Below, in pieces: positions 1 through 64,000 of a DNA stretch of 64,000 nucleotides. The stretch is taken from contig CAUYUJ010000107.1 of the NCBI GenBank assembly GCA_963575745.1, positions 1 to 64,000 on the forward strand, in the 5' to 3' direction. How positions within the stretch are numbered: the stretch's first letter is position 1; each line of letters begins with the position of its first letter. A model generated the notes under the pieces. That model worked only from the letters and a program-made list of their open reading frames with translations, made no database searches and had not been told where the DNA came from. The position numbers were made by a program, and so were the translations under genes. The stretch is from Prorocentrum cordatum (Eukaryota).

Positions 1-410
1 GGCCCTTCTTCCTGGTGTGAGTCGTTCGGGCTCTTCGTGGTGTGAGTCGTTCGGGCTCTTCGTCATGGTGTGAGTCGTTCGGGCTTCTCGTGGTGTGAGT
101 TGTTCGGGCCCCTCGTCCTGGTGTGAGTCGTTCGGGCCCCTCCTCCTGGTGTGACTCGTTCGGGCTCCTCGTGGTGTGAATCGTTCGGGGCCCTCGTCGT
201 GGTGTGAGTCGTTCGGGCTCCTCGTGGTGTGAGTCGTTCGGGCGCCTCGTCCTGGTGTGGGTCGTTCGGGCCCCTCCTTCTGGTGTGAGTCGTTCGGGCT
301 CTTCGTGGTGTGAGTCGTTCGGGCCCCTCGTCCTGGTGTGAGTCGTTCGGGCTCCTCGTGGTGTGAGGCGTTCGGGCACCTCGTCCTGGTGCGAGTCGTT
401 CGGGCCCCTC
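1..410. repeat. Tandem minisatellite, ~25-28 bp unit (GGTGTGAGTCGTTCGGGC[CCCTCGTCCT/TCTTCGT])
   Basis: The core GTGTGAGTCGTTCGGG recurs every ~25-28 bp with near-identical linkers. Confidence 0.95.
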
Positions 411-895
<485 letters not shown>

Positions 896-1445
896 GTAGG
901 GGCCCCTCTTCCTGGTGTGAGTCGTTCGGGCTCCTCGTGGTGTCAGTCGTTCGGGCCCCTCGTCCTGGCGTGAGTTGTTCGGGCTCCTGGTGGTTCGAGT
1001 CGTTCGGGCCTCTCGTCCTGGTGTGAGTCGTTCGGGCTTTTCTTCCTGGTGTGAGTCGTTCGGGCTCTTCGTGGTGTGAGTCGTTCGGGCTCTTCGTCCT
1101 GGTGTGAGTCGTTCCGGCTTCTCGTGGTGTGAGTTGTTCGGGCCCTTCGTCTTGGTGTGAGTCGTTCGGGCCCCTCCTCCTGGTGTGAGTCGTTCGGGCT
1201 CCGCGTGGTGTGAGTCGTTCGGGGCCCTCGTCCTGGTGTGAGTCGTTCGGGCTCTTCGTGGTGTGAGTCGTTCGGGCGCCTCGTCCTGGTGTGAGTCGTT
1301 CGGGCCCCTCCTCCCGGTGTGAGTCGTTCGGGCTCTTCGTGGTGTGAGTCGTTCGGGCCCCTCGTCTTGGTGTGAGTCGTTCGGGCTCCTCGTGGTGTGA
1401 GGCGTTCGGGCACCTCGTCCTGGTGCGAGTCGTTCGGGCCCCTCG
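896..1445. repeat. Second block of the GTGTGAGTCGTTCGGG minisatellite
   Basis: Same unit as 1-410, ending with the same variant units (gaggcgttcgggcacc...gcgagtcgttcgggcccctcgtagta). Confidence 0.95.
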
Positions 1446-1451
1446 TAGTAC

Positions 1452-1520
<69 letters not shown>

Positions 1521-1531
1521 GTAGTAGTAGC

Positions 1532-1590
<59 letters not shown>
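1446..1590. repeat. (GTA)n microsatellite
   Basis: Pure GTA run. Confidence 0.97.
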
Positions 1591-1736
1591 CTCTCAGGAG
1601 AGGCCCAAGTCTCTATTTTCCTCCAGCGTTGTCGTCGTTGTTGCCATTCTGGCTCACAGTATTGCAGTGTGGCTGTGAGCTTTGCTCCGCCTACCAGCAA
1701 TCGTTTTCGCCTGCTAGCAATTTTCCTGCGGCTGGC

Positions 1737-2371
1737 ATGGAGAAGCGCCCGTGCGCTCTGGTAACCTTGCTAGCAAGGGGTACTTCTTGGAGCGAGCGTG
1801 GAGAATGTCGGTCGTCGGCGAGGGCAGTGAGCGTAGCTCAGCCCACCCCGTCTGCTCCGACAGGAAGCGTGGCCATCCCTGAGGACCGGCCGTGGTATGA
1901 ATGGTGCGGAGGCGCCGAGAATGCAATCTTTTACGTTTGCAAGAGGTGCGGCCTTGACGTGTGCAACGACGTACACCAGTGCTTTGCTTTCGCGAGCACT
2001 GGGGCATCTGACTCGGCTGTCGCTCGTGACACCGCGTTGGAGCGATGTATTCTACGACGGCGGAGTCCATTGCGGGGTGGACTCTGTCACGATTCGTGCA
2101 TTAGTCGACCAGGTCGCTCCGGGAGTCGGGACATGGAGCGGCAGCCCAGCGATGGGACGTGCAGGAGATGTTCGACAAGGTGAACCGTAATGTGGACTTG
2201 TTGGAGTGGATGCCAGGCATGAAGTTTGGCCACTTGTTGCTACCGTGCGCCACCGCAGAGGTGATCTCCGAAACAGGCAAAGGCGTTTCGGTCCTCTGCT
2301 TCCCATTCCTTCATGCTCGCGCGGGTCTGGAGGTCGAGAGCGCTATGACAGCACCCTGCATTCTGGCTTGG
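1737..2371 (+). pseudogene. Internally deleted copy of the SF1 helicase gene at 4291-8557
   Basis: Starts MEKRPCALVTLLA (cf. MEKCPCALATLLA at 4291). It jumps to ARAVSVAQPTPSA...PWYEW...CKRCG (cf. ~6655-6900), then to VQEMFDKV...WMPGMKFGHLLLPC (cf. ~7740-7950). Confidence 0.9.
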
Positions 2372-2489
2372 TCGACGACGACGACGACGTCGACGCCGAC
2401 GCGGACGACGACGACGACGACGACGACGACGCGACGACGTCGACACAACGACGACGACGACGACGACGACGACTACGACGTCAATGGTG

Positions 2490-3470
2490 ACGCCGACGGC
2501 GAGCGGAACGCACGCGCCCATCTTGGTTTTGGCACGATGTGGCCGCGTTGCGCAATTAGGGCATATCGCCCATCACGCTCACGGGCTCGTCACTCTTTGT
2601 TGTGATGCATGTTACCCCCTCCTCCATTGGCCCCGCCTTCGTGGCAGCAGCTCCTCGTTGCGGCTAACGCTCGGGGACATGCAGGCACGGCGGCCACCGC
2701 GGGATGCCCCAGACACGCGCCACTCTCGAGCTTTTATTGGCACGATCTGGCCACCTTGCGAAATTAGGGCACCCACTCCCCGTGAAACACACACATACAC
2801 ACATCCAAAACACAATCACACGCAAATCACATACACATAACAAACAAACACAAAGGCACGCATAGAATTTGAACCCTTTCCCCCGCTGCCAAGGGGGTGA
2901 GGGGGCACGCCATTTTTGGTTTGGAGGTCGATCGGGCCCTGGCGAGGCCTGGAAGTCGAACCTCCGATGCTTCGTCTACCGCGCTTGTGCGCAGTAGACG
3001 CGTCGAGCGTTGCGCAACGTGTTGGCTGGATTGCACTTGCCCTTGCTTATGAAAAAAAAAAAACGGAGAAAGTACAGCAGGAAGAAGGCCCTCCGAACCT
3101 TGCAGGGGTAAAGTCTCACGAAAGGGCCTGCAGGGATGCAAGAGCTGCAGGCTATCTACATGAACTTTCGGCCTTTCCCGCCACAGGCTATCTAGTGGCC
3201 TTCGCCCTATGTGCCTCAGGATATCTAGGGGCCTGCGGCCTATCCCGCCACCGTGGTGCAGGGATCCAAGTTCTTCAGGCTATAATACTATGCAAGGCTG
3301 TCAGGCTCCAGCTTGAGATTTCTTCAAGGCTTATCACAGGTTGTGTAAGTGTCTGACAATGGATAATATAGTCCGTGGGCGATCCTTCAGTCGCAAGTTT
3401 AAGAAATGTCATGTTCTCTTGGCTGTTTTCTGTTATGTTGAATCATCTGCGCCCCTGCCCCAAGTTGTTC
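2490..3470 (+). repeat. Non-coding ~1-kb module C, copy 1 (direct repeat of ~8905-9870)
   Basis: Shares gagcggaacg...cacgatgtggccgcgttgcg, a CA-rich tract, three ~34-bp caggctatcta...gcca units and caatggataatatagtccg with the second copy. Confidence 0.85.
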
Positions 3471-3489
3471 GCTAGAGTCATTATACCCC

Positions 3490-4290
3490 GACGACGACGA
3501 CGACGACGACGACAACGACGATGACGTCGACGTCGACGACGACGACGACGACCACGTCGTCGACGACGACGATTCATCGACGACGCGCTTCCTCTTGCTT
3601 GTTCTCGTCGTCCTCCTGTGTTATGTTTGCTGGTCCGCCTTGTATGTTGCCGTGATTCGTCGTCCTGCTCTTTCTTCTCCTCCTCCGCCCAATGCGTTGA
3701 AAATGTCGACAGCCGTAGGGGCCCGAATGACTCGCACCAGGAGGTGAGTCGTTCGGGCTCCTCGTCCTTCTCCTCCTTCTCGTTATCGGAGATCTGGTGG
3801 TGCGCGCACGAAGGCCTTCACCTTTGTGGTGTGATGATACCGCCCGCGCGAGCGTAGCGCTTTTTGTCTTGTCGCTGTCTCCACTTCCCGACGCTTCTGG
3901 ATGGCGTTTGAGGTTCTTCAGTTCATTCCAAGACGGTCCAAGGCCCAGGAGGGCCCAGGAGGCTCTTACATCTCGTAAGAGGGCTCAAATAACGCTCCAA
4001 GAAAGTCCATAAGGAATGCGGATCGAGATGGCGCGGCCTCGGGTTCTGGAGGCCCGGGGGAAGCCGCTGGAAGAAATCCCGAGGGTTTGCAGCAGTCGCG
4101 TGAGGCCCCAAGAGGCCCCGAGGAAGTGCCACGAGGTCACCAAGGGGCTCAGGATTGGCCCAAGTCCATATGTCCTCCAGCTTTGTCGTCGCTGTTGCCA
4201 TTCTGGCTCGCAGCGTTGCAGTGTGGCTGTGAGCTTAGCTCCGCCTACCAGCAACCGTTTCCGCCCTCCAGCAATTTCCTTGCGGTCGGC
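3490..4290 (+). repeat. Non-coding module B / gene-leader cassette (copies at ~9900-10335 truncated, ~10360-11200, ~11690-12540; partial at 1590-1736, ~14030-14170, ~17420-17660)
   Basis: Order is conserved across copies: (GAC)n, tcatcgacgacgcgcttc, a gcccgaacgactca...tgagtcgttcgggc hairpin, aagacggtccaagg, then gttgccattctggctc...gtggctgtgagcttagctccgcctaccagcaa just upstream of a start codon. Confidence 0.85.
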
Positions 4291-7200
4291 ATGGAGAAGT
4301 GCCCGTGCGCTCTGGCAACCTTGCTAGCAACGGGGGCCCCTTGGAGCGAGCAGGGCGAGGGCAAGTCCTTCGACGAGTTCATGCTGGGCACGTTTGGATC
4401 ATCGATCGATGGTGGCGGTCCGTCGGAAAGCCAAGATTCAGAATTTAGCTGCGCGGATCCGTCTCGGAACGGGTCCAATAGCTTGCTGAAAGGTTCTGCC
4501 GCATGCCGATTTCCAGATGCGCGAGAAGACTCCGCGTGTCATTCTTGCAGTTCGTAGCGCATGGTTACCGCCTGGCGAGGCTGACGTCATCCACAGTACG
4601 TTGCCCGGCAAGTCAGTCTTGAAGTTTTGGGTGGCTGTGCGTGCCGATGAGGATGTGGTCATTCCTCCTTCTTTTAGCAATGACCGATCGTCGCCGCACC
4701 GCCGTCGCCCAGCAGACATCGCGGATTGCCTGCCGCCAGAGCTACTCGGGCGAATAAAACGGAACGCCCTGATAGCAATAGACTACGCGGAGCAGGCCAT
4801 CGCGAACAAGAGAGGTCAAAGTTCGAAGAGGCTGAGGCAGGATGGCAGCGGTGAGCTGAGCTGCATGAAGAAACTCGTCGCTCAGTTGGGCACGAAGGAG
4901 CTGCCTCCTCGGGAGCGCCCCAGCACTGCCTGGAAAGCTTGCGGTGGCACGGTGTTTGCGCCGGCGGATATCGTGGCTCGGGGGTGCAGTTGCGGCCGCC
5001 TGGAGAAGTTCCCCGTGCGCATGTCCGTCGATTGCCGCGGCTTAGGGCCCAGCAACGTGGCTCGCAAGACCAGGTTCAACGTAGAGGCAGAGGTTGCGCC
5101 AGCGCTGCTGCATGCGGCGAAGGGCAAGCTGCTGTGCGAACTGCGGGCGGGGTCTGTTCGCAACGAAGATGTGGTGCGTCTGAAGGTTCACGAGGACAGC
5201 CTCGGTTGTGCTTCCATCGTGTGCAACATGCACACGTTCACTGACAGGGGTGCCCGTTGGCGCGTTGACTCCGACGGCGACTTCGCAACCGACAAGCACC
5301 GCATGCTGTGGATGATAAGTACGCGCGTACTGTCGAACATAGGCATCCAGGGCAATGCGCTTAGCGCAGGCTATCGAGACATTCGCATTGCTAGCCCGCA
5401 CGTTAGCCCAGATAGCCTCGAAGCGGCCTACCAGAGCGGAACGCTCCATGTCGTAACGGCTGCGCCGAGGAAAGATTACGCTACTCGCACTACTCTGGAG
5501 CCAGAGGTGCACGCAGATGGAGAGTATCTCGGCGTTATCCTTGAATGGGTTGGCAACCGAGTATACCAGCACGCTGCTCTTGTTCGCAGCGCTACTGCGG
5601 AGAATACTCTTGGGCTCGGCGCTCTGCGGGCTGCCTTTTCCATAGTGCAGCCTTGGTCTGGACCGCCAGTCGCAGTGGGAAATGTGCTGAAGAATAGAGT
5701 CTCTCCATCGTCTGACTTCATCCAGTTGGTATTGCGCAGGCGCGGCATTCAGCTGTCGGACGATCAGAAGCGATGCATGGAGACCATCAACGCCTCGGAC
5801 AATCATCACTTGGTCATCCAGGCTTACGCAGGTACTGGAAAGTCGCTACTTTTGGCGTTGCTGGTCGAGGCAGCGTTGGCCGACGTCGACAGACAGAATG
5901 GCGCAGTGGTGATCGTGACTCCTTCGCGTAATCTGCGTGACTCCATATTGCAAGGTCCGGATTTCCTAAGCAAAGTGTTTGTGGCGGATGATTACGGGCC
6001 CCGAGTTGTTTGGCTTGGGCGACCTTCAGATGCCCCCGGGGCGTTGAGCACATGGGAAAATAAGGTTGCGGAATTGGTGCATGAACGGCTGCGCCCTCTG
6101 CGCGCAGAGGTGCAAGAGCTGGAAGGTTCGGGTCTACGCCCTGCTTTTCAGCGTATCTTGGAGTTCAGCATCTCCTGGAAGGAGCTGCCAGCGGCCTCTG
6201 TTGACGTGGCTGGGGGCGCTGAGTTCGCGGCGTTGTAGAAGTTCCGCGGCCATGCTCGCCGGCACATGCTACAGATCTTTGCCATCAAACGGAAAAGGGC
6301 GGAGCTCTGGGAGGACGTCATCACAGAAGGCACCAACGGTTATCTCATCGTGTCAACAATGGATTCTTTCGTCAAGTGGCGGGCGGGAGCCATTAAAGGA
6401 TACCTGAACCGTTTGTTGGATCGCCTGGATATCAGCCTGTTCTGCATGGAAGAGTTTGAGTCCTACGACGTTTCCCAGGTGGTAGCTGCCTTGGCGAACG
6501 CGTCTGTACAGACATTGCTCATGGTGGGGGACCAGCATCAGAGAGTGGAGAATGTCGGTGGCCAGCGTTCTCGCTCCACCTTCAGCTCCGACGGCGCGGT
6601 CGGCGCGCTGCCCTTCGCTCCGCGCGGCCTGGGAGGTGATGGCGAGGATTGCGCCGCGAGGGCAGTGAGCGTAGCTCAGCCCACGCCGTCTGCTCTGACA
6701 GGAAGCGCGGCCGTCCCTGAGGCCCGTCCGTGGTACGAATGGCGCCGAGACGCCGAGAATGCAGCCCTCGACGTTTGCAAAAGGTGCGGCAAGGACATCT
6801 GCAACTACGTGGCGCAGTGCTTTGATTTCGCGAGCACTTTTGCTTCTGACTCGGCTGTCGCTCGTGACACCGCATTGCAGCACGTATTCTACGACGGCGA
6901 CCAATGGTACAGGAGTCCAGTGCGGGGCGGTGATGAAGTCGGTTGGCACCCTCTCTTGTTCGAATGTTTATGCCACGCTGTTGCCGCATATTTGACCGAG
7001 TACAGGAGTCTCCAGCGGGAGTGGAAAGGTTTTCCACGACCAACGGTGCTGATCATCATGCCTTTGAGCCGGTCAGCAATCCCGCTGTGTTGCTTGATGC
7101 AAGCTGCTTTCGATGACACAAGTCTGGGCTCAGGGGTCGTGCAAGTGTCGCTCCCTTTGAATGTGAGGGGGGAGAGCGTCCCTATAGTGCACTGCGTGCG

Positions 7201-8557
7201 GCATCGTCGCACAGTGGGTGCTCAGGACCAATACGCTGGGACGCAGAGGAACTTGAACCAAGAGTACATCAACTTGACGCGCGGGGTGGTGAAGACTTGC
7301 ATGTGGGTCGAATTACAACCGTTCGGGCATCCAGCAATGCCGCGCGACGCGCGCCATGAGTATGTTGGCGGTGGGTCCAAGGACGAGTTTTGCTCCGCGT
7401 ACGCGAAGCGCAGGAACAAACACATCTGGGACTACAAGCTTCCGTGGGGCATTCTCGCGGACCGCCAGAATATACAAGCGTCGTATTACGACTGCTTTGA
7501 GCGTAGGCTTCGAGATGATGCTGCTCGTCGTGTACATGACATCGCTGATGCGGTGTGGTGGAAGCTGTATTGGAACCAGATTCCAAACTTGCCGACCCTC
7601 GGCCAGGGATGCAGCGACTACAAATCCTTCGATGATGTCCTAGCGCAAGCAGCCGGCGCAGGCACCTCTCTTGCGCGATTCGTGCACGAGTCTACCAGGT
7701 CGCTTCGGGATTTGGGTCATGGAGCGGCAGCCGAGCGATGGGACGTGCAGGAGATGCACGACAAGGTGAGCCGCGATGTGGACTTGTTCGATTGGATGCC
7801 AGGCATGAAGTTCGGCCACTTGTTGCTGCCGTGCGACGCCGCAGAGGTGAGCTCCGAAGCAGGCAAAGGCGTGACGCGCCTCTGCTTCCCATTCCTTCAT
7901 GCTCACGCGGGTCCGGAGGTCGAGAGCGCTATAACAGCACTCTGCAGCCTGGCCTGGTTTCTGTCGTTCGTGCTGGAGAAGGAACTGGTGTCGGATGCGC
8001 GTGTGAGCAGAGAACTGCATAAAATGCGGGTCATAGAAGAAGACGGGGACCTTTGGTTCAACAAGGCCTGCCAGTCCGGACGCATAGCCACAGCCATCAA
8101 GGACAAGGGCAAGAGCGTAGTCTACATGTATGTTGGCGGAGGGGCAGTGGACCACGAGCAGTCTTACCTCTTGGGCGGCATCGTAGTAATCTGCAAGAGC
8201 TGGAGGTGGGCGGCTTTGGTGTACTCCGCGGTGAGAACTGCGGGCCTCGCGTGCAACCATTCGATAGGCTCCTTGGACTCCGCGTTGGTGATCTGCGACG
8301 AGACCGAGACAAGCGAGTCTACAACTGAACCCACAGCTGCGACGCAATCGCCCGTTCTCGACTTCCACAAGCTCACTGAGGAGACGTGGCTCTGTGTTGG
8401 TTCATCGTGTGACGTGGTTAAGTCCGATGTCGAGGCGCCGCGGCGCACTGGAAGACACGTGCGGCCCACCCAGTCCGACCAGGTAGGCATCCAGTTAGCA
8501 TCTCTGAAAGAAGTTTATGCTTCAGACGTGGCGCTCTTGCTCGGCGGGGGCGATTAG
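4291..8557 (+). pseudogene. Superfamily-1 helicase (Upf1/Dna2-like motif set), disrupted
   Basis: ORFs 4517-6238 and 6266-8557 are in the same frame, separated by one TAG (6236-6238). Motifs: Q-motif LSDDQ, Walker A IQAYAGTGKS, Ia VVIVTPSRNLRD, Ib IVSTMDSF, II FCMEEFES, III LMVGDQHQ, IV KRCG, V VRGES, VI YINLTRG. The probable start is ATG 4291, with a frameshift near 4500. Confidence 0.8.
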
Positions 8558-8904
8558 ATTCCAAGTCTGTCTGCTACGGAAGTGGCCGAAGCAGAGAGCG
8601 TCGTCGGTGCGTAGCAGTGATAATCGGTGGAGGACGCCGACGACGACGACGTTGAAGACGTCGAAGGCGACGACGACGACCACGACCACGACGACGACGA
8701 TGACCGCTCGACGACGACGACGACGACGATGACGACGACGCCGACGCGGAGGACGACGACGACGACGACGACGACGACACGACGACGACGTCGTCGAGAC
8801 AACGACGACGACGACAACAACGACGACGTGAACGGCGACGCCGACGACGCCGACGCGACGGCGACGACAGGGGGGGCACTCCTCGGAGCCTCTTCACTCT
8901 GGAG

Positions 8905-9870
8905 AGCGAGCGGAACGCTCGCGCCCGTCGTGGTTTTGCCACGATGTGGCCGCGTTGCGAAATTAGGTTACATCGGCCATCACGCTTACGGGCTCGCCAC
9001 TTTTTGTTGTGATGCATGTTTCACTCTGCCCCATTGGCCCCGCCCTCGTGGCAGCAGCGTTGTTGCGGCTAACGCCCGAGGACATGCAGGCGCGGCGGCC
9101 GCCGCGGGATGCCCCAGACACGCGCCACTCTCGAGCTTTTATTTGCACGATCTCGCCCCCTTGCGAAATTAGGGCACCCACCCCCCTCAAACACACACAC
9201 ACATATTCAAAACACACACACACACACAAAACACGCACACAACAAAAAAAAACACGGAAACACACGCACAGAATTTGAACCTTTCCCCTCGCTGCCAGGG
9301 GGGTGAGGGGGCATGCGATTTTTTGTTTGGAGGTCGATCGGGCCCTGGCCAGGCCTGGAAGTCGAACCTCCGATGCTTCGTCTACCGCGCTCGTGCGCAG
9401 TAGGCGCGTCGTGCGTTGCGCAACGCGCTGGCTGAACTGCACCCGTCCTTGCTCGCGAAAGAAACGAAACAAAACCAGAGCAGGAAGAAGGCCCCCCGAA
9501 CCCTTGCAGGCTTAAAGTGCCACGAAAGGGCCTGCGGGGATCGAAGAGCTCCAGGCTATCTACGTGGCCTTCGGCCTTTGCCGCCACAGGCTATCTACTG
9601 GCCTTCGGCCTATCCCGTCACAGGATATCTAGTGGTCTGTGGCCTATCCCGCCACCGTGCTGCAAGGGTCCAAGATCTCCAGGCTATAGTACAATAGAAG
9701 GCTGCCATGCTGAAGCTTGAGACTTCTTCAAGGCTTACAACAGGTTGTATAAGTGTTGAAAGGCTGTCAATGGATAATATAGTCCGCTGGCAATTTTGCA
9801 GTCGCAAATGTACTAGATTTAATGTTCTCTTGACTGTTGTGCGTTATGTTGAATCATTTGCGTCCCAGTC
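8905..9870 (+). repeat. Module C, copy 2
   Basis: Direct repeat of 2490-3470; each copy follows a helicase copy. Confidence 0.85.
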
Positions 9871-11224
9871 ACTATTTTTGTGCTAGCGCCATCGTACCGC
9901 GACGACGACGACGACGACAAGGACGAAGACGTCGATGTCGACGACGATGACGACGACGATGACGACCACGGCGACGTCGACGACGACTCATCGACGACGC
10001 GCTTCCTCTTGCTTCTTCTCGTCGTCCTCCTTTGTTATGTTTGCTGGTCCGCCTTGTTTGTTGCCGAGCCTCGTCGTCCTGCTCCTTCTTCTCCTCCTCT
10101 GTCCAGTTCTTTGAAAATGTCGACAGCCGTAGGGGCCCGAATGACTCGCACCAGGAGCTGAGTCGTTCGGTCTCCTCGTCCTTCTCCTCCGTTTCGTTAT
10201 CGGAGTTCTGGTGGTGCGCGCACGAATGCCTTCACGTTCGTTGTATGATGATATCGCTCGCGCGAGCGTAACGCCTTTCGTCTTCTCGCCGACTCCGCTT
10301 CCCGACGCTCTTGGACGGCGTTGAAGGTTCTTCAGTTCGTTCCAAGACGGTTCAAGAGGATGACGACGACGACGACGACGACGACGACCACGACGGCGAC
10401 GATGAGGACCACGACGCCGACGACGACGACTCATCGACGACGCGCTTCTTCCTCCTCCTTCTCGTCGTCCTCCTTTGTTATGTTTGCTGATCCTCCTTGT
10501 ACGTTTCCTTGCCTCTTCTTCCTGGCACCTCTTCTCCCCCCCCCAGTTCGTTGAAGATGTCGTCAGTCGTAGGGGCCCGAACGACTCACACCAGGAGTTG
10601 AGTCGTTCGGGCTCCCCTTCCTTCTCCTCTTTCTTCTTATCGGAGTACTTGGTGGTGCGCGCGCGAATGCCTTCTCCATTGATGTCTGAGGATACTGCTC
10701 GCGCGAGGGTAACGCTTTTCGTCTTGTCGCTTACTCCGCTTCCCGACGCTCCCGGACGGCTTTGGAGGTTCTGCAGTTCGTGCCAAGACGGTCCAAGGAC
10801 CAAGACGGCCCAGGAGGCTCCTAGATCTCCCAAGAGAGCTCAAATAACGCTCCAAGAGGGTCCAGGAGGAATGCGGACCGAGATGGCGCTGTCTCGGGGT
10901 GTGGAGGCCCGAGGGATGCCGCCGGAGGAAATCCAGAGGGTCTGCAGCAGCCGCGTGAGGCTTGAAAAGGCCCCCAGGAAGCGCCACGAGGTCACCAAGG
11001 CTCTCAGGAGAGGCCCAAGTCTATATTTCTTTCAGCGTTGTCGTCGCTGTTGCCATTTTGGGTCACAGTGTTGAAGTGTGGCTGTGAGCTCAGCTCCGCC
11101 TACCAGCAATCGCTTCTGCCTGGTAGCAATCTCCCTGTGGCTGCGAGTTCTCTCCGCCTACCATTTGTGCAGTGAGCTTAGCTCGGCGCGGACGCTCTTC
11201 CTTCCAATGCCTGAGCGCAGCTGG

Positions 11225-11580
11225 CATGGATAAGTTGGGTCAGAGAGGAAGACGGCGACCTTTGCTTCAATAAGGTCTGCCAGTCTGGACGCATAGCCAC
11301 AGCTATCAAGGACAAGGGCCTGAGCGGTGTCCAGATGTATGTCGGCGGATGTGATGTACGATGTGACGATGTGATGTGCGATGTCGAAGCGCCGCGGCGC
11401 ATCGGAAGAGACGTGATGGCCACCCAGTCTGAGGATGTAGGCATCCAGCTTGCTTTTCTGACAGAAGCTCAGGCTGCAGACGTGAAGCGCTTGTTCAGTG
11501 AGGCGATTAGATTTCTGTCGGCTACAGAAGGCGCCGAAGCAGAGAGCGTCGTCGTTGCGCAGCAGTGATAATCGGTGGAC
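11225..11580 (+). pseudogene. Second deleted remnant of the SF1 helicase 3' end
   Basis: gaggaagacggcgaccttt...aaggacaagggc matches ~8035-8110. CDVEAPRRIGRDVMATQSEDVGIQLA matches SDVEAPRRTGRHVRPTQSDQVGIQLA, and both end in gcgattag. Confidence 0.85.
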
Positions 11581-12560
11581 GACGCCGACGACGACGACGT
11601 CGACGACGACGACGATGACGACGCTGACGCGACGGCGACGCGACGGCGACGACGACGACGACCACGTCGACGACGAAGTCGACGACGACGACGAGGACGA
11701 CGACGACGACGATGTCGACGACGACGACGACGATGACGACGGCGACGTCGACGATGAGGACTCATCGACGACGCGCTTCCTCTTCCTTCTTCTCGACGTC
11801 CTCCTTTGTTATGTTTGCTGATCCGCCGTGTATGCTTCATTGCCTCGTCTTCCTGCTCCTTCTTCGCCTCTTCCGCCTCATTCGTTGAAAATGGCGACGC
11901 CCGTAGGGGCCCCAACGAATCACTCCAGGAGTTGAGTCGTTCGGGCTCCTCCTCCTTTTTCTCCGTCTCCTGATCGGAGTTGCGGTTGTGCGCGCACGAA
12001 CGCCTTCGCGATTGTTGTATGAGGATGCAGTTCGCGCGAGGGTAACGCTTTTCGTCTTTTCGCTGTCTCCGCTCCCCGACGCTCCCGGACCGCGTTGGAG
12101 GCTCTTCAGTTCGGTCCAAGACAGCCCAAGCCCCAAGACGGCCCAGGAGGCTCCCCAGATTTCCGAGGAAGGCTCACAGAGCGCTCCCAGAGGGGTCCAG
12201 GAGGAATGCGGACCGTGATGGCGCGGTGTCGGGTTGCAGAGGCTCCGGGGAAGTTGTCTGAGGAAAACCAGAGGGTCCGCAGCAGCTTCGTGAGGCCCCA
12301 AGAGGCTCCTAGGAAGGGCCACGATTTCACCAAGGCGCTCAGGACTGGCCGAAGTCTATACTTCCTGCAGCGTTGTCGTCGCTGTTGCCATTCTGGGTCA
12401 CAATGTTGAGATGTGGCTGTGAGCTTAGCTCGGCCTCGCAGCAATCGCTTCTGCCTACTAGCAATCTCCCTGTGGCTGCGAGTTCTCTCCGCCTAACATT
12501 TGCGCAGTGAGCTTAGCTCGGCGCGGACGCTCTTCTTTCAAACACCGTCGCGCGGTCGGC

Positions 12561-13600
12561 ATGGAGGTGCTGGTGCGAGCCATGTCTGGCGAGTGCGAGG
12601 GCCCTCCGTGGCGGTGCAGAACATGCAGCATGGACTTTGAACGCGGAAGCGCAAGTATGACATCCACATGTCTGGGCGCTACCATGCTCGCCAAGTTCGC
12701 GAGCAGTCTGGCCTGCGGGAGCGGAAGGGCAATATCTTGCGCCGGATGACAAACGTCACAGCTGCTAGCTTCGTCTCGTGGCTCAAGAGCACCATCAGGC
12801 GCAGCCAGCGGGCGATTCGGAACGGCGACAAGGTCGTCGACTTCATCCCGTTCGGCGTGTCGTGTCTCGTCACTCGTGATGTACACGCAGTTCTCTGTCA
12901 GCTGCGGCGCCTGAGGACGAATGGTTCAGCCCTTTTGACTGCTGTTGGCGCTGCGTGCCTTCTCTGGACGGACGCGTGGGTGCAGGCCGTGGGCGTTCCG
13001 CTCACGACCTCATCCTATCGCGGCGACTTGGTGAGGAGACTCTTGCAAACGCGCGCGGATGGGGCGCAGGTGGCGAACCCCAGCATTCGCGTTTGCCGCG
13101 GGCGGTCGCTTCTCACAGGCACCCAGGCGTGTGCTCGGCGCAAAGCTCGACGGCTTGTATCCTTAGTGCTTGGTGTTGCACGCCGAGCTCCAGGGGCATA
13201 CGCCCTACTTCAAGAAGGCAGCGCGTCGAGCGCCATGGATGCTTTGTGCGGGCCTGGCCTGCCAATCGGGGGATACGCAGCTAAATTCATGCCGGTGCTG
13301 TTCTCGCAGCTGGAGCTCGCGCAGTGGACGTCAGTTGCGACCCGCGGCGTCGCTGTTTCCACGGGCTTGGCGGCACTTCGCCTGCTCGTGGGTCGAAGCG
13401 TGACCCTGGCTGGGGCTGACACGGCGCTGGCGCTGCTGTCACAGAGCATCCGTGCAGATTGGGCTGGGCCGCCGCGGCTGCCTCCGTTCGAGATGCTCGA
13501 CCTGGAATCGCAACTCTGTGCGTGGCACTCTGCGGCCCGTGCATCCGCGAACAGCTGCGAGTGCCGGGGCATGCGTGGTGCACTTCAGCTGCCGCAGTAA
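12561..13600 (+). pseudogene. U1/matrin-type Zn finger plus helical domain resembling the aGPT-Pplase1 / 5-hmdU DNA kinase helical (HhH-glycosylase-like) family; one frameshift
   Basis: ATG 12561 gives MEVLVRAMSGECEGPPWRCRTCSMDF; one base added near 12663 joins it to HMSGRYH (CxxC...HxxxxxH) in ORF 12668-13600. The C-terminal motifs DAL..PIGGYAAKF, GVAVSTGLAALRLL and MLDLESQLCAW loosely follow GiGxFxAxQ, vGPGAxxGl and lxDiExxLCE in order and spacing. Confidence 0.45.
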
Positions 13601-14514
13601 AGTGTTTGACGTCGTCGGCGGTGCGCACGTTTTCTATTGCAGCGGCATGGCCGCAGTAAGGTGCGAAATGCACAGACCAACAGTTCGCTGGCATAGCGCG
13701 CGTTTGAATCCAATGCGCAGGTGGAACACAGCTACCCTCAGTAGTCGCAACCATCGCTCCCCCCTTTCTTCATTCACCTTTCCCTTCGTCGACGTGGCAC
13801 GTCAGATGCGCCTCGGGCGCACAGCGGGCAGATGTCATGTCAGGGGCGCAGTGCGCGCCCGCGCCTGAGGGGGGAGGGTGGGAATGGGTGGTCATGAGGG
13901 AGGGGGAGGAGGTGGGGCGTGGGAGTGGCTGAGCTACCATCAGCTGACGCATGGCGTTCTTCTAGACGCGTTCGTGTCTGGATGAGAAGGCGGAGGACTC
14001 TCAGATCCAGGCGACGCCGAAAAAATGTACTGTTGCCATTCCGGCTCGCAGTGTTGAACTGTGGCTGTGAGCGTAGCTCCGCCTACCAGCAATTGCTTCC
14101 GCCTATAAGCAATCTTCCTGTGGTTGTGAGTTCGCTCCGCCTACTAGTTGTGCAGTGAGTTCAGCTCTGCATTTGTGGAATGCGTCGCATCTGTGCTCGC
14201 TTCTGGGTGCCACGCGATATCAGAGCTCCGCTCCTCAGTGCGAGCGGCGGGAACCAGGGAAATGTGGGTGACGTAGATTTTCATGTCGTTGCGGATTTGA
14301 GTGATCCGCGTCGCAGATCTGGTTGTTGCATGTACTGCGTTGCTAGTGGGTTTTGGCGCACGTAGGGTTGGCGCACTGTTGCGAGCCGCGGGCTCGAGCC
14401 GAGCGCGCCTCTGAGATCATCGGTAGTGAGCGTAGCTCAGCCGTTGTTCACTCAGCTTTTGCGATTCTACATCGTTTAGCGAGGTTGCCAATCCGCCAGC
14501 GCGGCGCTCGGGCC

Positions 14515-16647
14515 ATGTCCGCTCCGAGCTTCCGCGAGGCTGTGGAGGCGTCTTTCGACAATATCGCTGTGCAAGCGGACGGCGCGGCAGAGAAAGCCAT
14601 GCAGAAGCCTGGCGTTGAGGGCTTGCGCGTGTTCCTGGAAGGGCGTCGCGGCGATGCTGCGAGTAGCGGCGCAAGTGCCGAAGCGGTTGCAGTGGAGTCG
14701 CTGAAGAAGGTTTTCGAGGGTAAGGGCTGGCCTCTCGACAAATCGTTTACGAGGGCTGATTTGACGACGCTGCTCGAATCGCTGGGGGATCCAGGTCCCG
14801 ACGGCGAGGAGTTGGCGGACGACATTTCCACGTTGGTGGATGAACTGCATTCTCGAGCGGCGGCGAAAGAATTCCCGCTCATTCGCCCGATAGAGTTGCG
14901 AGCGGACGACGAGCATAATGCCGCCGAGCAAGCCGTGAGTCTCGTCGAGAAGATGGATGCTGTGCAGATTCAGAGCTACATTGATAATAGTCCTGGTGAT
15001 CCAGCGACTTCGATTGACGAGAAGCATGCTCTGTGGGCCCTCAATGTTTATAACAAGCAAGTGCGTGATTTCCTCGCCAAGCAATCGCTTGATGCCAGGA
15101 CATTTGCTCACCGGTTTGCCCAGTCAACGTTCATCCCGCTGATCTCCCCGCAATCGATCGGCGACGAAGAGAAGAAGGTTTTCGCTCGCGATGCTGCGTC
15201 GGCCATGAGACCTGAATTGTTGGAGTCGCTGGACAAGAATTTGTGGTCAGCTCGGGAGGAGATTGCTGAAGTCGTCGAACTTAGTGGGGCGGACGCTCAT
15301 GATAGCTTCAGGGAGTTTTTGGAGGACTATTTTCGCATTGTGCGCGAGACATGCGATGCGGGCGCGCGGAAGAACGCGGGCACTGGCCCGGGCGCGACCG
15401 TGGCGTTTCGGCCGATGATGGACCCGGGGTTCGGGGTTTCTGCAGGCGAAGCAGACGAGCGTAAAACACTCCTTCTGAAGGCATCCGCGAACGATCATGC
15501 TTTCGCCGTGCAGGGCGTCACGGAGCAATACAGCGAGTATGTGCAATCGCGCACGGCCAAGCAGAGGAGAATGCCACCTTCGGAGCCACCAGAAAAATTT
15601 GCGGCTCCCCGGTGCTACTCCTTGCTGCGGGAGAGCATATCTGAGTTTCGTCCTGGGGAATCTGCTCCCCGACACGCCGAAGAGAGCGCCGTGGCTCATG
15701 GATCGACGCAGCTGTCCGGTGCGGCGTCGACTTCTGGTTTGTCTGGCATTGATCTGATTCTGTCAGGGCAGGCGTTTGGTCCGGCTTCTTCGGCGCCCGA
15801 AGAGATTGTCCACAAATCTGCGCTGGCAGTTCTCCAGTCCTCCGAGGAGGGTGGCAGGTGTCATTTTCAGGGCGTCTTGATTGTCTGCGACAATACTCCC
15901 CGCGATGTGCAGTACGCGGAGGGTTCTCCGCGGAAGCGCAAGGATCCGCCCTCGGAAGGGAAGGCGGCCGACGTGGTCATGGTGGACAAGACGGGGCCCA
16001 TCAGCGCGTGCTTATGGGGTGACATCGCTGAAGATATCTGCAGCATCTGGCGCGCTGTACAGGAGCGTCGCCAGCGGGGCGAGGTTGCTCCTTGCGTCGT
16101 GGACCTGTCGAAGGTTCGCATCCAGGGGGCAGGGAAAGACAATTGGAACGGGGAGTTGCTGACGCGAATTCGTTCGTTAACGTCGATCGAAGCCGTCGGC
16201 GGGGAGATGGGCACGACGGCGCAGGTTCTGCCTCGGCCGACGTCAGACAATCTCATCAGTATTAGTTTTGCGGTTCCACCTTCGGATTGCTGCGTTTCCG
16301 TGTTTCGATCTCTCCGCAACAAATTGAGCCCTCCATTTCGGTTGTCGGTGAGAGGCAAGGTCATGGATCTGCAGTCGTTGGAGATGTCGCAAGGGGGGAA
16401 CGCGAAGCGGGTATTTGATATAGTGGACAACAGTGGCCTCTATTTCACTTGCTGCGCCATGAAGCACAATGCGGAGTCCCAGGCGCTGCGGAACTTCCAG
16501 GACGTCGTGGTCTATTACGGAACAGGCCGCGGGGCTATTGGCAATTCAAAGGGCATGCTTTATCTTTTGAAGGATGCAATGATAATCCCCATCGGCCAGC
16601 CTGCTATGCTGGGCACTGCGAAAACCGAGCAGCTTACGATCCAGTGA
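14515..16647 (+). CDS. Tandem OB-fold ssDNA-binding (RPA70-like) protein with a long N-terminal helical region
   Basis: Uninterrupted ORF, probable start MSAPSF at 14515. The C-terminus has two OB-fold-like patterns: FQGVLIV...DVVMVDKTGPISACLWGDIA...VDLSKVRI and LSVRGKVMDL...KRVFDIVDNSGLYFTCCA. Some Helitrons are known to carry RPA genes. Confidence 0.65.
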   Translation: MSAPSFREAVEASFDNIAVQADGAAEKAMQKPGVEGLRVFLEGRRGDAASSGASAEAVAVESLKKVFEGKGWPLDKSFTRADLTTLLESLGDPGPDGEELADDISTLVDELHSRAAAKEFPLIRPIELRADDEHNAAEQAVSLVEKMDAVQIQSYIDNSPGDPATSIDEKHALWALNVYNKQVRDFLAKQSLDARTFAHRFAQSTFIPLISPQSIGDEEKKVFARDAASAMRPELLESLDKNLWSAREEIAEVVELSGADAHDSFREFLEDYFRIVRETCDAGARKNAGTGPGATVAFRPMMDPGFGVSAGEADERKTLLLKASANDHAFAVQGVTEQYSEYVQSRTAKQRRMPPSEPPEKFAAPRCYSLLRESISEFRPGESAPRHAEESAVAHGSTQLSGAASTSGLSGIDLILSGQAFGPASSAPEEIVHKSALAVLQSSEEGGRCHFQGVLIVCDNTPRDVQYAEGSPRKRKDPPSEGKAADVVMVDKTGPISACLWGDIAEDICSIWRAVQERRQRGEVAPCVVDLSKVRIQGAGKDNWNGELLTRIRSLTSIEAVGGEMGTTAQVLPRPTSDNLISISFAVPPSDCCVSVFRSLRNKLSPPFRLSVRGKVMDLQSLEMSQGGNAKRVFDIVDNSGLYFTCCAMKHNAESQALRNFQDVVVYYGTGRGAIGNSKGMLYLLKDAMIIPIGQPAMLGTAKTEQLTIQ

Positions 16648-17686
16648 GATGCGCCGCTTCGGTGCAGCATGTTTCGGCGTGGTTCTTGGCAGCGCGTGCG
16701 TTTAGGTTCACCGTGTGTTACGTCGCACCTAGTTCAGCCGCGTAGGCAGCATGCCCGACGCTTTTTCCACGATTCCATCTGTTGACGTGCACATGTTGAT
16801 CGTGTATGTTTACACAGATTAGTGTATATGGCGGGCGTTGTTCGTGTAGGTATATGCACTGGATGGAGCTCGATTGTTTCGTTCCAGCGGTGCCGCGATC
16901 GTGAGCATAACGCATCCGATACCAGCATTTGTTCTTAGCGAGAGTGACAAGCGACGCCTGTGGAGGAACCTCGTTCCTTTTTCCGCCTTCTGCAGCAACG
17001 CTTCGTTCGCGATTCTCGCCGACGTCTTTTGTCGTCGATTTCATCGTCGTCGTCGTCGTCGGTCGCTTTCAGAGCCGCATCGTAGTATCCGGACCGCGCA
17101 CTTGAGGACACTGCCGCCAAACATTGCAGCCGCCGCTGCCGACGTCGTCGACGACAGACGGCGACGACGGCGAGAAAGACGACGACGACGACGACGGCGA
17201 CGATGGGACGAAGACAGTTTCAAGAATGGCCCAAGAGTGGATGCACGAACCGATAACTATAGTTTCCGCTGGAACAGGGTCCCAGGAGGCTCGGAAAAGG
17301 CCCTCCTCACGAGGCCCGAAGATGCACCCCAGACGCTCGCAGGAAGCGCCGAGGAAGGCCGCAGATGGACCGACCAGGCAGATGTTATTGATTCACCGTT
17401 TGTTGTTGCTAGTCCTTCCTAGTTTCGCGTTCTCCGCTTCTCGACGCTCCCAGACGGCGTTGGAGGCTTCTCAGTTCGCTCCAAGAGGGCCCAAGGCCCC
17501 AGACGGCCCTGGAGGCTCTCCAGATCTCCGAAGAGGGCCTACATAATGGTCGAAGAGGGGCCCAGGAGGAATGCGGACGCAGATGGCGGTTGCCGTTCGT
17601 CGATGTTTCTGCTCGAGAGTCGCCCGTTGCTGCAAAGCCATTGGCATGAGCGTAGCTCGCCTGCAACTCCGACAAATCTCACGCGG

Positions 17687-17942
17687 ATGCCAGTCGTGGA
17701 CTTACGTGAGGTTCACGCGCCCTTGCCTCGAGCGGTGCGAGAATTGCAAGGGGTGCTGATGGAAACTATGTCTACGGCCGGAGATGGCGCGTGCGCTATC
17801 CATTCCGTGTGGGGCGAGTGGGCGTGGGGTGAGCTGTTCAAGCGCGACGCTCGGTCGTTTCTCCGCGACGCATTCGGTCCCACTGCTGAAATATTCAAAT
17901 CGAGGCTGTCTTCCGAGGGGCTGCTGGGCGATATGGAATGGG
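17687..17942 (+). pseudogene. 5' part (N-terminal half of an OTU-like protease domain) of the Helitron-like Rep-helicase gene
   Basis: METMSTAGDGACAIHSVWG is an OTU catalytic-Cys motif (GDGxC). The coding sense ends exactly at the TSD, and the frame resumes at 42047. Confidence 0.75.
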
Positions 17943-18027
17943 TGGGGACGTCGCAAAGTGTCCAAATCTGTGTGGCCGCCGCTTGTGTTCAGACCAGGGG
18001 GTTGGGGGTGGAAACGACCAAAAATGA
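17943..18027 (+). repeat. Left terminal inverted repeat
   Basis: TGGGGACGTCGCAAAGTG...CTGTGTGGCCGCCGCTTGTGTTCAG...GGAAACGACCAAAAATGA, reverse-complementary to 41953-42037. Confidence 0.92.
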
Positions 18028-19545
18028 CTGCTGGAACCGCTGGTGCCAGCGGGCTGGAAATCGCAGGAAACACATAGGACCATCAACGAAATCGAACGAA
18101 AACGAATCAAAAGAGGAGGAGGAGGAGGGGGGGGACGAGGAGGAGGAGGAGGAGGAGGACGAGGGCGAGGAGGAGGAGGATGAGGATCAGGAGGAGGAGG
18201 AAGAGGAGGAGGAGGATCAGGAGGAGGAGGAGGAGGAGGAGGAGGACAAGGGAGGAGGAGGAGGAGGAGGAGAACGAGGAGGAGGAGGAGGAGGAGAGGA
18301 GGAAGAGAACGGCGGCTGCAGCAGCAGGCGGCAGGAGGGGAGCTTGCACGAGGTGAGAGGCGAGAGTGGTCACGTGCTGGGATGTACAATCCATTCCATA
18401 CCACAAGGAACGCATCATATGGAACGAATGTGATTATCTGCTTCTCTGGCCACGACGGGCCTAGGGGCCTAGGCCGCCACGAACTGGTCCCACTATATAA
18501 ATGTAAAGAATGGTCCGAAAACCAGACCCAGCCCGAAGCAGTCCTTAGGTCAGCGTCTTGACTGACTGATCAAGTCGAGGCCGCCGCCGCCGAGGGCCGT
18601 CGAGCCGAAGCCGATCGACCGCGCCGCCGGCCGGCCGACATCCTCCTCCTCCTCCTCCTCCTCCTCCTCAGCCTATTCCTCCTCAACAGTTCCACCTCCT
18701 CCTCCTCCTCCTCAGTCCTCCTCCTCCTCCTCCTCCTCCTCCTCCTCATCCCCCCTACTCCTGCTACGTTTCCTCCATCTACTTCCCCTACCTCCTCATG
18801 CAAAATATCATCCTCCTTCCCCTCCTGATCGTTCTCCTCCTCCTCCTCCTTCTCCTCCTCCTCCTCCTCCTCCTCCTCCTCTTCCTCCCTCCTCCTCCCC
18901 TCCTCCTCCCCCCCCCCCACTCGCCGCCCATGGCGGCGGCGGCGGCCGCGGCGGCGGCAGCGGGGGCCAGGAGCTCCGCGCCCTGTCTGCACCCTTCCTC
19001 CATCTTCCTCCGGGGCGCCTTTATCTTTATTGTGTCCTCCTATCGTGCCGGGTGCCGCAGGGGCCGGTCACGAGTCACGAGGGGCAGTCCAGTCCACTCC
19101 CACGAACGGAACAGCCCACGAGCTACTACGTAGTTACTACGACTACGACTACTACCTACACGAATGCCTGTCACACAGCAGGCGCGCAGCACGGTCGGCA
19201 AGCCGACCTGTAGACACCCACAGTAGCCGCGTCGTTGCCTGGAAACATCAGGCCCCTGCCGCACATTAGAGGCGGTCGCGCAAAATACAAAATCAAAACG
19301 AAGCAAATAATTCTCCAGCCTCGCCCTGGGCTGAGAGAGAACAGCTGCTGCTACGGGCGCTGGGCAATTGCTCGCAGACGGCCGAACGCCATCCCGAACC
19401 TTGCCACGCCGCGGGCCGCGACGAGGTCAGCCGGGCTAGTCGGGGAGGCCGGGGAGGAGGAGGGGGGGCATGATTTTCACATTGGTGGTTTTCTGTTTTC
19501 TTCTTGGAGCCCTTGGAGGTTGAGAAGAGGAAAACCGAGCAACAC

Positions 19546-22500
19546 CTAGGACAAGATGTGCTTCGATGTGTGTTTCGAGGTCGTCGTCTTCGCCACTTTT
19601 GCCGGCTGCTCCTGGCGGAGAGACGCCTCGTGCGGAAATTCTGGCCTGGTCATCTCAACTAGCTTGACTCCTCCAGGGGCCTCGGCCAGCTCGTGCACAC
19701 TCAGGGCGTCGCCCCTAGGAAACGCCGGATCGATCGTGAACGTCGGGACCCCGATGTCGAGGGTCGTGCCGTCGTGGGAGACCGTAACCCGAGTGGCGCC
19801 CTGACGCAGCACTGCCGGCAACGACGGCGGCTCCTGGTCGCCTTTCTTGGTCTTCCTCCGGCGCTCCTGGGGTCGGGGCAGTACGCAGTCAAGCAGCATA
19901 GTGAGGATGCGCGGCAAGGATGCAAGGGCCTTGGAGGGCTGGGAGGGCCACGTCATCAACGTTTGTTCGAACCAGGTTTGCCAGCGAGAATTTCGAGACA
20001 CGGGTGCAAGGGTAGCCGTGACAAGTGGCGCATCCTTACTATGCGGGCTGACTGTATCTCTCTTCCCCTCCGGCCCCGCCCTCCCTCCCAGCTCAACCTC
20101 CTGACCTTGTCAGCCCTGGGGAGTCCTGAGGGGGCGGGGATAAGGGCCCCGTCGCACCGCTGCGTTGCCTCCAAGGCGGGCGGAGGCGAAGAGAGATACG
20201 CAAAAACGGGCAGGAGGACAGGGGGGGGAGGGGGAAGCGGAGAAGGAAGAGGAGGAGGAGGAGGAGGAGGAGGAGGAGGAGGAGGAGGAGGAGGAGGAGA
20301 AGGGCCCCCAAGAACAACCTCGAAGTTTTTCTTCATCTTACCTTAGGAGGAGGAGAAGGAGGAGGAGGAAGACGAGGAGGAGGAGGGTAGGGCAGAGCAT
20401 GAGGCAGGAGGGAGAGAGGAGCCGGCGTCCACGGCGCCGATCCGCAGTCCTGACCAGTGACCAGGACCTTCGCGTTCCAGGCCGGGGCGAAGGTGGCGGA
20501 GTCGGCGTTGACCATGCCTCGGGCCAGAGGGCAGCGAGAAGGATGCATCGAAAAACGATGGGGAGAGGGGGGGGAGAGGGGAGGAGGGGGTGGTGGCAAG
20601 CTAGGTGCGCTCGCGTCATATCTGACGTCCTACCCGGGAGTCCTACCCCTCCCTCCGGAGCTCCCCTCCCATGTGGAGAAGGGGGGGGAGGAGTTGGAGT
20701 TGGATTTGGAGTTGGAGGTGGAATCACACGGCTGAATCCGACCAACGTTGGCACTGATACGACCCCAAACCTAGCAACTTACATCTCACAGGACGCGACG
20801 GGAAGGTGGGATGAGGGTGAGAAGATGATGATGAGGATGAGGAGAGTCGGAGAAGGAGTGAGATGAGGATTAGGAGTAGAGAGAGGCACGCCTGTGGTCG
20901 GAGAAATGCTGACGTAGAACTTCGTGCCCATCAGCATCACGTCGCCCACGGGAACAGCAGCCCTCGGAAGCTCGCTCGTCGGGCTGATGAGGACCCTGCC
21001 AATCATGTGGCACGCGAAGTGCGCGGCATCAGGGTGGTTGACGTCGATGAAGAGCCTGAACTTGCCAGTGCCCGCAACGGGCTTCCTGAACCACAAGCAC
21101 CGGCCCGCGCGGTCGACGCACGAGTCGTGGGTCGGGGCGCCGTTCCCGTCGTAGGTCACGATGTCCCCGAGCATCTTCGCGGACGCCTTGGCCGCCAACG
21201 TCTGCGCGAGCCAAGCGGCCTTGGAGGGCCTCTGCACGTAGGAGGTCCACGGCGAGTTTGCTTCAGCGGCCGCCGCCGCCTTAGCACTCTCAACCTCCTT
21301 GTCGATGACGGTAGCTGACTCCGGCGTAGGGCATAGCGCGAGCTTGACCGCATCAGTGGTGTCAGCGATCCTCTTGGCGACCATGGCCTTGGCGATCGTG
21401 GAGCTGTCGCTTGCCTCCTCTAGCTTGAGCTCCAGGGCCGCGGCCTTCTTGTCCGGCGTAGCCATCGTGTCGACCATGCTCTTGCACGTCTCGGCGTCTG
21501 CGGAGTCGCGGGCGTTGATGGACTTGGCCTGGCCGATGACGCTTGCCCACAGCACCGACCACTTCACGCCGTCATGGGCTGCTGCGTCAGCTGCGCTGAC
21601 CTCGGGCTCCCATGCTTTGACGAACTCGGATGCCGCCCTGCACCGGGCCGCAACCTCGGCAGCCTTGCCGTTGGCCCCAAAGACGTCCTCATCGTCGTCC
21701 GCCATGTACGCCTGCACTACGGCGTCGACCTCATCCAGCAAGATGCACATGTATTGCGTCCTCAGCGCCGCGAACTCAGCAGCGGCAGTACTGGATGGGA
21801 AAAGGTTGCCCGCGTCCTTCATGCACTGCGGCGTGATTGAAGGTGCGCAGTCGGCGGCGGCCTGGTAACAGCAGCGCGCGACTGTGACGAAAGACGGCTC
21901 GATGGCCGAGCTGATAGCCGGGAGAAGTGCGCAATCCATGATGACGTGCAGCGCCTCCGTAGTCCCAGAGCTCTTCTGGAAGATGTCTGCTAACTTCTGA
22001 GGGCACAGAGAGCTCCACAAAGCGGAGATGGCCGACACCAGCTGCGGGTGGGTCCTGCGCATGACGGCGTGCTTGAGCCCTATCTGAACAGAGCTGGAAA
22101 ACAATTTGCACCGCTGCAGTAGCTTGGGGTCGGCCTTGACCATGCGGGATATCACATCGGTTGGCGCCCCCCCCTCCTTCGCGGCAACTGATAGGGCGGC
22201 AGCCTCCGCCTCGACGGTCTGGCCTGTCAAGTCGGGGTCATCATCCGCCTCCTCGGTGTTAGGGACGATGACGTCGAAGTGATCGTTCACAAGCTTCGCC
22301 TTGATGTAGCAGCGGACAGATAACCAGCTGGTCAACTTCAGATATTTGGCCGGCGATGATGGTGGCGGTGCCGGGGTGCCGGGCTCCCTCTGCTTGGGCA
22401 CTGTGATCTTGCCCGAGGCCGCGAAGCATACCACGAAGTTCTTGGCGTCCTCGATGCTGCTATCCTTCGCCTTGCCATCTGGAACGCGAGCCATGATGCA

Positions 22501-25312
22501 GTCGATCGCGTTCGTGGCGTCGTCGAGGAAGAGCGCCGGGCGGGCCTTGCCGTTCTTGCCCGTCTGGACCTCATGAATGTCACTGGCCCCAGATGCAAGG
22601 GCCTTAGCTGCAGCCGCCTTAGCCTTGGCCTCTGCTCGTTTACCCTTCTTCCCCTTGGCGGTGGTGGGCTTGGCGGGCTTGGCGACGAGGGCGTTCGACA
22701 TCGGCTGCGGCTTCGGCTGGCGGCTCAACTGGAAGACTTTGCTCTCCTGCATCTGCTGGAGAAAGTTCGAGACTGATTTCAGCGAGGCCTTCGACTTGAA
22801 GTGCCACGGGGAGCCCTCGTTGGAAGGCACCACCAAACGAAGAACCTCTTCGGAAGGCAGGGCAATGATGTAAAGACAAAACTGAGAGTAAGGATGCAGG
22901 ATGAGGATGCAAGCCCATTGGACGCCAATGCCGAAGCTTGTCATGTTGTCAAGCGGGGCTGGCAATCGAAATGGGCTGGTTGAGAATAGACCGAAGATGA
23001 CAGAAGATGCAAGGATGCAAAAAGACCCCCTGGGCCAAGGGCCCCTTGGGAAGTCGCCCATCCTTCCTATCAGCCTATCAGCGCAGGAGGAGGAGACGAC
23101 GGGGAAGACGGGGATGAGGAGGGGGGAGGAGGAGGAGGAGGAGGAGGAGCAGGAGCAGGAGGAGGAGGAGGAGGAGCAGGAGGAGGAGGAGGAGGAGGAG
23201 GGGGGTGCGACGGAGTCGGGGTCGGGGCCGGGCTGCTTTCCCAGGGAAGGATGAGACCCGGTTCAGCCACTCGGTGCGAAGGTCTGGGTACTTCTTAAAC
23301 TTAGTCATGATATCCTTATTGCACAGCATCACCGTGGAGCGGTCCAGCGATGTATCAGAGAATCGGCAATGCTTGCCGCACCACGCCACGTACTCATCAT
23401 ACAGACCGAACTTGACCATCGCGCGGTAGAATATCTTACAGTTGAGGAACTCGTTATAGCTCTTGAACATGCCAGGGTGGTGCGAGGTCAAGTAGTCATG
23501 ATAGTGGTCAGCGTACTTCTTACTCTTCTTGTCCTGGGGCACACGAAAACAAACCTCACATCATCACATCGGCACGAGGGGTGGGGATGGGGCGGTGTCG
23601 CCCCAAGCTTGTGCGCCAGCGGCGCTCCCCCCCCATCCGAAATCTGGCCCCCCCCCATTCGTTGGGCCGCTGTTGGGCGGGCGTTGGCGGGTGGAGGAGC
23701 GAAGGGCGATGTCCGCGGCATCGGGGAGGGCTCGCTTCGTGAACCATCGCAGGTTGAAAGTTGAAAATCTGGCTTCGAAAGGACTGCGCGAAGCATTACA
23801 TGGCACATATAGCATATCTAGTATGAGGCTAGGTCAAAGCACCATCATGGAACCATGTATATGCAATATGTAACATGTAATGCTTACCCGAAACACCTGT
23901 GCAACATCGAACTACGCGTGCCGTCTGCGCTGCGCAGACGGACGCAACGTTCAGATAACACTTGAAGGGCGGGGTGGTAGGGTGGTAGGGGAGCTCGTTC
24001 CTCGGCGGGCCCCTCGTCCGCGTCCGCCCCGTCCAGCTCCGCAGCGCCTCCCTCGGGCTGCGCGGCTTCGGCGTTCCCCTCAGCCTCCTCAGCCTCCTCC
24101 TCATCCTCGTCATCTCCTCCGTGCTTGCCCCTCGCAGTGATATTGTTATCCCTGCAGTACTTGGCCCATCCCTGCTCGACCAGCGGCACCGAGTTGTATG
24201 CCTCAATGAAGCTCGTCGCGGCCCCCACCTGGTTGTACTTATTGTTCAGATCCTGCGGGCCAGGCTCGCTCTCTCAGTTACCCACCCCCCTGTTCCCCCT
24301 CCCCTCCGGGCGGTGGCAAGCAAGGGGGGCAGGGGCGCCCAAGGGCAGGGCTGGGGATCGGACCTCCGGCGCGGGAATATATGGCGGGACGGGTGGGGGG
24401 GAAAGAACACCAGACACATAGACAGCGACAGTCCTTCAAATAGCGCAGCACGTCCGGTGGAGTGCGCCTGTCGAGGAACGACACGTTGCTGATGCCCTCC
24501 TTGATGGTAGCAATGACCTGGGGGTTGTTCCTCTCAGCCTGGGGGGAGGTCGCCCACTTCTCCTTCTCCTCCTCCTCCTCGTCCTCCTCCTTCTCCTCAT
24601 CCTCCTCCTCCGCCTCCTCATCCTCCCCCTCAGCCTCCTCGTCCTCCTCCTCCTTCTCCTCCTCCTCCTCCTCCTCTCCTCCTCCTCCCCCCTCCTCTTT
24701 CTCTTCCTCTACGGCCTCTCTCTTCCTCCCCCTTTTCCATCTTCCCATCCTTCCCTTCCTGCTCCTCCTGCTGCTGCTGCTCCTCCTCCTCCTCCTCCTC
24801 CTCAGCTCCTCGTCGTCGTCGTCCTCCTCCTCCCTCCTCCTCCTCCTCCTCCTCCTCCTCCTCCTCCTCCTCCTCCTCCCTCCCCCTCCTTGGATAGCCT
24901 CTGCTGCCATGTACAGCGCTTCCATACGGGTCGCATATGACATGAGCTCGTACTGGTTCGACCCGCGTGGACCAACTGGCACGGCGAGGCACTCCCAGCC
25001 ACATCCGAAAGCCAACCCTTCCTCGAGGATCGAGTTCATGTATTGCACAGCCGTGTCTTCGTGGTGCCTGTTGTTCTCTGGGTGCCGGCGGAGGAGCTTC
25101 TCGCCCTGCTCGTTGAAGAAGTTAATCTTCCCCATCTCTTCCTCGACGTACACGTCCCTCAGCATGCGCTGCAACATCACCCCCTTCACGCCTGGGAACC
25201 TCTCAGCGACAGTGAGCACAGACCTGTCCCATGGATGGGTGGCGGGGGCGCCGGAGCTGGCGCCGGAGCCAGCGGCGCTGGCCTGGGTGTCATCGGAAGA
25301 ACCTAGAGACAT
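19546..25312 (-). CDS. Large multi-exon protein of unknown function with a ParB/Srx-like N-terminal domain
   Basis: Approximate exons: 25312-24900, 24538-24430, 24252-24000, 23533-23258, 23063-20890, 20522-20445, 19836-19546, separated by (GAG)n-rich introns. The N-terminal QYMNSILEEG...CLAVPVG...QYELMSYATRMEAL resembles the ParB pattern SIxxxG...i.v...YeliaGxrRlxA. Confidence 0.55.
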
Positions 25313-26749
25313 GCCGGAAGCCCTGGCGCACAAGCTCGCTGCTCGAAGTGGGATGTCCCACGCGAAAAACAAGTAAGAGCAAAACCCTATTGGCCTAATG
25401 GCTGCAGTGGGCAACGCGCAGCACGCTGGCCCGCAACAGGACCCAGGAGGTGTTAAGGGCCTTTCGTATTCTTGGACAGACCAGCCAGCGCGAGCAAACG
25501 AAAACTCCCTTCCTCCCTTCCCCCTCCCCCCTCCACCCCCACCCCCGTCCTCGCCTCGCCCAACCACCGCCGCCCCTGGCCCCTCGCCCTCTCGAGAGGG
25601 GAGGGGGGGCGGGCGGAGAGGAGCGCTGATTGGCAAGGAAGGAGGAGGGCGAGGAGGAGGGAGAAGGACGGGAAGGGCAGGGGGAAGGGCTGGGGAGCTT
25701 GAAGGGAGGATGAGAAGGGGAGAAGGGGGAGGAGGAGGCAACGGGCCCGAGCAAGCGCCGGACACTTTACGACGAAACCCACAAAGTCAAGCGTTCGTCG
25801 CAAAGTGTCCGCCGCGCCCCCGACGCGGCAGGAACTCCCCAGTCAGCTCGGCCAGACGGCCTCGCGGCATCGGGGCATCGGCAGGCCAGCCGACCCCCAT
25901 CGCCCGCTGCCAGCCGCTGCTGCCTGGGTCTAGGGGCGCTTCCTCACCCACCCCGCCCAGCCGCCCTCCTGCTTTCCTTCGCGCCCCCCTCCTCCTCAGG
26001 GAGCCGCCGCCCGGGGCCGCTCAGCTCAGGCGGCCCGACGACTCAGAAGGGGGCCGAACGACTCAGGCCACGTGGCTGGAGGGAAGGGGGCGGGCCCTGC
26101 CTCGCACCTCGTCAAGTTCCCCCATCTTCCTGGGCGGCCTGAGTCGTTCGGTCCTGTCACCTGAGTCGGTCGGCCCCCCCTCGCCTCCTCCTATTCCCCC
26201 ATTCCCTCCCTCTTCATCCTTTGCGTTCCTCCTCGGGGGTCTCCTCTTCTCTCATCGGGGCCAGGGCATCCCCGACGGGCCGTCGAGGGTCGCAGCGTCC
26301 CGACGTGCCCCGAGCAGCCACGTTTTCCTCCTCGCTTTCTCTGTCTGGCAAAGTGCTGGCCAGGGCAGCGCGCAGCGGCAATCATTCTGGCTCGCGCCCG
26401 CATCTAGAGCCAATAACTATAACATGATTTGGTGCTGCTGTGCTGTGCCAGCTGAGCCGCGTCACTATAGTGGAAATGTCACGTGTAAACGAGGCCACAG
26501 CCGCGCGGTCGGCTTGCCCCCCCATCCCCTCTCGTTTCCCCTGGCGCCCTCCTCCCCAGACCAAACCTGGAGCCATCCAGGACCCCGCGGCAACTCTAAG
26601 ATTGGCCGTGACACACGCACAAACCAAGCAATGCTCGTGATCTGGTGCGTTTTTACAAACAACCTGCAGGAGCGAGCTTGCCGCGCGGGCCGTGCAGCGC
26701 GTGCAGTGCATGCGGACGATACCTACCTACAATACTGATTCCCTGCGGT

Positions 26750-27550
26750 TCATTGGGTCATGATCCGCAAGGCGCTGGCGAACCTCGACTGCTTAGAGGG
26801 CTGGAGCTGCGCATCCGTTGACGGCTGCAACGGGCGCTTCGTCGTCGATTCCGCCTGGGCGGTGCTGGCGGCCGTGACCTTGACGTCGAGCTTGATCGAC
26901 ATTGCAGCTGCAGCCTGGGCCTCGCCGCTGCCGCCAGTGGGGCCGTCGAACTGGCCGTCGGAGGTGCTGCTGCCGCGCGCAGTCGCGCTCGCCGTCGCCT
27001 CTGCCGTCACCTGGACGTGCACGGAGGCGGTGGCGGCGGCCGGAGCAGCTGGACCGACGCCGGAGGATTCCCCGTCGGGGCCGGGCCTGGGGCCGCGCGC
27101 CAGGGGCAGCGTGGTGGTCGAGAGCTCCGACCCCGCGGCGCTCACCAGATCATCTGGCGCGGGCCTCGGCAGCGCTGGCTCCGCCACTGCGCGGGGCGCA
27201 GGGCGCAGGGGCACCGGGGCAGGGCGTGCGTCGACGGGGGGACGAACTGGCCACGGCTCGTCGCCGACGTCGCCATCTGTCCGAAGATTCCGACCGACCC
27301 TGCCCAAGTCATCGAAGATGAGGAACACCGTCCCGAGGCAGGCGCCGGCAACGCAGACGTGGTACGCGTTCCCCATCTGGTTGACGTGGGACCGGCGGGT
27401 CCTGTAGGCCCCGCGTGACCACCGTGACAACTACCAGAATTCATCACCCCTCCCTCCTGACTCGTCTCGCCTCCTCCGACCCTCCCCTCGCCGACCCGGC
27501 CCCCATGCCCTTCCCCCCTCCTCGAAGCAGCTTCCTTAAAATTATCATCC

Positions 27551-27583
<33 letters not shown>

Positions 27584-28646
27584 GTATCACCATCATCATC
27601 ATCATCATCATCATCATCAGCATCATCATCATCACCATCACCATCACTCGATCATCATTATCCTCTTCCTTATCCTCATCATCATTATCAGCGTCACCGT
27701 CACCATCGTCATCATCATCGCCAGCATTATCATCGCCATCATCTACATCATCACCATCATCGTCATCATCGCCATCATCATCACAACCATCATCGTCATC
27801 ACCAGCGTCGTCGCCGCCGCCTCGGGGAGGTGGGCTGGCTCGCAGAGTTTCGACCCAGCTCCGACTGGCAGGCGGCTCTGCGCCGCGGGCGAACTGGGAT
27901 GGCGCCCCGGCCGCCAGGATCGTCTCGGGCGTGCACGGGTACCCCATCGCGATGGACATCTCGAGCGGGGTCATGAAGCGCTGGCGCTTCGACTCGAGCA
28001 GGTGCCCAGTGCCCCTGGTGATCGTGTGAAGGTACTGGCCCTTCGACATCACCACGCGGTGGGCGGGGTCCTGATTGACGTCGTAGAGAAAGTTGCTGTC
28101 CGGCCGACCGAGCTCCTCCCGGCGCTCCTCGTAGTTGATCGCGCGCATCAGCTCCTTGGCGCTGATGGCGTCGTAGGGCCTGGCGCACGGGTCGAGGACG
28201 CTGCTCGAGGCCGCCTCGGCGGGGACGACGCGGGACGCAACTGACGGTCTGGCCTTGGCCAAGGCGTACTCCGCGTCAATCTCCTCGTCGGTCGAGACGA
28301 AGAACACCCCGAAGTCGCACGTGGGGACACGGTGCCACAACTGCTCGAGCACGCACTTGAAATTGCCAAAATCAACGTCGTACGCGCCCTGCCGGCGCAT
28401 CGGGCGCGGGATGCGCTTCGAGTCCAAGTATGGATACAGCCACTCCTTGAGAAAGAGAACGCAGATGCTCCGGGCACGCGACGCTGGGAAGCCGAACTGC
28501 GTAGGGCAGCACGGCACCCGCGTGATCACGTACATATCCCCGAGACACTCAACCAACTCGTCGGGCTTGAAGCCTTTGACGTTCTCGCGCAGGATGACGC
28601 GATCCTCAGGCGCGGGGGGGGGGGACAAATGCATGCAATCCTCCAG

Positions 28647-28679
<33 letters not shown>

Positions 28680-28788
28680 ATCATCATCAACATCATCATC
28701 ATCATCATCATCATCATCTGCATCAGCATCACCATCACCATCAGCATCAACATCATGTCGTCGCCGCGTTGATCCCCATCGCCGTCGC

Positions 28789-28832
<44 letters not shown>

Positions 28833-29752
28833 GCAGCAGCACCATCATCATCCCCATCATCAGCAGCATAAACAACATTCTGCCCTGGTCCCTCCGTTGC
28901 CTGGCTCCTCCTCCTCCGCCTCCCCCTCCTCATCGGTGTTCTCCTCCTCCTCCTCCGCCTCCTCCTCCTCCTCCTCCCCCGTCCTCATCGTTCTCCTTCG
29001 GTCGTCACTACGTGCACCCCCTTTTCCCGGGGGTCCTTGACCGTGCGCCTCTGGGCACACCAAGCCCAGAACAACTTCGCCCTCTTGCCCTGCATGCGCA
29101 ACAACTTGCCGAACACAGCATGGTCCTGGCAGGGGCTACCGGCCGAGTGAATGTCAGCGGCATGCTGGACGGTGCAACGCTTCTTCTGCACCTTGCACAA
29201 GCCGAAGACGGACGCCTTGCTGTACGGCAAGACCTTGCGCAACTCATCAGGGCTGAGCTCGTCGGCAGCGTTATACACGCCGACGTCCTTCCACAGATCC
29301 CGGTTCACGAAGTCCAGAATGTCCCCGAAGATGCAGGCGGGCGCGGCGGCTCCCAGCGCCGCGAGCTCCACCTGGCACTTGGTGTCCCACTCGATCGCGT
29401 ACATGTGCACAGTCTCGAGCGGATGGCGATCATCCACGATGCCGGCAGTGGCCTTCAGCTCGGACACGACGCTGCGGGCGCTGTTGGTGAAGGACGCCGC
29501 CGCGATGATATCAGTACCAACGCCCGAAAAGGCCGAGGACATGGTCACGCTCCTGCCGTGGAGAGCCTCGATGAAATCCATAAGCGGCACCGCCTCAGCA
29601 TCGCATATCTTCTGCAGCCCGTCCTTGGCCCAACTGAAAGCATCACTGATGGTGCGAGTCGAACCAGTGCCGGCCTGCGTCAGCTTACTGATGGAGATGC
29701 GAGGGTTAAGGCGACACGGTGGCATGCTGCCACGCAGCGTGCTCTGGGACAT
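26750..29752 (-). CDS. C5-cytosine DNA methyltransferase, 3 exons (~29752-29037, ~28604-27870, ~27404-26750)
   Basis: Ordered Dcm/DNMT motifs: I SAFSGVG, II YAIEWD, III IFGDI, IV AGSPCQD (catalytic PC), VI ILRENVKGF, VIII TQFGFPASRAR, IX RFMTPLEMSIAMGYP, X QMGNAY. The introns are (GAG)n/(GAT)n-rich. Confidence 0.9.
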
Positions 29753-29955
29753 GGTGCAACGGCGTCTGGGAGAGTGCGTCTGGATAAAATTGAGGTCCGC
29801 ACAACAAAAAAATGCAACGAAAGGCTGATGCGAGCCATGGGGCCACGGTGATGTGAGGATGATGAGCACGACCAGATATCCACGAAATCACAAGCACGTA
29901 CTGGCTGGAACCATGAAAAACGAATGAGTTCGCAGTGCGCGTTGGACGCTGTTTG

Positions 29956-30300
29956 AAATCGGCAATCCGCCGATTCGGAGCTCCCCCGAGAGCGCTGTTC
30001 AGGACGGTCCTGAACAGACCCCTGACTGTTCAGGACACGGCGGGCCTGTCCTGAACGGGGGACGCCCCTGTTCAAGACACGGGCGGTCTGTCCTGAACGG
30101 GCGCCCCCCCCGTTCAGGACACCCCCCCACGTGTCCTGAACGTGCGGCGGGTGCGTTCGGGACGGGGGGCGGGCTGTCCAGAACGGGAGGGGTGGCGTTC
30201 AGGACAGGCAGGCCGTGTCCTGAACCGGGGGGGGAGCGTTCAGGACTGTCCTGAACGACCCTCTCGGGGAGAGCTCCGAACTGGCAGAGTGCAGATTTCG
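29956..30300. repeat. ~345-bp foldback (MITE-like) element of inverted CCTGAAC/GTTCAGG units
   Basis: The left end gaaatcggcaatccgccgattcggagctcccccgagag...gttcaggac is an imperfect reverse complement of the right end gtcctgaac...ctctcggggagagctccgaactggcagagtgcagatttc. Confidence 0.75.
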
Positions 30301-31609
30301 CGCAGAGTCGCACAGACATGCATCATCCACTGATTTCTGAGAATTTGCATGTCTAAATCAACCCTAAATCACACCAAAACCGCATGCTGGCAAATGAGTT
30401 AGCACGCACAGGAATGCCTGATACTCTCCACAAGCTAAATATAATTAACAACATCAACGCACGTGCTCGTGGTCATCGTGAGACTGGCGCAACTCCCGAG
30501 GCCCTGCGCTGTTAAATATCACGCCGGCTGCGGTCATATATGCACCCTGTTGTTGGTGACAGTCTGGCTTATTTGCAATGCAATGTTGTCCGGCGGTGTC
30601 CACATGCCCGCAAATTATATCCAAGACAGGGGCTGTTCGAGTAGCGTAGCAGGTTACCTACTTGTTTTTTCCCCACATCCTATGTCGCTCGAACTCGCCG
30701 CCTGGTGGCGTCTAAGGTTACCTACTTGGTGCGATGCACGACTGAACTGTGATGTCCACGTGGTGTCCCACTGGAATCGCTAAGGGCAGCTTTCGGGTGG
30801 GTGGTTTGACGTCTCGAACTATGAGTCGCACCCCCCTCTCACCCTTATCCTCCTTGTCAGCCTCCTCTGCCTCAGTTCCCCCCTCCCCCCCCTCCGCTCG
30901 ACTCCGCCAGGCCCCCGGGCGGCGGCGGCGGCCCTCTGGCAGCAGCCTCGGCGCCCAGGCGCTGCAGTGGGGGGGGGAGTGACGAAGAGAAGGGGGAGGG
31001 GCAGAGGAGGGGGGTGATGGTGATGGTGATGATGATGCTGCTGATGATGATGATGGCGCGCGTGTCTTTCCCACATAACATTGTCCAGAGCATGGGGGCG
31101 AAGAAAGGCCGATGGCGAAGGGGTGCGAATGCACCCTCAAACGCATCACCCCCCGGCCTGCCAAGATGATGATGATGGCGATGCTGATGCAGATGCCGAT
31201 GGTGATGAGGATGGGGGATAGGGATAAAGAGAACGTTAATGATACTGCCGATGACGATGATGATGATGACGAGTTCAGGCAGTCGAAGCTACCCACCCCC
31301 AAGTTAAGGCTGCTCTGCAGTGGTAAGAGGAAGAGAAATATCGATGTGTTGTTTACACGTGCCACTTCAGGTTTTCTGCCGGCAAGGTTTCAGATAAAAC
31401 TTCCAAATCAACGAAGAGAAGAGAGGGGGAAGTTGGGGAAGAGGAGGAGTAGGAGGAGGAGGAAAGAAGGAGGAGGAAGAAGGAGGAAGGGTAGGAAGAG
31501 GAGGGGAGAGGATGCAGGAGGAGGGGCTGCATGCGGAATCCATCCGAGATGATTTCTCGGATCGGCGCTGGACCCCCCCTTCGACGCACCGTGCCCGTCA
31601 GGGCCCCCC

Positions 31610-34600
31610 TTCTGGGGCTTGCGCACCAGGCGCTGCCAGGTGGGCCTAGCGCCGACCCAAGAAATCAACGCGGCGGCCAAACTCTTCTCGACTGCGGTCG
31701 ATATGTCGGGGCTGTCGGGCAGGCGGGCGAGATGGCCAGTCCCGTGGTCTCGGCACGCAACGGCATTCGACTCGCTGAGGTGCTCATCGCCAGCTCGTTC
31801 CACCTTGTGCAACGCACCCTTCCCTCCTTGCCCGCCCCTCCCCACTATGACGGTGCAACTCGAAACAGAAAGTTGAAGGCTGAATTCGGGAATCGGGAAT
31901 TACTGACCCGCAGCGCCGTCGCGCCGTTCAAAGAGGCGCAACAGAGCACACTTGCACAAGCAGCACGCCATCTCGCATGGCTCCAGAACGCCCCGCAGCG
32001 CATCAATCGCAACAACGTTGGGCAGACTGGCAAGCGCGATAGCAACGTCAGCCTCCAGGCTGGCGATGAAGAGATCAAGAGCCTGATCTGGCAAAGAAGC
32101 CTCGACCGAGGGGCCCGAGGGGGGGGTCAGAGGTCCGCCGCAGACGCGGCAGACGTCGGGGCCAACGTGGTCCACCTCCCGCCCAGATAGACGTTCGAAA
32201 AGTTCCCTAAATGTAAGTGCGGTCTCTGGCATATCGTCCCTCAGGTGCCCCGCTCGCCTTGTCATTGTGGCGAGGGCGTTAGGCAAAATCACACGGGCCG
32301 CGCCGTGTGCAAATCGGTCAGCCAGGCTAACGCGCTGCCCTGGCTGTTTGTAAATGATGCCGTTTCTGTAATCTAAATCAATGAACCGCCCAGCGAACGC
32401 CAGGCTGTTATCCCAGAACAACCATCTAGTGTAAACTACCTTAAGGGTCTCGCCCGAATCGTCAATTTCAGCATCGTCTGTGAACTCAAGAAGTGCGATC
32501 ATTCTGTCCGTGCACGTGCAGAGCCGGCGCTGCATGTGCCCCTCTGTCTGCACCCCGCAGAGGTAGGCGATTGCACCCACGGGAACCCTCAAACGTTGAG
32601 CCCAATCCTTCAAGAATCCTGCCAGCAGACACGACAAACACCCCCCCCAACTAACTTGCCCCCTGTCATTGCCGGGACGGGGCAATACTCAGCTGGGTAA
32701 GCCTCCAGGCGCGGCGCAGCTGAATCTCGGGGCGGCCCGGCACCCCCTTTCTTCCCCAACGATTGCAATTGAGTTTGATTAGAGAGGACGCGCGAGAGGA
32801 CGCAGGGCCATGCTGCCCCAGGGGGTCGCAGAGGACACGTGATGTGAGGGCGCAAAACATTGGATTGGGTGCCCTTGATTTGGCAGGGTCGACCTTTCGC
32901 ATCAAACTCGATTGTACTATGTGACGTGCGAGCAGTCTTTCCCCCTTCAAATCCTTCGACGGCCGCGACGTCGTCGCCGTCGCCTCTGGCGGCCGCGCCA
33001 GAGGCGGCGCCGAGGTCCACGTGGGGCTCGAGACCGATCTCAATATTGTAGGCGATGTTCTGCAAGGCTTCGTGCGCCAGGTGAGCCGGAAATGTGTTCG
33101 TTGATATCTGGCCCGTGCCTGATGCATCGCCGTCATGGTCTGCCAACCACGAATCGATCGTCGCTCCTGCTGATGCCCCATCATCGTTCTGCTGCCCGAG
33201 TGCAACAGTACCCTGCTGAGCTTTCTTCATCTCAGCATCTATGATTGTCTCGAGCTCAGCGGCGAGACGAAGGTGCGCCGTCGTCTCCTCTCCTGTCTCC
33301 GCACCCTCCTCCTCGCCGCCGGCTCCAGGGTCGTCGAGGCTGCCACCATGTCCCATCATCTCGTGGAACGCTTTCTCCTCCTCGTCCTCGCCCTTGCCCT
33401 CCTCCTCCTCCTCCTCACCCTCGCCCTCGCCGTCCAGGCTCGCCGGCGGCGGCCCTGCCGCCGCCGTAGGCCCGGGCGCGGGGGGCGCCTTGCCGCTGCT
33501 GTGCTTTCTCTCGCCCTTGCTCGTCTTGAGCGGGCGCAGGCACCTGGCGGCGGGAAGTCGGCGAGGAGAGGATGGGCGCTGGAGGTCGTCGTCGTCGTCG
33601 TCGTTGTCGTCGTCGTCGCAGTCGTCGTTCGTAATCGTCGTCGTCCTAGTCGTCGTCGCAGGCCGACGGGCGATCCGACGATCCGACGACGGCGGGGAAA
33701 GACCCCCCTCCAGGCTCGACGTCGAACGCGACGGGGCCAGGAGGGCGACGGGGGGCAGGGACGAGGGTGGAAGGAGGAGGAGGAGGAGGGGGAGGAGGAG
33801 GAGGAGGGGGAGGAGGAGGAGGAGGAGGAGGAGGAGGAGGAGGAGGAGGAGGATGGGGAGGAGGACAGAACGCCACAGTCCGAGGATTCAGGTTCGCCCA
33901 GCGTCAAAACTGAGGAGGAAGAGAAGGGCAAGGAGGAGGAGGAGGAGGAGGAGGAGGAGCAGGAAAGGGAGGAAGGAGGAAGGCGGGGGGCTGGGGCACC
34001 TCTCAATGAGTTCGCCACTCAGCACCTCGACGCGGCTCGAGAAGTGGCACATGTCAGTTCTGTGCAGACACCAAGAGCCAATGCAGAGTACCAAAGGATG
34101 CATGACACCAGCTAACGGCCACATGATCTCGCCAATGAGTTTGACGAGGGGCTTCGGGTCCAGCAGGAATAACAGCCTGGCATAGTCTGCCGCGTCAGCG
34201 GTTGACATATCCACATCATCCTCCTCAGCGAGCACCTCAACTCGCACTCCCCACAAAGATGAACGGAAATAATGACTCACAATGAACCCGTTATCAGTGC
34301 CCACTTGCCAGAATACGAGTCGGCTCGAAGGTTCCAGACCGCGGCGAGGGATAGAAGCTGGAAGGTCACCACCACCAGGAAGATCAGCATCTCGTCTCTG
34401 AGCCTGCTTGGGACATACGCACCCTCATCCGCCTCCTCCTCCTCCTCCTCCTCCTCCTCCTCTCCTCCTCCTCCTCCTCCTCCTCCTCCTCCTCCTCCTC
34501 CTCCTCCTCCTCCATCCGCTCCCCCACTCCATCCTTTGTTCAGTCCTCCTCCTCATCGTTCTTCCCCCATCCTCCCCCCCCCCCTCACAGCGGAGGGAGG

Positions 34601-37600
34601 GGAGGGGGGGCTTGAACTGGGGCGATGGAGCGATGGCCTTGACCATGGCAAGGACCCTAGTCGCGAAGAGATCCGATGGCGACGGCCCCGGCGCACGCAG
34701 CTCCTGCCCCCGCTGCTCCGCCTGTAGGCCGGACATGCCGCCAGCGGCGGCGCTGGGCTGCTGCGCCAGCGGCAGCGGCGGCGCTGGGGCGGGCGGCGCA
34801 GGCCCGTCTGCCAAGGGCTCGGCCGGCACGACGTCGCCGACGCCCGTCGCCACGACCGTCGCCCACCGGGCGCCGTCGTCCATGTCCCGAACAGCCAATG
34901 CCTCTCGGACGCGACGACGACGACACCTCTCGCCTCCCTCCGTCGGGCCTCGTCCCCCCTCTCCACCTACCTCCTCCTCCTCCTCCCCCTCCTCCTCTTC
35001 CTTCTATGCATCCTCCTCCTCCTGATCCTTCTCCTCTTCCTCCTCAGGGACTCCTCCTCATTGCTCCTCCTCCTCCTGGGTCCTCCTCCTCCTCATCCTC
35101 CTCATCATCATCACCCTGCCCTTCCTCTTCATCCTCTGACCTCGGCATGGTTGCCGATGCACAGATCGAGGAATGCCCGCCGGGCGGAGGGCGATGCCGA
35201 CATACTGGAGCATCTCTTCTTGATAGTAATGCGAGAACTCATGAGCGGCAACTTGATGCTGGGGGCCAACTTGTATATGTGCTTGATGACGTTGTTGCAA
35301 CCTTCGATCTCCTGCGCGTCCGCAGCCCACGAGTGGGCGAGCTCTGTCAGGAAGGCGTGCAACTCCTGAGCGAGAGTCTGGGCCACGGCAGCGCCCTCCA
35401 GCTCAACCTTGAATGTGCGAGCCACTTTGAGCGTTGTTGGGCACGACCCCGGGAACGGCGCATCCGCGCCCTGACCCAGCATGCGCAGCGTGTCCTGGGT
35501 CGGGGCGCGGAGGCGCGGGAGGGGGGGGAGGGCGGGAAGAGAAAGCTAAGGCTAAGGACTGACTAAGGACATAAAAGAGGAGGGGGAGAGCGGGGGATGG
35601 ATCAAGGGTTGATCGACGTCCGACGGCCGCCCTCGCTTCCTGGGCAACTGCAGCTCGGCGCGGACATCGCACGTCGTGAGGCTGAGTTACCAGGAGGAGC
35701 ATTCTACATGGGAACTCTGAGATGTCATTCAGAATACGCCGTTGGAAGTCTGATCTTAATTCTAATGTCAGCTCAACAATCAGGGCAATGACATTCTCTT
35801 CGAGGGCGTCGCACTCCCCCTCGCACTTCTCGATTTCCGAACAAACAGGGCCCCATATAGTGCGGTAGGATGGCCTCTCCAGAAGCGTGTCCCATTCTGA
35901 TGCAATGCTGGCAGCCTTGCCCGACACGAGCTCCAACATTTTAGGTTGTCCTGGGGCCCGGCGCTCGCGATCATCAACTCGCATGTCAGTGCGGTCCACT
36001 TTCTGCATCCAACACGACAGATGGTTGAGCGGCCCTCTGGTCCGCCTAGCAATGAGCACGTGCGCCCAAAACACGCCGTCCCGAAGAGAAGACAGTGCGC
36101 TCGTAATCCACCGGCCATACCTAGAGGCCTCTTAGATGGGGTAGGAGGGTCCGAGTAGATAGAGTTGAAGGGTCGCGCCGCATCGCCAACGCATCGGCGA
36201 CGCATCGGCGATAGATCGGCTAGCGAACGCTGTCTCCGACTGTGTCCACATCGAGCCGCATCGTCGATGCATCGGCCCATCGGCGATGCGCCGCGATCCT
36301 CCGACCCCATCTGCTCGGGCCGCATCTGAGAGGCCTAGAGTACCTCTCCTGATAAGACTCTTTGGCGTCAGGGTCGTCCTCAAGCCCAGTGGCTCGCCGG
36401 CGCTTCGCCGCGCCCGCGGCCTTGGCCGTCGCCTCCTGCACGAGGATGTCCTCGAACACGCGGAGCAACTTGTCTGACCCGCGCTCCTCAAGGTAAGCCT
36501 GGCGCCGCCGAGAGGGGGCGGGCGCGATGGCGAGGGTGGAGTGGGCCGGCCGGGGGAAAGTGGGAGGACCGGGGCGAGAGGGAGGCGGGCAAGGAGGAGG
36601 AGGATGAGGAGGAGGAGAAGGAGGAGGAGGAGTTGGAGGAGGAGGAAGTGACCCTTTCCACCCCCCTCCCCTCCTCTGCCTCAACCTACCTCCGTCCGAG
36701 CTATCCTCCGACCACGGGCTGTCTGACCTCCTTCCGAAGAACGAGCGAATTTTCTGATGCTGCCGCGCGCCTCTGTCATTGATATGGAGCCCCAGCGTCC
36801 CCGGAGAGGCCGAGGGGGAAGACGACGAAGATTCGCCTTCGCGTCCTCAGTGGAAAACACGCTGCACCATCTGCTGTACACCCTGGCAGCCATGCCGGTG
36901 GACCGCCAAACGTTGATCAACGTGGCGAGGCGGCCATAATAGTTCGCTGACCAGTTCCTGTCGAGCCTCGCCAGTTGCAGCTGCGCGCCAGAGTGGCCCA
37001 TGTGATCGATGCAGAACTGATGGATATATAAAGTCGTGTCCATCGGCATGACCATGCGTGAAATGATCGTCCTCGAACCCTGCTGATCTGGACCTAGGGG
37101 GAGAAACGACAGTCCTCCTCCTCCTCCTCGACTCCTCCTCCGTCCTCCTCCTCCTCATCCTTTTCCTCCTCCTCCTCCTCCTCCTCCTCAACCTCCTCCT
37201 CCTCGTCCTCCTCCTCCCCCTCCTCCTCCACTCCTCCTCAACCTCCTCCTCCTCCGCCTCCTGCTCCTCCTCCCCCTCGTGTTCCTCCTCGTCCCCTCCT
37301 CCTCCTCCTCCTCCTCGTCCTCCTCCTCCTCATCTCTCGCCCTGCCCTTCCGTTCCTCCTCCTCCCTTCCTAGGCCGTTGACCCCCGCCTCCTGCGAAGC
37401 CACCGGCCCTGGCCCGAGGCGCCAGAGCGCTGGGCCGGCTGCCCCGGCCCCAAGGACACCCGGGGGCGCGGGCAGGGCAGGCGAGGAAGCGAGGAGGCAG
37501 AGTCTGAGGAGGAGGAGGAGGAGGAGGAAGTTTGTAGGTGCACGGCGTGCGAATTCAAACCCATCCCCGACCTTTGTCAGTAGTGAACAGAAACACTCGC

Positions 37601-40600
37601 AAATGACGCTGCAGCCCCTGGCAATAGTCAGGGTCGTCGTCCCACAACTTGAGGCCCGCGCACTTCAGCTGTTTCATGTACAAGACAACCTGCTCGCGGC
37701 CCGAGTGGCTGACGGCAACGAACTGCAAGTCTGGGTACACCGACTTGGATTCCCGGAGGTCGTCGTCGATGTCATGATCTAGCAATGCGCCAATGCGCTT
37801 TCATGCCGGCCCGAATGTGCCAACGCGCCCACCCCCGCACCTCCCCGGCAAAGGGGCCGAATGGTGCGTCCGCGCTCTGGCCGAGTGAAAGGAGGAGGAG
37901 GGTGAGGGAGAGGAGGGGGAGGAGGGGGAAGAGGGGAGGAGGAGGAGGAGGAGGAGGAGGAGGAGGAGGAGGAGGAGGAGGAGGAGGAGAAGGGTGAGGA
38001 GGAGGAGGACGAGGAGGAGGAGGAGGGAGAGGAAGGAAAGGGGAACGGAGGCAAGCACCGCGCAGGGTCGCCATTCCCCCCGCCGCACCGATGCCGCTAC
38101 TCCTCGGATCTCTCCCGGGGCGCGTTCTGCCTAGGATTTCGAAGTGACTCCAGTCGTGGCGAAGAGGGATCTCCAGGGCGAAATGCGATGCGGCATCGGA
38201 CGCGCGATAAAGTGAAAAGCGCAAGCCTGGCGCGTAGTACTTGCTGGCCGCCTCGAGCACGTGCGCCTTCATGCTCTGGACCGAGCTGGCATTGGTAGCA
38301 TCGCCTCTGACGTTGTGGATCTCCCACGAGAACGCATCGCCGGGTGTCTTCGCGAAGTTCCGGATGCGATCCTGCTGGCGCCGATGCCAGAGCCTGGACT
38401 CGCCGATGATGTTGTTGGCGAGGCACTTCTCCCAAGTAGTCACGGACCTCGGACGGAGGGGGGGTGGGTCGGGCGCGCCCTTCCTTCCCGCCCTTCGGGT
38501 GTTATGGTGGTTGCGTAATTGGGAACCTGGAACAGGGACAGGAGCGCGAATGTTCGGGGGGCCCGAGTGCAAACCGATGCGAGTACTTGAATTAGATCCA
38601 TCCCGATCGATGGTCGAAGGAGGAAGAGGAGGAGGCGAGGAGGAGGAGGAGGAGGAGGAGGAGGAGAAGGAGGAGGAGGAGGGGGAGGAGGAGCAGTGAG
38701 AAGAGGAGGATGAAGCAGAGCCCTTCCTCCTCCGTGCCGTTCCGTTCCGTGAGTCCGCCGACCCGATTATGATTCCCCCTCCTCCGCCTCCTCTTGCTCC
38801 TCCTCCTCCTCCTCCCTCCCCATCATCCTTCTCCTCCGCCACCCGCGCCACTCCTGCTGCAGTCGGCGATCGGCGTCGCGACTGGGCGCTGAGCGCTCGA
38901 CACGCGGCCGACTTTCGCATCCACGATCTGGGCCAGCGCGGTCGCCCCCACGTGGCCGAGGTTCCGCTTGATCGCCAGCGAATACCCGCCGACCAAACCT
39001 GGGGCGGAGGCGGCGGGGGCGGGGGGGGGAAGGAGGCGGGCGGGGGGGCGCCCGGGAGGAGGGGCGTGGGGGGGCTCTGGGGACAGGAGGACGTGAAGTT
39101 CACGCCGCGTCCTGACGCCCGCCCTCGCCCCCCCTCCTCGTCGCCCCTTCTGGGGCCCGCGTTGTGGCCCCGGTGAACTCACGTTCCACCGCTCGGACTC
39201 GGCCTTGCGCCGCTTCCCGTGCTTCGCGAACTCAAATTCTGCCAACTTCTGCTTTGCAAGTGCGAGTTCGTTCCTATACTCATCTGCTTTGGCTTTCCAG
39301 TAGTCACGGTTGCGGCGAACTCTCTTGATGGCCCGCGCCGCCACCACCGAAACATCCGGAGCCTCAACGATGGCCATCACTTCCTCATCCTCAGCCTGAG
39401 CCCCAGCTTCCTCATCCTCAGCAGCAGCCTCCTCCTCCTCCTCGCCGCCCTCGGCAGCAGCGCGCTCGGGGAGGGCCCCGGGGAAGGCGGGGCCGGCCGC
39501 GGGGGCTCGCAGTAGCCGCCGGCCACGAGACTCAAGCAGCGGCGCCACGACATTGTCGATGTAGGCGAAGGCGTCGGGGGCCACGTCCTAGGGCGGGCAG
39601 GCGGCGGCGGCAGGAAGGCTGAGGACAGGGGCTTACCAATCCAGGGATCGGATCGAGTCGAATTCGGCGTCGCCGATCGTGGATCGTTCAAGATCGCCGA
39701 CGCCAGGTGACCTGGAAGTGACCTGGTCGAGACAGGCTGACCCTCCTCCTCCTCCTCCTCCTCCTCCTCCTCCTCGTCATCATCCTCATCATCATCGTCG
39801 TCATCGTCATCATCATCATCTTCATCATCGCCATCATCATCATCAACCTCATCATCATCACCATCATCGTCACCATCGCCATGGTGATCATCGCCAGCAT
39901 CATCGTCATCAGAATCGTCATCGTCATCATCATCGTCATCATCATCACCGTCAGCATCACAATCATCGTCTTGATCATCACCCACTCCCTCCTCGTCCTC
40001 CGCCTCCTCCTCCTCCTCCTCCTCCTCCTCCTACTCCTACTCCTACTCCTACTCCTCCACCTCCTCTCATCCTTCTATCCTTCTCCTCGTCCTCCTTACC
40101 TCCTTCTCCTCCTCTCCTGCTCCTCCTCCTCTCGCGGGTCCACGCCCAGCTCCGCCGCGGCTCGCCGCAGGACGGCCAGGCCGAGGAAGCCGACGCCCGG
40201 CTCCAGGGCGGCCGCGGCGGCGACAGCCTGCCGGAAAAGACGGGCGGCGCGCGGGCCGCCCCCCCGGCGCGTCCCCGCGCCCCCCCTCCCCCTCCTCATC
40301 TCCTCCTCCGCAGTCTTCCTTCCTCCCCTCTCCTCCTCTCCTCATCCTCTTCCTCCTCCTCCGTACCTTTCAGCCGCCGCCTCCCTCCTCCTCCTCCTCC
40401 TCCTCCTCCTCCTCCTACTCCTTCTCTTCCTCTTCTTCAGCCACCTCCCCCCCCTCCTCTTCCTCCTACTCCTCCTCCTCCTCTCCCGCCTCCTCTGTTT
40501 CCTCCTCCTCCTCAGGACGCCTTCTCGTCCTCGCTTCCCCCTTCCTCCCCCCCTCGTGGCCAGCCCTCGCCCTCCTCCTCTTCTTCCTCCTCCTCCTCCT

Positions 40601-40865
40601 CCTCCTCCTCTTCCTCTTCCTCTTCCTCTTCCGTTCCTTTCCTTTCCTCCTCCTCCTCCTACTCATCCTCTCTTCTTCTTCCTCCTCTTCCTCAAAGGCA
40701 GGCCTTCCCGACGCGTCGGCCCAGAGCAGGCCCGCACTCGTCCTCGCCGGCGGAGGCGAGGAGCGAGCGCAAGCAACTGGCCACAGCAGCCCCGTTCAGA
40801 AACACGCACCGCCCGCCATGGACGTGGGCCCACGCGAGCACTGACCTGGTCACTAGACCTTCCAT
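31610..40865 (-). CDS. Intron-rich DDE transposase (Mutator/hAT-like RNase H fold with CxxH) with a long C-terminal extension; about 15 exons
   Basis: Spliced by eye: MEGLVTRSV (40865), GGYSLAIKRNLGH, HNVRGDATN (D1, ~38310), FLFTTDK|GPDQQG (D2, split by the 37570/37093 intron), HQFCIDH (CxxH), PLRGRWGS (RW), DAQEIEGCNNVIKH (E, ~35305). Downstream segments at 34910-34610, 34405-34000, 33540-32955 and 32620-31610 end in a Cys-rich CRVC...CCLC region. The 3' end, and whether those segments belong to this gene, are uncertain. Confidence 0.75.
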
Positions 40866-40869
40866 GCCC

Positions 40870-40887
40870 GAAGCCAAAATGGCTGCG
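40870..40887 (-). other. Relic dinoflagellate spliced-leader-like sequence immediately upstream of the transposase ATG
   Basis: The minus strand reads CGCAGCCATTTTGGCTTCGGGC-ATG, a 15/16 match to CGTAGCCATTTTGGCT of the DinoSL. Confidence 0.65.
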
Positions 40888-41952
40888 TGAACTGCGACGC
40901 CAGGACCAGGACCCAGATAAGGACGCAAGGCCGGGGCGAGAGGATGCAAGGCCCAAGCGTCGGCCCCCAGCACCTTCAAGAAGTGCCGAATAGACGAGGA
41001 TACAAGAGTGACCTCTGTAGACTGCTGCACCCCACCGCTGGATTCGACTGCGAAGGTTGAATCGGAAAAAGGGCGGGGGAAGGAGGGGGAGGTGGAGGAG
41101 CGGGGGAGGAGGTGGAAGAGGAGCAGAAGAAGTAGAAGAAGGAGACACGAAGGAAAAAACCCGAGGAGGGGAGGGAGAAGGATGAAGCAATCCTTGCCTA
41201 TCTGACTGACACGTGTCAGTCAGACTGACACGCGTCAGTCCTTTGAAGGGCCTCCTGAGGCCCTTTAAAGGAATTTACCGAAATATCCCAAGAATGCCCA
41301 AGACGAACAAAAACATAATCCGATATGAAATGTGATTGTTTTTGCTACACGTCGCATACAACAAAAACAACAAACTGTCTGAAACGCCACGCCTCGACCC
41401 CCCCAGAGCCTCCGAGGCTCTGGGCGGGTTCCAACAAAAACAACAACAAGAACAAACAAACACCAAAAAAAAGGCACACAAACAAAAATGAAAATACGCA
41501 ACGGCCCAGCGAAAACACGCAATTGTGGACATCTACGTCCCGCCCACGATCAAGTGTCGCAACGACCCTGTGGGACCTTGGGCTCTGATTGATGCATGCG
41601 CGGGCCGACGAAATACATTGTATCAACCTGTCAAGCTGATGCGTTGCGTCGTGCGCGGGCCAGCGTCAACGATGTGTCATGTGGTTTTCAGAATGTCCAG
41701 CTTGTGTGGCGTATGCGTGTAAGTTATAAATGAGCCATGCGCTGATCAGTCAAATTTACAATGTCATGATGCTCGATGTGCCCAACCCATTGGTTTTGCA
41801 TGGGTTCTGTAATTCCCATCTGGTCGAAACTGATGGTTGTTGATTGTTTTCAGCCCGCGCAGCTGATGCATTTCTATAGAATTCATACTGACAGGCGACG
41901 TGCACGTACCAAATTTGATGATTTCCTAGATTCCCGACGCCCTGGATCTGCA

Positions 41953-42037
41953 TCATTTTTAGTCGTTTCCACACCCAAACCCCTGGCCTGAACACAAACG
42001 GCGGCCACACAGGATCGGTCACTTTACCACCTCCCCA
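41953..42037 (-). repeat. Right terminal inverted repeat
   Basis: Reverse complement reads TGGGGAGGTGGTAAAGTG...CTGTGTGGCCGCCGTTTGTGTTCAG...GGAAACGACTAAAAATGA. Confidence 0.92.
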
Positions 42038-42046
42038 TGGAATGGG

Positions 42047-45000
42047 CGCTTTGAGATTTGATCCAACCTTTTGCGAAACAATGGGTTCCCTTCGGCGCTC
42101 CGCTGCACGCGGGAGACAACGAAGGTGAGCACGTGTGGCTCTGCCTTCTCCAATCTCATTTCGACGTTGCTCTGCGCTGCGTGAAGGCATGTCGGGAAGA
42201 TCTGGAAAAGTTCGAAATGCACAGGGAGCGCAAGGCACAGATCATGCAAGAGTTCGGTTCTCTCTGCGTCGAAGAGTTCCAGGATGTATTCATAATGCCT
42301 CTGATGCGATCCCTGGGGCTGTTAAATAAGTACACGGCAAAAGCATCTGATGAGTACTTCGAAGAACGCCGCTTGAACAAATACAAGGCGCTGTTCGCGG
42401 GAACCGCTGGCGCCCGAGAGTGGCACAGAAGTGTCGTTGAAGATGCATGCCTCCACAACTCCTTCGATTTGTTTCTCAGCAAGATCCACGACGTGGTGGA
42501 CGGCCTCGATTTCGAGGGTGGCGTCGACCTCGAACCTATAACGGCTTTCGCAGAGTCAGTGGACAAGGCCAGGGAGTGCAACTACCAATCTGCCGGGCTG
42601 CCCGCCAATTTCTTTAATGCCGTCTACCCCGCCTACCTGGAAGCAATGACTTCGCGCGAAGATTACTATCTCAGCGACATCGAACTGCTTGCGCTGGCGC
42701 GTTGCAAGAGGCAGAATTTAGTCATTTTCGTGCACTGCTCTGCGACGCACGAGTTGACATACGCGCGTTCGCACGTCGCAGATCCGACCCTTCCGGTGGT
42801 CGCCACGTCCCTTCGAGATAACGGCGGGCAGGGTGCCGTCCGAACGCACTTCGAGCGGCTGCGAGTTTGCCCGCAGGAGCAGTTGCCTGAGCGGGGGAGT
42901 ATCCCGGGCGGCGATCGCTCCACTGAAGATGTTGGGCACAGAGAGGCGAAGCGCCCGAAAACCGAAAGTGAAAGAGCCCCGGCACTTCCCCCCGCCGAGG
43001 AGAGAAGCCGCGGAGACGGGAACGATGGAGCGGCGCGGCAGGCGACGCGGCAGGAGGATGGGAGCGCCCCGGCAAAGCGCGCAAGGACAGACGAGGAAGT
43101 CGAACGAGAGAGGCACGGGGAGAGAAACGAGTGCGCCCAGCTGCCGCCGCCGCCCGGGGCGCGCGCTCGACGGCGCGCGACCGGCGGAAGGTCTGGATTG
43201 CATCTGAAGGAGGCTTTCGAAATGCATAGTGGATGCGACGCCGGTTGCGACGACCACGTCGATGCGGCGGAGAGCCAGGGCGCCTCGGCAATGCCGGATG
43301 CCGCGGCGACCGAAGGAGGTCCGCGCGTCACTGACGTGCTCGATTTCTTGGGGTTCCAGTTCCCAGGCGATGCAGGAACGCCGGCTGTCGAGGCAACTGA
43401 CAGAGACAAAGGCATCGCTTCGGAGTCAAGCGAAGGCGCCGGCGAGGAATCTGAAAGCGAAGGGGACGACGGCGTGGAGGAGCAATATTTTGCAGTTCGC
43501 GCCAACGCGGAGCAGGCCCGTGGAGCGCCCGTGGAAATTGACGCGATTGATGGCCGCTGCCGAGAACTCCGCAAACTCATGCGAGAACGGCCCACGCTGC
43601 CGCTGACAGCTGACGGCGCAGCCTTGACAGCTCCCGACTTGGAAACTGGAGTGAAGTTGCCGTTGTACTCGTGTCCTTTCCAGAACAACGAGAGCGGACC
43701 TTGCCGTTTCCACACGAGTGACCGAGCAGCGTTCCTGCACCATATTGCTGGGGGCGCCAGGGATCGCACGCATGCCAGTGTGATAAGTAAGATCTGCAAC
43801 AACGATATTCGCTGGATGACGAACTTGGACTACGTATACGGGGCCATGGCCGTTGCCGAGCGGGAGCGGTGGCCAATGTTGGGGCTGTCGACAACTCGGC
43901 GATCCCTGAAACTGCTCGCGCTTCAGTACAACGACGAGACGACGAGATGTCTGGCCTGCTTCATATGCGGCCAACTTCGCACGACGTGCGCGGGGTACCC
44001 GCCAGTTGACCTGGAGTCGAGTTCCATCTCCCTCGCGTCTGGCAACGTCGAGGTAAGATATTGGAAAGAGGCGGCTTTCCAGGACGTTGAAAAGGACTTC
44101 CCTGGGGCGCTGCTCAACAACTGCGGATTCGATCTACGGCAGAAGCGGTACGTGGATCGGGACGTGGAGACAAGCAAGGCGTACCCGTGGAGAGGACAAA
44201 AGGTGTTAAGTGAACCGTTGAGCACCTGTGTTGAAAACCAAGAGCGCCACGTGTCGCGGTGGGCCGTCCAGTTCAGCTTCGAAGGCAGATCAGGGAAGTT
44301 ATTTGGGTGCACTGAGGACGTCCGATGCCTCGCGTGTCCCGACAGACATTCGGACGATTGGGAAACGCCGCCGTTCTGCAGGAAACTCTGCCCGCAGTGC
44401 GAGGTGCCAGTTTGCCGCAACTGCACGGGGAAACTAGGGGATCACCAGGCGGCATCCTCGTTCCTCGACGGCGGGGCCATCCCTATGAGCATAGCGAACG
44501 ACCATTACTACGGCCACGTGAGTCGATACATTGTGGAGAACGACGTCACGTGGCTGGAGTGCGCGGCGTGCTGCACCGTGTGGAGTACGATGTTGGTCTA
44601 TTACCTGGAGGCCCCGTACGGCAACCTGATCGACGTCCCGCTCGGCAAGCCGGAAGCCAGAACGCAGGTGAAGGGCAATCTCTTCAGCTTCTCCATGCCC
44701 TGGGACGACATCGAGAGATGTTGTCGCGAAGCTTCTCAGCACGCCGAGGAGATCCACGGGGGCCGACTGAGGTTGCTGCAGGATGCTCTCGGTGTGCCAC
44801 ATTCGGAGGAAACGTTGGCGATGCTGGTGAACGTGCGCATCAAGGGGGGCAGCAAAAACCTGGCGCAACACCTGAAAGGGCTGACGTTGCGCATTCCGGT
44901 AATGCAAAAGTTGATCGAGATCATGCGCGACAGCGGCTATCCAGGCTATGGCAACAACGGCCTGAACTCATTCGACAGAGTGGCAACCCGCCTCCACGAA

Positions 45001-48000
45001 AGGTACTCTCAGAAATACGCAGATAAATACGGGGAGGCGAAGTTCATCCCGCAGGCAGTGCAGGATGCGGTACAACAGCTAGAAGGGGCCAAAGGCTCCA
45101 TCGTTCAAGACAAAGTGGCGACGCCCCCAGAGCCGGCAAAACCGGTAGAGGACTTCGTCTCCGCATTGAGCCCGTCCTATATCGTCGCTGAGCGGAGCAC
45201 CAACTGCCAGTCAAACATCTCGGAGAATTACAAGTCCGTGTTTGCAAGGTTCGGCGATGTCCACATCCAGAGCGGGACGGACCTGACCAACCAACATACC
45301 GCGTGGTACTTGGGCATGGCCTTCCCTTTTACGCTGCCGCGTGCTGTTGGCGGATACGACGTCCCGAACCAACCGCGCTGGCGTCGTCCGGAGACGAGGG
45401 ATCTCCCAGCTCCTCGTGGGCTTCTGCACAGTTGGCTCGAACCGACAGTGGGCTTGGCCCAGCGGAAACTACCGAGCGCGCATTTTGCAATAGGGCCAGC
45501 GTCCACGGTGAAGTTGTTTGACCTCACGCGCGGCTTGCCGCAGCGGATAGAGGGACAGTTCCGACGCACTTGGGGCTTCGCGCCGGCGTTGTGGAATCTA
45601 TATTTTCGAGAGCGCGTCAATCTCGGGGCAAGTCTTAGCATCAAGCGAGGGGAACGGTTGCAAGGCCAAAGCACCGACAGCGTCGAGACCGACGCTGCCA
45701 TTGCCGCTGCGGATTTACTGCAGAAGCTCGAGAAGGGCTACTACACGTTACCCGACGGCAGACGCCGCAATATCAACAACGATGCCAGTAAGCTGATGTT
45801 TGCCGTCGGCCTCGGCAACCTGCAGCGGCGGCTCTTGGCTGACTTCCGCTCTCGATGCCGCGCCATTCCAGGCGCGCAGGAGATTAGGACGAAGATTGGG
45901 CACCTGGGGACCTGGGCGTGCGTCAACTACGGGAATGGCATATTCTGTACCATTTCCCCGGGAGAGCGGCACAATTATCTAGCGCTCGGGCTCAGCAGGT
46001 ACCGCCAGGACGATCCTTTCGTTGCAGGCGAGAACAGGAGGCAGAAGTGGGCAAAGAGCGATTCGCCGAGCCTGGAGCCGTCGCCAGAGGACGCCTTTGA
46101 GGTCAATATTCCCGGGTATGACACGCGGCGTTTGTCCCTCGCGGAAGATCCCTTGGCCGCCTCTAGCGCATTCTTCGTGCAGATCCGCACGGTCTTGGCG
46201 ACGATGCTCGGAGTGCGGATGTGCCCTCGCTGTCCGCAGTGCTCCGAATCTGCATCGCCGTGCCAGGGCGCCCTCGGCAGCAATGCGGAAGCCATGGGAG
46301 GCATTGCCGGGCGCGTGGACGCTTTGTTCGGCGCCGTGGAGGCGCAGAAAACGACGGGGGGGCTGCGCTACCATGTTTTCATGTTCGTGCAGCGCTTGCA
46401 CCAGTTCGCCACGCTGAAGGAGATCGCAGAGAAGATTGAGAAAGGACTCGTGAATGCGGTGGAGCTGAAACATTTCCTCGGGCAAATCTGCTGCGAGAAA
46501 TATCCTGACGCAGAACAATTCGCTAGAGAGAGAAAGTCGATGGAACAGAACTTCCCGACGTACTCTGAATCATCGGAATGTTCCGGTTCGCCGGCATGGG
46601 GGGAGTTCAAGTTGGGTCGAATGCCTCGTTTTCTATATGAGGATGCCGCGACCACGCTGGCCCTGTCCGAGCAAGCGACCCTAGGGAGTGCTCAGGAGTC
46701 TTGCTCTGGTAACGACGGTGCAAATTTCAAGGGGAAATTCAACGGTGCGCTGCAGCATTTCATGAGTCGGTGCCAGCACCATATACACCGACTGGTTGTA
46801 GACCCCAAGACCAAGCAAGAGAAGCGTTTGGTGCCCAACGCATGCGCCTCCAAAAAGAATAAGCGAGAGTGCAAGCACGAGGCGCCGTGGACCAACAGAG
46901 TATCCCCCGAGTGGATGGCGACGCCGCTGCTGGTTTGCAAGGGCATTGCCAAGAAGTTCACGCTCCGCACGAGCGGCGTCCGAAATTGGCTGGGGCAAAC
47001 TCTCGGCTTGCGCAATGAGGAGTGGTTGAACGGGTGCATGCTGGTCCTCTGCGTCGCCTTTGCAGGGAGCAACAGCGGCGTGAAACCCAGCGACCGATTG
47101 CCGATCATCGAACAGACGCACGAGTCTTGCTGCACGAAGAAGCGCTGCACCATGAAGAAGCAAGGTCTCAGAAGAGCCACGCGAGCAATTCAGCGTACGC
47201 AGGTAGTGACGAATGGCTATCTCGGGGGATGCATTGGCAAGCGACAGCCCGCGGGCACTCTGGAGACGAAGAAATGCGTCGACAACCTGTTTACCTTGAG
47301 GGCGAAGATACAGGGCAGGGGCAAAGCAGCGCAGCTCAGAGCAAGCAGCGGGAGGCTCATAACGGAACTCGAAATGAACAGCACGTACCGCGGCGCCGTG
47401 GAAGTCTACAACTTGTGTTGCAACCTCGACCAGAGGGACGTTCTGAAGGCATAGTGCATCCGAACGTTTGACTCGCAGGCGATCGAAGGGCGGTCGTGGA
47501 TGAACAGGTTGGAAACGTCCCAGAATTCGTCGCAGATGAAGGACACCAGCGTGACGACGCACGTCCCGCCAGCTCGCAAACCGAGCATGCGGACGGACCG
47601 GTCGAGAGTGAACGAGTTCGACGCCTACGCATATCGCCCCTTGGAGCACCCTTGGAAGTTGTTGTCTGCGTACGAGTTCTTGCGACGATGGCGGTGCGAA
47701 CCACTCCTGGTTCCGACGTACTACTTGAACCGCAACCAGCCAGCGCGAACTGCGTGGACAACAGGAGGTGAACAATTCATCAGGAGCAAGCAGTACAAGG
47801 ATGGGGAAGTCGCCGCGAAGCCTGGGGAGCATTATATAGCAATGAGACCCGAGACCGATGAGTATTTCGTTTTCCCGCATGACGCAGGCGTCTTCTGCCA
47901 CTCATGGGCTCTGGTCAGGAAGGCGAGGCCGGACGTGGTGGTCATCGAAGGCTTGCCGATGCCCAGCGTGAGCAAAAATTCTACCTATAACGCTCAGTAT

Positions 48001-49152
48001 TGCAGCCTCTTTTTCCGCCCTTGGACGCTCTATGGAGGAGACGTGTCTGTGCCTCACCTGAGTATGTTGGGGATGGAGTCAGCGGTGCTGCGGCATTGCC
48101 AGGAGGCCCAGCACCAATCGCCGCCAGTTCGAGCTTCGTGCAGACTGACAAAGAAGACATCGACAACAGGGACGGAATCGGCGCTGGACAGCGTATCCTG
48201 GAAGAGCGCTTGGGACGAGTACGTGCGCGGGAACGTGGTCAGCCAAGCGGCGGCGAAACTCATCCAGAGTTTCCTGTTGAATACGATGGCGTCGTCGGGC
48301 AAGGCGGCAGATGATCAGAGCGAAGCAGACGCGTCGGAGGAAGAGCAAGATCTGCCTCCACTGAAGCTCCCTGGTGGGAAATTTCAACAACTCCTCCAAT
48401 CGGCCAAAGAAGACGACAGCCTCGGCGAGAAGTGGATCGCCTCGGCGAAAGCCAAGGTGAAAGCTTCGGAGAACGGCCGAGCGAAGAAAAGTGTCCGACT
48501 TCACGAGTACGAACAAAGCCATCGCATGGGAGAGCGAGTGTGGAAGACGGAACCATCGGGCGTCGAGGCTAGCGACCGAGCATGCCCGGGAAACATGTTC
48601 GAAGATGCGCACCAGGACCACTTAGCAACTTTAACCGCCGGTGCCACGAGCAAGAAGTCGCACGATGCTCCTTTCGACGAGAAGCGAGATGCTGCGGCTT
48701 CGTTCAACCCTGCAGGAGATGGCCATACCAGCATTGACAAAGCGTTGGCTTCCATCATGGCGAGCTCGAAGATGCCGAACGAGAAACAGCGTGAGATTCT
48801 CGAGCACTCCGTTCGACGTTTGAAGGTGGAGTGGCTCGAGAAGCAACAGGGCAACGTCAACCAGAATTCCGGGGAGCCTCTGCTGGACGTAGTGCACGGT
48901 TTTCCGGGCACCGGGAAAAGCGCCGTCATCGGCTGGATGCGGTATTTAATGGAAGAAGGCCTCGGTTGGGAGCACGGCGTTCAGTTCGTTTGCTTGGCGT
49001 TTCAAAATGCCATTCCGGCGCAGATCAACGGGCACACGGTGCACCACTGGAGCGGCATTCCAGCGCGGAACGACGACGGCAATGCCATAGGCGACAGGCA
49101 CAAGCAGTCCATGAAGCGCGGGGCCCTGCGCGCGATCATCATCGACGAGGTT
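42047..49152 (+). pseudogene. Helitron-like OTU / Zn-finger / HUH Rep / Pif1 helicase gene (3' part), decayed and truncated
   Basis: OTU C-half YLSDIELLALA...HFERL; Cys/His clusters; DUF6570-like VKGNLFSF; Rep motif 1 IFCTISP, motif 2 VEAQKTTGGLRYH, motif 3 YLGGCIGK. In-frame stops at 42052-42054 and 47452-47454, with ORF 47500-49239 in the same frame. Pif1 motifs HGFPGTGKS, LAFQN...INGHTVH and IIIDEV are followed by an abrupt switch to repeat sequence. Confidence 0.88.
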
Positions 49153-49159
49153 CCGAGGG

Positions 49160-49292
49160 CACCGAACGATTCACTCCATGGGGTGAGTCGTTCGTTGCCC
49201 TCATCCTGGTGTGAATCGTTCGGGCTCCTCGTGGTGTGAGTCGTTCGGGCCCCTCGTCCTGTTGTGAGTCGTTCGGGCCCGACCGACTCACG
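49160..49292. repeat. GAGTCGTTCGG hairpin/minisatellite block truncating the Pif1 domain
   Basis: ccgaacgattcactccatggggtgagtcgttcg followed by units identical to those at 1-1445. Confidence 0.85.
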
Positions 49293-49309
49293 CAAGGAGG
49301 AGGAGTCAC

Positions 49310-49870
49310 GGCCTCAACCGTTTCACAATCGATTGCGCAACGGTTAAGCCCCCCCCCCTCTCGCCAGGGGGGGGGCTCAACCGTGTCGCAATCGATTGCG
49401 CAGCGGTCGAGGCCCCCCCCCTGGCGAGAGGGGGGGGACTTAACCGTTTCACAATCGATTGCGCAACGGTTAAGACCCCCCCCCCCTCTCGCCATAGGGG
49501 GGGGGCTTTACCGTTGTCACAATCGATTGCGCAACGGTTGAGGCCCCCCCTGGCGAGAGGGGGGGGCCCCTAACCGTTTCACAATCGATTGCGCAACGGA
49601 AGGCCCCCCCCCTCTCGCCAGGGGGGGGGGGCTTAACGTGTCGCAATCGATTTGCGCAACGGTCAAGGCCCCCCCCCCGGCGAGAAGGGGGAGGCCTTAA
49701 CCGTTTCACAATCGATTGCGCAACGGTCAAGCCCCCCCCCCCTCTCGCCAGGGGTCTTAACCGCTCCGCGATCGACCGCGGAACGGTTGAGACCCCCTAT
49801 CGCGAGGGGGGGGTCTTAACCAGGATTCGATCGATCGCGCAACGGTTAAGACCCCCTCCTCTCGCCAGGG
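49310..49870. repeat. ~61-bp palindromic satellite (AACCGTTTCACAATCGATTGCGCAACGGTT plus C-run/G-run linker)
   Basis: About nine units centred on ATCGAT; linkers alternate between ccccctctcgccagggg and cccctggcgagagggg. Confidence 0.9.
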
Positions 49871-50135
49871 GGGGCTCCAATGGAGCTCTAACATAGCATG
49901 TTTTATTATGTTAGAGCTCCCAGGGAGCTCTAACATAGCAAGTTAGAGTATGTTAGAGCTCCCTGGGAACTCTTAACAGCGTATGTTAGAGCTCCAATGG
50001 AGCTCTAACATAGCATGTTATATTATGTTATAGCTCCCTGGGAGCTCTAACATCGTATGTTAGAGCTCCGTGGGAGCTCTAATATAGCATGTTTGAGTAT
50101 GTTAGAGCTCCCTGGGGGCTCTAACATCGCATGTC
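49871..50135. repeat. GAGCTCTAACAT/ATGTTAGAGCTC palindromic satellite
   Basis: Same family as 53520-64000. Confidence 0.9.
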
Positions 50136-50144
50136 ATACCCCCT

Positions 50145-53100
50145 AACGGTCACATGGCGTTTGCGAAAGAGCCGTGCAGCGTGTGCTATCTGCCTGGCCC
50201 GCGTGTTTGGGCGAAACGCCATGTTCGCAGTGCTATATGTCTGGCCCGCTTCCAACTTGTCTTAGAATGTGTGCCCCCCCTTGGGGCGTGTGCGATCTGC
50301 CTGGTGCGCCCGTGGGAAAGGGGAGCCTGCCCACCCCGCTCTCCCCTACCTCATCTGGCCACGCCTCCTGGCCTCGCTGCCCCCCCCCGGCCACCCCCGG
50401 GGCAGCGTGCTATCTGCCTGGTGCGCCCGTGGGTAGGGGAGGCCTTCTTAGGAGGAGGAGGTGGAGGAGGAGGAGGGGGGTGATGTTCACGAGGAGCACG
50501 AGAGCAGCATGAGGAGGACGAGGATATTTCGAGCGGCGGCGCCGCGGTTGTGAGGATGTCTCGAGCGGCGGCGCCGCAGTTGCGAGGATGTGTCGAGCGG
50601 CGGCGCCGCGGTCGTGAGGATGTCTCGAGCGGCGGCGCCGCGGTTGCGTGGATGCCCCGAGCGGCGGCGCCGCGGTTGCGAGGATGCCCCGAGCGGCGGC
50701 GCCATCCCGCCCCCCCCCCCCAGGGCAGTGTGCTATCTGCTTGGTGCGCGCCCCTGGGGAGGCCGCGGCGCCGCGGTTGCGAGGGTGCCCCGAGCGGCGG
50801 CGCCGCGGTTGCGAGGATGTGTCGAACGGCGGCGCCGCGGTTGTGGGGATGCCTCGAGCGGTGAGCGCCGCGCGGTTGCCGAGGGATGTAATCGAGCGGC
50901 GGACCGATCACGCGGTCGCGAGGATGTCTCGAAGCGGCGGCGCCGCGATTGTGAGGAGTCTCAGCGGCGGCGCCGAGGTCGTTGAAGGATGTCTCAGCGG
51001 CGGCGCCGCGGTGCGTGGTATGCCCCAGAGCGGCGGCGCCGCGTTTCCGAGGATGGCCCCGAGCGGCGGCGCCATTCCGCCCCCCCCGCCTTCCCCCCCC
51101 CCGGGCAGTGTTGCCATATGCCCTGGCGCGCCGACCAATGGGGAGGCCGCGGCGCCGGGTCGTGCTCGGGGATGTCTCGAGCGGCGGCGCCGCGGGTTGT
51201 GACGAGGATGCGATCGATAAATGGCTGGCGCCGCGGTTGTGGGCGGCCTCTCCTGGGACAAGGGGCCCAGGAGGGCCCAGGCGTGTGCTATCTGTCTGGC
51301 CCGCTCCAATCATCCTCCCCCTCCTCCTCCTCCACCTCCTCCTCCTCTTCCTCCTCCTCTTTCTCCTCTCTCTCTCTCCCCCTCCCCCTCCTCCTCCTCC
51401 GCCTCCTCATCGCCTTCATCCACGCCGGTTGTGAGGATGTCCCGAGCGGCGGCGCCGCGGTTGCGAGGGTGCCCCGAGCGGCGGCGCCGCGGTTGCGAGG
51501 ATGTGTCGAACGGCGGCGCCGCGATTGCGAAGATGTTTCGAGCGGCGGCGCCGCGGTTGCGAGGGTGCGTCGAGCAGCGGCGCCGCGGCTGCGAGGATGT
51601 CTCGAGCGGCGGCGCCGCGATTGTGAGGATGTCTCGAGCGGCGGCGCCGCGGCTGCGAGGATGTCTCGAGCGGCGGCGCCATGCCTTCCCCCCGCCTTGC
51701 CTCCTCTTGAGCGCGTGCCATCTGAAGTTTCCTCTCTGTGCTGTCCCTCTGGACTGTCCTCGGGTGAGGACACGCGCTCTATCTGATATGCACAGGTTCG
51801 GGGGTCTGGGGGTCATGCGGTGCCATGTGTTCTGGCTGCTTCTGCGCTCCATCTGATCGTTAGGGAGTAACGGTCACATGGCGTTTGCGAAAGAGCCGTG
51901 CAGCGTGTGCTATCTGCCTGGCCCGCGTGTTTGGGCGAAACGCCATGTTCGCAGTGCTGTCTGTCTGGCCCGCTTCCAACTTGTCTTAGAATGTGCGCCC
52001 CCCCTCGGGGCGTGTGCTATCTGCCTGGTGCGCCCGTGGGAAAGGGGAGCCTGCCCACCCCGCCCCCCCCTACCTCATCTGGCCACGCCCCCTGGCCTCG
52101 CTGCCCCCCACGGCCACGCCCGGGGCAGTGTGCTATCTGCCTGGTGCGCCCGTGGGTAGGGGGGGGCTTCTTAGGAGGAGGAGGTGGGGGAGGATGAGGA
52201 GGGTGATGTTCACGAGGAGCACGAGAGCAGCATGAGGAGGACGAGGATACTTCGAGCGGCGGCGCCGCGGTTGTGAGGATGTCTCGAGCGGCGGCGCCCG
52301 GTTGCGTGGATGCCCCGAGCGGCGGCGCCGCGGTTGCGAGGATGCCCCGAGCGGCGGCGCATCCGCCCCCCATCGGCCCCCCCCCCCCCCCCCCCCCGGG
52401 CAGTGTGCTATCTGCCTGGTGCGCGCCCCTGGGGAGGCCGCGGCGCCGCGGTTGCGAGGATGCCCCGAGCGGCGGCGCCGCGGTTGCGAGGGTGTGTCGA
52501 ACGGCGGCGCCGCGGTTGTGGGGATGTCTCGAGCGGCGGCGCCGCGGTTGCGAGGATGCATCGAGCGGCGGCGCCGCGGTTGCGAGGATGTCTCGAGCGG
52601 CGGCGCCGCGATTGTGAGGATGTCTCGAGCGGCGGCGCCGCGGTCGTGAGGATGTCTCGAGCGGCGGCGAGGCGGTTGCGTGGATGCCCCGAGCGGCGGC
52701 GCCGCGTTTGCGAGGATGCCCCGAGCGGCGGCGCCATCCCGCCCCCCCGCCTCCCCACACCCCCCCCCCAGACCGTGCGTGATATCTGCTGGCGCGCGCC
52801 ACTGGGGGAGGCGCGGCGCCGCGGTCGTGGGGGTTTGATCTCGAGCGGCGGCGCGCGTTGTGCGCAGATGGTTCGAATGGCGGGCGCCGCGGTTGTGGGC
52901 GCTCTCTGGGCCACCAAGGGGGACCAGAGGGCCCAGGCGTCGGGTGCTATCTGTTCTGGCCCGCTCCCCTCCTCCTCCTCCACCTCCTCCTCCTCTTCCT
53001 CCTCCTCTTTCTTCTCTCTCTCCCCCTCCTCCTCCTCCTCCTCCTCCCCCTCCTCCTCCTCGTCGCCTTCATCCACGCCGGTTGTGAGGATGTCCCGAGC

Positions 53101-53515
53101 GGCGGCGCCGCGGTTGCGAGGGTGCCCCGAGCGGCGGCGCCGCGGTTGCGAGGATGCCCCGAGCGGCGGCTCCGCGATTGCGAAGATGTTTTGAGCGGCG
53201 GCGCCGCGGTTGCGAGGATGCATCGAGCGGCGGCGCCGCGACTGCGAGGATGTCTCGAGCGGCGGCGCCGCGATTGTGAGGATGTCTCGAGCGGCGGCAC
53301 CGCGGTTGCGAGGATGTCTCGAGCGGCGGCGCCATGCCTCCCCCCCGCCTTGCCTCCTCTTGAGCGCGTGCCATCTGAAGTTTCCTCTCTGTGCTGCCCC
53401 TCTGGACTGTCCTCGGGCGGGGGCGCGCGCTCAATCTGATATGCACAGGTTCGGGGGTCTGGGGGTCATGCGGTGCCATGTGTTCTGGCTGCTTCTGCGC
53501 TCCATCTGATCGTTC
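50145..53515. repeat. Two tandem ~1.7-kb units (50145-51865, 51869-53515) containing a 32-bp GAGCGGCGGCGCCGCGGTTGCGAGGATGTCTC minisatellite
   Basis: Both units start aacggtcacatggcgtttgcgaaagagcc and end gcttctgcgctccatctgatcgtt. Confidence 0.92.
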
Positions 53516-53519
53516 GGGA

Positions 53520-56285
53520 GTATGCAGCTCCGTGGGAGCTCTAACATGGCATGTTAGAGCTCCATGGGAGAACTAACATGCCATGGTAGAGCTCCCACGG
53601 GAGCTCTAACATAGCATGTTAGAGCTCCACGGGAGCTCTAACATCCTATGTTAGAGCTCCCAGGGAGATCTAGCATAGCTTGTTCGAGATCCCAGGGAGC
53701 TCTAACATGCCATGTTAGAGCTCCCTGGGAGCTCTAACATGGCACGTGATACCATGTTAGAGCTCCCAGCGAGCTCTAACATGCTATGCTAGAGCTCCCA
53801 GGGAGCTCTAACATGCCTAACATGGCACGTGATTGCCATGTTAGAGCTCCCTGGGAGCTCTAACATCGCATGTTAGAGCTCCAATGGAGATCTAACATAG
53901 CATGCTATAGTATGTTAGAGCTCCCTGGGAGCTCTAACATCGTATGTTAGAGCTCCGTGGGAGCTCTAACATGCTATGTTAGAGCTCCCAGGGAGCTCTA
54001 ACATAGCAAGTTAGAGTATGTTAGAGCTCCCTGGGAGCTCTAACATGCTATGTTAGAGCTCCAACGGGGCTTAACATCCATGTGAGAGGCTCCACGGAAG
54101 ACTTAACAATAGTATGTTGAGCTCCAATGAGGCCTTCTAACATAGCGAACAATCGTATGTTAGAGCTCCGTGGGAGCTCTAACATGCTACTTAGAGCTCC
54201 CATGGGGGCCGTCGAACAATAGCAAGTTAGAGTATGTTAGAGCTCCCTGGGAGCTCTAAATATAACAGGCTTAGAGCTCCCAGGGATTGTTCTTGTCTAA
54301 CATCTACATGGGAAAATGCTATGGTTAGAGCTCCCAGGGAGCTCTAACATACTCGAACATGCTATGTTAGAGCTCCGTTGGGCTCTAACATACCATGTTA
54401 GAGCTCCCAGGGAGATCCCACTGAGCTCTAACATGCAATGTTAAAGCCCCGTTGGGTCCCGGTATTTTAGAGCTGCCAGGGAGCTCTAACATGGGAGCTC
54501 TAATATAGCATGTTAGAGCTCCCTGGGAGCTCTAACATACTCGAACGTGCTATGGTTCGAGCCCGTTGTGAGCTCTCACAAGCAATGTTAGGAGCTCCCA
54601 CGGGCTCTAGCATACCATGTTAGAGCTCCCAGGGAGCTCTAACATACTGGAGCATGCTGGGTTAGAGCTCCGTTGGAGCTCTAACATACTCGAACATGCT
54701 ATGCTAGAGCTCCGTTGGAGCACTAACAAGCCATGTTAGAGCCCCCACGGAGCTCTAACATACCATGTTAGATCTCCCAGGGAGCTCTAACATACTGGCA
54801 CATGCTATGTTAGAGCTCCGTTGGAGCTCTAACATACCATGTTAGAGCTCCCACGGAGCTCCCACGGAGCTGACAACATGATATATTAAAGCTCCGTTGG
54901 AGCTCGGTATGTTAGAGCTCCCAGGGAGCTCTAACATGGGAGCTCAAACATAGCATGTTAGAGCTCCCAAGGAACTCTAACATACTCGAACATGCTATGT
55001 TAGAGCTCCGTTGGAGCTCTAACATACCATGTTAGGAGCCCCCACGGAGCTCTAACATGCCATGTTAGAGCTCCCAGGGAGCTCTAACATACTCGAACAT
55101 GCTATGTTACAGCTCCGTTGGAGCTCTAACAAGCCATGTTAGAGCTCCGTTGGAGCTCTAACATACCATGTTAGAGCTCCCAGGGAGCTCCCACTGAGCT
55201 CTAGCATGCTATGTTAAAGCTCCGTTGGAGCTCGGTATTTTAGAGCTCACAGGGAGCTCTAACATGGGAGCTCTAATATAGCATGTTAGAGCTCCCTGGG
55301 AGCTCTAACATAATCGAACATGCTATGTTAGAGTTCCGTTGGAGCTCGACCAAGCCATGTTAGAGCTCCCGCGGAGCTCTAACATACCATGTTAGAACTC
55401 CCAGGGAGCTCTAACGTACTCGAACATACCATGGTAGAGCTCCCAATGAGCTCTCACTGAGCTCTAGCGTGCTATGTTAAAGCTCCGTTGGAGCTCGGTA
55501 TTTTAAAGCTCCCAGGGAGCTCTAGCATGGGAGCTCTAACATACCATGTTAGAGCTCCCAGGGGGCTCCAACATACTCGAACATGCCATGTTAGATCACC
55601 CAGGGAGCCCTAACATACTGGAGCATGCGATGTTAGAGCTCCGTCGGAGCTCTAACATGTCATATTAGAGCTCCCACGGAGCTCTAACATACCATGTTAG
55701 AGCTCCCATGGGAGCTCTAACATACTCGAACATGCATGTTAGAGCTCCGTTGGAGCTCTAACAAGCCATGTTAGAGCTCCCACGGAGCTCTAACATACCA
55801 TGTTAGAGCTCCCAGGGAGCTCTAACATACTGGAACATGGCATGTTAGAGCTCCCAGGGAGCTCCCACGGAGCTCTAGCATGATATGTTAAAGCTCCGTT
55901 GGAGCTCGGTATGTTAGAGATCCCATGGGAGCTCTAACATGGGAGCTCTAACATAGCACGTTAGAGCTTCCAAGGGGCTCCAACATACTCGAACATGCTA
56001 TGTGAGAGCTCCGTTGGAGCTCTAACAAGCCATGTTACGAGCTCCCACGGAGCTCTAACATACCATGTTAGAGCTCCCAGGGAGCTCTAACATACTGGAA
56101 CATGATATGTTCGAGCTCCGTTGGAGCTCTAACATACCATGTTAGAGCTCCCACGGAGCTCTAACATACCATGTTAGAGCTCCCAGGGAGCCCTAACATA
56201 GTCGAACATGCTATGTTAGAGCTCCGTTGGAGCTCTAACAAGCCATGTTAGAGCTCCCACGGAGCTCTAACATACTGGAACATGC
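53520..56285. repeat. GAGCTC (SacI-site) palindromic satellite
   Basis: Continuous gagctctaacat-N-atgttagagctc units with cc[a/t]gg, cgttg and ccacg spacers. Confidence 0.97.
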
Positions 56286-56514
56286 TGATGGTATGGACGG
56301 TGATGATGATGATGATGATGGTGATGATGATGGGGATGGTGATGATGGTGTGGTGAGGGCGGTTGTGATGGTGATGATGGTGATGGTGATGATGGTGATT
56401 CTGGATGTGATGAGCACCACCATCTCACCATCACCATCGTCACCACTATCAGCACTACGATTTGATAACCACCACCATTACAATCGCCGTCGGCATCCAG
56501 ACGCAAAAACACTA

Positions 56515-56912
56515 GGGGGGGGGGCTTAACCAACGAAATAAGGGTGTCTTAACCGCTCCGCGATCGATCGCGGAACGGTTAAGACCCCCTATCGCGAGGA
56601 GGGGGTTCTTAACCAGGATCCGATCGATGAGCGCACGGTGAGACCCCCCTCACTCGCCAGGGGGTCTTGCCTTAACAGTTGCCGCAATCGATATGTTGCG
56701 ACCACGGGTTAAGGCCCACCCTAGGCGACGAGGGGGGGGGGGGCCTCCACCGTGCGCAATCGCATTGCGACGCGTTAAGCCACCCCCCCCCACCTCTCGC
56801 CAGGGGGGGGGCCTTAACCGTCGCGCGCAATCGATTGCGGCGCGGCTAAGCCCACCCCTGGCGAGAAGGGGGGGTCTTAACCCTTGCGCAATTTATTGTG
56901 AAACGGTTAAGG
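56515..56912. repeat. Degenerate second block of the ATCGAT-centred palindromic satellite
   Basis: cttaaccgctccgcgatcgatcgcggaacggttaagaccccctatcgcgagg matches ~49755-49810. Confidence 0.85.
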
Positions 56913-56939
56913 GGCGGCGGCGGCGGCGGTGGCGGCGGG

Positions 56940-58260
56940 TTAGAGCTCCAACGGAGCTCTAACATAGCAAGTTAGAGTATGTTAGAGCTCCCTGGGGGCT
57001 CTAACATGGCATGTTAGACCTCCGTGGGAGCTCTAACATGGCAAATTAGAGCTCCCTGGGAGCTCTAACATCGTATGTTACAGCTCCAATGGAGCTCTAA
57101 CATAGCATGTTATATTATGTTAGAGCTCCCTGGGAGCTCTAACATAGCAAGTTAAATTATGTTGGGGCTCCCTGGGAGCTCTTAACATGGTATGTTAGAG
57201 CCCCGTGGGAGCTCTAACATCGTATGTTAGAGCTCCAACGGAGCTCTAACATTGTATGTTAGAGCTACAATGGAGCTCTACCATAGCATGTTCCAGTATG
57301 TTAGAGCTCCCTGGTAGCTCGAACATGGTATGTTAGAGCTCCGTGGGAGCTCTAACATGGCTTGTTAGAGCTCAAACGTGGCTCTAACATAGCATGTTCG
57401 AGTATGTTAGAGCTCCCTGGGAGCTCTAACATGCTATGTTAGAGCTCCAACGGAGCTCTAACATAGCATGTTCCAGTATGGTCGAGCTCACTGGGAGCTC
57501 TAACATGGTAGGTTAGAGCTCCAACGGAGCTCTACCATAGCATGTTCCAGTATGTTAGAGCTCCCTGGGGGCACTAACATGGTATGTTAGAGCTTCGTGG
57601 GAGCTCTAACAAGGCCTGCTAGAGCTCCAACGGAGCTCTAACATAGCATGTTCGAGTGTGTTAGGGCTCCCTGGGAGCTCTAACATGGTATGTTAGAGCT
57701 CCGTGGAAGCTCTAACATGGCATGTTAGAGCTCTAACGGAGCTCTAACATAGCATGTTCCAGTATGTTAGAGCTCCCTGGGAGCTCGAACATCGTATGTC
57801 AGAGCTCCGTGGGAGCTCTAACATGGCATGTTAGAGCTTCCTGGGAGCTCTAACACCGTATGTTAGAGCTCCAATGGAGCTCTAACATAGCATGTTATAT
57901 TATGTTAGAGCTCCCTGGGAGCTCTAGCATCGTATGTTGGAGCTCCGTGGGAGCTCTAACATAGCAAGTTAGAGTATGTTAGAGCTCCCTGGGAGCTCTA
58001 ACATCGCATGTTACAGCTCCGTGGGAGCTCTAGCATATCATGTTAGAGCTCCATGGGAAATCTAACATGCCATGGTAGAGTCCCACGGGAGCTCTAACAT
58101 AGCATGTTTGAGCTCCACGGGAGCCCTAACATCCTATGTTAGAGCTCCCAGGGAGATCTAGCATAGCTTGTTCGAGCTCCCTGAAGCTATCTTAAAATAC
58201 CATGTTAGAGCTCCCTGGGAGCTCTGACATGCCATGCTAGAGCTCCCTGGGAGCTCTACC
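56940..58260. repeat. GAGCTC palindromic satellite (opposite spacer orientation to 54300-56285)
   Basis: Spacers read cctgg/cgtgg/caacg rather than ccagg/ccacg/cgttg. Confidence 0.95.
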
Positions 58261-58500
58261 ATGTGAGGGAAATCGATCAACGAAGGGGGATCCTTCAAAT
58301 CGCCTTGCCCCTCGGGAGCCCACAAAATAGCATCCTGGACCCCTCTTGGTTCGATTTATCAGATCACCCAGCTTTCCTGTAGCGCAGGCACCTCGGATCA
58401 AGGCATTTCTTCTTGCAGCGCCTGCAGGCTGCCATATGCTGCCATGTCAGAAATGGGGGCCAGCGCAGGGAGGCCTGGCCCATGTCCAGAAACCGTCATC

Positions 58501-59202
58501 ATGGACCCTGACACTGGACCCATTGATGCGCCATGGCTGGAAGTTCGCGAGTACGTTAAGAAGAATCGGGAAAAGTAGTTTTGTTTACCGTGCGAGAAAT
58601 GGGCAGCCCCGACGTACCAGATTTCGGCGGACCACATCAAGCATGTAAAGAATAAGCATCTCTGGTGGCATAATGCTTGTCCACAGGGTCCTGATGAGGA
58701 GAAGGCAGCATGGTGCTCTAAGATCGCGAACACTGTGGTGCTCCACTCGAGCTACGCCCCGAAGCGGAAAAGCGATGAAGCGGATGGTTGAAGGTCGTCG
58801 AAGAAGCCCAAGTGGCAACGGCAAAGTGAAGGCCATCAGCAAGATGCTGGAACGGCTGCAGGAGAGAACACCTGGAAAAGCTGGAACAGCTCAAGAGCTG
58901 CGTCATCACCAGGATCTGCAACAGCAGGAGATGCAACAGCAGGAGCACAGCAGTGGCAGCCGAAGCTTACGCAGCAGCAGCAGGACGGGCTAACAACCAC
59001 CGTTATCACCTCGATGCTCAATTTCTTGACCAACGCTTTTCCGAACCTTATGGCGCAGAACAACATGGCCGAGAAGATGGATCAGATTCTGGACCTCCTG
59101 CGGGCACAGGGGCAGGCGCTCCAGGACCTGCAGAAGAAAGTCGAGGAGCTCGATCAGAAAGTGGAGGAGCTCAAGCAGCAGGACAAGGAGGAGGACCAGT
59201 GA
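58501..59202 (+). pseudogene. Degenerate small Zn-finger plus coiled-coil gene in a unique island within the satellite
   Basis: MDPDTGPIDAPWLEVREYVKKNREK*FCLPCEKWA...DHIKHVKN (CxxC...H with an internal stop), then the heptad-rich MAEKMDQILDLLRAQGQALQDLQKKVEELDQKVEELK ending at 59202. Confidence 0.45.
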
Positions 59203-60029
59203 GCTCAGCAGCAGGACAAGTGACCTCGCATGGGCGTCTGGTGGCCGATGTCGGAGGCGCGCAGCCTGGCTCGCGTGCTGGCCCCTTCGCCGCGCTCACG
59301 CGGTGCGCCCGTGCAGCGGGCCAACGAATTCGAAAGAATAACAGGTTAATGGGGTTCTGCATCTAGTAGGACTGAACCAATGAGTGCGTTGAAGATTGGG
59401 ATCTCCTCTTGACGCCCTGGGGGGCGAGGAGTTTCTGGCAGTCTCTCTCGAGGCCCTGTGGGGAGAGAGAATTTCTGGGATCTCCTCTTGAGGCCCCTAG
59501 GGTGGTTAGATGATGTGAAAGCTCCAGGGAGCTGTAACATGGCATGCTAGAGCTCCAACGGAGCTCCGTCATAGCAGGTTGTTAGATTATGTTAGAGTTC
59601 CCTGGGAGATCTAACATGTGAAAGTCGGCGGTGCGTGGAGGGCGGTGAAGCCTTCCTCCTCCTTCTCCTCATCCTCTTCCTTTTCCCAACCTTTTAGTTC
59701 TAATTCAGAAGTCCCTGGCCCCCTCCGCCCCTGATCCCCGACCGCGCCCCAGGGAGCATGGCCGCCCCGCGAGGGCGGGGGGGGCCGCGCCCTATTCATG
59801 TTTCACCGTGGTCGAAGACAGGGCCCCACCCCCATGTTTCACCGCGGTCGAAGACATTCGAAGACAGGCCCCCACCCCTGCGCCCCCGCCTTTCAAGGGG
59901 GAAGCCTTCGTTCTCGAGGTCGAGGACAGGGCAACGGTGCGTACGGGAGTGCGGCCGTTTCGGGCATGTTTCTTTACTTAGGACGACGACGACGACGACG
60001 ACGACGGCGGGGGGGGCGGCTCGATTGGG

Positions 60030-63000
60030 CGCTCTAACATGCTATGCTAGAGCTCCCATCGAGCTCTAACATAGCATGTTAGAGTTCACAACCCTCACAT
60101 CGAAATCTAACATAATACGTTAGAGCTCCCAACGAGCTCTTACATAGCATGTTAGAGTTCCATGTGAGCCCTAACATGCCATGCTAGAGCTCACAGAGAT
60201 CTCTAACAACATCCAATGTTAGAGCTCGAGGCTAACATGCCATGTTAGAACTCCCCGGGAATTCTAGCATGCCATGTTGGAGCTCCCACGGAGCTCTAAC
60301 ATACCACGTTAGAGCTCCCAGGGAGCTCTACCATACTCGAACATGCTATGTTAGAGCTCCGTTGGAGCTCTAACAAGCCATGTTAGAGCTCCCACGGAGC
60401 TCTAACATACAATGTTAGAGCTCCCAGGGAGCTCCAACTGAGCTCTAACATGCTATGTTAAAGCTCCGCTGGAGCTCGGCATTTTTGAGTTCCCAGGGAG
60501 CTCTAACATGGGAGCTCTAATATAGCATGTTGGAGCTCCCTGGGAGCTCTAACATACTCGAACATGCTATGTTAGAGCTCCGTTGGAGCTCTAACAAGCC
60601 ATGTTAGAGCTCCCGACGGAGCTCTAACGATACCTGTTAGAGCTCCAGGGAATCTCTAACATCCTTGGAACATGCTAATGCTAGAGCTCCGCTGAGCCCT
60701 AACATGCCTTGTTAAGAGCCCCGCGAGCTCTAACAAACCATGTTAAGAGCCTCCCAGGGAAGCTCTAACATACTCGAACGCTATGTTTGAGCTCCCCGGA
60801 GCTCTACCATGCCACGTTTAGAGCTCCCAGGGAGCTCCCAGTGAGGGCTCGAACATGCTATTTAAAGCTCCGGTTGTTTTGGAGCTCGGTATTTTAGAGA
60901 TCCCAGGGAGCTCTAACATGGGAGCTTTAATATAGCATGTTAGAGCTCCCAGGGGGCTCTAACATACTCGAACATGCTATGTTAGAGCTCCGCTGGAGCT
61001 CTAACAAGCCATGTTAGAGCTCCCACTGAGCTCGAACATACCATGTTAGAGCTCCCAGGGAGCTCCAACATACTGGAACACGCTATGTTAGAGCTCCGTT
61101 GGAGCTCTAACATGCAATGTCGAGGCTCGTTGTCAGCTCTAACATACCATGTTAGAGCTCCCAGGGAGCTCTAACATACTCGAACATGCTATATGTTAGA
61201 GTTCCCAGGGAGCTCTAACATACTCTAACCTGCTATGTTAGAGCTCCCAGAGGGCTCCCACTGACCTCTAACATGCTATGTTAATAAAGCTCCGCTGGAG
61301 CCCGGTATTTTAAAGCTCCCAGGGAGCTCTAACATGGGAGCTCTAATATAGCATGTTAGAGCTCCCTGGGAGCTCTAACATACTCGAACATGCTATGTTA
61401 GCAGCTCCAGTGGAGCCTCTAACATGCTATGTAAGTCTCCGTTGTAGGCGTTAAACATACCATGTTAGAGCTCCCAGGGAGCTCTAACATACTCGAACAT
61501 GCTATGTTAGTTCTCCGTTGGAGCTCTAACACGCCATGTTAGAGCTCCCACGGAGCTCTAACATACCATGTTAGAGCTCCCAGGGAGCTCTAACATACTG
61601 GAACATGCTATGTTAGAGCTCCCAGGGGGCTCTAACATGCTCGAACATGCTATGTCAGAGCTCCGTTGGAGCTCTAACTAGACATGTTAGAGCTCCCACG
61701 GCAAGCTCTAATACAGCATGTTAGAGCTCCCTGGGAGCTCTAACATATTCGAGCATGCGATGTTAGAGCTCCGTTGGAGCTCTAACAAGCCATGCTAGAG
61801 CTCCCACGGAGCTCTAACATACCATATTAGAGCTCCCATGGGAGCTCTAACATACTCGAACATGCTATGTTAGAGCTCCGTTGGGGCCCTAACAAGCCAT
61901 GTTAGAGCTCCCACGGAGCTCTAACATACCATGTTAGAGGTCCCAGGGAGCTCCCACGGAGCTCTAACATGATATGCTAAAGCTCCGTTGGAGCTCGGTA
62001 TGTTAGAGCTTCCAGGGAGCTTTCACATACCATGTTAACGCTCCAAGGGAGCTCCCACTGAGCTCTAAGATGCTACGTTAAAGCTCCGTTGGAGCTCGGT
62101 ATTTTAGAGCTCCCAGGGAGCTCTAACATAGGAGCTCTAATAAATCATGTTAGAGCCCCCATGGCAGCTCTAACATACTCGAACATGCTATGTTAGAGCT
62201 CCGTTGGAGCTCTAACAAGCCATGTTAGAGCTCCGCCGGAGCACTAATATACCATGTTAGAGCTCCCAAGAAGCTCTAACATACTCGAACATGCTATGTT
62301 AGAGCTCCGTTGGAGCTCTAACAAGCCATGTGAGAGCTCCCACGGAGCTCTAACATACCATGTTAGAGCTCCACCGGGGAGCTCTAACATACTGGAACAT
62401 GCGATGTTGAGCCCCCAGGGAGCTCCCACTGAGCTCTAACATGCCATGTGTAGAGCTCCCTTGGAGCTCGGTATTTTTAAGAAGCTCCCAGGGGGCTATA
62501 ACATGGGAGCTCTAACATACCATGTTAGAGCTCCGTTGGAGCTCTAACATACTCGAACATGCCATGTTAGGGCTCCGTTGGAGCTCTAACAAGCCATGTT
62601 AGAGCTCCCATGGAGCTCTAACAAGCCATGTTAGAGCTCCCAGGGAGCTCTAACACACTCGAACATGCCATGTTAGAGCTCCGTTGGAGCTCGAACAAGC
62701 CATGTTAGAGCTCCCGCGGAGCTCTAACATACCATGTTAGAGCTCCCAGGGAGCTCTTACATACTGGAACATGCTATGTTAGAGCTCCGTTGGAGCTCTA
62801 ACATACCACGTTAGAGCTCCCACGGAGCTCTAACATACCATGTTAGAGCTCCCAGGGAGCTCTAACATACTCGAACATGCTATGTTAGAGCTCCGTTGGA
62901 GCTCTAACGTGCCATGTTAGAGCTCCTACGGGGCTATACCATGCCATGTTAGAGCTCCCAGGGGACTCTAACATACTGGAACCTGCTATGTTAGAGCTCC

Positions 63001-64000
63001 GTCGGGGCTCTAACAAGACATGTTGGAGCTCCCGTGGAGCTCTAACATAGCATGTTAGATCTCCCAGGGAGCTCTAACATATTGGAACCTGCTATGCTAG
63101 AGCTCCGTTGGAGCTCTAACATGCCATGTTAGAGCTCCCACGGGGCTCTAACATACCATGTTAGAGCTCCCAGGGAGCTCCCACTGAGCTCTAACATGCT
63201 ATGTTCAAGCTCCGTTGGAGCTCGGTATTTGAGAGCCCCCAGAGAGCTGTAACATGGGAGCTCTAATATAGCATGTTCGAGCTCCCTGGGGTCCCTAACA
63301 TACTCGAACGTGCTATGTTAGAGCTCCGTTGGAGCTCTAACAAGCCATGTTAGAGCTCCCACGGAGCTCTAGCATACCATGTGAGAGCTCTCAGGGAGCT
63401 CTCACATACTGGAAAAAGCTATGTTAGAGCTTCGTTGGAGCTCTTACATGCCATGTTAGAGCTCCCACGGAGCTCTAACATACCATGTTAGAGCTCCCAG
63501 GGAGCGTTAACCTACGCGAACGTGCTATGTTAGAGCTCCCAGGGAGTTCCCACGAGCCTAACATGCCGAATTTAAAGCTCCGTTTTGGAGCTCGTATTTT
63601 AGAGCTTCCCGGGAGCTCTAACATGAGAGCTCTAATATAGCATGTTAGAGCTCCCAGGGAGCTCTAACATACTACTACCATGCTATTTTTAGAGCTCCGT
63701 TGGAGCTCTAACAACAGCCATGTTAGAAGGCTCCCACGGAGCTACTAACTACCATGTTAGAGCTCCCAGGGAGCTCTAACATACTGGAACATCTATTTGA
63801 GCTCCGTTGGAGCTCTAACATACCATGTTAGAGCTCCCAGGGAGCTCTAACATACTGGAACATGCTATGTTAGAGCTCCGTTGGAGCTCTAACATACCAT
63901 GTTAAAGCTCCCACGGAGCTCCAACATAGAATGTTAGAGTTCCCAGGGAGCGCTAGCATACTCGAACATGTCATGTTAGAGCTCCGTTTGAGCTCTAACA
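60030..64000. repeat. GAGCTC palindromic satellite, running off the window end
   Basis: Continuous array with higher-order periodicity (recurrent ggagctcggtattttagagctc variant). Confidence 0.97.

Follow-up and report, generated by a model that had tools for sequence, protein, structure and literature searches.

A 24.1-kb insertion bounded by inverted repeats and carrying a divergent cytosine DNA methyltransferase gene in the dinoflagellate Prorocentrum cordatum

The analysed stretch of 64,000 nucleotides of Prorocentrum cordatum (assembly GCA_963575745.1, contig CAUYUJ010000107.1, positions 1 to 64,000; hereafter the window) carries what the evidence supports as a 24.1-kb insertion, whose limits are terminal inverted repeats (TIRs) together with a target site duplication (TSD), and the middle one of its three genes is predicted to encode a C5 cytosine DNA methyltransferase (DNMT). 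The whole is probably best explained as a TIR transposon with gene 1 as transposase, the DNMT as a passenger and gene 3 as an accessory gene. Its features are given below; some exon ends are approximate, having been derived arithmetically from translations and alignments.

17934-17942, no strand: left copy of the TSD, TGGAATGGG, 9 bp, identical to 42038-42046
17943-18027, plus strand: left TIR, 85 bp, agreeing with 41953-42037 (reverse-complemented) at 73/85 positions
19549-25246, minus strand: gene 3, multi-exon, of a conserved family predicted to be mostly helical, from similarity and coding potential
25246-24896, 24541-24431, 24255-23995, 23536-23255 and 22845-20782, minus strand: exons of gene 3 (about)
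19962-19549, minus strand: possible last exon of gene 3, from coding potential only
26753-29752, minus strand: putative gene for a C5 cytosine DNA methyltransferase, with three exons (29752-29036, 28604-27862, 27401-26753)
31648-39587, minus strand: gene 1, large and multi-exon, candidate transposase, from codon-usage score, open reading frames (ORFs) and public models
~39587-39180, 38446-38114 and 37800-37678, minus strand: upstream exons of gene 1, from coding potential only
37677-37570, 37094-36768, ~36498-36421, ~35410-35141 and 34904-34635, minus strand: first five exons of gene 1 backed by the public protein record P0034
~34403-33996, 33545-33492, 33125-32949, 32619-~31909 and ~31827-31648, minus strand: last five exons of gene 1 backed by P0034
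37002-37779, minus strand: putative catalytic core of gene 1, D-x66-D-x28-CxxH, across one intron
37779-37777 (D), 37578-37576 (D) and 37013-37002 (CxxH), minus strand: core residues, coordinates by arithmetic from translations
41953-42037, minus strand: right TIR, 85 bp, partner of the left TIR
42038-42046, no strand: right copy of the TSD, TGGAATGGG, completing a perfect 9-bp direct repeat

The boundaries of the element are real. Both the imperfect TIRs of about 85 bp and the 9-bp flanking direct repeat had been proposed in an initial annotation, and both were recovered at the positions listed, with the likeness of the two TIRs falling off past 85 bp to 75/100 and then 82/140 in an ungapped comparison. 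Together, the 85-bp imperfect TIRs and the perfect 9-bp TSD show a footprint of staggered-cut integration, as made by DDE transposases. A 33-nt TIR core occurs at exactly two sites in the window, one per end and inverted, with 0 in 100 shuffles; the window holds no copy of it beyond these two, metagenome contigs gave 0 matches to it, and no convincing subterminal repeats were seen at the element ends. The flanks had also been said to rejoin in frame, and removal of 17943-42046 does join them in one frame, but a TGA at 42052-42054 interrupts that frame; as this stop lies two codons past the joint, the flank is "in frame" in the sense of two long ORFs parted by one stop. The one TSD is the basis on which the full 24 kb may be mobile as a single unit.

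The assignment of the flank to a Helitron gained no backing: neither Helitron_like_N nor PIF1 was matched in the 33 flank ORFs scanned. The only relevant matches in these ORFs were weak ones to AAA_30 (26.8 bits) and DEAD (24.1 bits) at 4490-6235, both limited to the first ~60 profile positions. Six sequencing runs are listed that overlap the stretch in part; among those of DNA, the best covers 0.49 of its words, and no RNA runs are listed.

As claimed, the three genes are co-oriented and intron-rich, all being multi-exon and on the minus strand. Judged from its sequence, the product of the middle gene is a C5 cytosine methyltransferase, divergent and with all catalytic motifs. Such enzymes share the consensus FxGxG in motif I, PCQ in motif IV, ENV in motif VI, a QxGxPxxRxR-like stretch in motif VIII and GNA/S in motif X. 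The predicted protein bears out the expected order, with motifs I, IV, VI, VIII, IX and X in canonical sequence along the minus strand from 29536 down to 27356, and it retains the FxGxG that binds SAM, the PCQ with its catalytic Cys, ENV and the RxR in motif VIII. Its start is placed at the ATG at 29752, or at 29743 in a public fused model; the exon junctions were taken from the public record P0034 (CAK0899908.1), and both introns are rich in trinucleotide repeats.

Family matches agree with this reading. Taken alone, exon 1 reaches 19.4 bits in Pfam (E 8e-4), under the PF00145 cut-off of 22, and it also matches, weakly, three DNA-methyltransferase families in PHROGs (E 0.002-0.1), TIGR00675 in NCBIfam (E 0.0055) and five methyltransferase models in PADLOC, the weak matches in all four libraries covering the motif IV region. 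The Pfam DNA_methylase comparison proposed at the outset comes out above the cut-off of 22 with the spliced P0034 (28.9 bits, E 1e-6), which is 98% identical to the DNMT exons of the window and whose match spans positions 58-292 of the 324 in the profile. Exon 2 by itself has no HMM match in Pfam, PHROGs, NCBIfam or PADLOC, and yielded nothing among longer proteins in a word-based search or among metagenome contigs; in the atlas, 28 of its 30 matches lie in PF00145-bearing clusters, with a top score of 0.94. Exons 1 and 2 searched singly against PDB sequences gave nothing relevant; all eight PDB sequences among the matches listed at E<=1 are M.HhaI, weak at E 0.3-0.8, with an alignment that runs gapless over the joint of exons 1 and 2. 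The putative enzyme is too divergent to be assigned to Dnmt3 or another class with the tools used.

Gene 1 is a candidate transposase whose identification would follow from its motif and from the ends of the element. Its putative core reads TTD, then 28 residues, then CIDH, and the first D of the motif falls in an exon outside every public model. In both MULE and hAT transposases, a (C/D)xxH motif follows the second catalytic D at a distance of 15-45 residues, according to the accessible part of PMC5499845, and the 28 residues seen here fall in that interval; the reading is weak because it was made by eye, without a chance estimate. The DDE transposase announced in the initial annotation found no counterpart among family models, the window exons and ORFs giving 0 transposase matches in Pfam, PHROGs, NCBIfam and PADLOC. 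MULE, Transposase_mut and other transposase models were likewise absent from the exons (E<=5), which are short, and from P0034 (E<=1), which lacks the 5' part; two exons searched against PDB sequences gave nothing relevant, and one exon had no usable match in the atlas. Since homology searches identify no transposase, autonomy of the element is something we can do no more than infer. The D-x66-D-x28-CxxH spacing, the 9-bp TSD and the long TIRs would together place gene 1 on the Mutator/hAT side of the DDE transposases, most like Mutator-like elements. For the latter, TSDs of 8-11 bp and TIRs of tens to hundreds of bp are given in the available portions of two accounts (PMC6446971, PMC5499845), ranges that include the 9-bp TSD and the 85-bp TIRs. 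The hAT superfamily, with its 8-bp TSD, short TIRs and C-terminal dimerisation domain, was set aside on the 9-bp TSD, the 85-bp TIRs and the absence of any Dimer_Tnp_hAT match.

Public protein records point to a second copy of the gene set. P0034 matches the gene 1 exons at 98-100% identity per exon and joins gene 1 and the DNMT of P. cordatum in one record, while P0030 (CAK0899909.1) matches four exons of gene 3 at 95-99.5%. As the two have consecutive accessions on the same 739,816-bp contig, they mark a second locus with the order gene 1 - DNMT - gene 3, at ~98-99.5% amino-acid identity to the window copy, and this repeated order speaks against a one-off secondary insertion of the DNMT. The second locus could represent another haplotype instead of a transposed copy, and the fusion of gene 1 with the DNMT may be a gene-prediction artefact, since the ATG at 29752 permits a separate DNMT start. 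A further record, P0033 (CAK0788684.1), from a 118,160-bp contig, shows zero differences inside the window exons that it matches. In the window copy every mapped exon is free of stops, and transcript-derived peptides match gene 3 and gene 1 (P0001, 150/150 identical, and P0031, with P0032 matching gene 1). No paralogy was found among the genes inside the window, and an exact look-up of 10 ATG-to-stop ORFs in the protein collection returned none.

Gene 3 belongs to a conserved family without known function whose predicted model is mostly helical. It has 29 relatives at E<=1e-3, which occur in marine metagenome and transcriptome data; P0003, P0015 and P0021 match its first exon, and P0024 and P0035 are distant paralogs on other P. 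cordatum contigs. The third gene had been described as ParB-like, a label that gained no backing from the searches: no ParB family was matched in the window exon (E<=5), in PADLOC, or in the five gene 3 relatives among eight proteins scanned at E<=1. Pfam families were absent from the relatives, save for one low-complexity match in P0011. The structural comparisons were similarly unproductive, with 0 Foldseek matches of the predicted model to the PDB at E<=0.001 (best E 0.35) and, in a wide VIA search, designed helical repeats as the top match at Z 7.1, under the noise level of the tool for helical proteins; the AlphaFold model of a window exon, built on a 4-row alignment, reached a pLDDT of 55.3, too poor for a fold search. 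The 827-aa ORF gave nothing relevant among PDB sequences and no near-length protein in a word search, in which an 877-aa record was missed since its cluster representative has 150 aa. As last exon, the stretch 19962-19549 gained no support from similarity (E about 1). A BED-type zinc finger matched by a regular expression at 23560-23480 was rejected because its CxxC falls outside the exon of the public model.

Over the element as a whole, a Pfam scan of 202 stop-to-stop ORFs of at least 75 aa between 17.9 and 42.1 kb produced a single weak match, to DNA_methylase, and the six whole frames read through their stops (as X) gave 0 families. Neither RVT nor endonuclease nor tyrosine recombinase families were found among the 202 ORFs, and a retrotransposon of the SymbioLINE/DIRS type was ruled out for want of a reverse transcriptase match among them. 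The lack of transposase family matches among the internal genes would also suit a Pack-type non-autonomous cargo element, the TIRs of which were moved in trans and the three genes of which were captured or resident and play no part in transposition. Gene capture is known for Mutator-like elements in the available text of PMC6431247, and the paralogs of gene 3 on other contigs may reflect a host gene family. However, such elements usually carry pieces of genes, while the present one has three complete, stop-free multi-exon genes that recur in identical order at two loci, and gene 1 has the D-D-CxxH spacing, so that we regard this explanation as rather unlikely.

An endogenised virus-like or self-integrating element, such as a polinton-like element or a giant-virus island with a viral methyltransferase, is very improbable. 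The 24-kb size, the inverted ends and a single-domain C5 methyltransferase of bacterial or viral style would fit it, and a phycodnavirus is known to harbour a transposon that bears a C5 methyltransferase (PMC3627910, as far as the accessible text goes). Against this stand the absence of capsid, polymerase, packaging ATPase and integrase families from every ORF of at least 75 aa, introns of host type, and the absence of gene 3 relatives from the scanned viral contigs (queried with the 827-aa ORF and P0006). The target duplication of polintons also differs in length from the 9 bp found here. Least credible of all is that there is no mobile unit and that chance or recombination, segmental duplication or misassembly produced the inverted repeat, for even if a single copy has had its ends inspected and the region is full of low-complexity repeats, the 85-bp inverted match with an exact 9-bp repeat precisely at its outer edges, the rejoining of the flanks in a single frame along a long ORF chain and the gene order repeated at a second locus all speak against it.

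In the TIR transposon that we favour, the gene 1 protein would bind the ends, cut the element out and reinsert it, and the DNMT would be a stable passenger of the transposon family, perhaps translated as a fusion to gene 1 as in the public model. Its putative activity would be to methylate nuclear DNA and, by analogy with the Symbiodinium retrotransposons, its likeliest substrates would be the element's own copies or freshly inserted DNA. Such methylation might damp expression of the element or mimic the heavily methylated host genome, and the gene 3 product would serve as an accessory protein. A bolder version, which we hold to be doubtful, is that of an active giant Mutator-like dinoflagellate family with a transposase-DNMT fusion, joined as in the public gene model, in which the transposase part would guide the DNMT to the ends of the element itself or to fresh insertion sites, the element would methylate itself, and its copies would add to the methylation landscape, itself unusual, of dinoflagellate genomes.

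Transposons are usually the targets of cytosine methylation. To our knowledge, elements that carry a writer have so far been dinoflagellate and charophyte retrotransposons and one small giant-virus Mariner. If the explanation is true, acquisition of a DNMT has occurred in DNA transposons as well, and this in a second lineage of dinoflagellates, perhaps as a transposase fusion. The element would then offer a testable system for a transposon-borne DNMT in self-silencing, camouflage or host genome methylation, and for how very large cargo transposons remain mobile, and it highlights gene 1 and gene 3 as two orphan protein families. Transposon-encoded DNMTs are already known; a giant nuclear TIR element carrying one appears to be previously unreported. 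The initial claim that no such element had been described agrees with our literature search, in which no description of a 24-kb nuclear cut-and-paste element with its own DNMT was found, but it needs qualifying in that a small phycodnavirus Mariner that carries a C5 methyltransferase has been published (PMC3627910, in its accessible part).

Several known systems share features with the element, and the comparisons below extend as far as the available parts of each source. Among them are SymbioLINE-Dnmt and SymbioDIRS-Dnmt3, retrotransposons of Symbiodinium that encode a DNMT (de Mendoza et al. 2018, PMC5890265). Like the present element, they are dinoflagellate transposable elements with their own C5 DNMT in which the catalytic residues are kept, and they are multi-copy and transcribed. 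Their ORFs are intronless and come with a reverse transcriptase and an endonuclease or a tyrosine recombinase, whereas the present element has TIRs, a 9-bp TSD, spliced genes and no reverse transcriptase match. Mariner-1_OLpv of the Organic Lake phycodnavirus (Bao and Jurka 2013, PMC3627910) resembles it as a cut-and-paste DNA transposon in which a C5 DNA methyltransferase gene adjoins the transposase. That element is small, resides in a viral genome and has a Mariner transposase and an EcoRII-like endonuclease, and its 344-aa methylase gives a strong domain match (E 9e-72), in contrast to the very divergent methylase described here, which belongs to a nuclear, 24-kb, spliced element with a 9-bp TSD and no endonuclease match.

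With MULEs the element shares TSD size, long TIRs, the (C/D)xxH motif and a tendency toward extra ORFs, but no MULE/MuDR transposase model is matched, and its length is several-fold above the 1.4-10 kb of arthropod MULEs (PMC13359780); the accessible text of PMC6446971 contains 0 occurrences of "dinoflagellate" or "Alveolat". Fungal DNA transposons of the KDZ, Plavaka, hAT7, IS3EU and PHISTA groups carry TET/JBP dioxygenases (PMC12730594) and thus combine TIRs and TSDs with a cytosine-methylation enzyme, often next to a third protein without known function, but the chemistry is opposite (removal of 5mC, not deposition), the hosts are fungi and the TSDs measure 2-8 bp. In Chondrus crispus, a red alga, En/Spm (CACTA) families attain 16-20 kb and contain 4-5 ORFs (cited in PMC6431247); CACTA elements differ in their 2-3 bp TSD and the cited passage names no methyltransferase, while the likeness lies in algal TIR transposons that have grown to ~20 kb by extra genes.

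The ends of the candidate element (17943–42037) form imperfect inverted repeats: the left end from 17943 and the reverse complement ending at 42037 are identical at 73 of 85 ungapped positions, and the similarity fades further in (75/100, 82/140). A 33-nt core with up to three mismatches occurs at exactly two sites in the 64-kb window, one per end and inverted, and at none in 100 dinucleotide-preserving shuffles, which bears out the ~85-bp imperfect TIRs of the initial annotation. Directly outside both ends stands the same 9-mer, an agreement expected by chance for two given 9-mers at about 4e-6. The duplication had been put at 9 bp, or 10 bp with the adjacent A; the shorter reading stands, since counting the preceding A breaks the symmetry of the ends.

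Target duplication, host sequence and neighbouring repeats
17934–17942 and 42038–42046: target-site duplication TGGAATGGG
4490–8554, 14347–17942 and 42055–49236, plus strand: chain of very long ORFs hosting the insertion, with single in-frame stops (TAG 6236, TGA 42052, TAG 47452)
2373–3942 vs 8763–10356; 50144–51869 vs 51868–53522; 1–645 vs 900–1590: local duplications

With 17943–42046 deleted, the upstream ORF (17423–17942, plus strand) and the sequence downstream share one frame, as had been claimed, but a TGA (42052–42054) follows two codons past the rejoined site before a 1799-codon ORF (42055–47451) resumes in the same frame. The ORF chain is likewise broken by the single TAG codons at 6236 and 47452, so that the host sequence resembles one very long ORF in decay, whether a giant gene breaking down or an older repeat, and is probably itself repetitive DNA. 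Its earlier label as a Helitron is unsupported because no Helitron Rep or PIF1 model matched among the 33 flank ORFs scanned, the sole relevant matches being weak P-loop ones to helicase starts at 4490–6235 (AAA_30, 26.8 bits; DEAD, 24.1 bits). Local segmental and tandem duplications (80–97% identity) surround the element, whose unique sequence is not part of any of them. The region 53500–64000 holds large diverged tandem or satellite arrays (self-matches of 2–4 kb, 68–79%, both strands), with a GC content of ~0.50 and a CpG observed/expected ratio of 0.56, far below the rest of the window.

Within the element, a codon-usage score trained on the longest ORFs of the window places almost all coding signal on the minus strand, and the introns between exons are largely trinucleotide repeats. 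The CpG observed/expected ratio is 0.85 in the element against 1.14 in the left and 1.08 in the right flank, a small difference that is confounded by repeats and could reflect methylation-driven decay or merely the repeat-rich introns.

Predicted DNMT, minus strand (motifs given as consensus forms; exons from the junctions of P0034)
29536–29510: motif I, FxGxG
29140–29120: motif IV, PCQ
28592–28569: motif VI, ENV
28499–28470: motif VIII, QxGxPxxRxR-like
27950–27930: motif IX
27373–27356: motif X, GNA
29743 (or ATG 29752)–29036, 28604–27862 and 27401–26753: exons
29035–28605 and 27861–27402: introns, starting GA rather than GT and ending AG then G (public gene model)

The DNMT motifs stand in canonical order, as initially annotated. 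Exon 1 alone matches weakly but consistently across four independent libraries, always on the motif IV region: the Pfam C5-methyltransferase family (19.4 bits, E 8e-4, below the cut-off of 22), PHROGs 363, 5999 and 116, TIGR00675 (E 0.0055) and five PADLOC methyltransferase models. Exon 2 alone matched no HMM in Pfam, PHROGs, NCBIfam or PADLOC and nothing by PDB sequence search; in a protein-language-model atlas, PF00145 is present in 28 of the 30 named clusters nearest to it (top score 0.94, recognition 2890), a lead short of proof. The spliced public record P0034 (CAK0899908.1, 'unnamed protein product [Prorocentrum cordatum]', 1517 aa) is 98.3%, 98.4% and 93.9% identical to the three exons, the last value being lowered because the junction is misaligned. 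It matches DNA_methylase with 28.9 bits (curated cut-off 22; E 1e-6; profile positions 58–292 of 324), and as far as sequence similarity goes this match is decisive for the identity of the predicted DNMT. All eight PDB sequences listed at E≤1 are M.HhaI (weak, E 0.3–0.8); between PCQ and ENV, where the alignment passes over the joint of exons 1 and 2, it has no gap. A GA start with an AG-then-G end is typical of dinoflagellate introns; by manual reading a GT–AG alternative for each intron also preserves the frame. Both introns consist mainly of GAT/GAG-type trinucleotide repeats. No DNMT exon of the window copy contains a stop, and the anatomy of the element together with its DNMT is the solid part of the picture.

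The search for relatives of gene 1, with one frame read through and X at stops, returned two near-identical proteins: P0032, 235 aa long and derived from a transcript (98.5% identity over 196 residues at 33230–32643), and P0033 (CAK0788684.1, P. cordatum, 186 aa), which matches the window residue for residue in each of the three exons it covers and differs only at splice boundaries. P0034 belongs to the same cluster as P0033; its residues 1–849 map to ten window exons (37677–31648, 98–100% identity) and continue straight into the DNMT exons. P0032 tracks the window as far as about 32643, where it switches to another frame (32632–32489), and P0034 splices this minus-strand region (about 32650–32489) differently, a disagreement that could stem from intron retention, from alternative splicing or from a copy with a frameshift. 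The DDE transposase initially annotated here is not borne out as an identified family, as neither any gene 1 exon nor P0034 matched a transposase family in Pfam, PHROGs, NCBIfam, PADLOC or PDB sequences.

Candidate catalytic residues of gene 1, minus strand, by eye
37779–37777: first D, ending a hydrophobic strand (exon 37800–37570)
37578–37576: second D, 67 residues on, ending a second hydrophobic strand
37013–37002: CxxH, 29 residues past the second D, beyond the next intron

MULE and hAT transposases are described as sharing a (C/D)xxH motif 15–45 residues after the second D, with target duplications of mostly 8 bp for hAT and 8–10 bp for MULE (Liu and Wessler, PMC5499845), and MULEs elsewhere as having 8–11 bp duplications and long TIRs (Dupeyron et al., PMC6446971). 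Taken with the 85-bp ends and the 9-bp duplication, the D/D/CxxH spacing, read by inspection, makes a Mutator-like transposase the best guess for gene 1; the exon of the first D is backed by coding potential alone.

The main ORF of gene 3 (20782–23262, minus strand, 827 codons) matched no Pfam, PHROGs or NCBIfam family and no PDB sequence. An exhaustive HMMER search of 1.84 billion representatives found 29 relatives at E≤1e-3, of which six reach E≤1e-10. One match, a transcript-derived peptide of 150 residues, shows no difference from the ORF. The 90% cluster of this peptide includes P0030 (CAK0899909.1, P. cordatum, 877 aa), which maps to four window exons (24541–24431, 24255–23995, 23536–23255 and 22845–20893) at 95–99.5% identity, not 100%. 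Full-length relatives (22–30% identity), including P0003 (1080 aa), P0015 (851 aa) and, on other P. cordatum contigs, P0024 and P0035, reach a further upstream exon at about 25246–24896. It is this exon that had been called ParB-like, from a ParB/Srx-like pattern seen by eye; the label is unsupported at the level of sequence, with no ParB model matching the exon, five relatives (E≤1) or in PADLOC, and the model of the exon (pLDDT 55.3, four rows) is too poor for a fold search. No Pfam family was found in 26 of 27 relatives scanned, the exception being a plant protein with low-complexity matches. The AlphaFold model of P0030 (27-row alignment) is mostly helical (mean pLDDT 71.7, pTM 0.51); Foldseek gave no PDB match at E≤0.001, and the best result of a wide VIA search, designed helical repeats at Z 7.1, lies within the tool's stated noise for helical proteins. 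The family is thus widespread and probably expressed in natural settings: relatives (P0002–P0029) sit on 1.2–27.5 kb contigs from marine metagenomes or transcriptomes, in some cases as long unbroken ORFs (e.g. 1080 aa on a 3838-bp contig).

P0034 and P0030 have consecutive accession numbers on one 739,816-bp contig and P0033 lies on a separate contig of 118,160 bp, which puts at least two gene 1 loci in the public protein set of P. cordatum. On the larger contig gene 1, DNMT and gene 3 adjoin in the same order as in the window, the adjacency being taken from the accession numbers, and about 1–2% of residues differ. A one-off insertion of the DNMT is thus opposed in part by its recurrence in the same order, known at the second locus from its genes; more than one copy carries the predicted DNMT. 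This second locus, though encouraging, may be a haplotype duplicate rather than a transposed copy. Transcript-derived peptides of gene 1 and gene 3 attest that these two genes are transcribed somewhere. The peptides P0001, P0031, P0032, P0015 and P0016 are listed in a public transcriptome set as coming from a prasinophyte green alga; they are 98–100% identical to the dinoflagellate locus or are gene 3 family members, and this label seems at odds with their sequence origin.

The element has inverted ends, a target duplication, intact genes and intact DNMT motifs. The gene 1 product would catalyse a DDE-type cut-and-paste cycle, and the DNMT, either kept along as a passenger or joined to it in a fusion, would methylate the element's own DNA or new insertions. 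This is its most likely role by analogy with Symbiodinium retrotransposons, for whose element-borne enzymes de novo CG methylation was shown and self-methylation proposed (de Mendoza et al., PMC5890265). This part of the picture is inferred: gene 1 is a candidate transposase, and any mobility of other copies and any methylation activity are putative. Full-text literature searches turned up no TIR transposon of a nuclear genome that carries a DNMT, in keeping with the initial remark that no such element was known to be described; the family may already be catalogued in Repbase/Dfam or in the supplementary material to the P. cordatum genome paper, which lay outside the scope of the search. The systems for comparison, as their sources describe them, are retrotransposons that carry DNMTs (PMC5890265), a small phycodnavirus Mariner that carries a C5 methylase (PMC3627910), fungal DNA transposons that carry TET/JBP dioxygenases (PMC12730594) and enlarged CACTA elements in algae (PMC6431247).

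Follow-up and report, generated by a model that had tools for sequence, protein, structure and literature searches.

In dinoflagellates nearly every CpG is methylated, and to our knowledge the enzymes that introduce this methylation have not yet been tested. Published surveys describe DNMT5 or DNMT6 genes without an SNF2 domain as candidate enzymes of dinoflagellate methylation (PMC5890265, PMC12344493). By these descriptions, the SNF2-less DNMT5 and DNMT6 paralogues of dinoflagellates are spliced genes of host type that encode the methyltransferase domain only (PMC5890265, PMC9998398, PMC12344493), and the DNMT5s of this group are presented as lacking the SNF2 domain (PMC12344493). One lineage, DNMT5c, is reported as dinoflagellate-specific, with an N-terminal extension of approximately 1000 residues described as devoid of known domains (Hoguin 2023, PMC9998398). 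Dinoflagellate DNMTs are also described in LINE elements of Symbiodinium (SymbioLINE-Dnmt); these have conserved catalytic residues and no partner domains, and are reported as intronless ORFs located upstream of a reverse transcriptase ORF (PMC5890265). For DNMT5 itself, the published account (bioRxiv 10.1101/2021.10.01.462825) describes a helical target-recognition part, a Ser in place of the Pro of the catalytic PC dipeptide, and small residues in the cofactor pocket.

Here we describe a locus of Prorocentrum cordatum placed in the first 64,000 nucleotides of contig CAUYUJ010000107.1 (assembly GCA_963575745.1), a stretch referred to below as the window. We consider it probable that the locus is a nuclear dinoflagellate gene composed of three exons and two repeat-stuffed spliceosomal introns of the GA..AG type, encoding a 703-residue, single-domain C5 cytosine methyltransferase, and that it exists in at least two near-identical, no longer visibly constrained copies, the full-length RNA being a minor product at best. 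Compared with the published groups by their descriptions, the gene is a new member of the known group of SNF2-less dinoflagellate DNMTs, with which it shares the host group, the spliced organization and the domain-only architecture. It differs from DNMT5c in having only 72 residues ahead of motif I, and from SymbioLINE-Dnmt in having two introns and no reverse transcriptase in the window frames of at least 150 aa.

Gene structure

The locus occupies positions 29752-26750 of the minus strand. A preliminary description, made from the nucleotide sequence, had assigned the methyltransferase motifs to three separate ORFs and postulated a spliced C5-methyltransferase gene hidden by microsatellite-filled introns, and both statements hold. 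All motifs were found at the places described, in stop-to-stop frames 28985-29887, 27444-28790 and 26750-27430, the first two being slightly longer than claimed. A family profile built from 13 full-length relatives and searched against the six frames of the window matched three collinear minus-strand pieces (29689-29036, 28601-27852 and 27409-27290), separated by microsatellite-filled gaps and corresponding, in order, to profile positions 15-223, 225-472 and 467-506 of 541 (178.7, 164.4 and 13.2 bits, respectively). No other six-frame match of this profile in the window was better than E = 6.

Exons 29752-29036, 28604-27862 and 27401-26750, when joined, form a single ORF of 703 codons whose sole stop is terminal and in which, as postulated, motifs IV, VI and X share a frame after splicing. 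Exon 1 (29036-29752), holding the first profile match, comprises codons 1-239 and starts with the ATG at 29752, a further in-frame ATG being present at 29725. Exon 2 (27862-28604; 743 nt), with the second match, contributes codons 240-486 and two bases of codon 487. Exon 3 (26750-27401), with the third match, begins with the third base of codon 487, ends with the stop codon TGA (26752-26750) and encodes a low-complexity, Ala/Pro/Ser-rich tail of approximately 180 residues. The GC content of third codon positions is 0.84 in the coding sequence, as against 0.53-0.55 in the introns.

Both introns are of the GA..AG type, and GA donors are described as a recognized trait of P. cordatum gene models (PMC10666404). 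Intron 1, predicted at 28605-29035 (431 nt), begins after an AAG at 29036, a donor seen in RNA-like contigs, and approximately 71% of it is microsatellite (CAT-type array at 28649-28862 and CTC-type array at 28905-28997). Its acceptor (28605/28604) was set by homology only, profile position 223 being followed directly by 225, and an alternative in-frame acceptor at 28641/28640 would add 12 residues. Intron 2 (27402-27861; 460 nt) consists of approximately 56% microsatellite (ATC-type array at 27544-27801). Spacing at the homology-predicted junctions is the same as in relatives (WCAQRRTVK/DRVILRENV and PPASR/TRRSH, the slash marking the junction). Inverted repeats of the introner type, which in searches of P. 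cordatum must measure 8-20 nt and lie no more than 30 nt from each intron end, were not found in either intron; when the terminal 40 nt of the two ends were compared, the best inverted match was 5 nt, a length reached by 1716 and 1539 of 2000 shuffles. A repeat search over 18-36 kb revealed no terminal repeats flanking the gene, only microsatellite families, and a spliced-leader motif had 0 matches in the window.

Homology and catalytic motifs

Judged by its sequence, the locus is a C5 cytosine methyltransferase homologue, far beyond chance, and its product appears to be a member of a large, very divergent family of stand-alone C5 methyltransferases. Exon 2 alone retrieved 168 cluster representatives at E ≤ 0.001 (best 2e-21) among 1.84 billion proteins, and the family profile matches M.HhaI (2e-12), DNMT5 (8e-12) and DNMT2 (1e-7). 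The window protein shares 23-30% identity with its relatives, and its terminal branch in a quick tree is long (1.75; median 1.09). The DNA_methylase match expected for such a protein was obtained with the family profile but not with the Pfam model (PF00145), which scored 18.9 bits on the first frame, short of the cut-off (22 bits), and did not match the second or the third, the exon frames being scanned separately; this cut-off is reached by 36 of 150 relatives.

When exon 1 and exon 2 were compared as single sequences with solved structures, only chance matches were obtained (E ≥ 0.22); word-based searches with the same exons found no homologues among longer proteins, and a word-based search with alignment A1 returned only P0001 itself and P0151. 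Relatives of exon 2 were found neither in viral nor in metagenome contigs, and none of exon 1 in metagenome contigs. SNF2, RING, reader and reverse transcriptase domains are absent from the gene and from 150 relatives, bar two unrelated chance matches, in agreement with the lack of reader domains noted at first sight. A "decayed host gene" of the same kind, with which the locus had been contrasted, was not recovered: 140 frames of at least 150 aa, the family profile and a motif scan revealed no second methyltransferase in the window, a search that short exons of another DNMT family could escape. Elsewhere in the window there are large unannotated frames with weak helicase-like matches, and two such frames are mutually unlike.

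The canonical motifs PC, ENV, RxR and GN follow in the usual order and are collinear over the three exons. Exon 1 encodes (i) motif I, FSGVG (29530-29516; residues 75-79), (ii) motif II, AIEWD, with E121 as its acidic residue, (iii) motif III, FGDI, and (iv) motif IV, GSPCQ (29140-29126), with P207 and the predicted catalytic Cys208. Within exon 2 lie motif VI, ENV (28586-28578; E246-N247-V248), the R-A-R of motif VIII (28478-28470; R282-A-R284), a DVNQDP loop in the helical target-recognition region (28082-28065) and motif IX, RFMTPLEMSIAMGYP (27980-27936). Exon 3 adds motif X, QMGNAYH (GNA at 27373-27365; G497-N498), and the C-terminal motif of the family, SRFASALRIMTQ, common to P0020, P0026, P0010 and P0008. 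The catalytic PC, ENV and RxR residues are thus retained, as had been claimed, and together with GN they belong to the 30 of 32 columns (at least 90% conserved in 20 relatives) kept over all three exons; the protein deviates at two nearly invariant columns (S to A212 and Q to S285). Among the 20 relatives, the F and G of motif I are present in 19 and 20, the E of motif II in 19, and the P and C of the PC dipeptide in 17 and 20, respectively.

Splicing and constraint

Evidence on splicing came from contigs of four public runs of unrecorded kind. The runs behave as transcriptomes would, without being proven RNA; their contigs lose rare variants and cannot rank isoforms. Metatranscriptome runs X1-X14, which each contained a 0.06 share of the words, are excluded from this evidence. 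Contig cover begins around 29812 and so precedes the ATG by 60 nt. The GA donors of both introns and the exon 2-exon 3 joint are present in this RNA-like material: donor 29036 is used in all four runs, donor 27862 in two of them, and the joint occurs in a contig of run X17 (27399>27860; three ambiguous letters, exact fit to CG/GA...AG/G). These joints fall on the same bases as the homology-predicted junctions. Of the two junctions proposed at the outset, the second was therefore recovered in one run of four, while the exon 1-exon 2 joint, which we infer from homology, was found in 0 of 4, an absence that proves nothing, as does the missing cover of the microsatellite parts, since repeats were skipped in placement. 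Contig pieces of exon 2 (27858-28112 and 28193-28544 across the four runs) do not reach 28604 and end 60 nt short of the predicted acceptor; the exon 3 region is covered at 26566-27402.

The sole exon 1 joint common to all four runs leads to exon 3. Skipping of exon 2 shifts the frame, adds 30 foreign residues and ends the protein at residue 269. Two distant acceptors, at 24538 and 19866, were each used in a single run. In X15 the exon 1 donor is joined to cag/G (minus strand, 24470-24538), which agrees with the reading frame of the ORF present there (24278-25786). In X16 the exon 2 donor, seen as a loose end at 27858, is joined to cag/GAGC (minus strand, 19790-19866), which does not agree with the frame of the ORF at that place (19549-20109). 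Exon 2 appears to be skipped in most of the RNA detected, and productive transcripts of full length make up a small share at most.

Between contigs and window there are 12 coding differences, 11 of them non-synonymous; in the expressed copy, codon 1 reads GTG instead of ATG and codon 672 is a stop. This pattern fits neutrality (P = 0.165), and omega ≤ 0.3 is rejected (P ≤ 0.002). As the divergence is 0.6%, an intact frame is expected even without selection, and the locus seems to belong to a set of two or more near-identical copies on which constraint is no longer visible.

It is possible, though in our opinion doubtful, that the locus is a recent duplicate already becoming a pseudogene, its frame intact for lack of time, its RNA mostly mis-spliced and no active enzyme being made. 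The protein-altering differences, among them the stop and the loss of the first ATG, speak for such decay, but all 12 may have their origin in a different strain, a different copy or RNA editing, and it may be the other copy that carries all of them. Similarly, the frame-shifted, exon 2-skipped form in four of four runs, the exon 1-exon 2 joint in none and the aberrant long-range joints fit mis-splicing, yet transcripts of exon 2 exist and show the correct joint to exon 3, and contigs that miss rare variants give no ranking of isoforms. Decay is also in keeping with the long end branch and with the reported share of dispersed duplicates among P. cordatum genes (64.8%; PMC10666404); against it stands the retention of 30 of 32 conserved columns and of the C-terminal motif at 23-30% identity, which indicates that the lineage has been constrained for long.

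Predicted fold and relationship to DNMT5

The fold was tested by proxy on relative P0001 (pLDDT 85.7), which is 29% identical to the window protein. Z values of 20-29 to DNMT5, M.HhaI, DNMT2, DNMT1 and DNMT3 point to a methyltransferase fold with catalytic and target-recognition subdomains. The best structural match is the methyltransferase domain of Cryptococcus neoformans DNMT5 (PDB 7r76, 7r77, 7r78 and 7t02), with Foldseek values of 1e-16 and TM 0.57-0.60, the next kinds following at approximately 1e-8 (7e-9) and TM of about 0.41. In VIA-align, Z was 29.2 and 29.0 for DNMT5, the alignments comprising 375-393 residues (14-490 of the model, 302-761 of the chain), and 26.4 for M.HhaI, with 295 residues. 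The alignment of the family profile to DNMT5 falls into three segments and takes in the sequence ahead of motif I; a weak match places the D-x-x-Q-N-P loop of the family opposite an S-Q-N stretch of DNMT5. In the window protein the N of this Q-N loop is replaced by D. By this best match, the fold of the family would be closest to the methyltransferase domain of DNMT5, the helical target-recognition part included, which is in line with the compact, DNMT5/6-like catalytic domain with a low-complexity tail first proposed.

Compared with Cryptococcus DNMT5, identity is only 16%, and the gene lacks the C-terminal RING fingers and the SNF2 ATPase, its ORF ending in the low-complexity tail; RING and SNF2 were found neither in the window frames of at least 150 aa nor in the 150 relatives. 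Moreover, the window protein and most relatives retain PC and the motif I Phe. Given these differences, ATP-gated, strictly hemimethyl-specific action cannot be assumed. Bacterial type II enzymes of the M.HhaI, M.HaeIII and Dcm type have motifs I-X in the same order, and M.HhaI is the best profile match by E-value, but they lack counterparts of the N-terminal helices and of the helical insert, approximately 150 residues long, that separates motif VIII from motif IX. The C5 methyltransferases of giant viruses (Marseillevirus LCMAC103, Mimivirus AB-566-O17 and Yasminevirus) share the fold (Foldseek 5e-13 to 3e-10) with TM of 0.44-0.47, below DNMT5.

Could the protein instead be an RNA (tRNA) cytosine-5 methyltransferase resembling DNMT2 or DNMT6? 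Its single domain without chromatin readers is what PMC12344493 describes for both, and DNMT2 chains are good structural matches (Z 21-24), with a profile match of 1e-7. We nevertheless find this very unlikely, since the DNA enzymes DNMT5 and M.HhaI are better by fold and by profile, in a comparison that represented the RNA enzymes by DNMT2, and DNMT5 alone aligns with the N-terminal segment and with the helical target-recognition part.

That the methyltransferase is the cargo of a mobile element or integrated virus (a SymbioLINE-type retrotransposon or a giant-virus insert) rather than a host gene is highly improbable, for although orphan DNMTs are described in dinoflagellate retrotransposons (PMC5890265), helicase-like frames occur elsewhere in the window and neutral divergence among copies is typical of repeats, the gene has two host-type spliceosomal introns spliced in RNA-like contigs, unlike the SymbioLINE DNMTs as described (PMC5890265), the window frames of at least 150 aa and the 150 relatives yielded no reverse transcriptase, integrase or endonuclease, no terminal repeats surround the gene, exon 2 has no relatives in viral contigs, and viral methyltransferase models fit the fold less well than DNMT5.

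Proposed function and significance

Under the preferred reading, that of a nuclear DNMT gene, the enzyme, if the protein is made, would hold S-adenosylmethionine by motif I (F75 and G77), E121 and the GDI motif. Cys208 of PC would attack C6 of the flipped-out cytosine, the base being held by E246 of ENV and by R282 and R284, and recognition of the target, most likely CpG in DNA, would fall to the helical insert and its D-x-x-Q-x-P loop. That the substrate is DNA and not RNA, that CpG is preferred and that the enzyme is active is what we infer. With no SNF2 ATPase, and with PC and the motif I Phe canonical, ATP-driven remodelling should be unneeded.

A further-reaching scenario, which we offer as speculation and hold to be rather unlikely, is that the family is a free-standing, ATP-independent offshoot of DNMT5 which lost the SNF2 motor and kept or regained PC and the Phe, that it is the writer of the default CpG hypermethylation of dinoflagellates, and that the skipping of exon 2, which drops motifs VI-IX and shifts the frame, is a regulated off-switch and not noise.

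The locus provides a concrete gene model for one candidate dinoflagellate DNMT. Such genes are easily overlooked, because their introns start with GA and are filled with trinucleotide repeats that stay open in frame; as the Pfam model also fails on the separate pieces and accepts only 36 of 150 relatives, a census that relies on PF00145 and on GT-AG gene models would undercount them. Exon skipping and the missing constraint are, at the same time, a warning against counting each intact-looking copy as a working gene. Finally, the retained PC and Phe suggest a testable difference between this enzyme and the ATP-gated DNMT5 of fungi.

Homology and gene structure

The preliminary description placed an apparently intact, spliced C5 cytosine methyltransferase with microsatellite-filled introns at 26750..29752, and the motifs it listed are present, in C5 cytosine methyltransferase order, on three minus-strand stop-to-stop frames of the open-frame listing (28985-29887, 27444-28790 and 26750-27430). 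When the frames were scanned separately, Pfam DNA_methylase reached 18.9 bits on the first, under the cut-off of 22, and gave no match on the other two; for such separate frames, Pfam by itself is not convincing as to methyltransferase identity. Single-sequence searches against solved structures returned chance-level matches only. The decisive evidence for this identity comes from the relatives. With exon 2 alone as query, 1.84 billion proteins yielded 168 cluster representatives at E <= 0.001 (best match 2e-21, 34% identity). A family profile of 541 positions, built from 13 full-length relatives, matches the minus strand in three collinear pieces: profile positions 15-223 at 29689-29036 (178.7 bits), 225-472 at 28601-27852 (164.4 bits) and 467-506 at 27409-27290 (13.2 bits), with no match better than E = 6 in the rest of the window.

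The 'WCALRR' block and 'HENV' of the relatives are eight residues apart, and their 'FSRG..P..RT..S' passes directly into 'QxGNAMH'. Only two GA..AG junction pairs reproduce this spacing, AAG|GA at 29036/29035 to AG|G at 28605/28604, and CG|GA at 27862/27861 to AG|G at 27402/27401, and a three-exon minus-strand model was therefore adopted: exon 1 (29752-29036), intron 1 (431 nt), exon 2 (28604-27862), intron 2 (460 nt) and exon 3 (27401-26750). The spliced product is a single frame of 703 codons with one terminal stop. Both the observation and the reading of the preliminary description are upheld. An alternative in-frame acceptor for exon 2 (28641|28640, adding 12 residues) is possible.

Both introns end in AG followed by G, and microsatellites account for 71% of the first and 56% of the second. 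Third-codon-position GC is 0.84 vs 0.53-0.55 in the introns. In the P. cordatum genome paper, gene finders are described as modified to accept GC and GA donors (PMC10666404). Introner-type terminal inverted repeats are absent from both introns. GGA/CCT and CAT/ATG trinucleotide arrays occur throughout window positions 18000-36000, within and between open frames, and repeat-filled introns are thus a regional habit, not peculiar to the methyltransferase gene.

Kinship to known methyltransferases

Among 150 relatives, 36 reach the Pfam DNA_methylase cut-off, and none has a Pfam match to reverse transcriptase, SNF2, RING or reader domains; other domains are confined to two sequences that are themselves evident chance hits. 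The family profile matches M.HhaI (2e-12), Cryptococcus DNMT5 (8e-12), DNMT2 (1e-7), DNMT1 (0.04) and DNMT3A (0.28). DNMT5 alone also aligns with the family's pre-motif I segment and shows a weak alignment to the loop that follows the helical insert. The structure model of P0001, a relative 29% identical to the window protein (pLDDT 85.7), has DNMT5 as its best match (Cryptococcus DNMT5: Foldseek 1e-16, TM 0.57-0.60; VIA-align Z 29.2, 375 residues aligned), vs about 1e-8, TM 0.41, Z 26.4 and 295 residues for M.HhaI and TM 0.44-0.47 for viral methyltransferase models. The DNMT5-like fold predicted for this relative and the GA donors are additions to the preliminary description.

The family retains the PC dipeptide and the motif I Phe, unlike Cryptococcus DNMT5, in which both are described as replaced and the SNF2 ATPase as required for opening the cofactor pocket (bioRxiv 10.1101/2021.10.01.462825). 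SNF2-less DNMT5 and DNMT6 genes of dinoflagellates, and intronless DNMTs of their LINE and DIRS elements, have already been reported (PMC5890265, PMC9998398, PMC12344493). The gene is best called DNMT5-like, with no clade name, published dinoflagellate DNMTs having been compared by description only.

Splice joints in RNA-like contigs

Contigs matching the locus come from four runs (one organism, one study, run kind not on record), which contain 38-45% of the region's words and behave like transcriptomes, because exons are covered whereas flanks and intron ends are not. They confirm, at the exact predicted bases, both GA donors and the exon 3 acceptor, and they show the exon 2-exon 3 joint (27399>27860, three ambiguous letters; run X17, one of the four). 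Contig pieces at 27858-28112 and 28193-28544 cover parts of exon 2; no contig of the four runs extends to the predicted 5' end of this exon or shows it joined to exon 1. All four runs carry a joint that skips exon 2 and connects exon 1, at its GA donor, with the exon 3 acceptor (27396>29031; seven ambiguous letters, the shared AGGACCC). Since exon 2 measures 743 nt, skipping it shifts the frame, which then runs through 30 foreign residues and ends at residue 269. The exon-2-skipped form is the consistently found one, and the full-length message is only predicted; the contigs are unable to rank isoforms.

Two further joints link the exon 1 donor to acceptor 24538 (-) in run X15 and the exon 2 donor to acceptor 19866 (-) in run X16. 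These acceptors lie within other open frames of the same strand, 4.5 kb and 8 kb downstream. One long transcript whose neighbouring genes are spliced together could account for the joints, as could copies at other genomic sites. The downstream frame at 24281-25786 (-) encodes 502 residues without a Pfam match, has long acidic and basic repeat runs and a non-repetitive core at about 24.9-25.3 kb; its last exon-like part is the piece joined to exon 1 in X15. A 42-nt unit occurs three times about 270 nt upstream of the start codon (window 30026-30236), and every copy contains a palindrome (GTTCAGGACA...TGTCCTGAAC).

Other large frames in the window

An uninterrupted frame of 1799 residues, followed directly by one of 594 residues, occupies 42055-49236 (+). 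The former has Cys-rich stretches and no Pfam match, and may encode a protein of a large transposon, perhaps of the rolling-circle type; the latter (47455-49236, +) shows weak P-loop matches (AAA_30, 19.2 bits). At 4490-8554 (+), a 582-residue frame with weak AAA_30, DEAD and PIF1-like helicase matches near its end is followed by a 772-residue frame with no Pfam match. The two helicase-like frames, of 582 and 594 residues, share no similarity.

Divergence and long-term conservation

Between the contigs and the window there are 12 differences, all coding and identical in every run covering them (ten covered by all four runs, two by three). Eleven of the differences alter the protein: in the contigs, for example, codon 1 reads GTG for ATG, with a further ATG standing at codon 10, and codon 672 is a stop, upstream of the family's conserved C-terminal motif. 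Given that 75.4% of sites are non-synonymous, eleven protein changes among 12 differences fit neutrality (P = 0.165), and omega <= 0.3 is rejected (P <= 0.002). The contig sequence may come from a further copy, a different strain or edited RNA; dispersed duplicates are given as the majority of P. cordatum genes in the genome paper (PMC10666404). As judged from these sequences, there would be near-identical copies with no visible constraint between them, a point that, like the consistently found exon-2-skipped message, was new beyond the preliminary description.

The window protein belongs to the main subgroup of a quick 44-row tree, where its end branch is long. It keeps 30 of the 32 columns of >=90% conservation, across all exons (20 relatives, 23-30% identity), as well as the family's C-terminal motif. 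Counter to the apparent neutrality between copies, these retained columns and the motif show long-term conservation.
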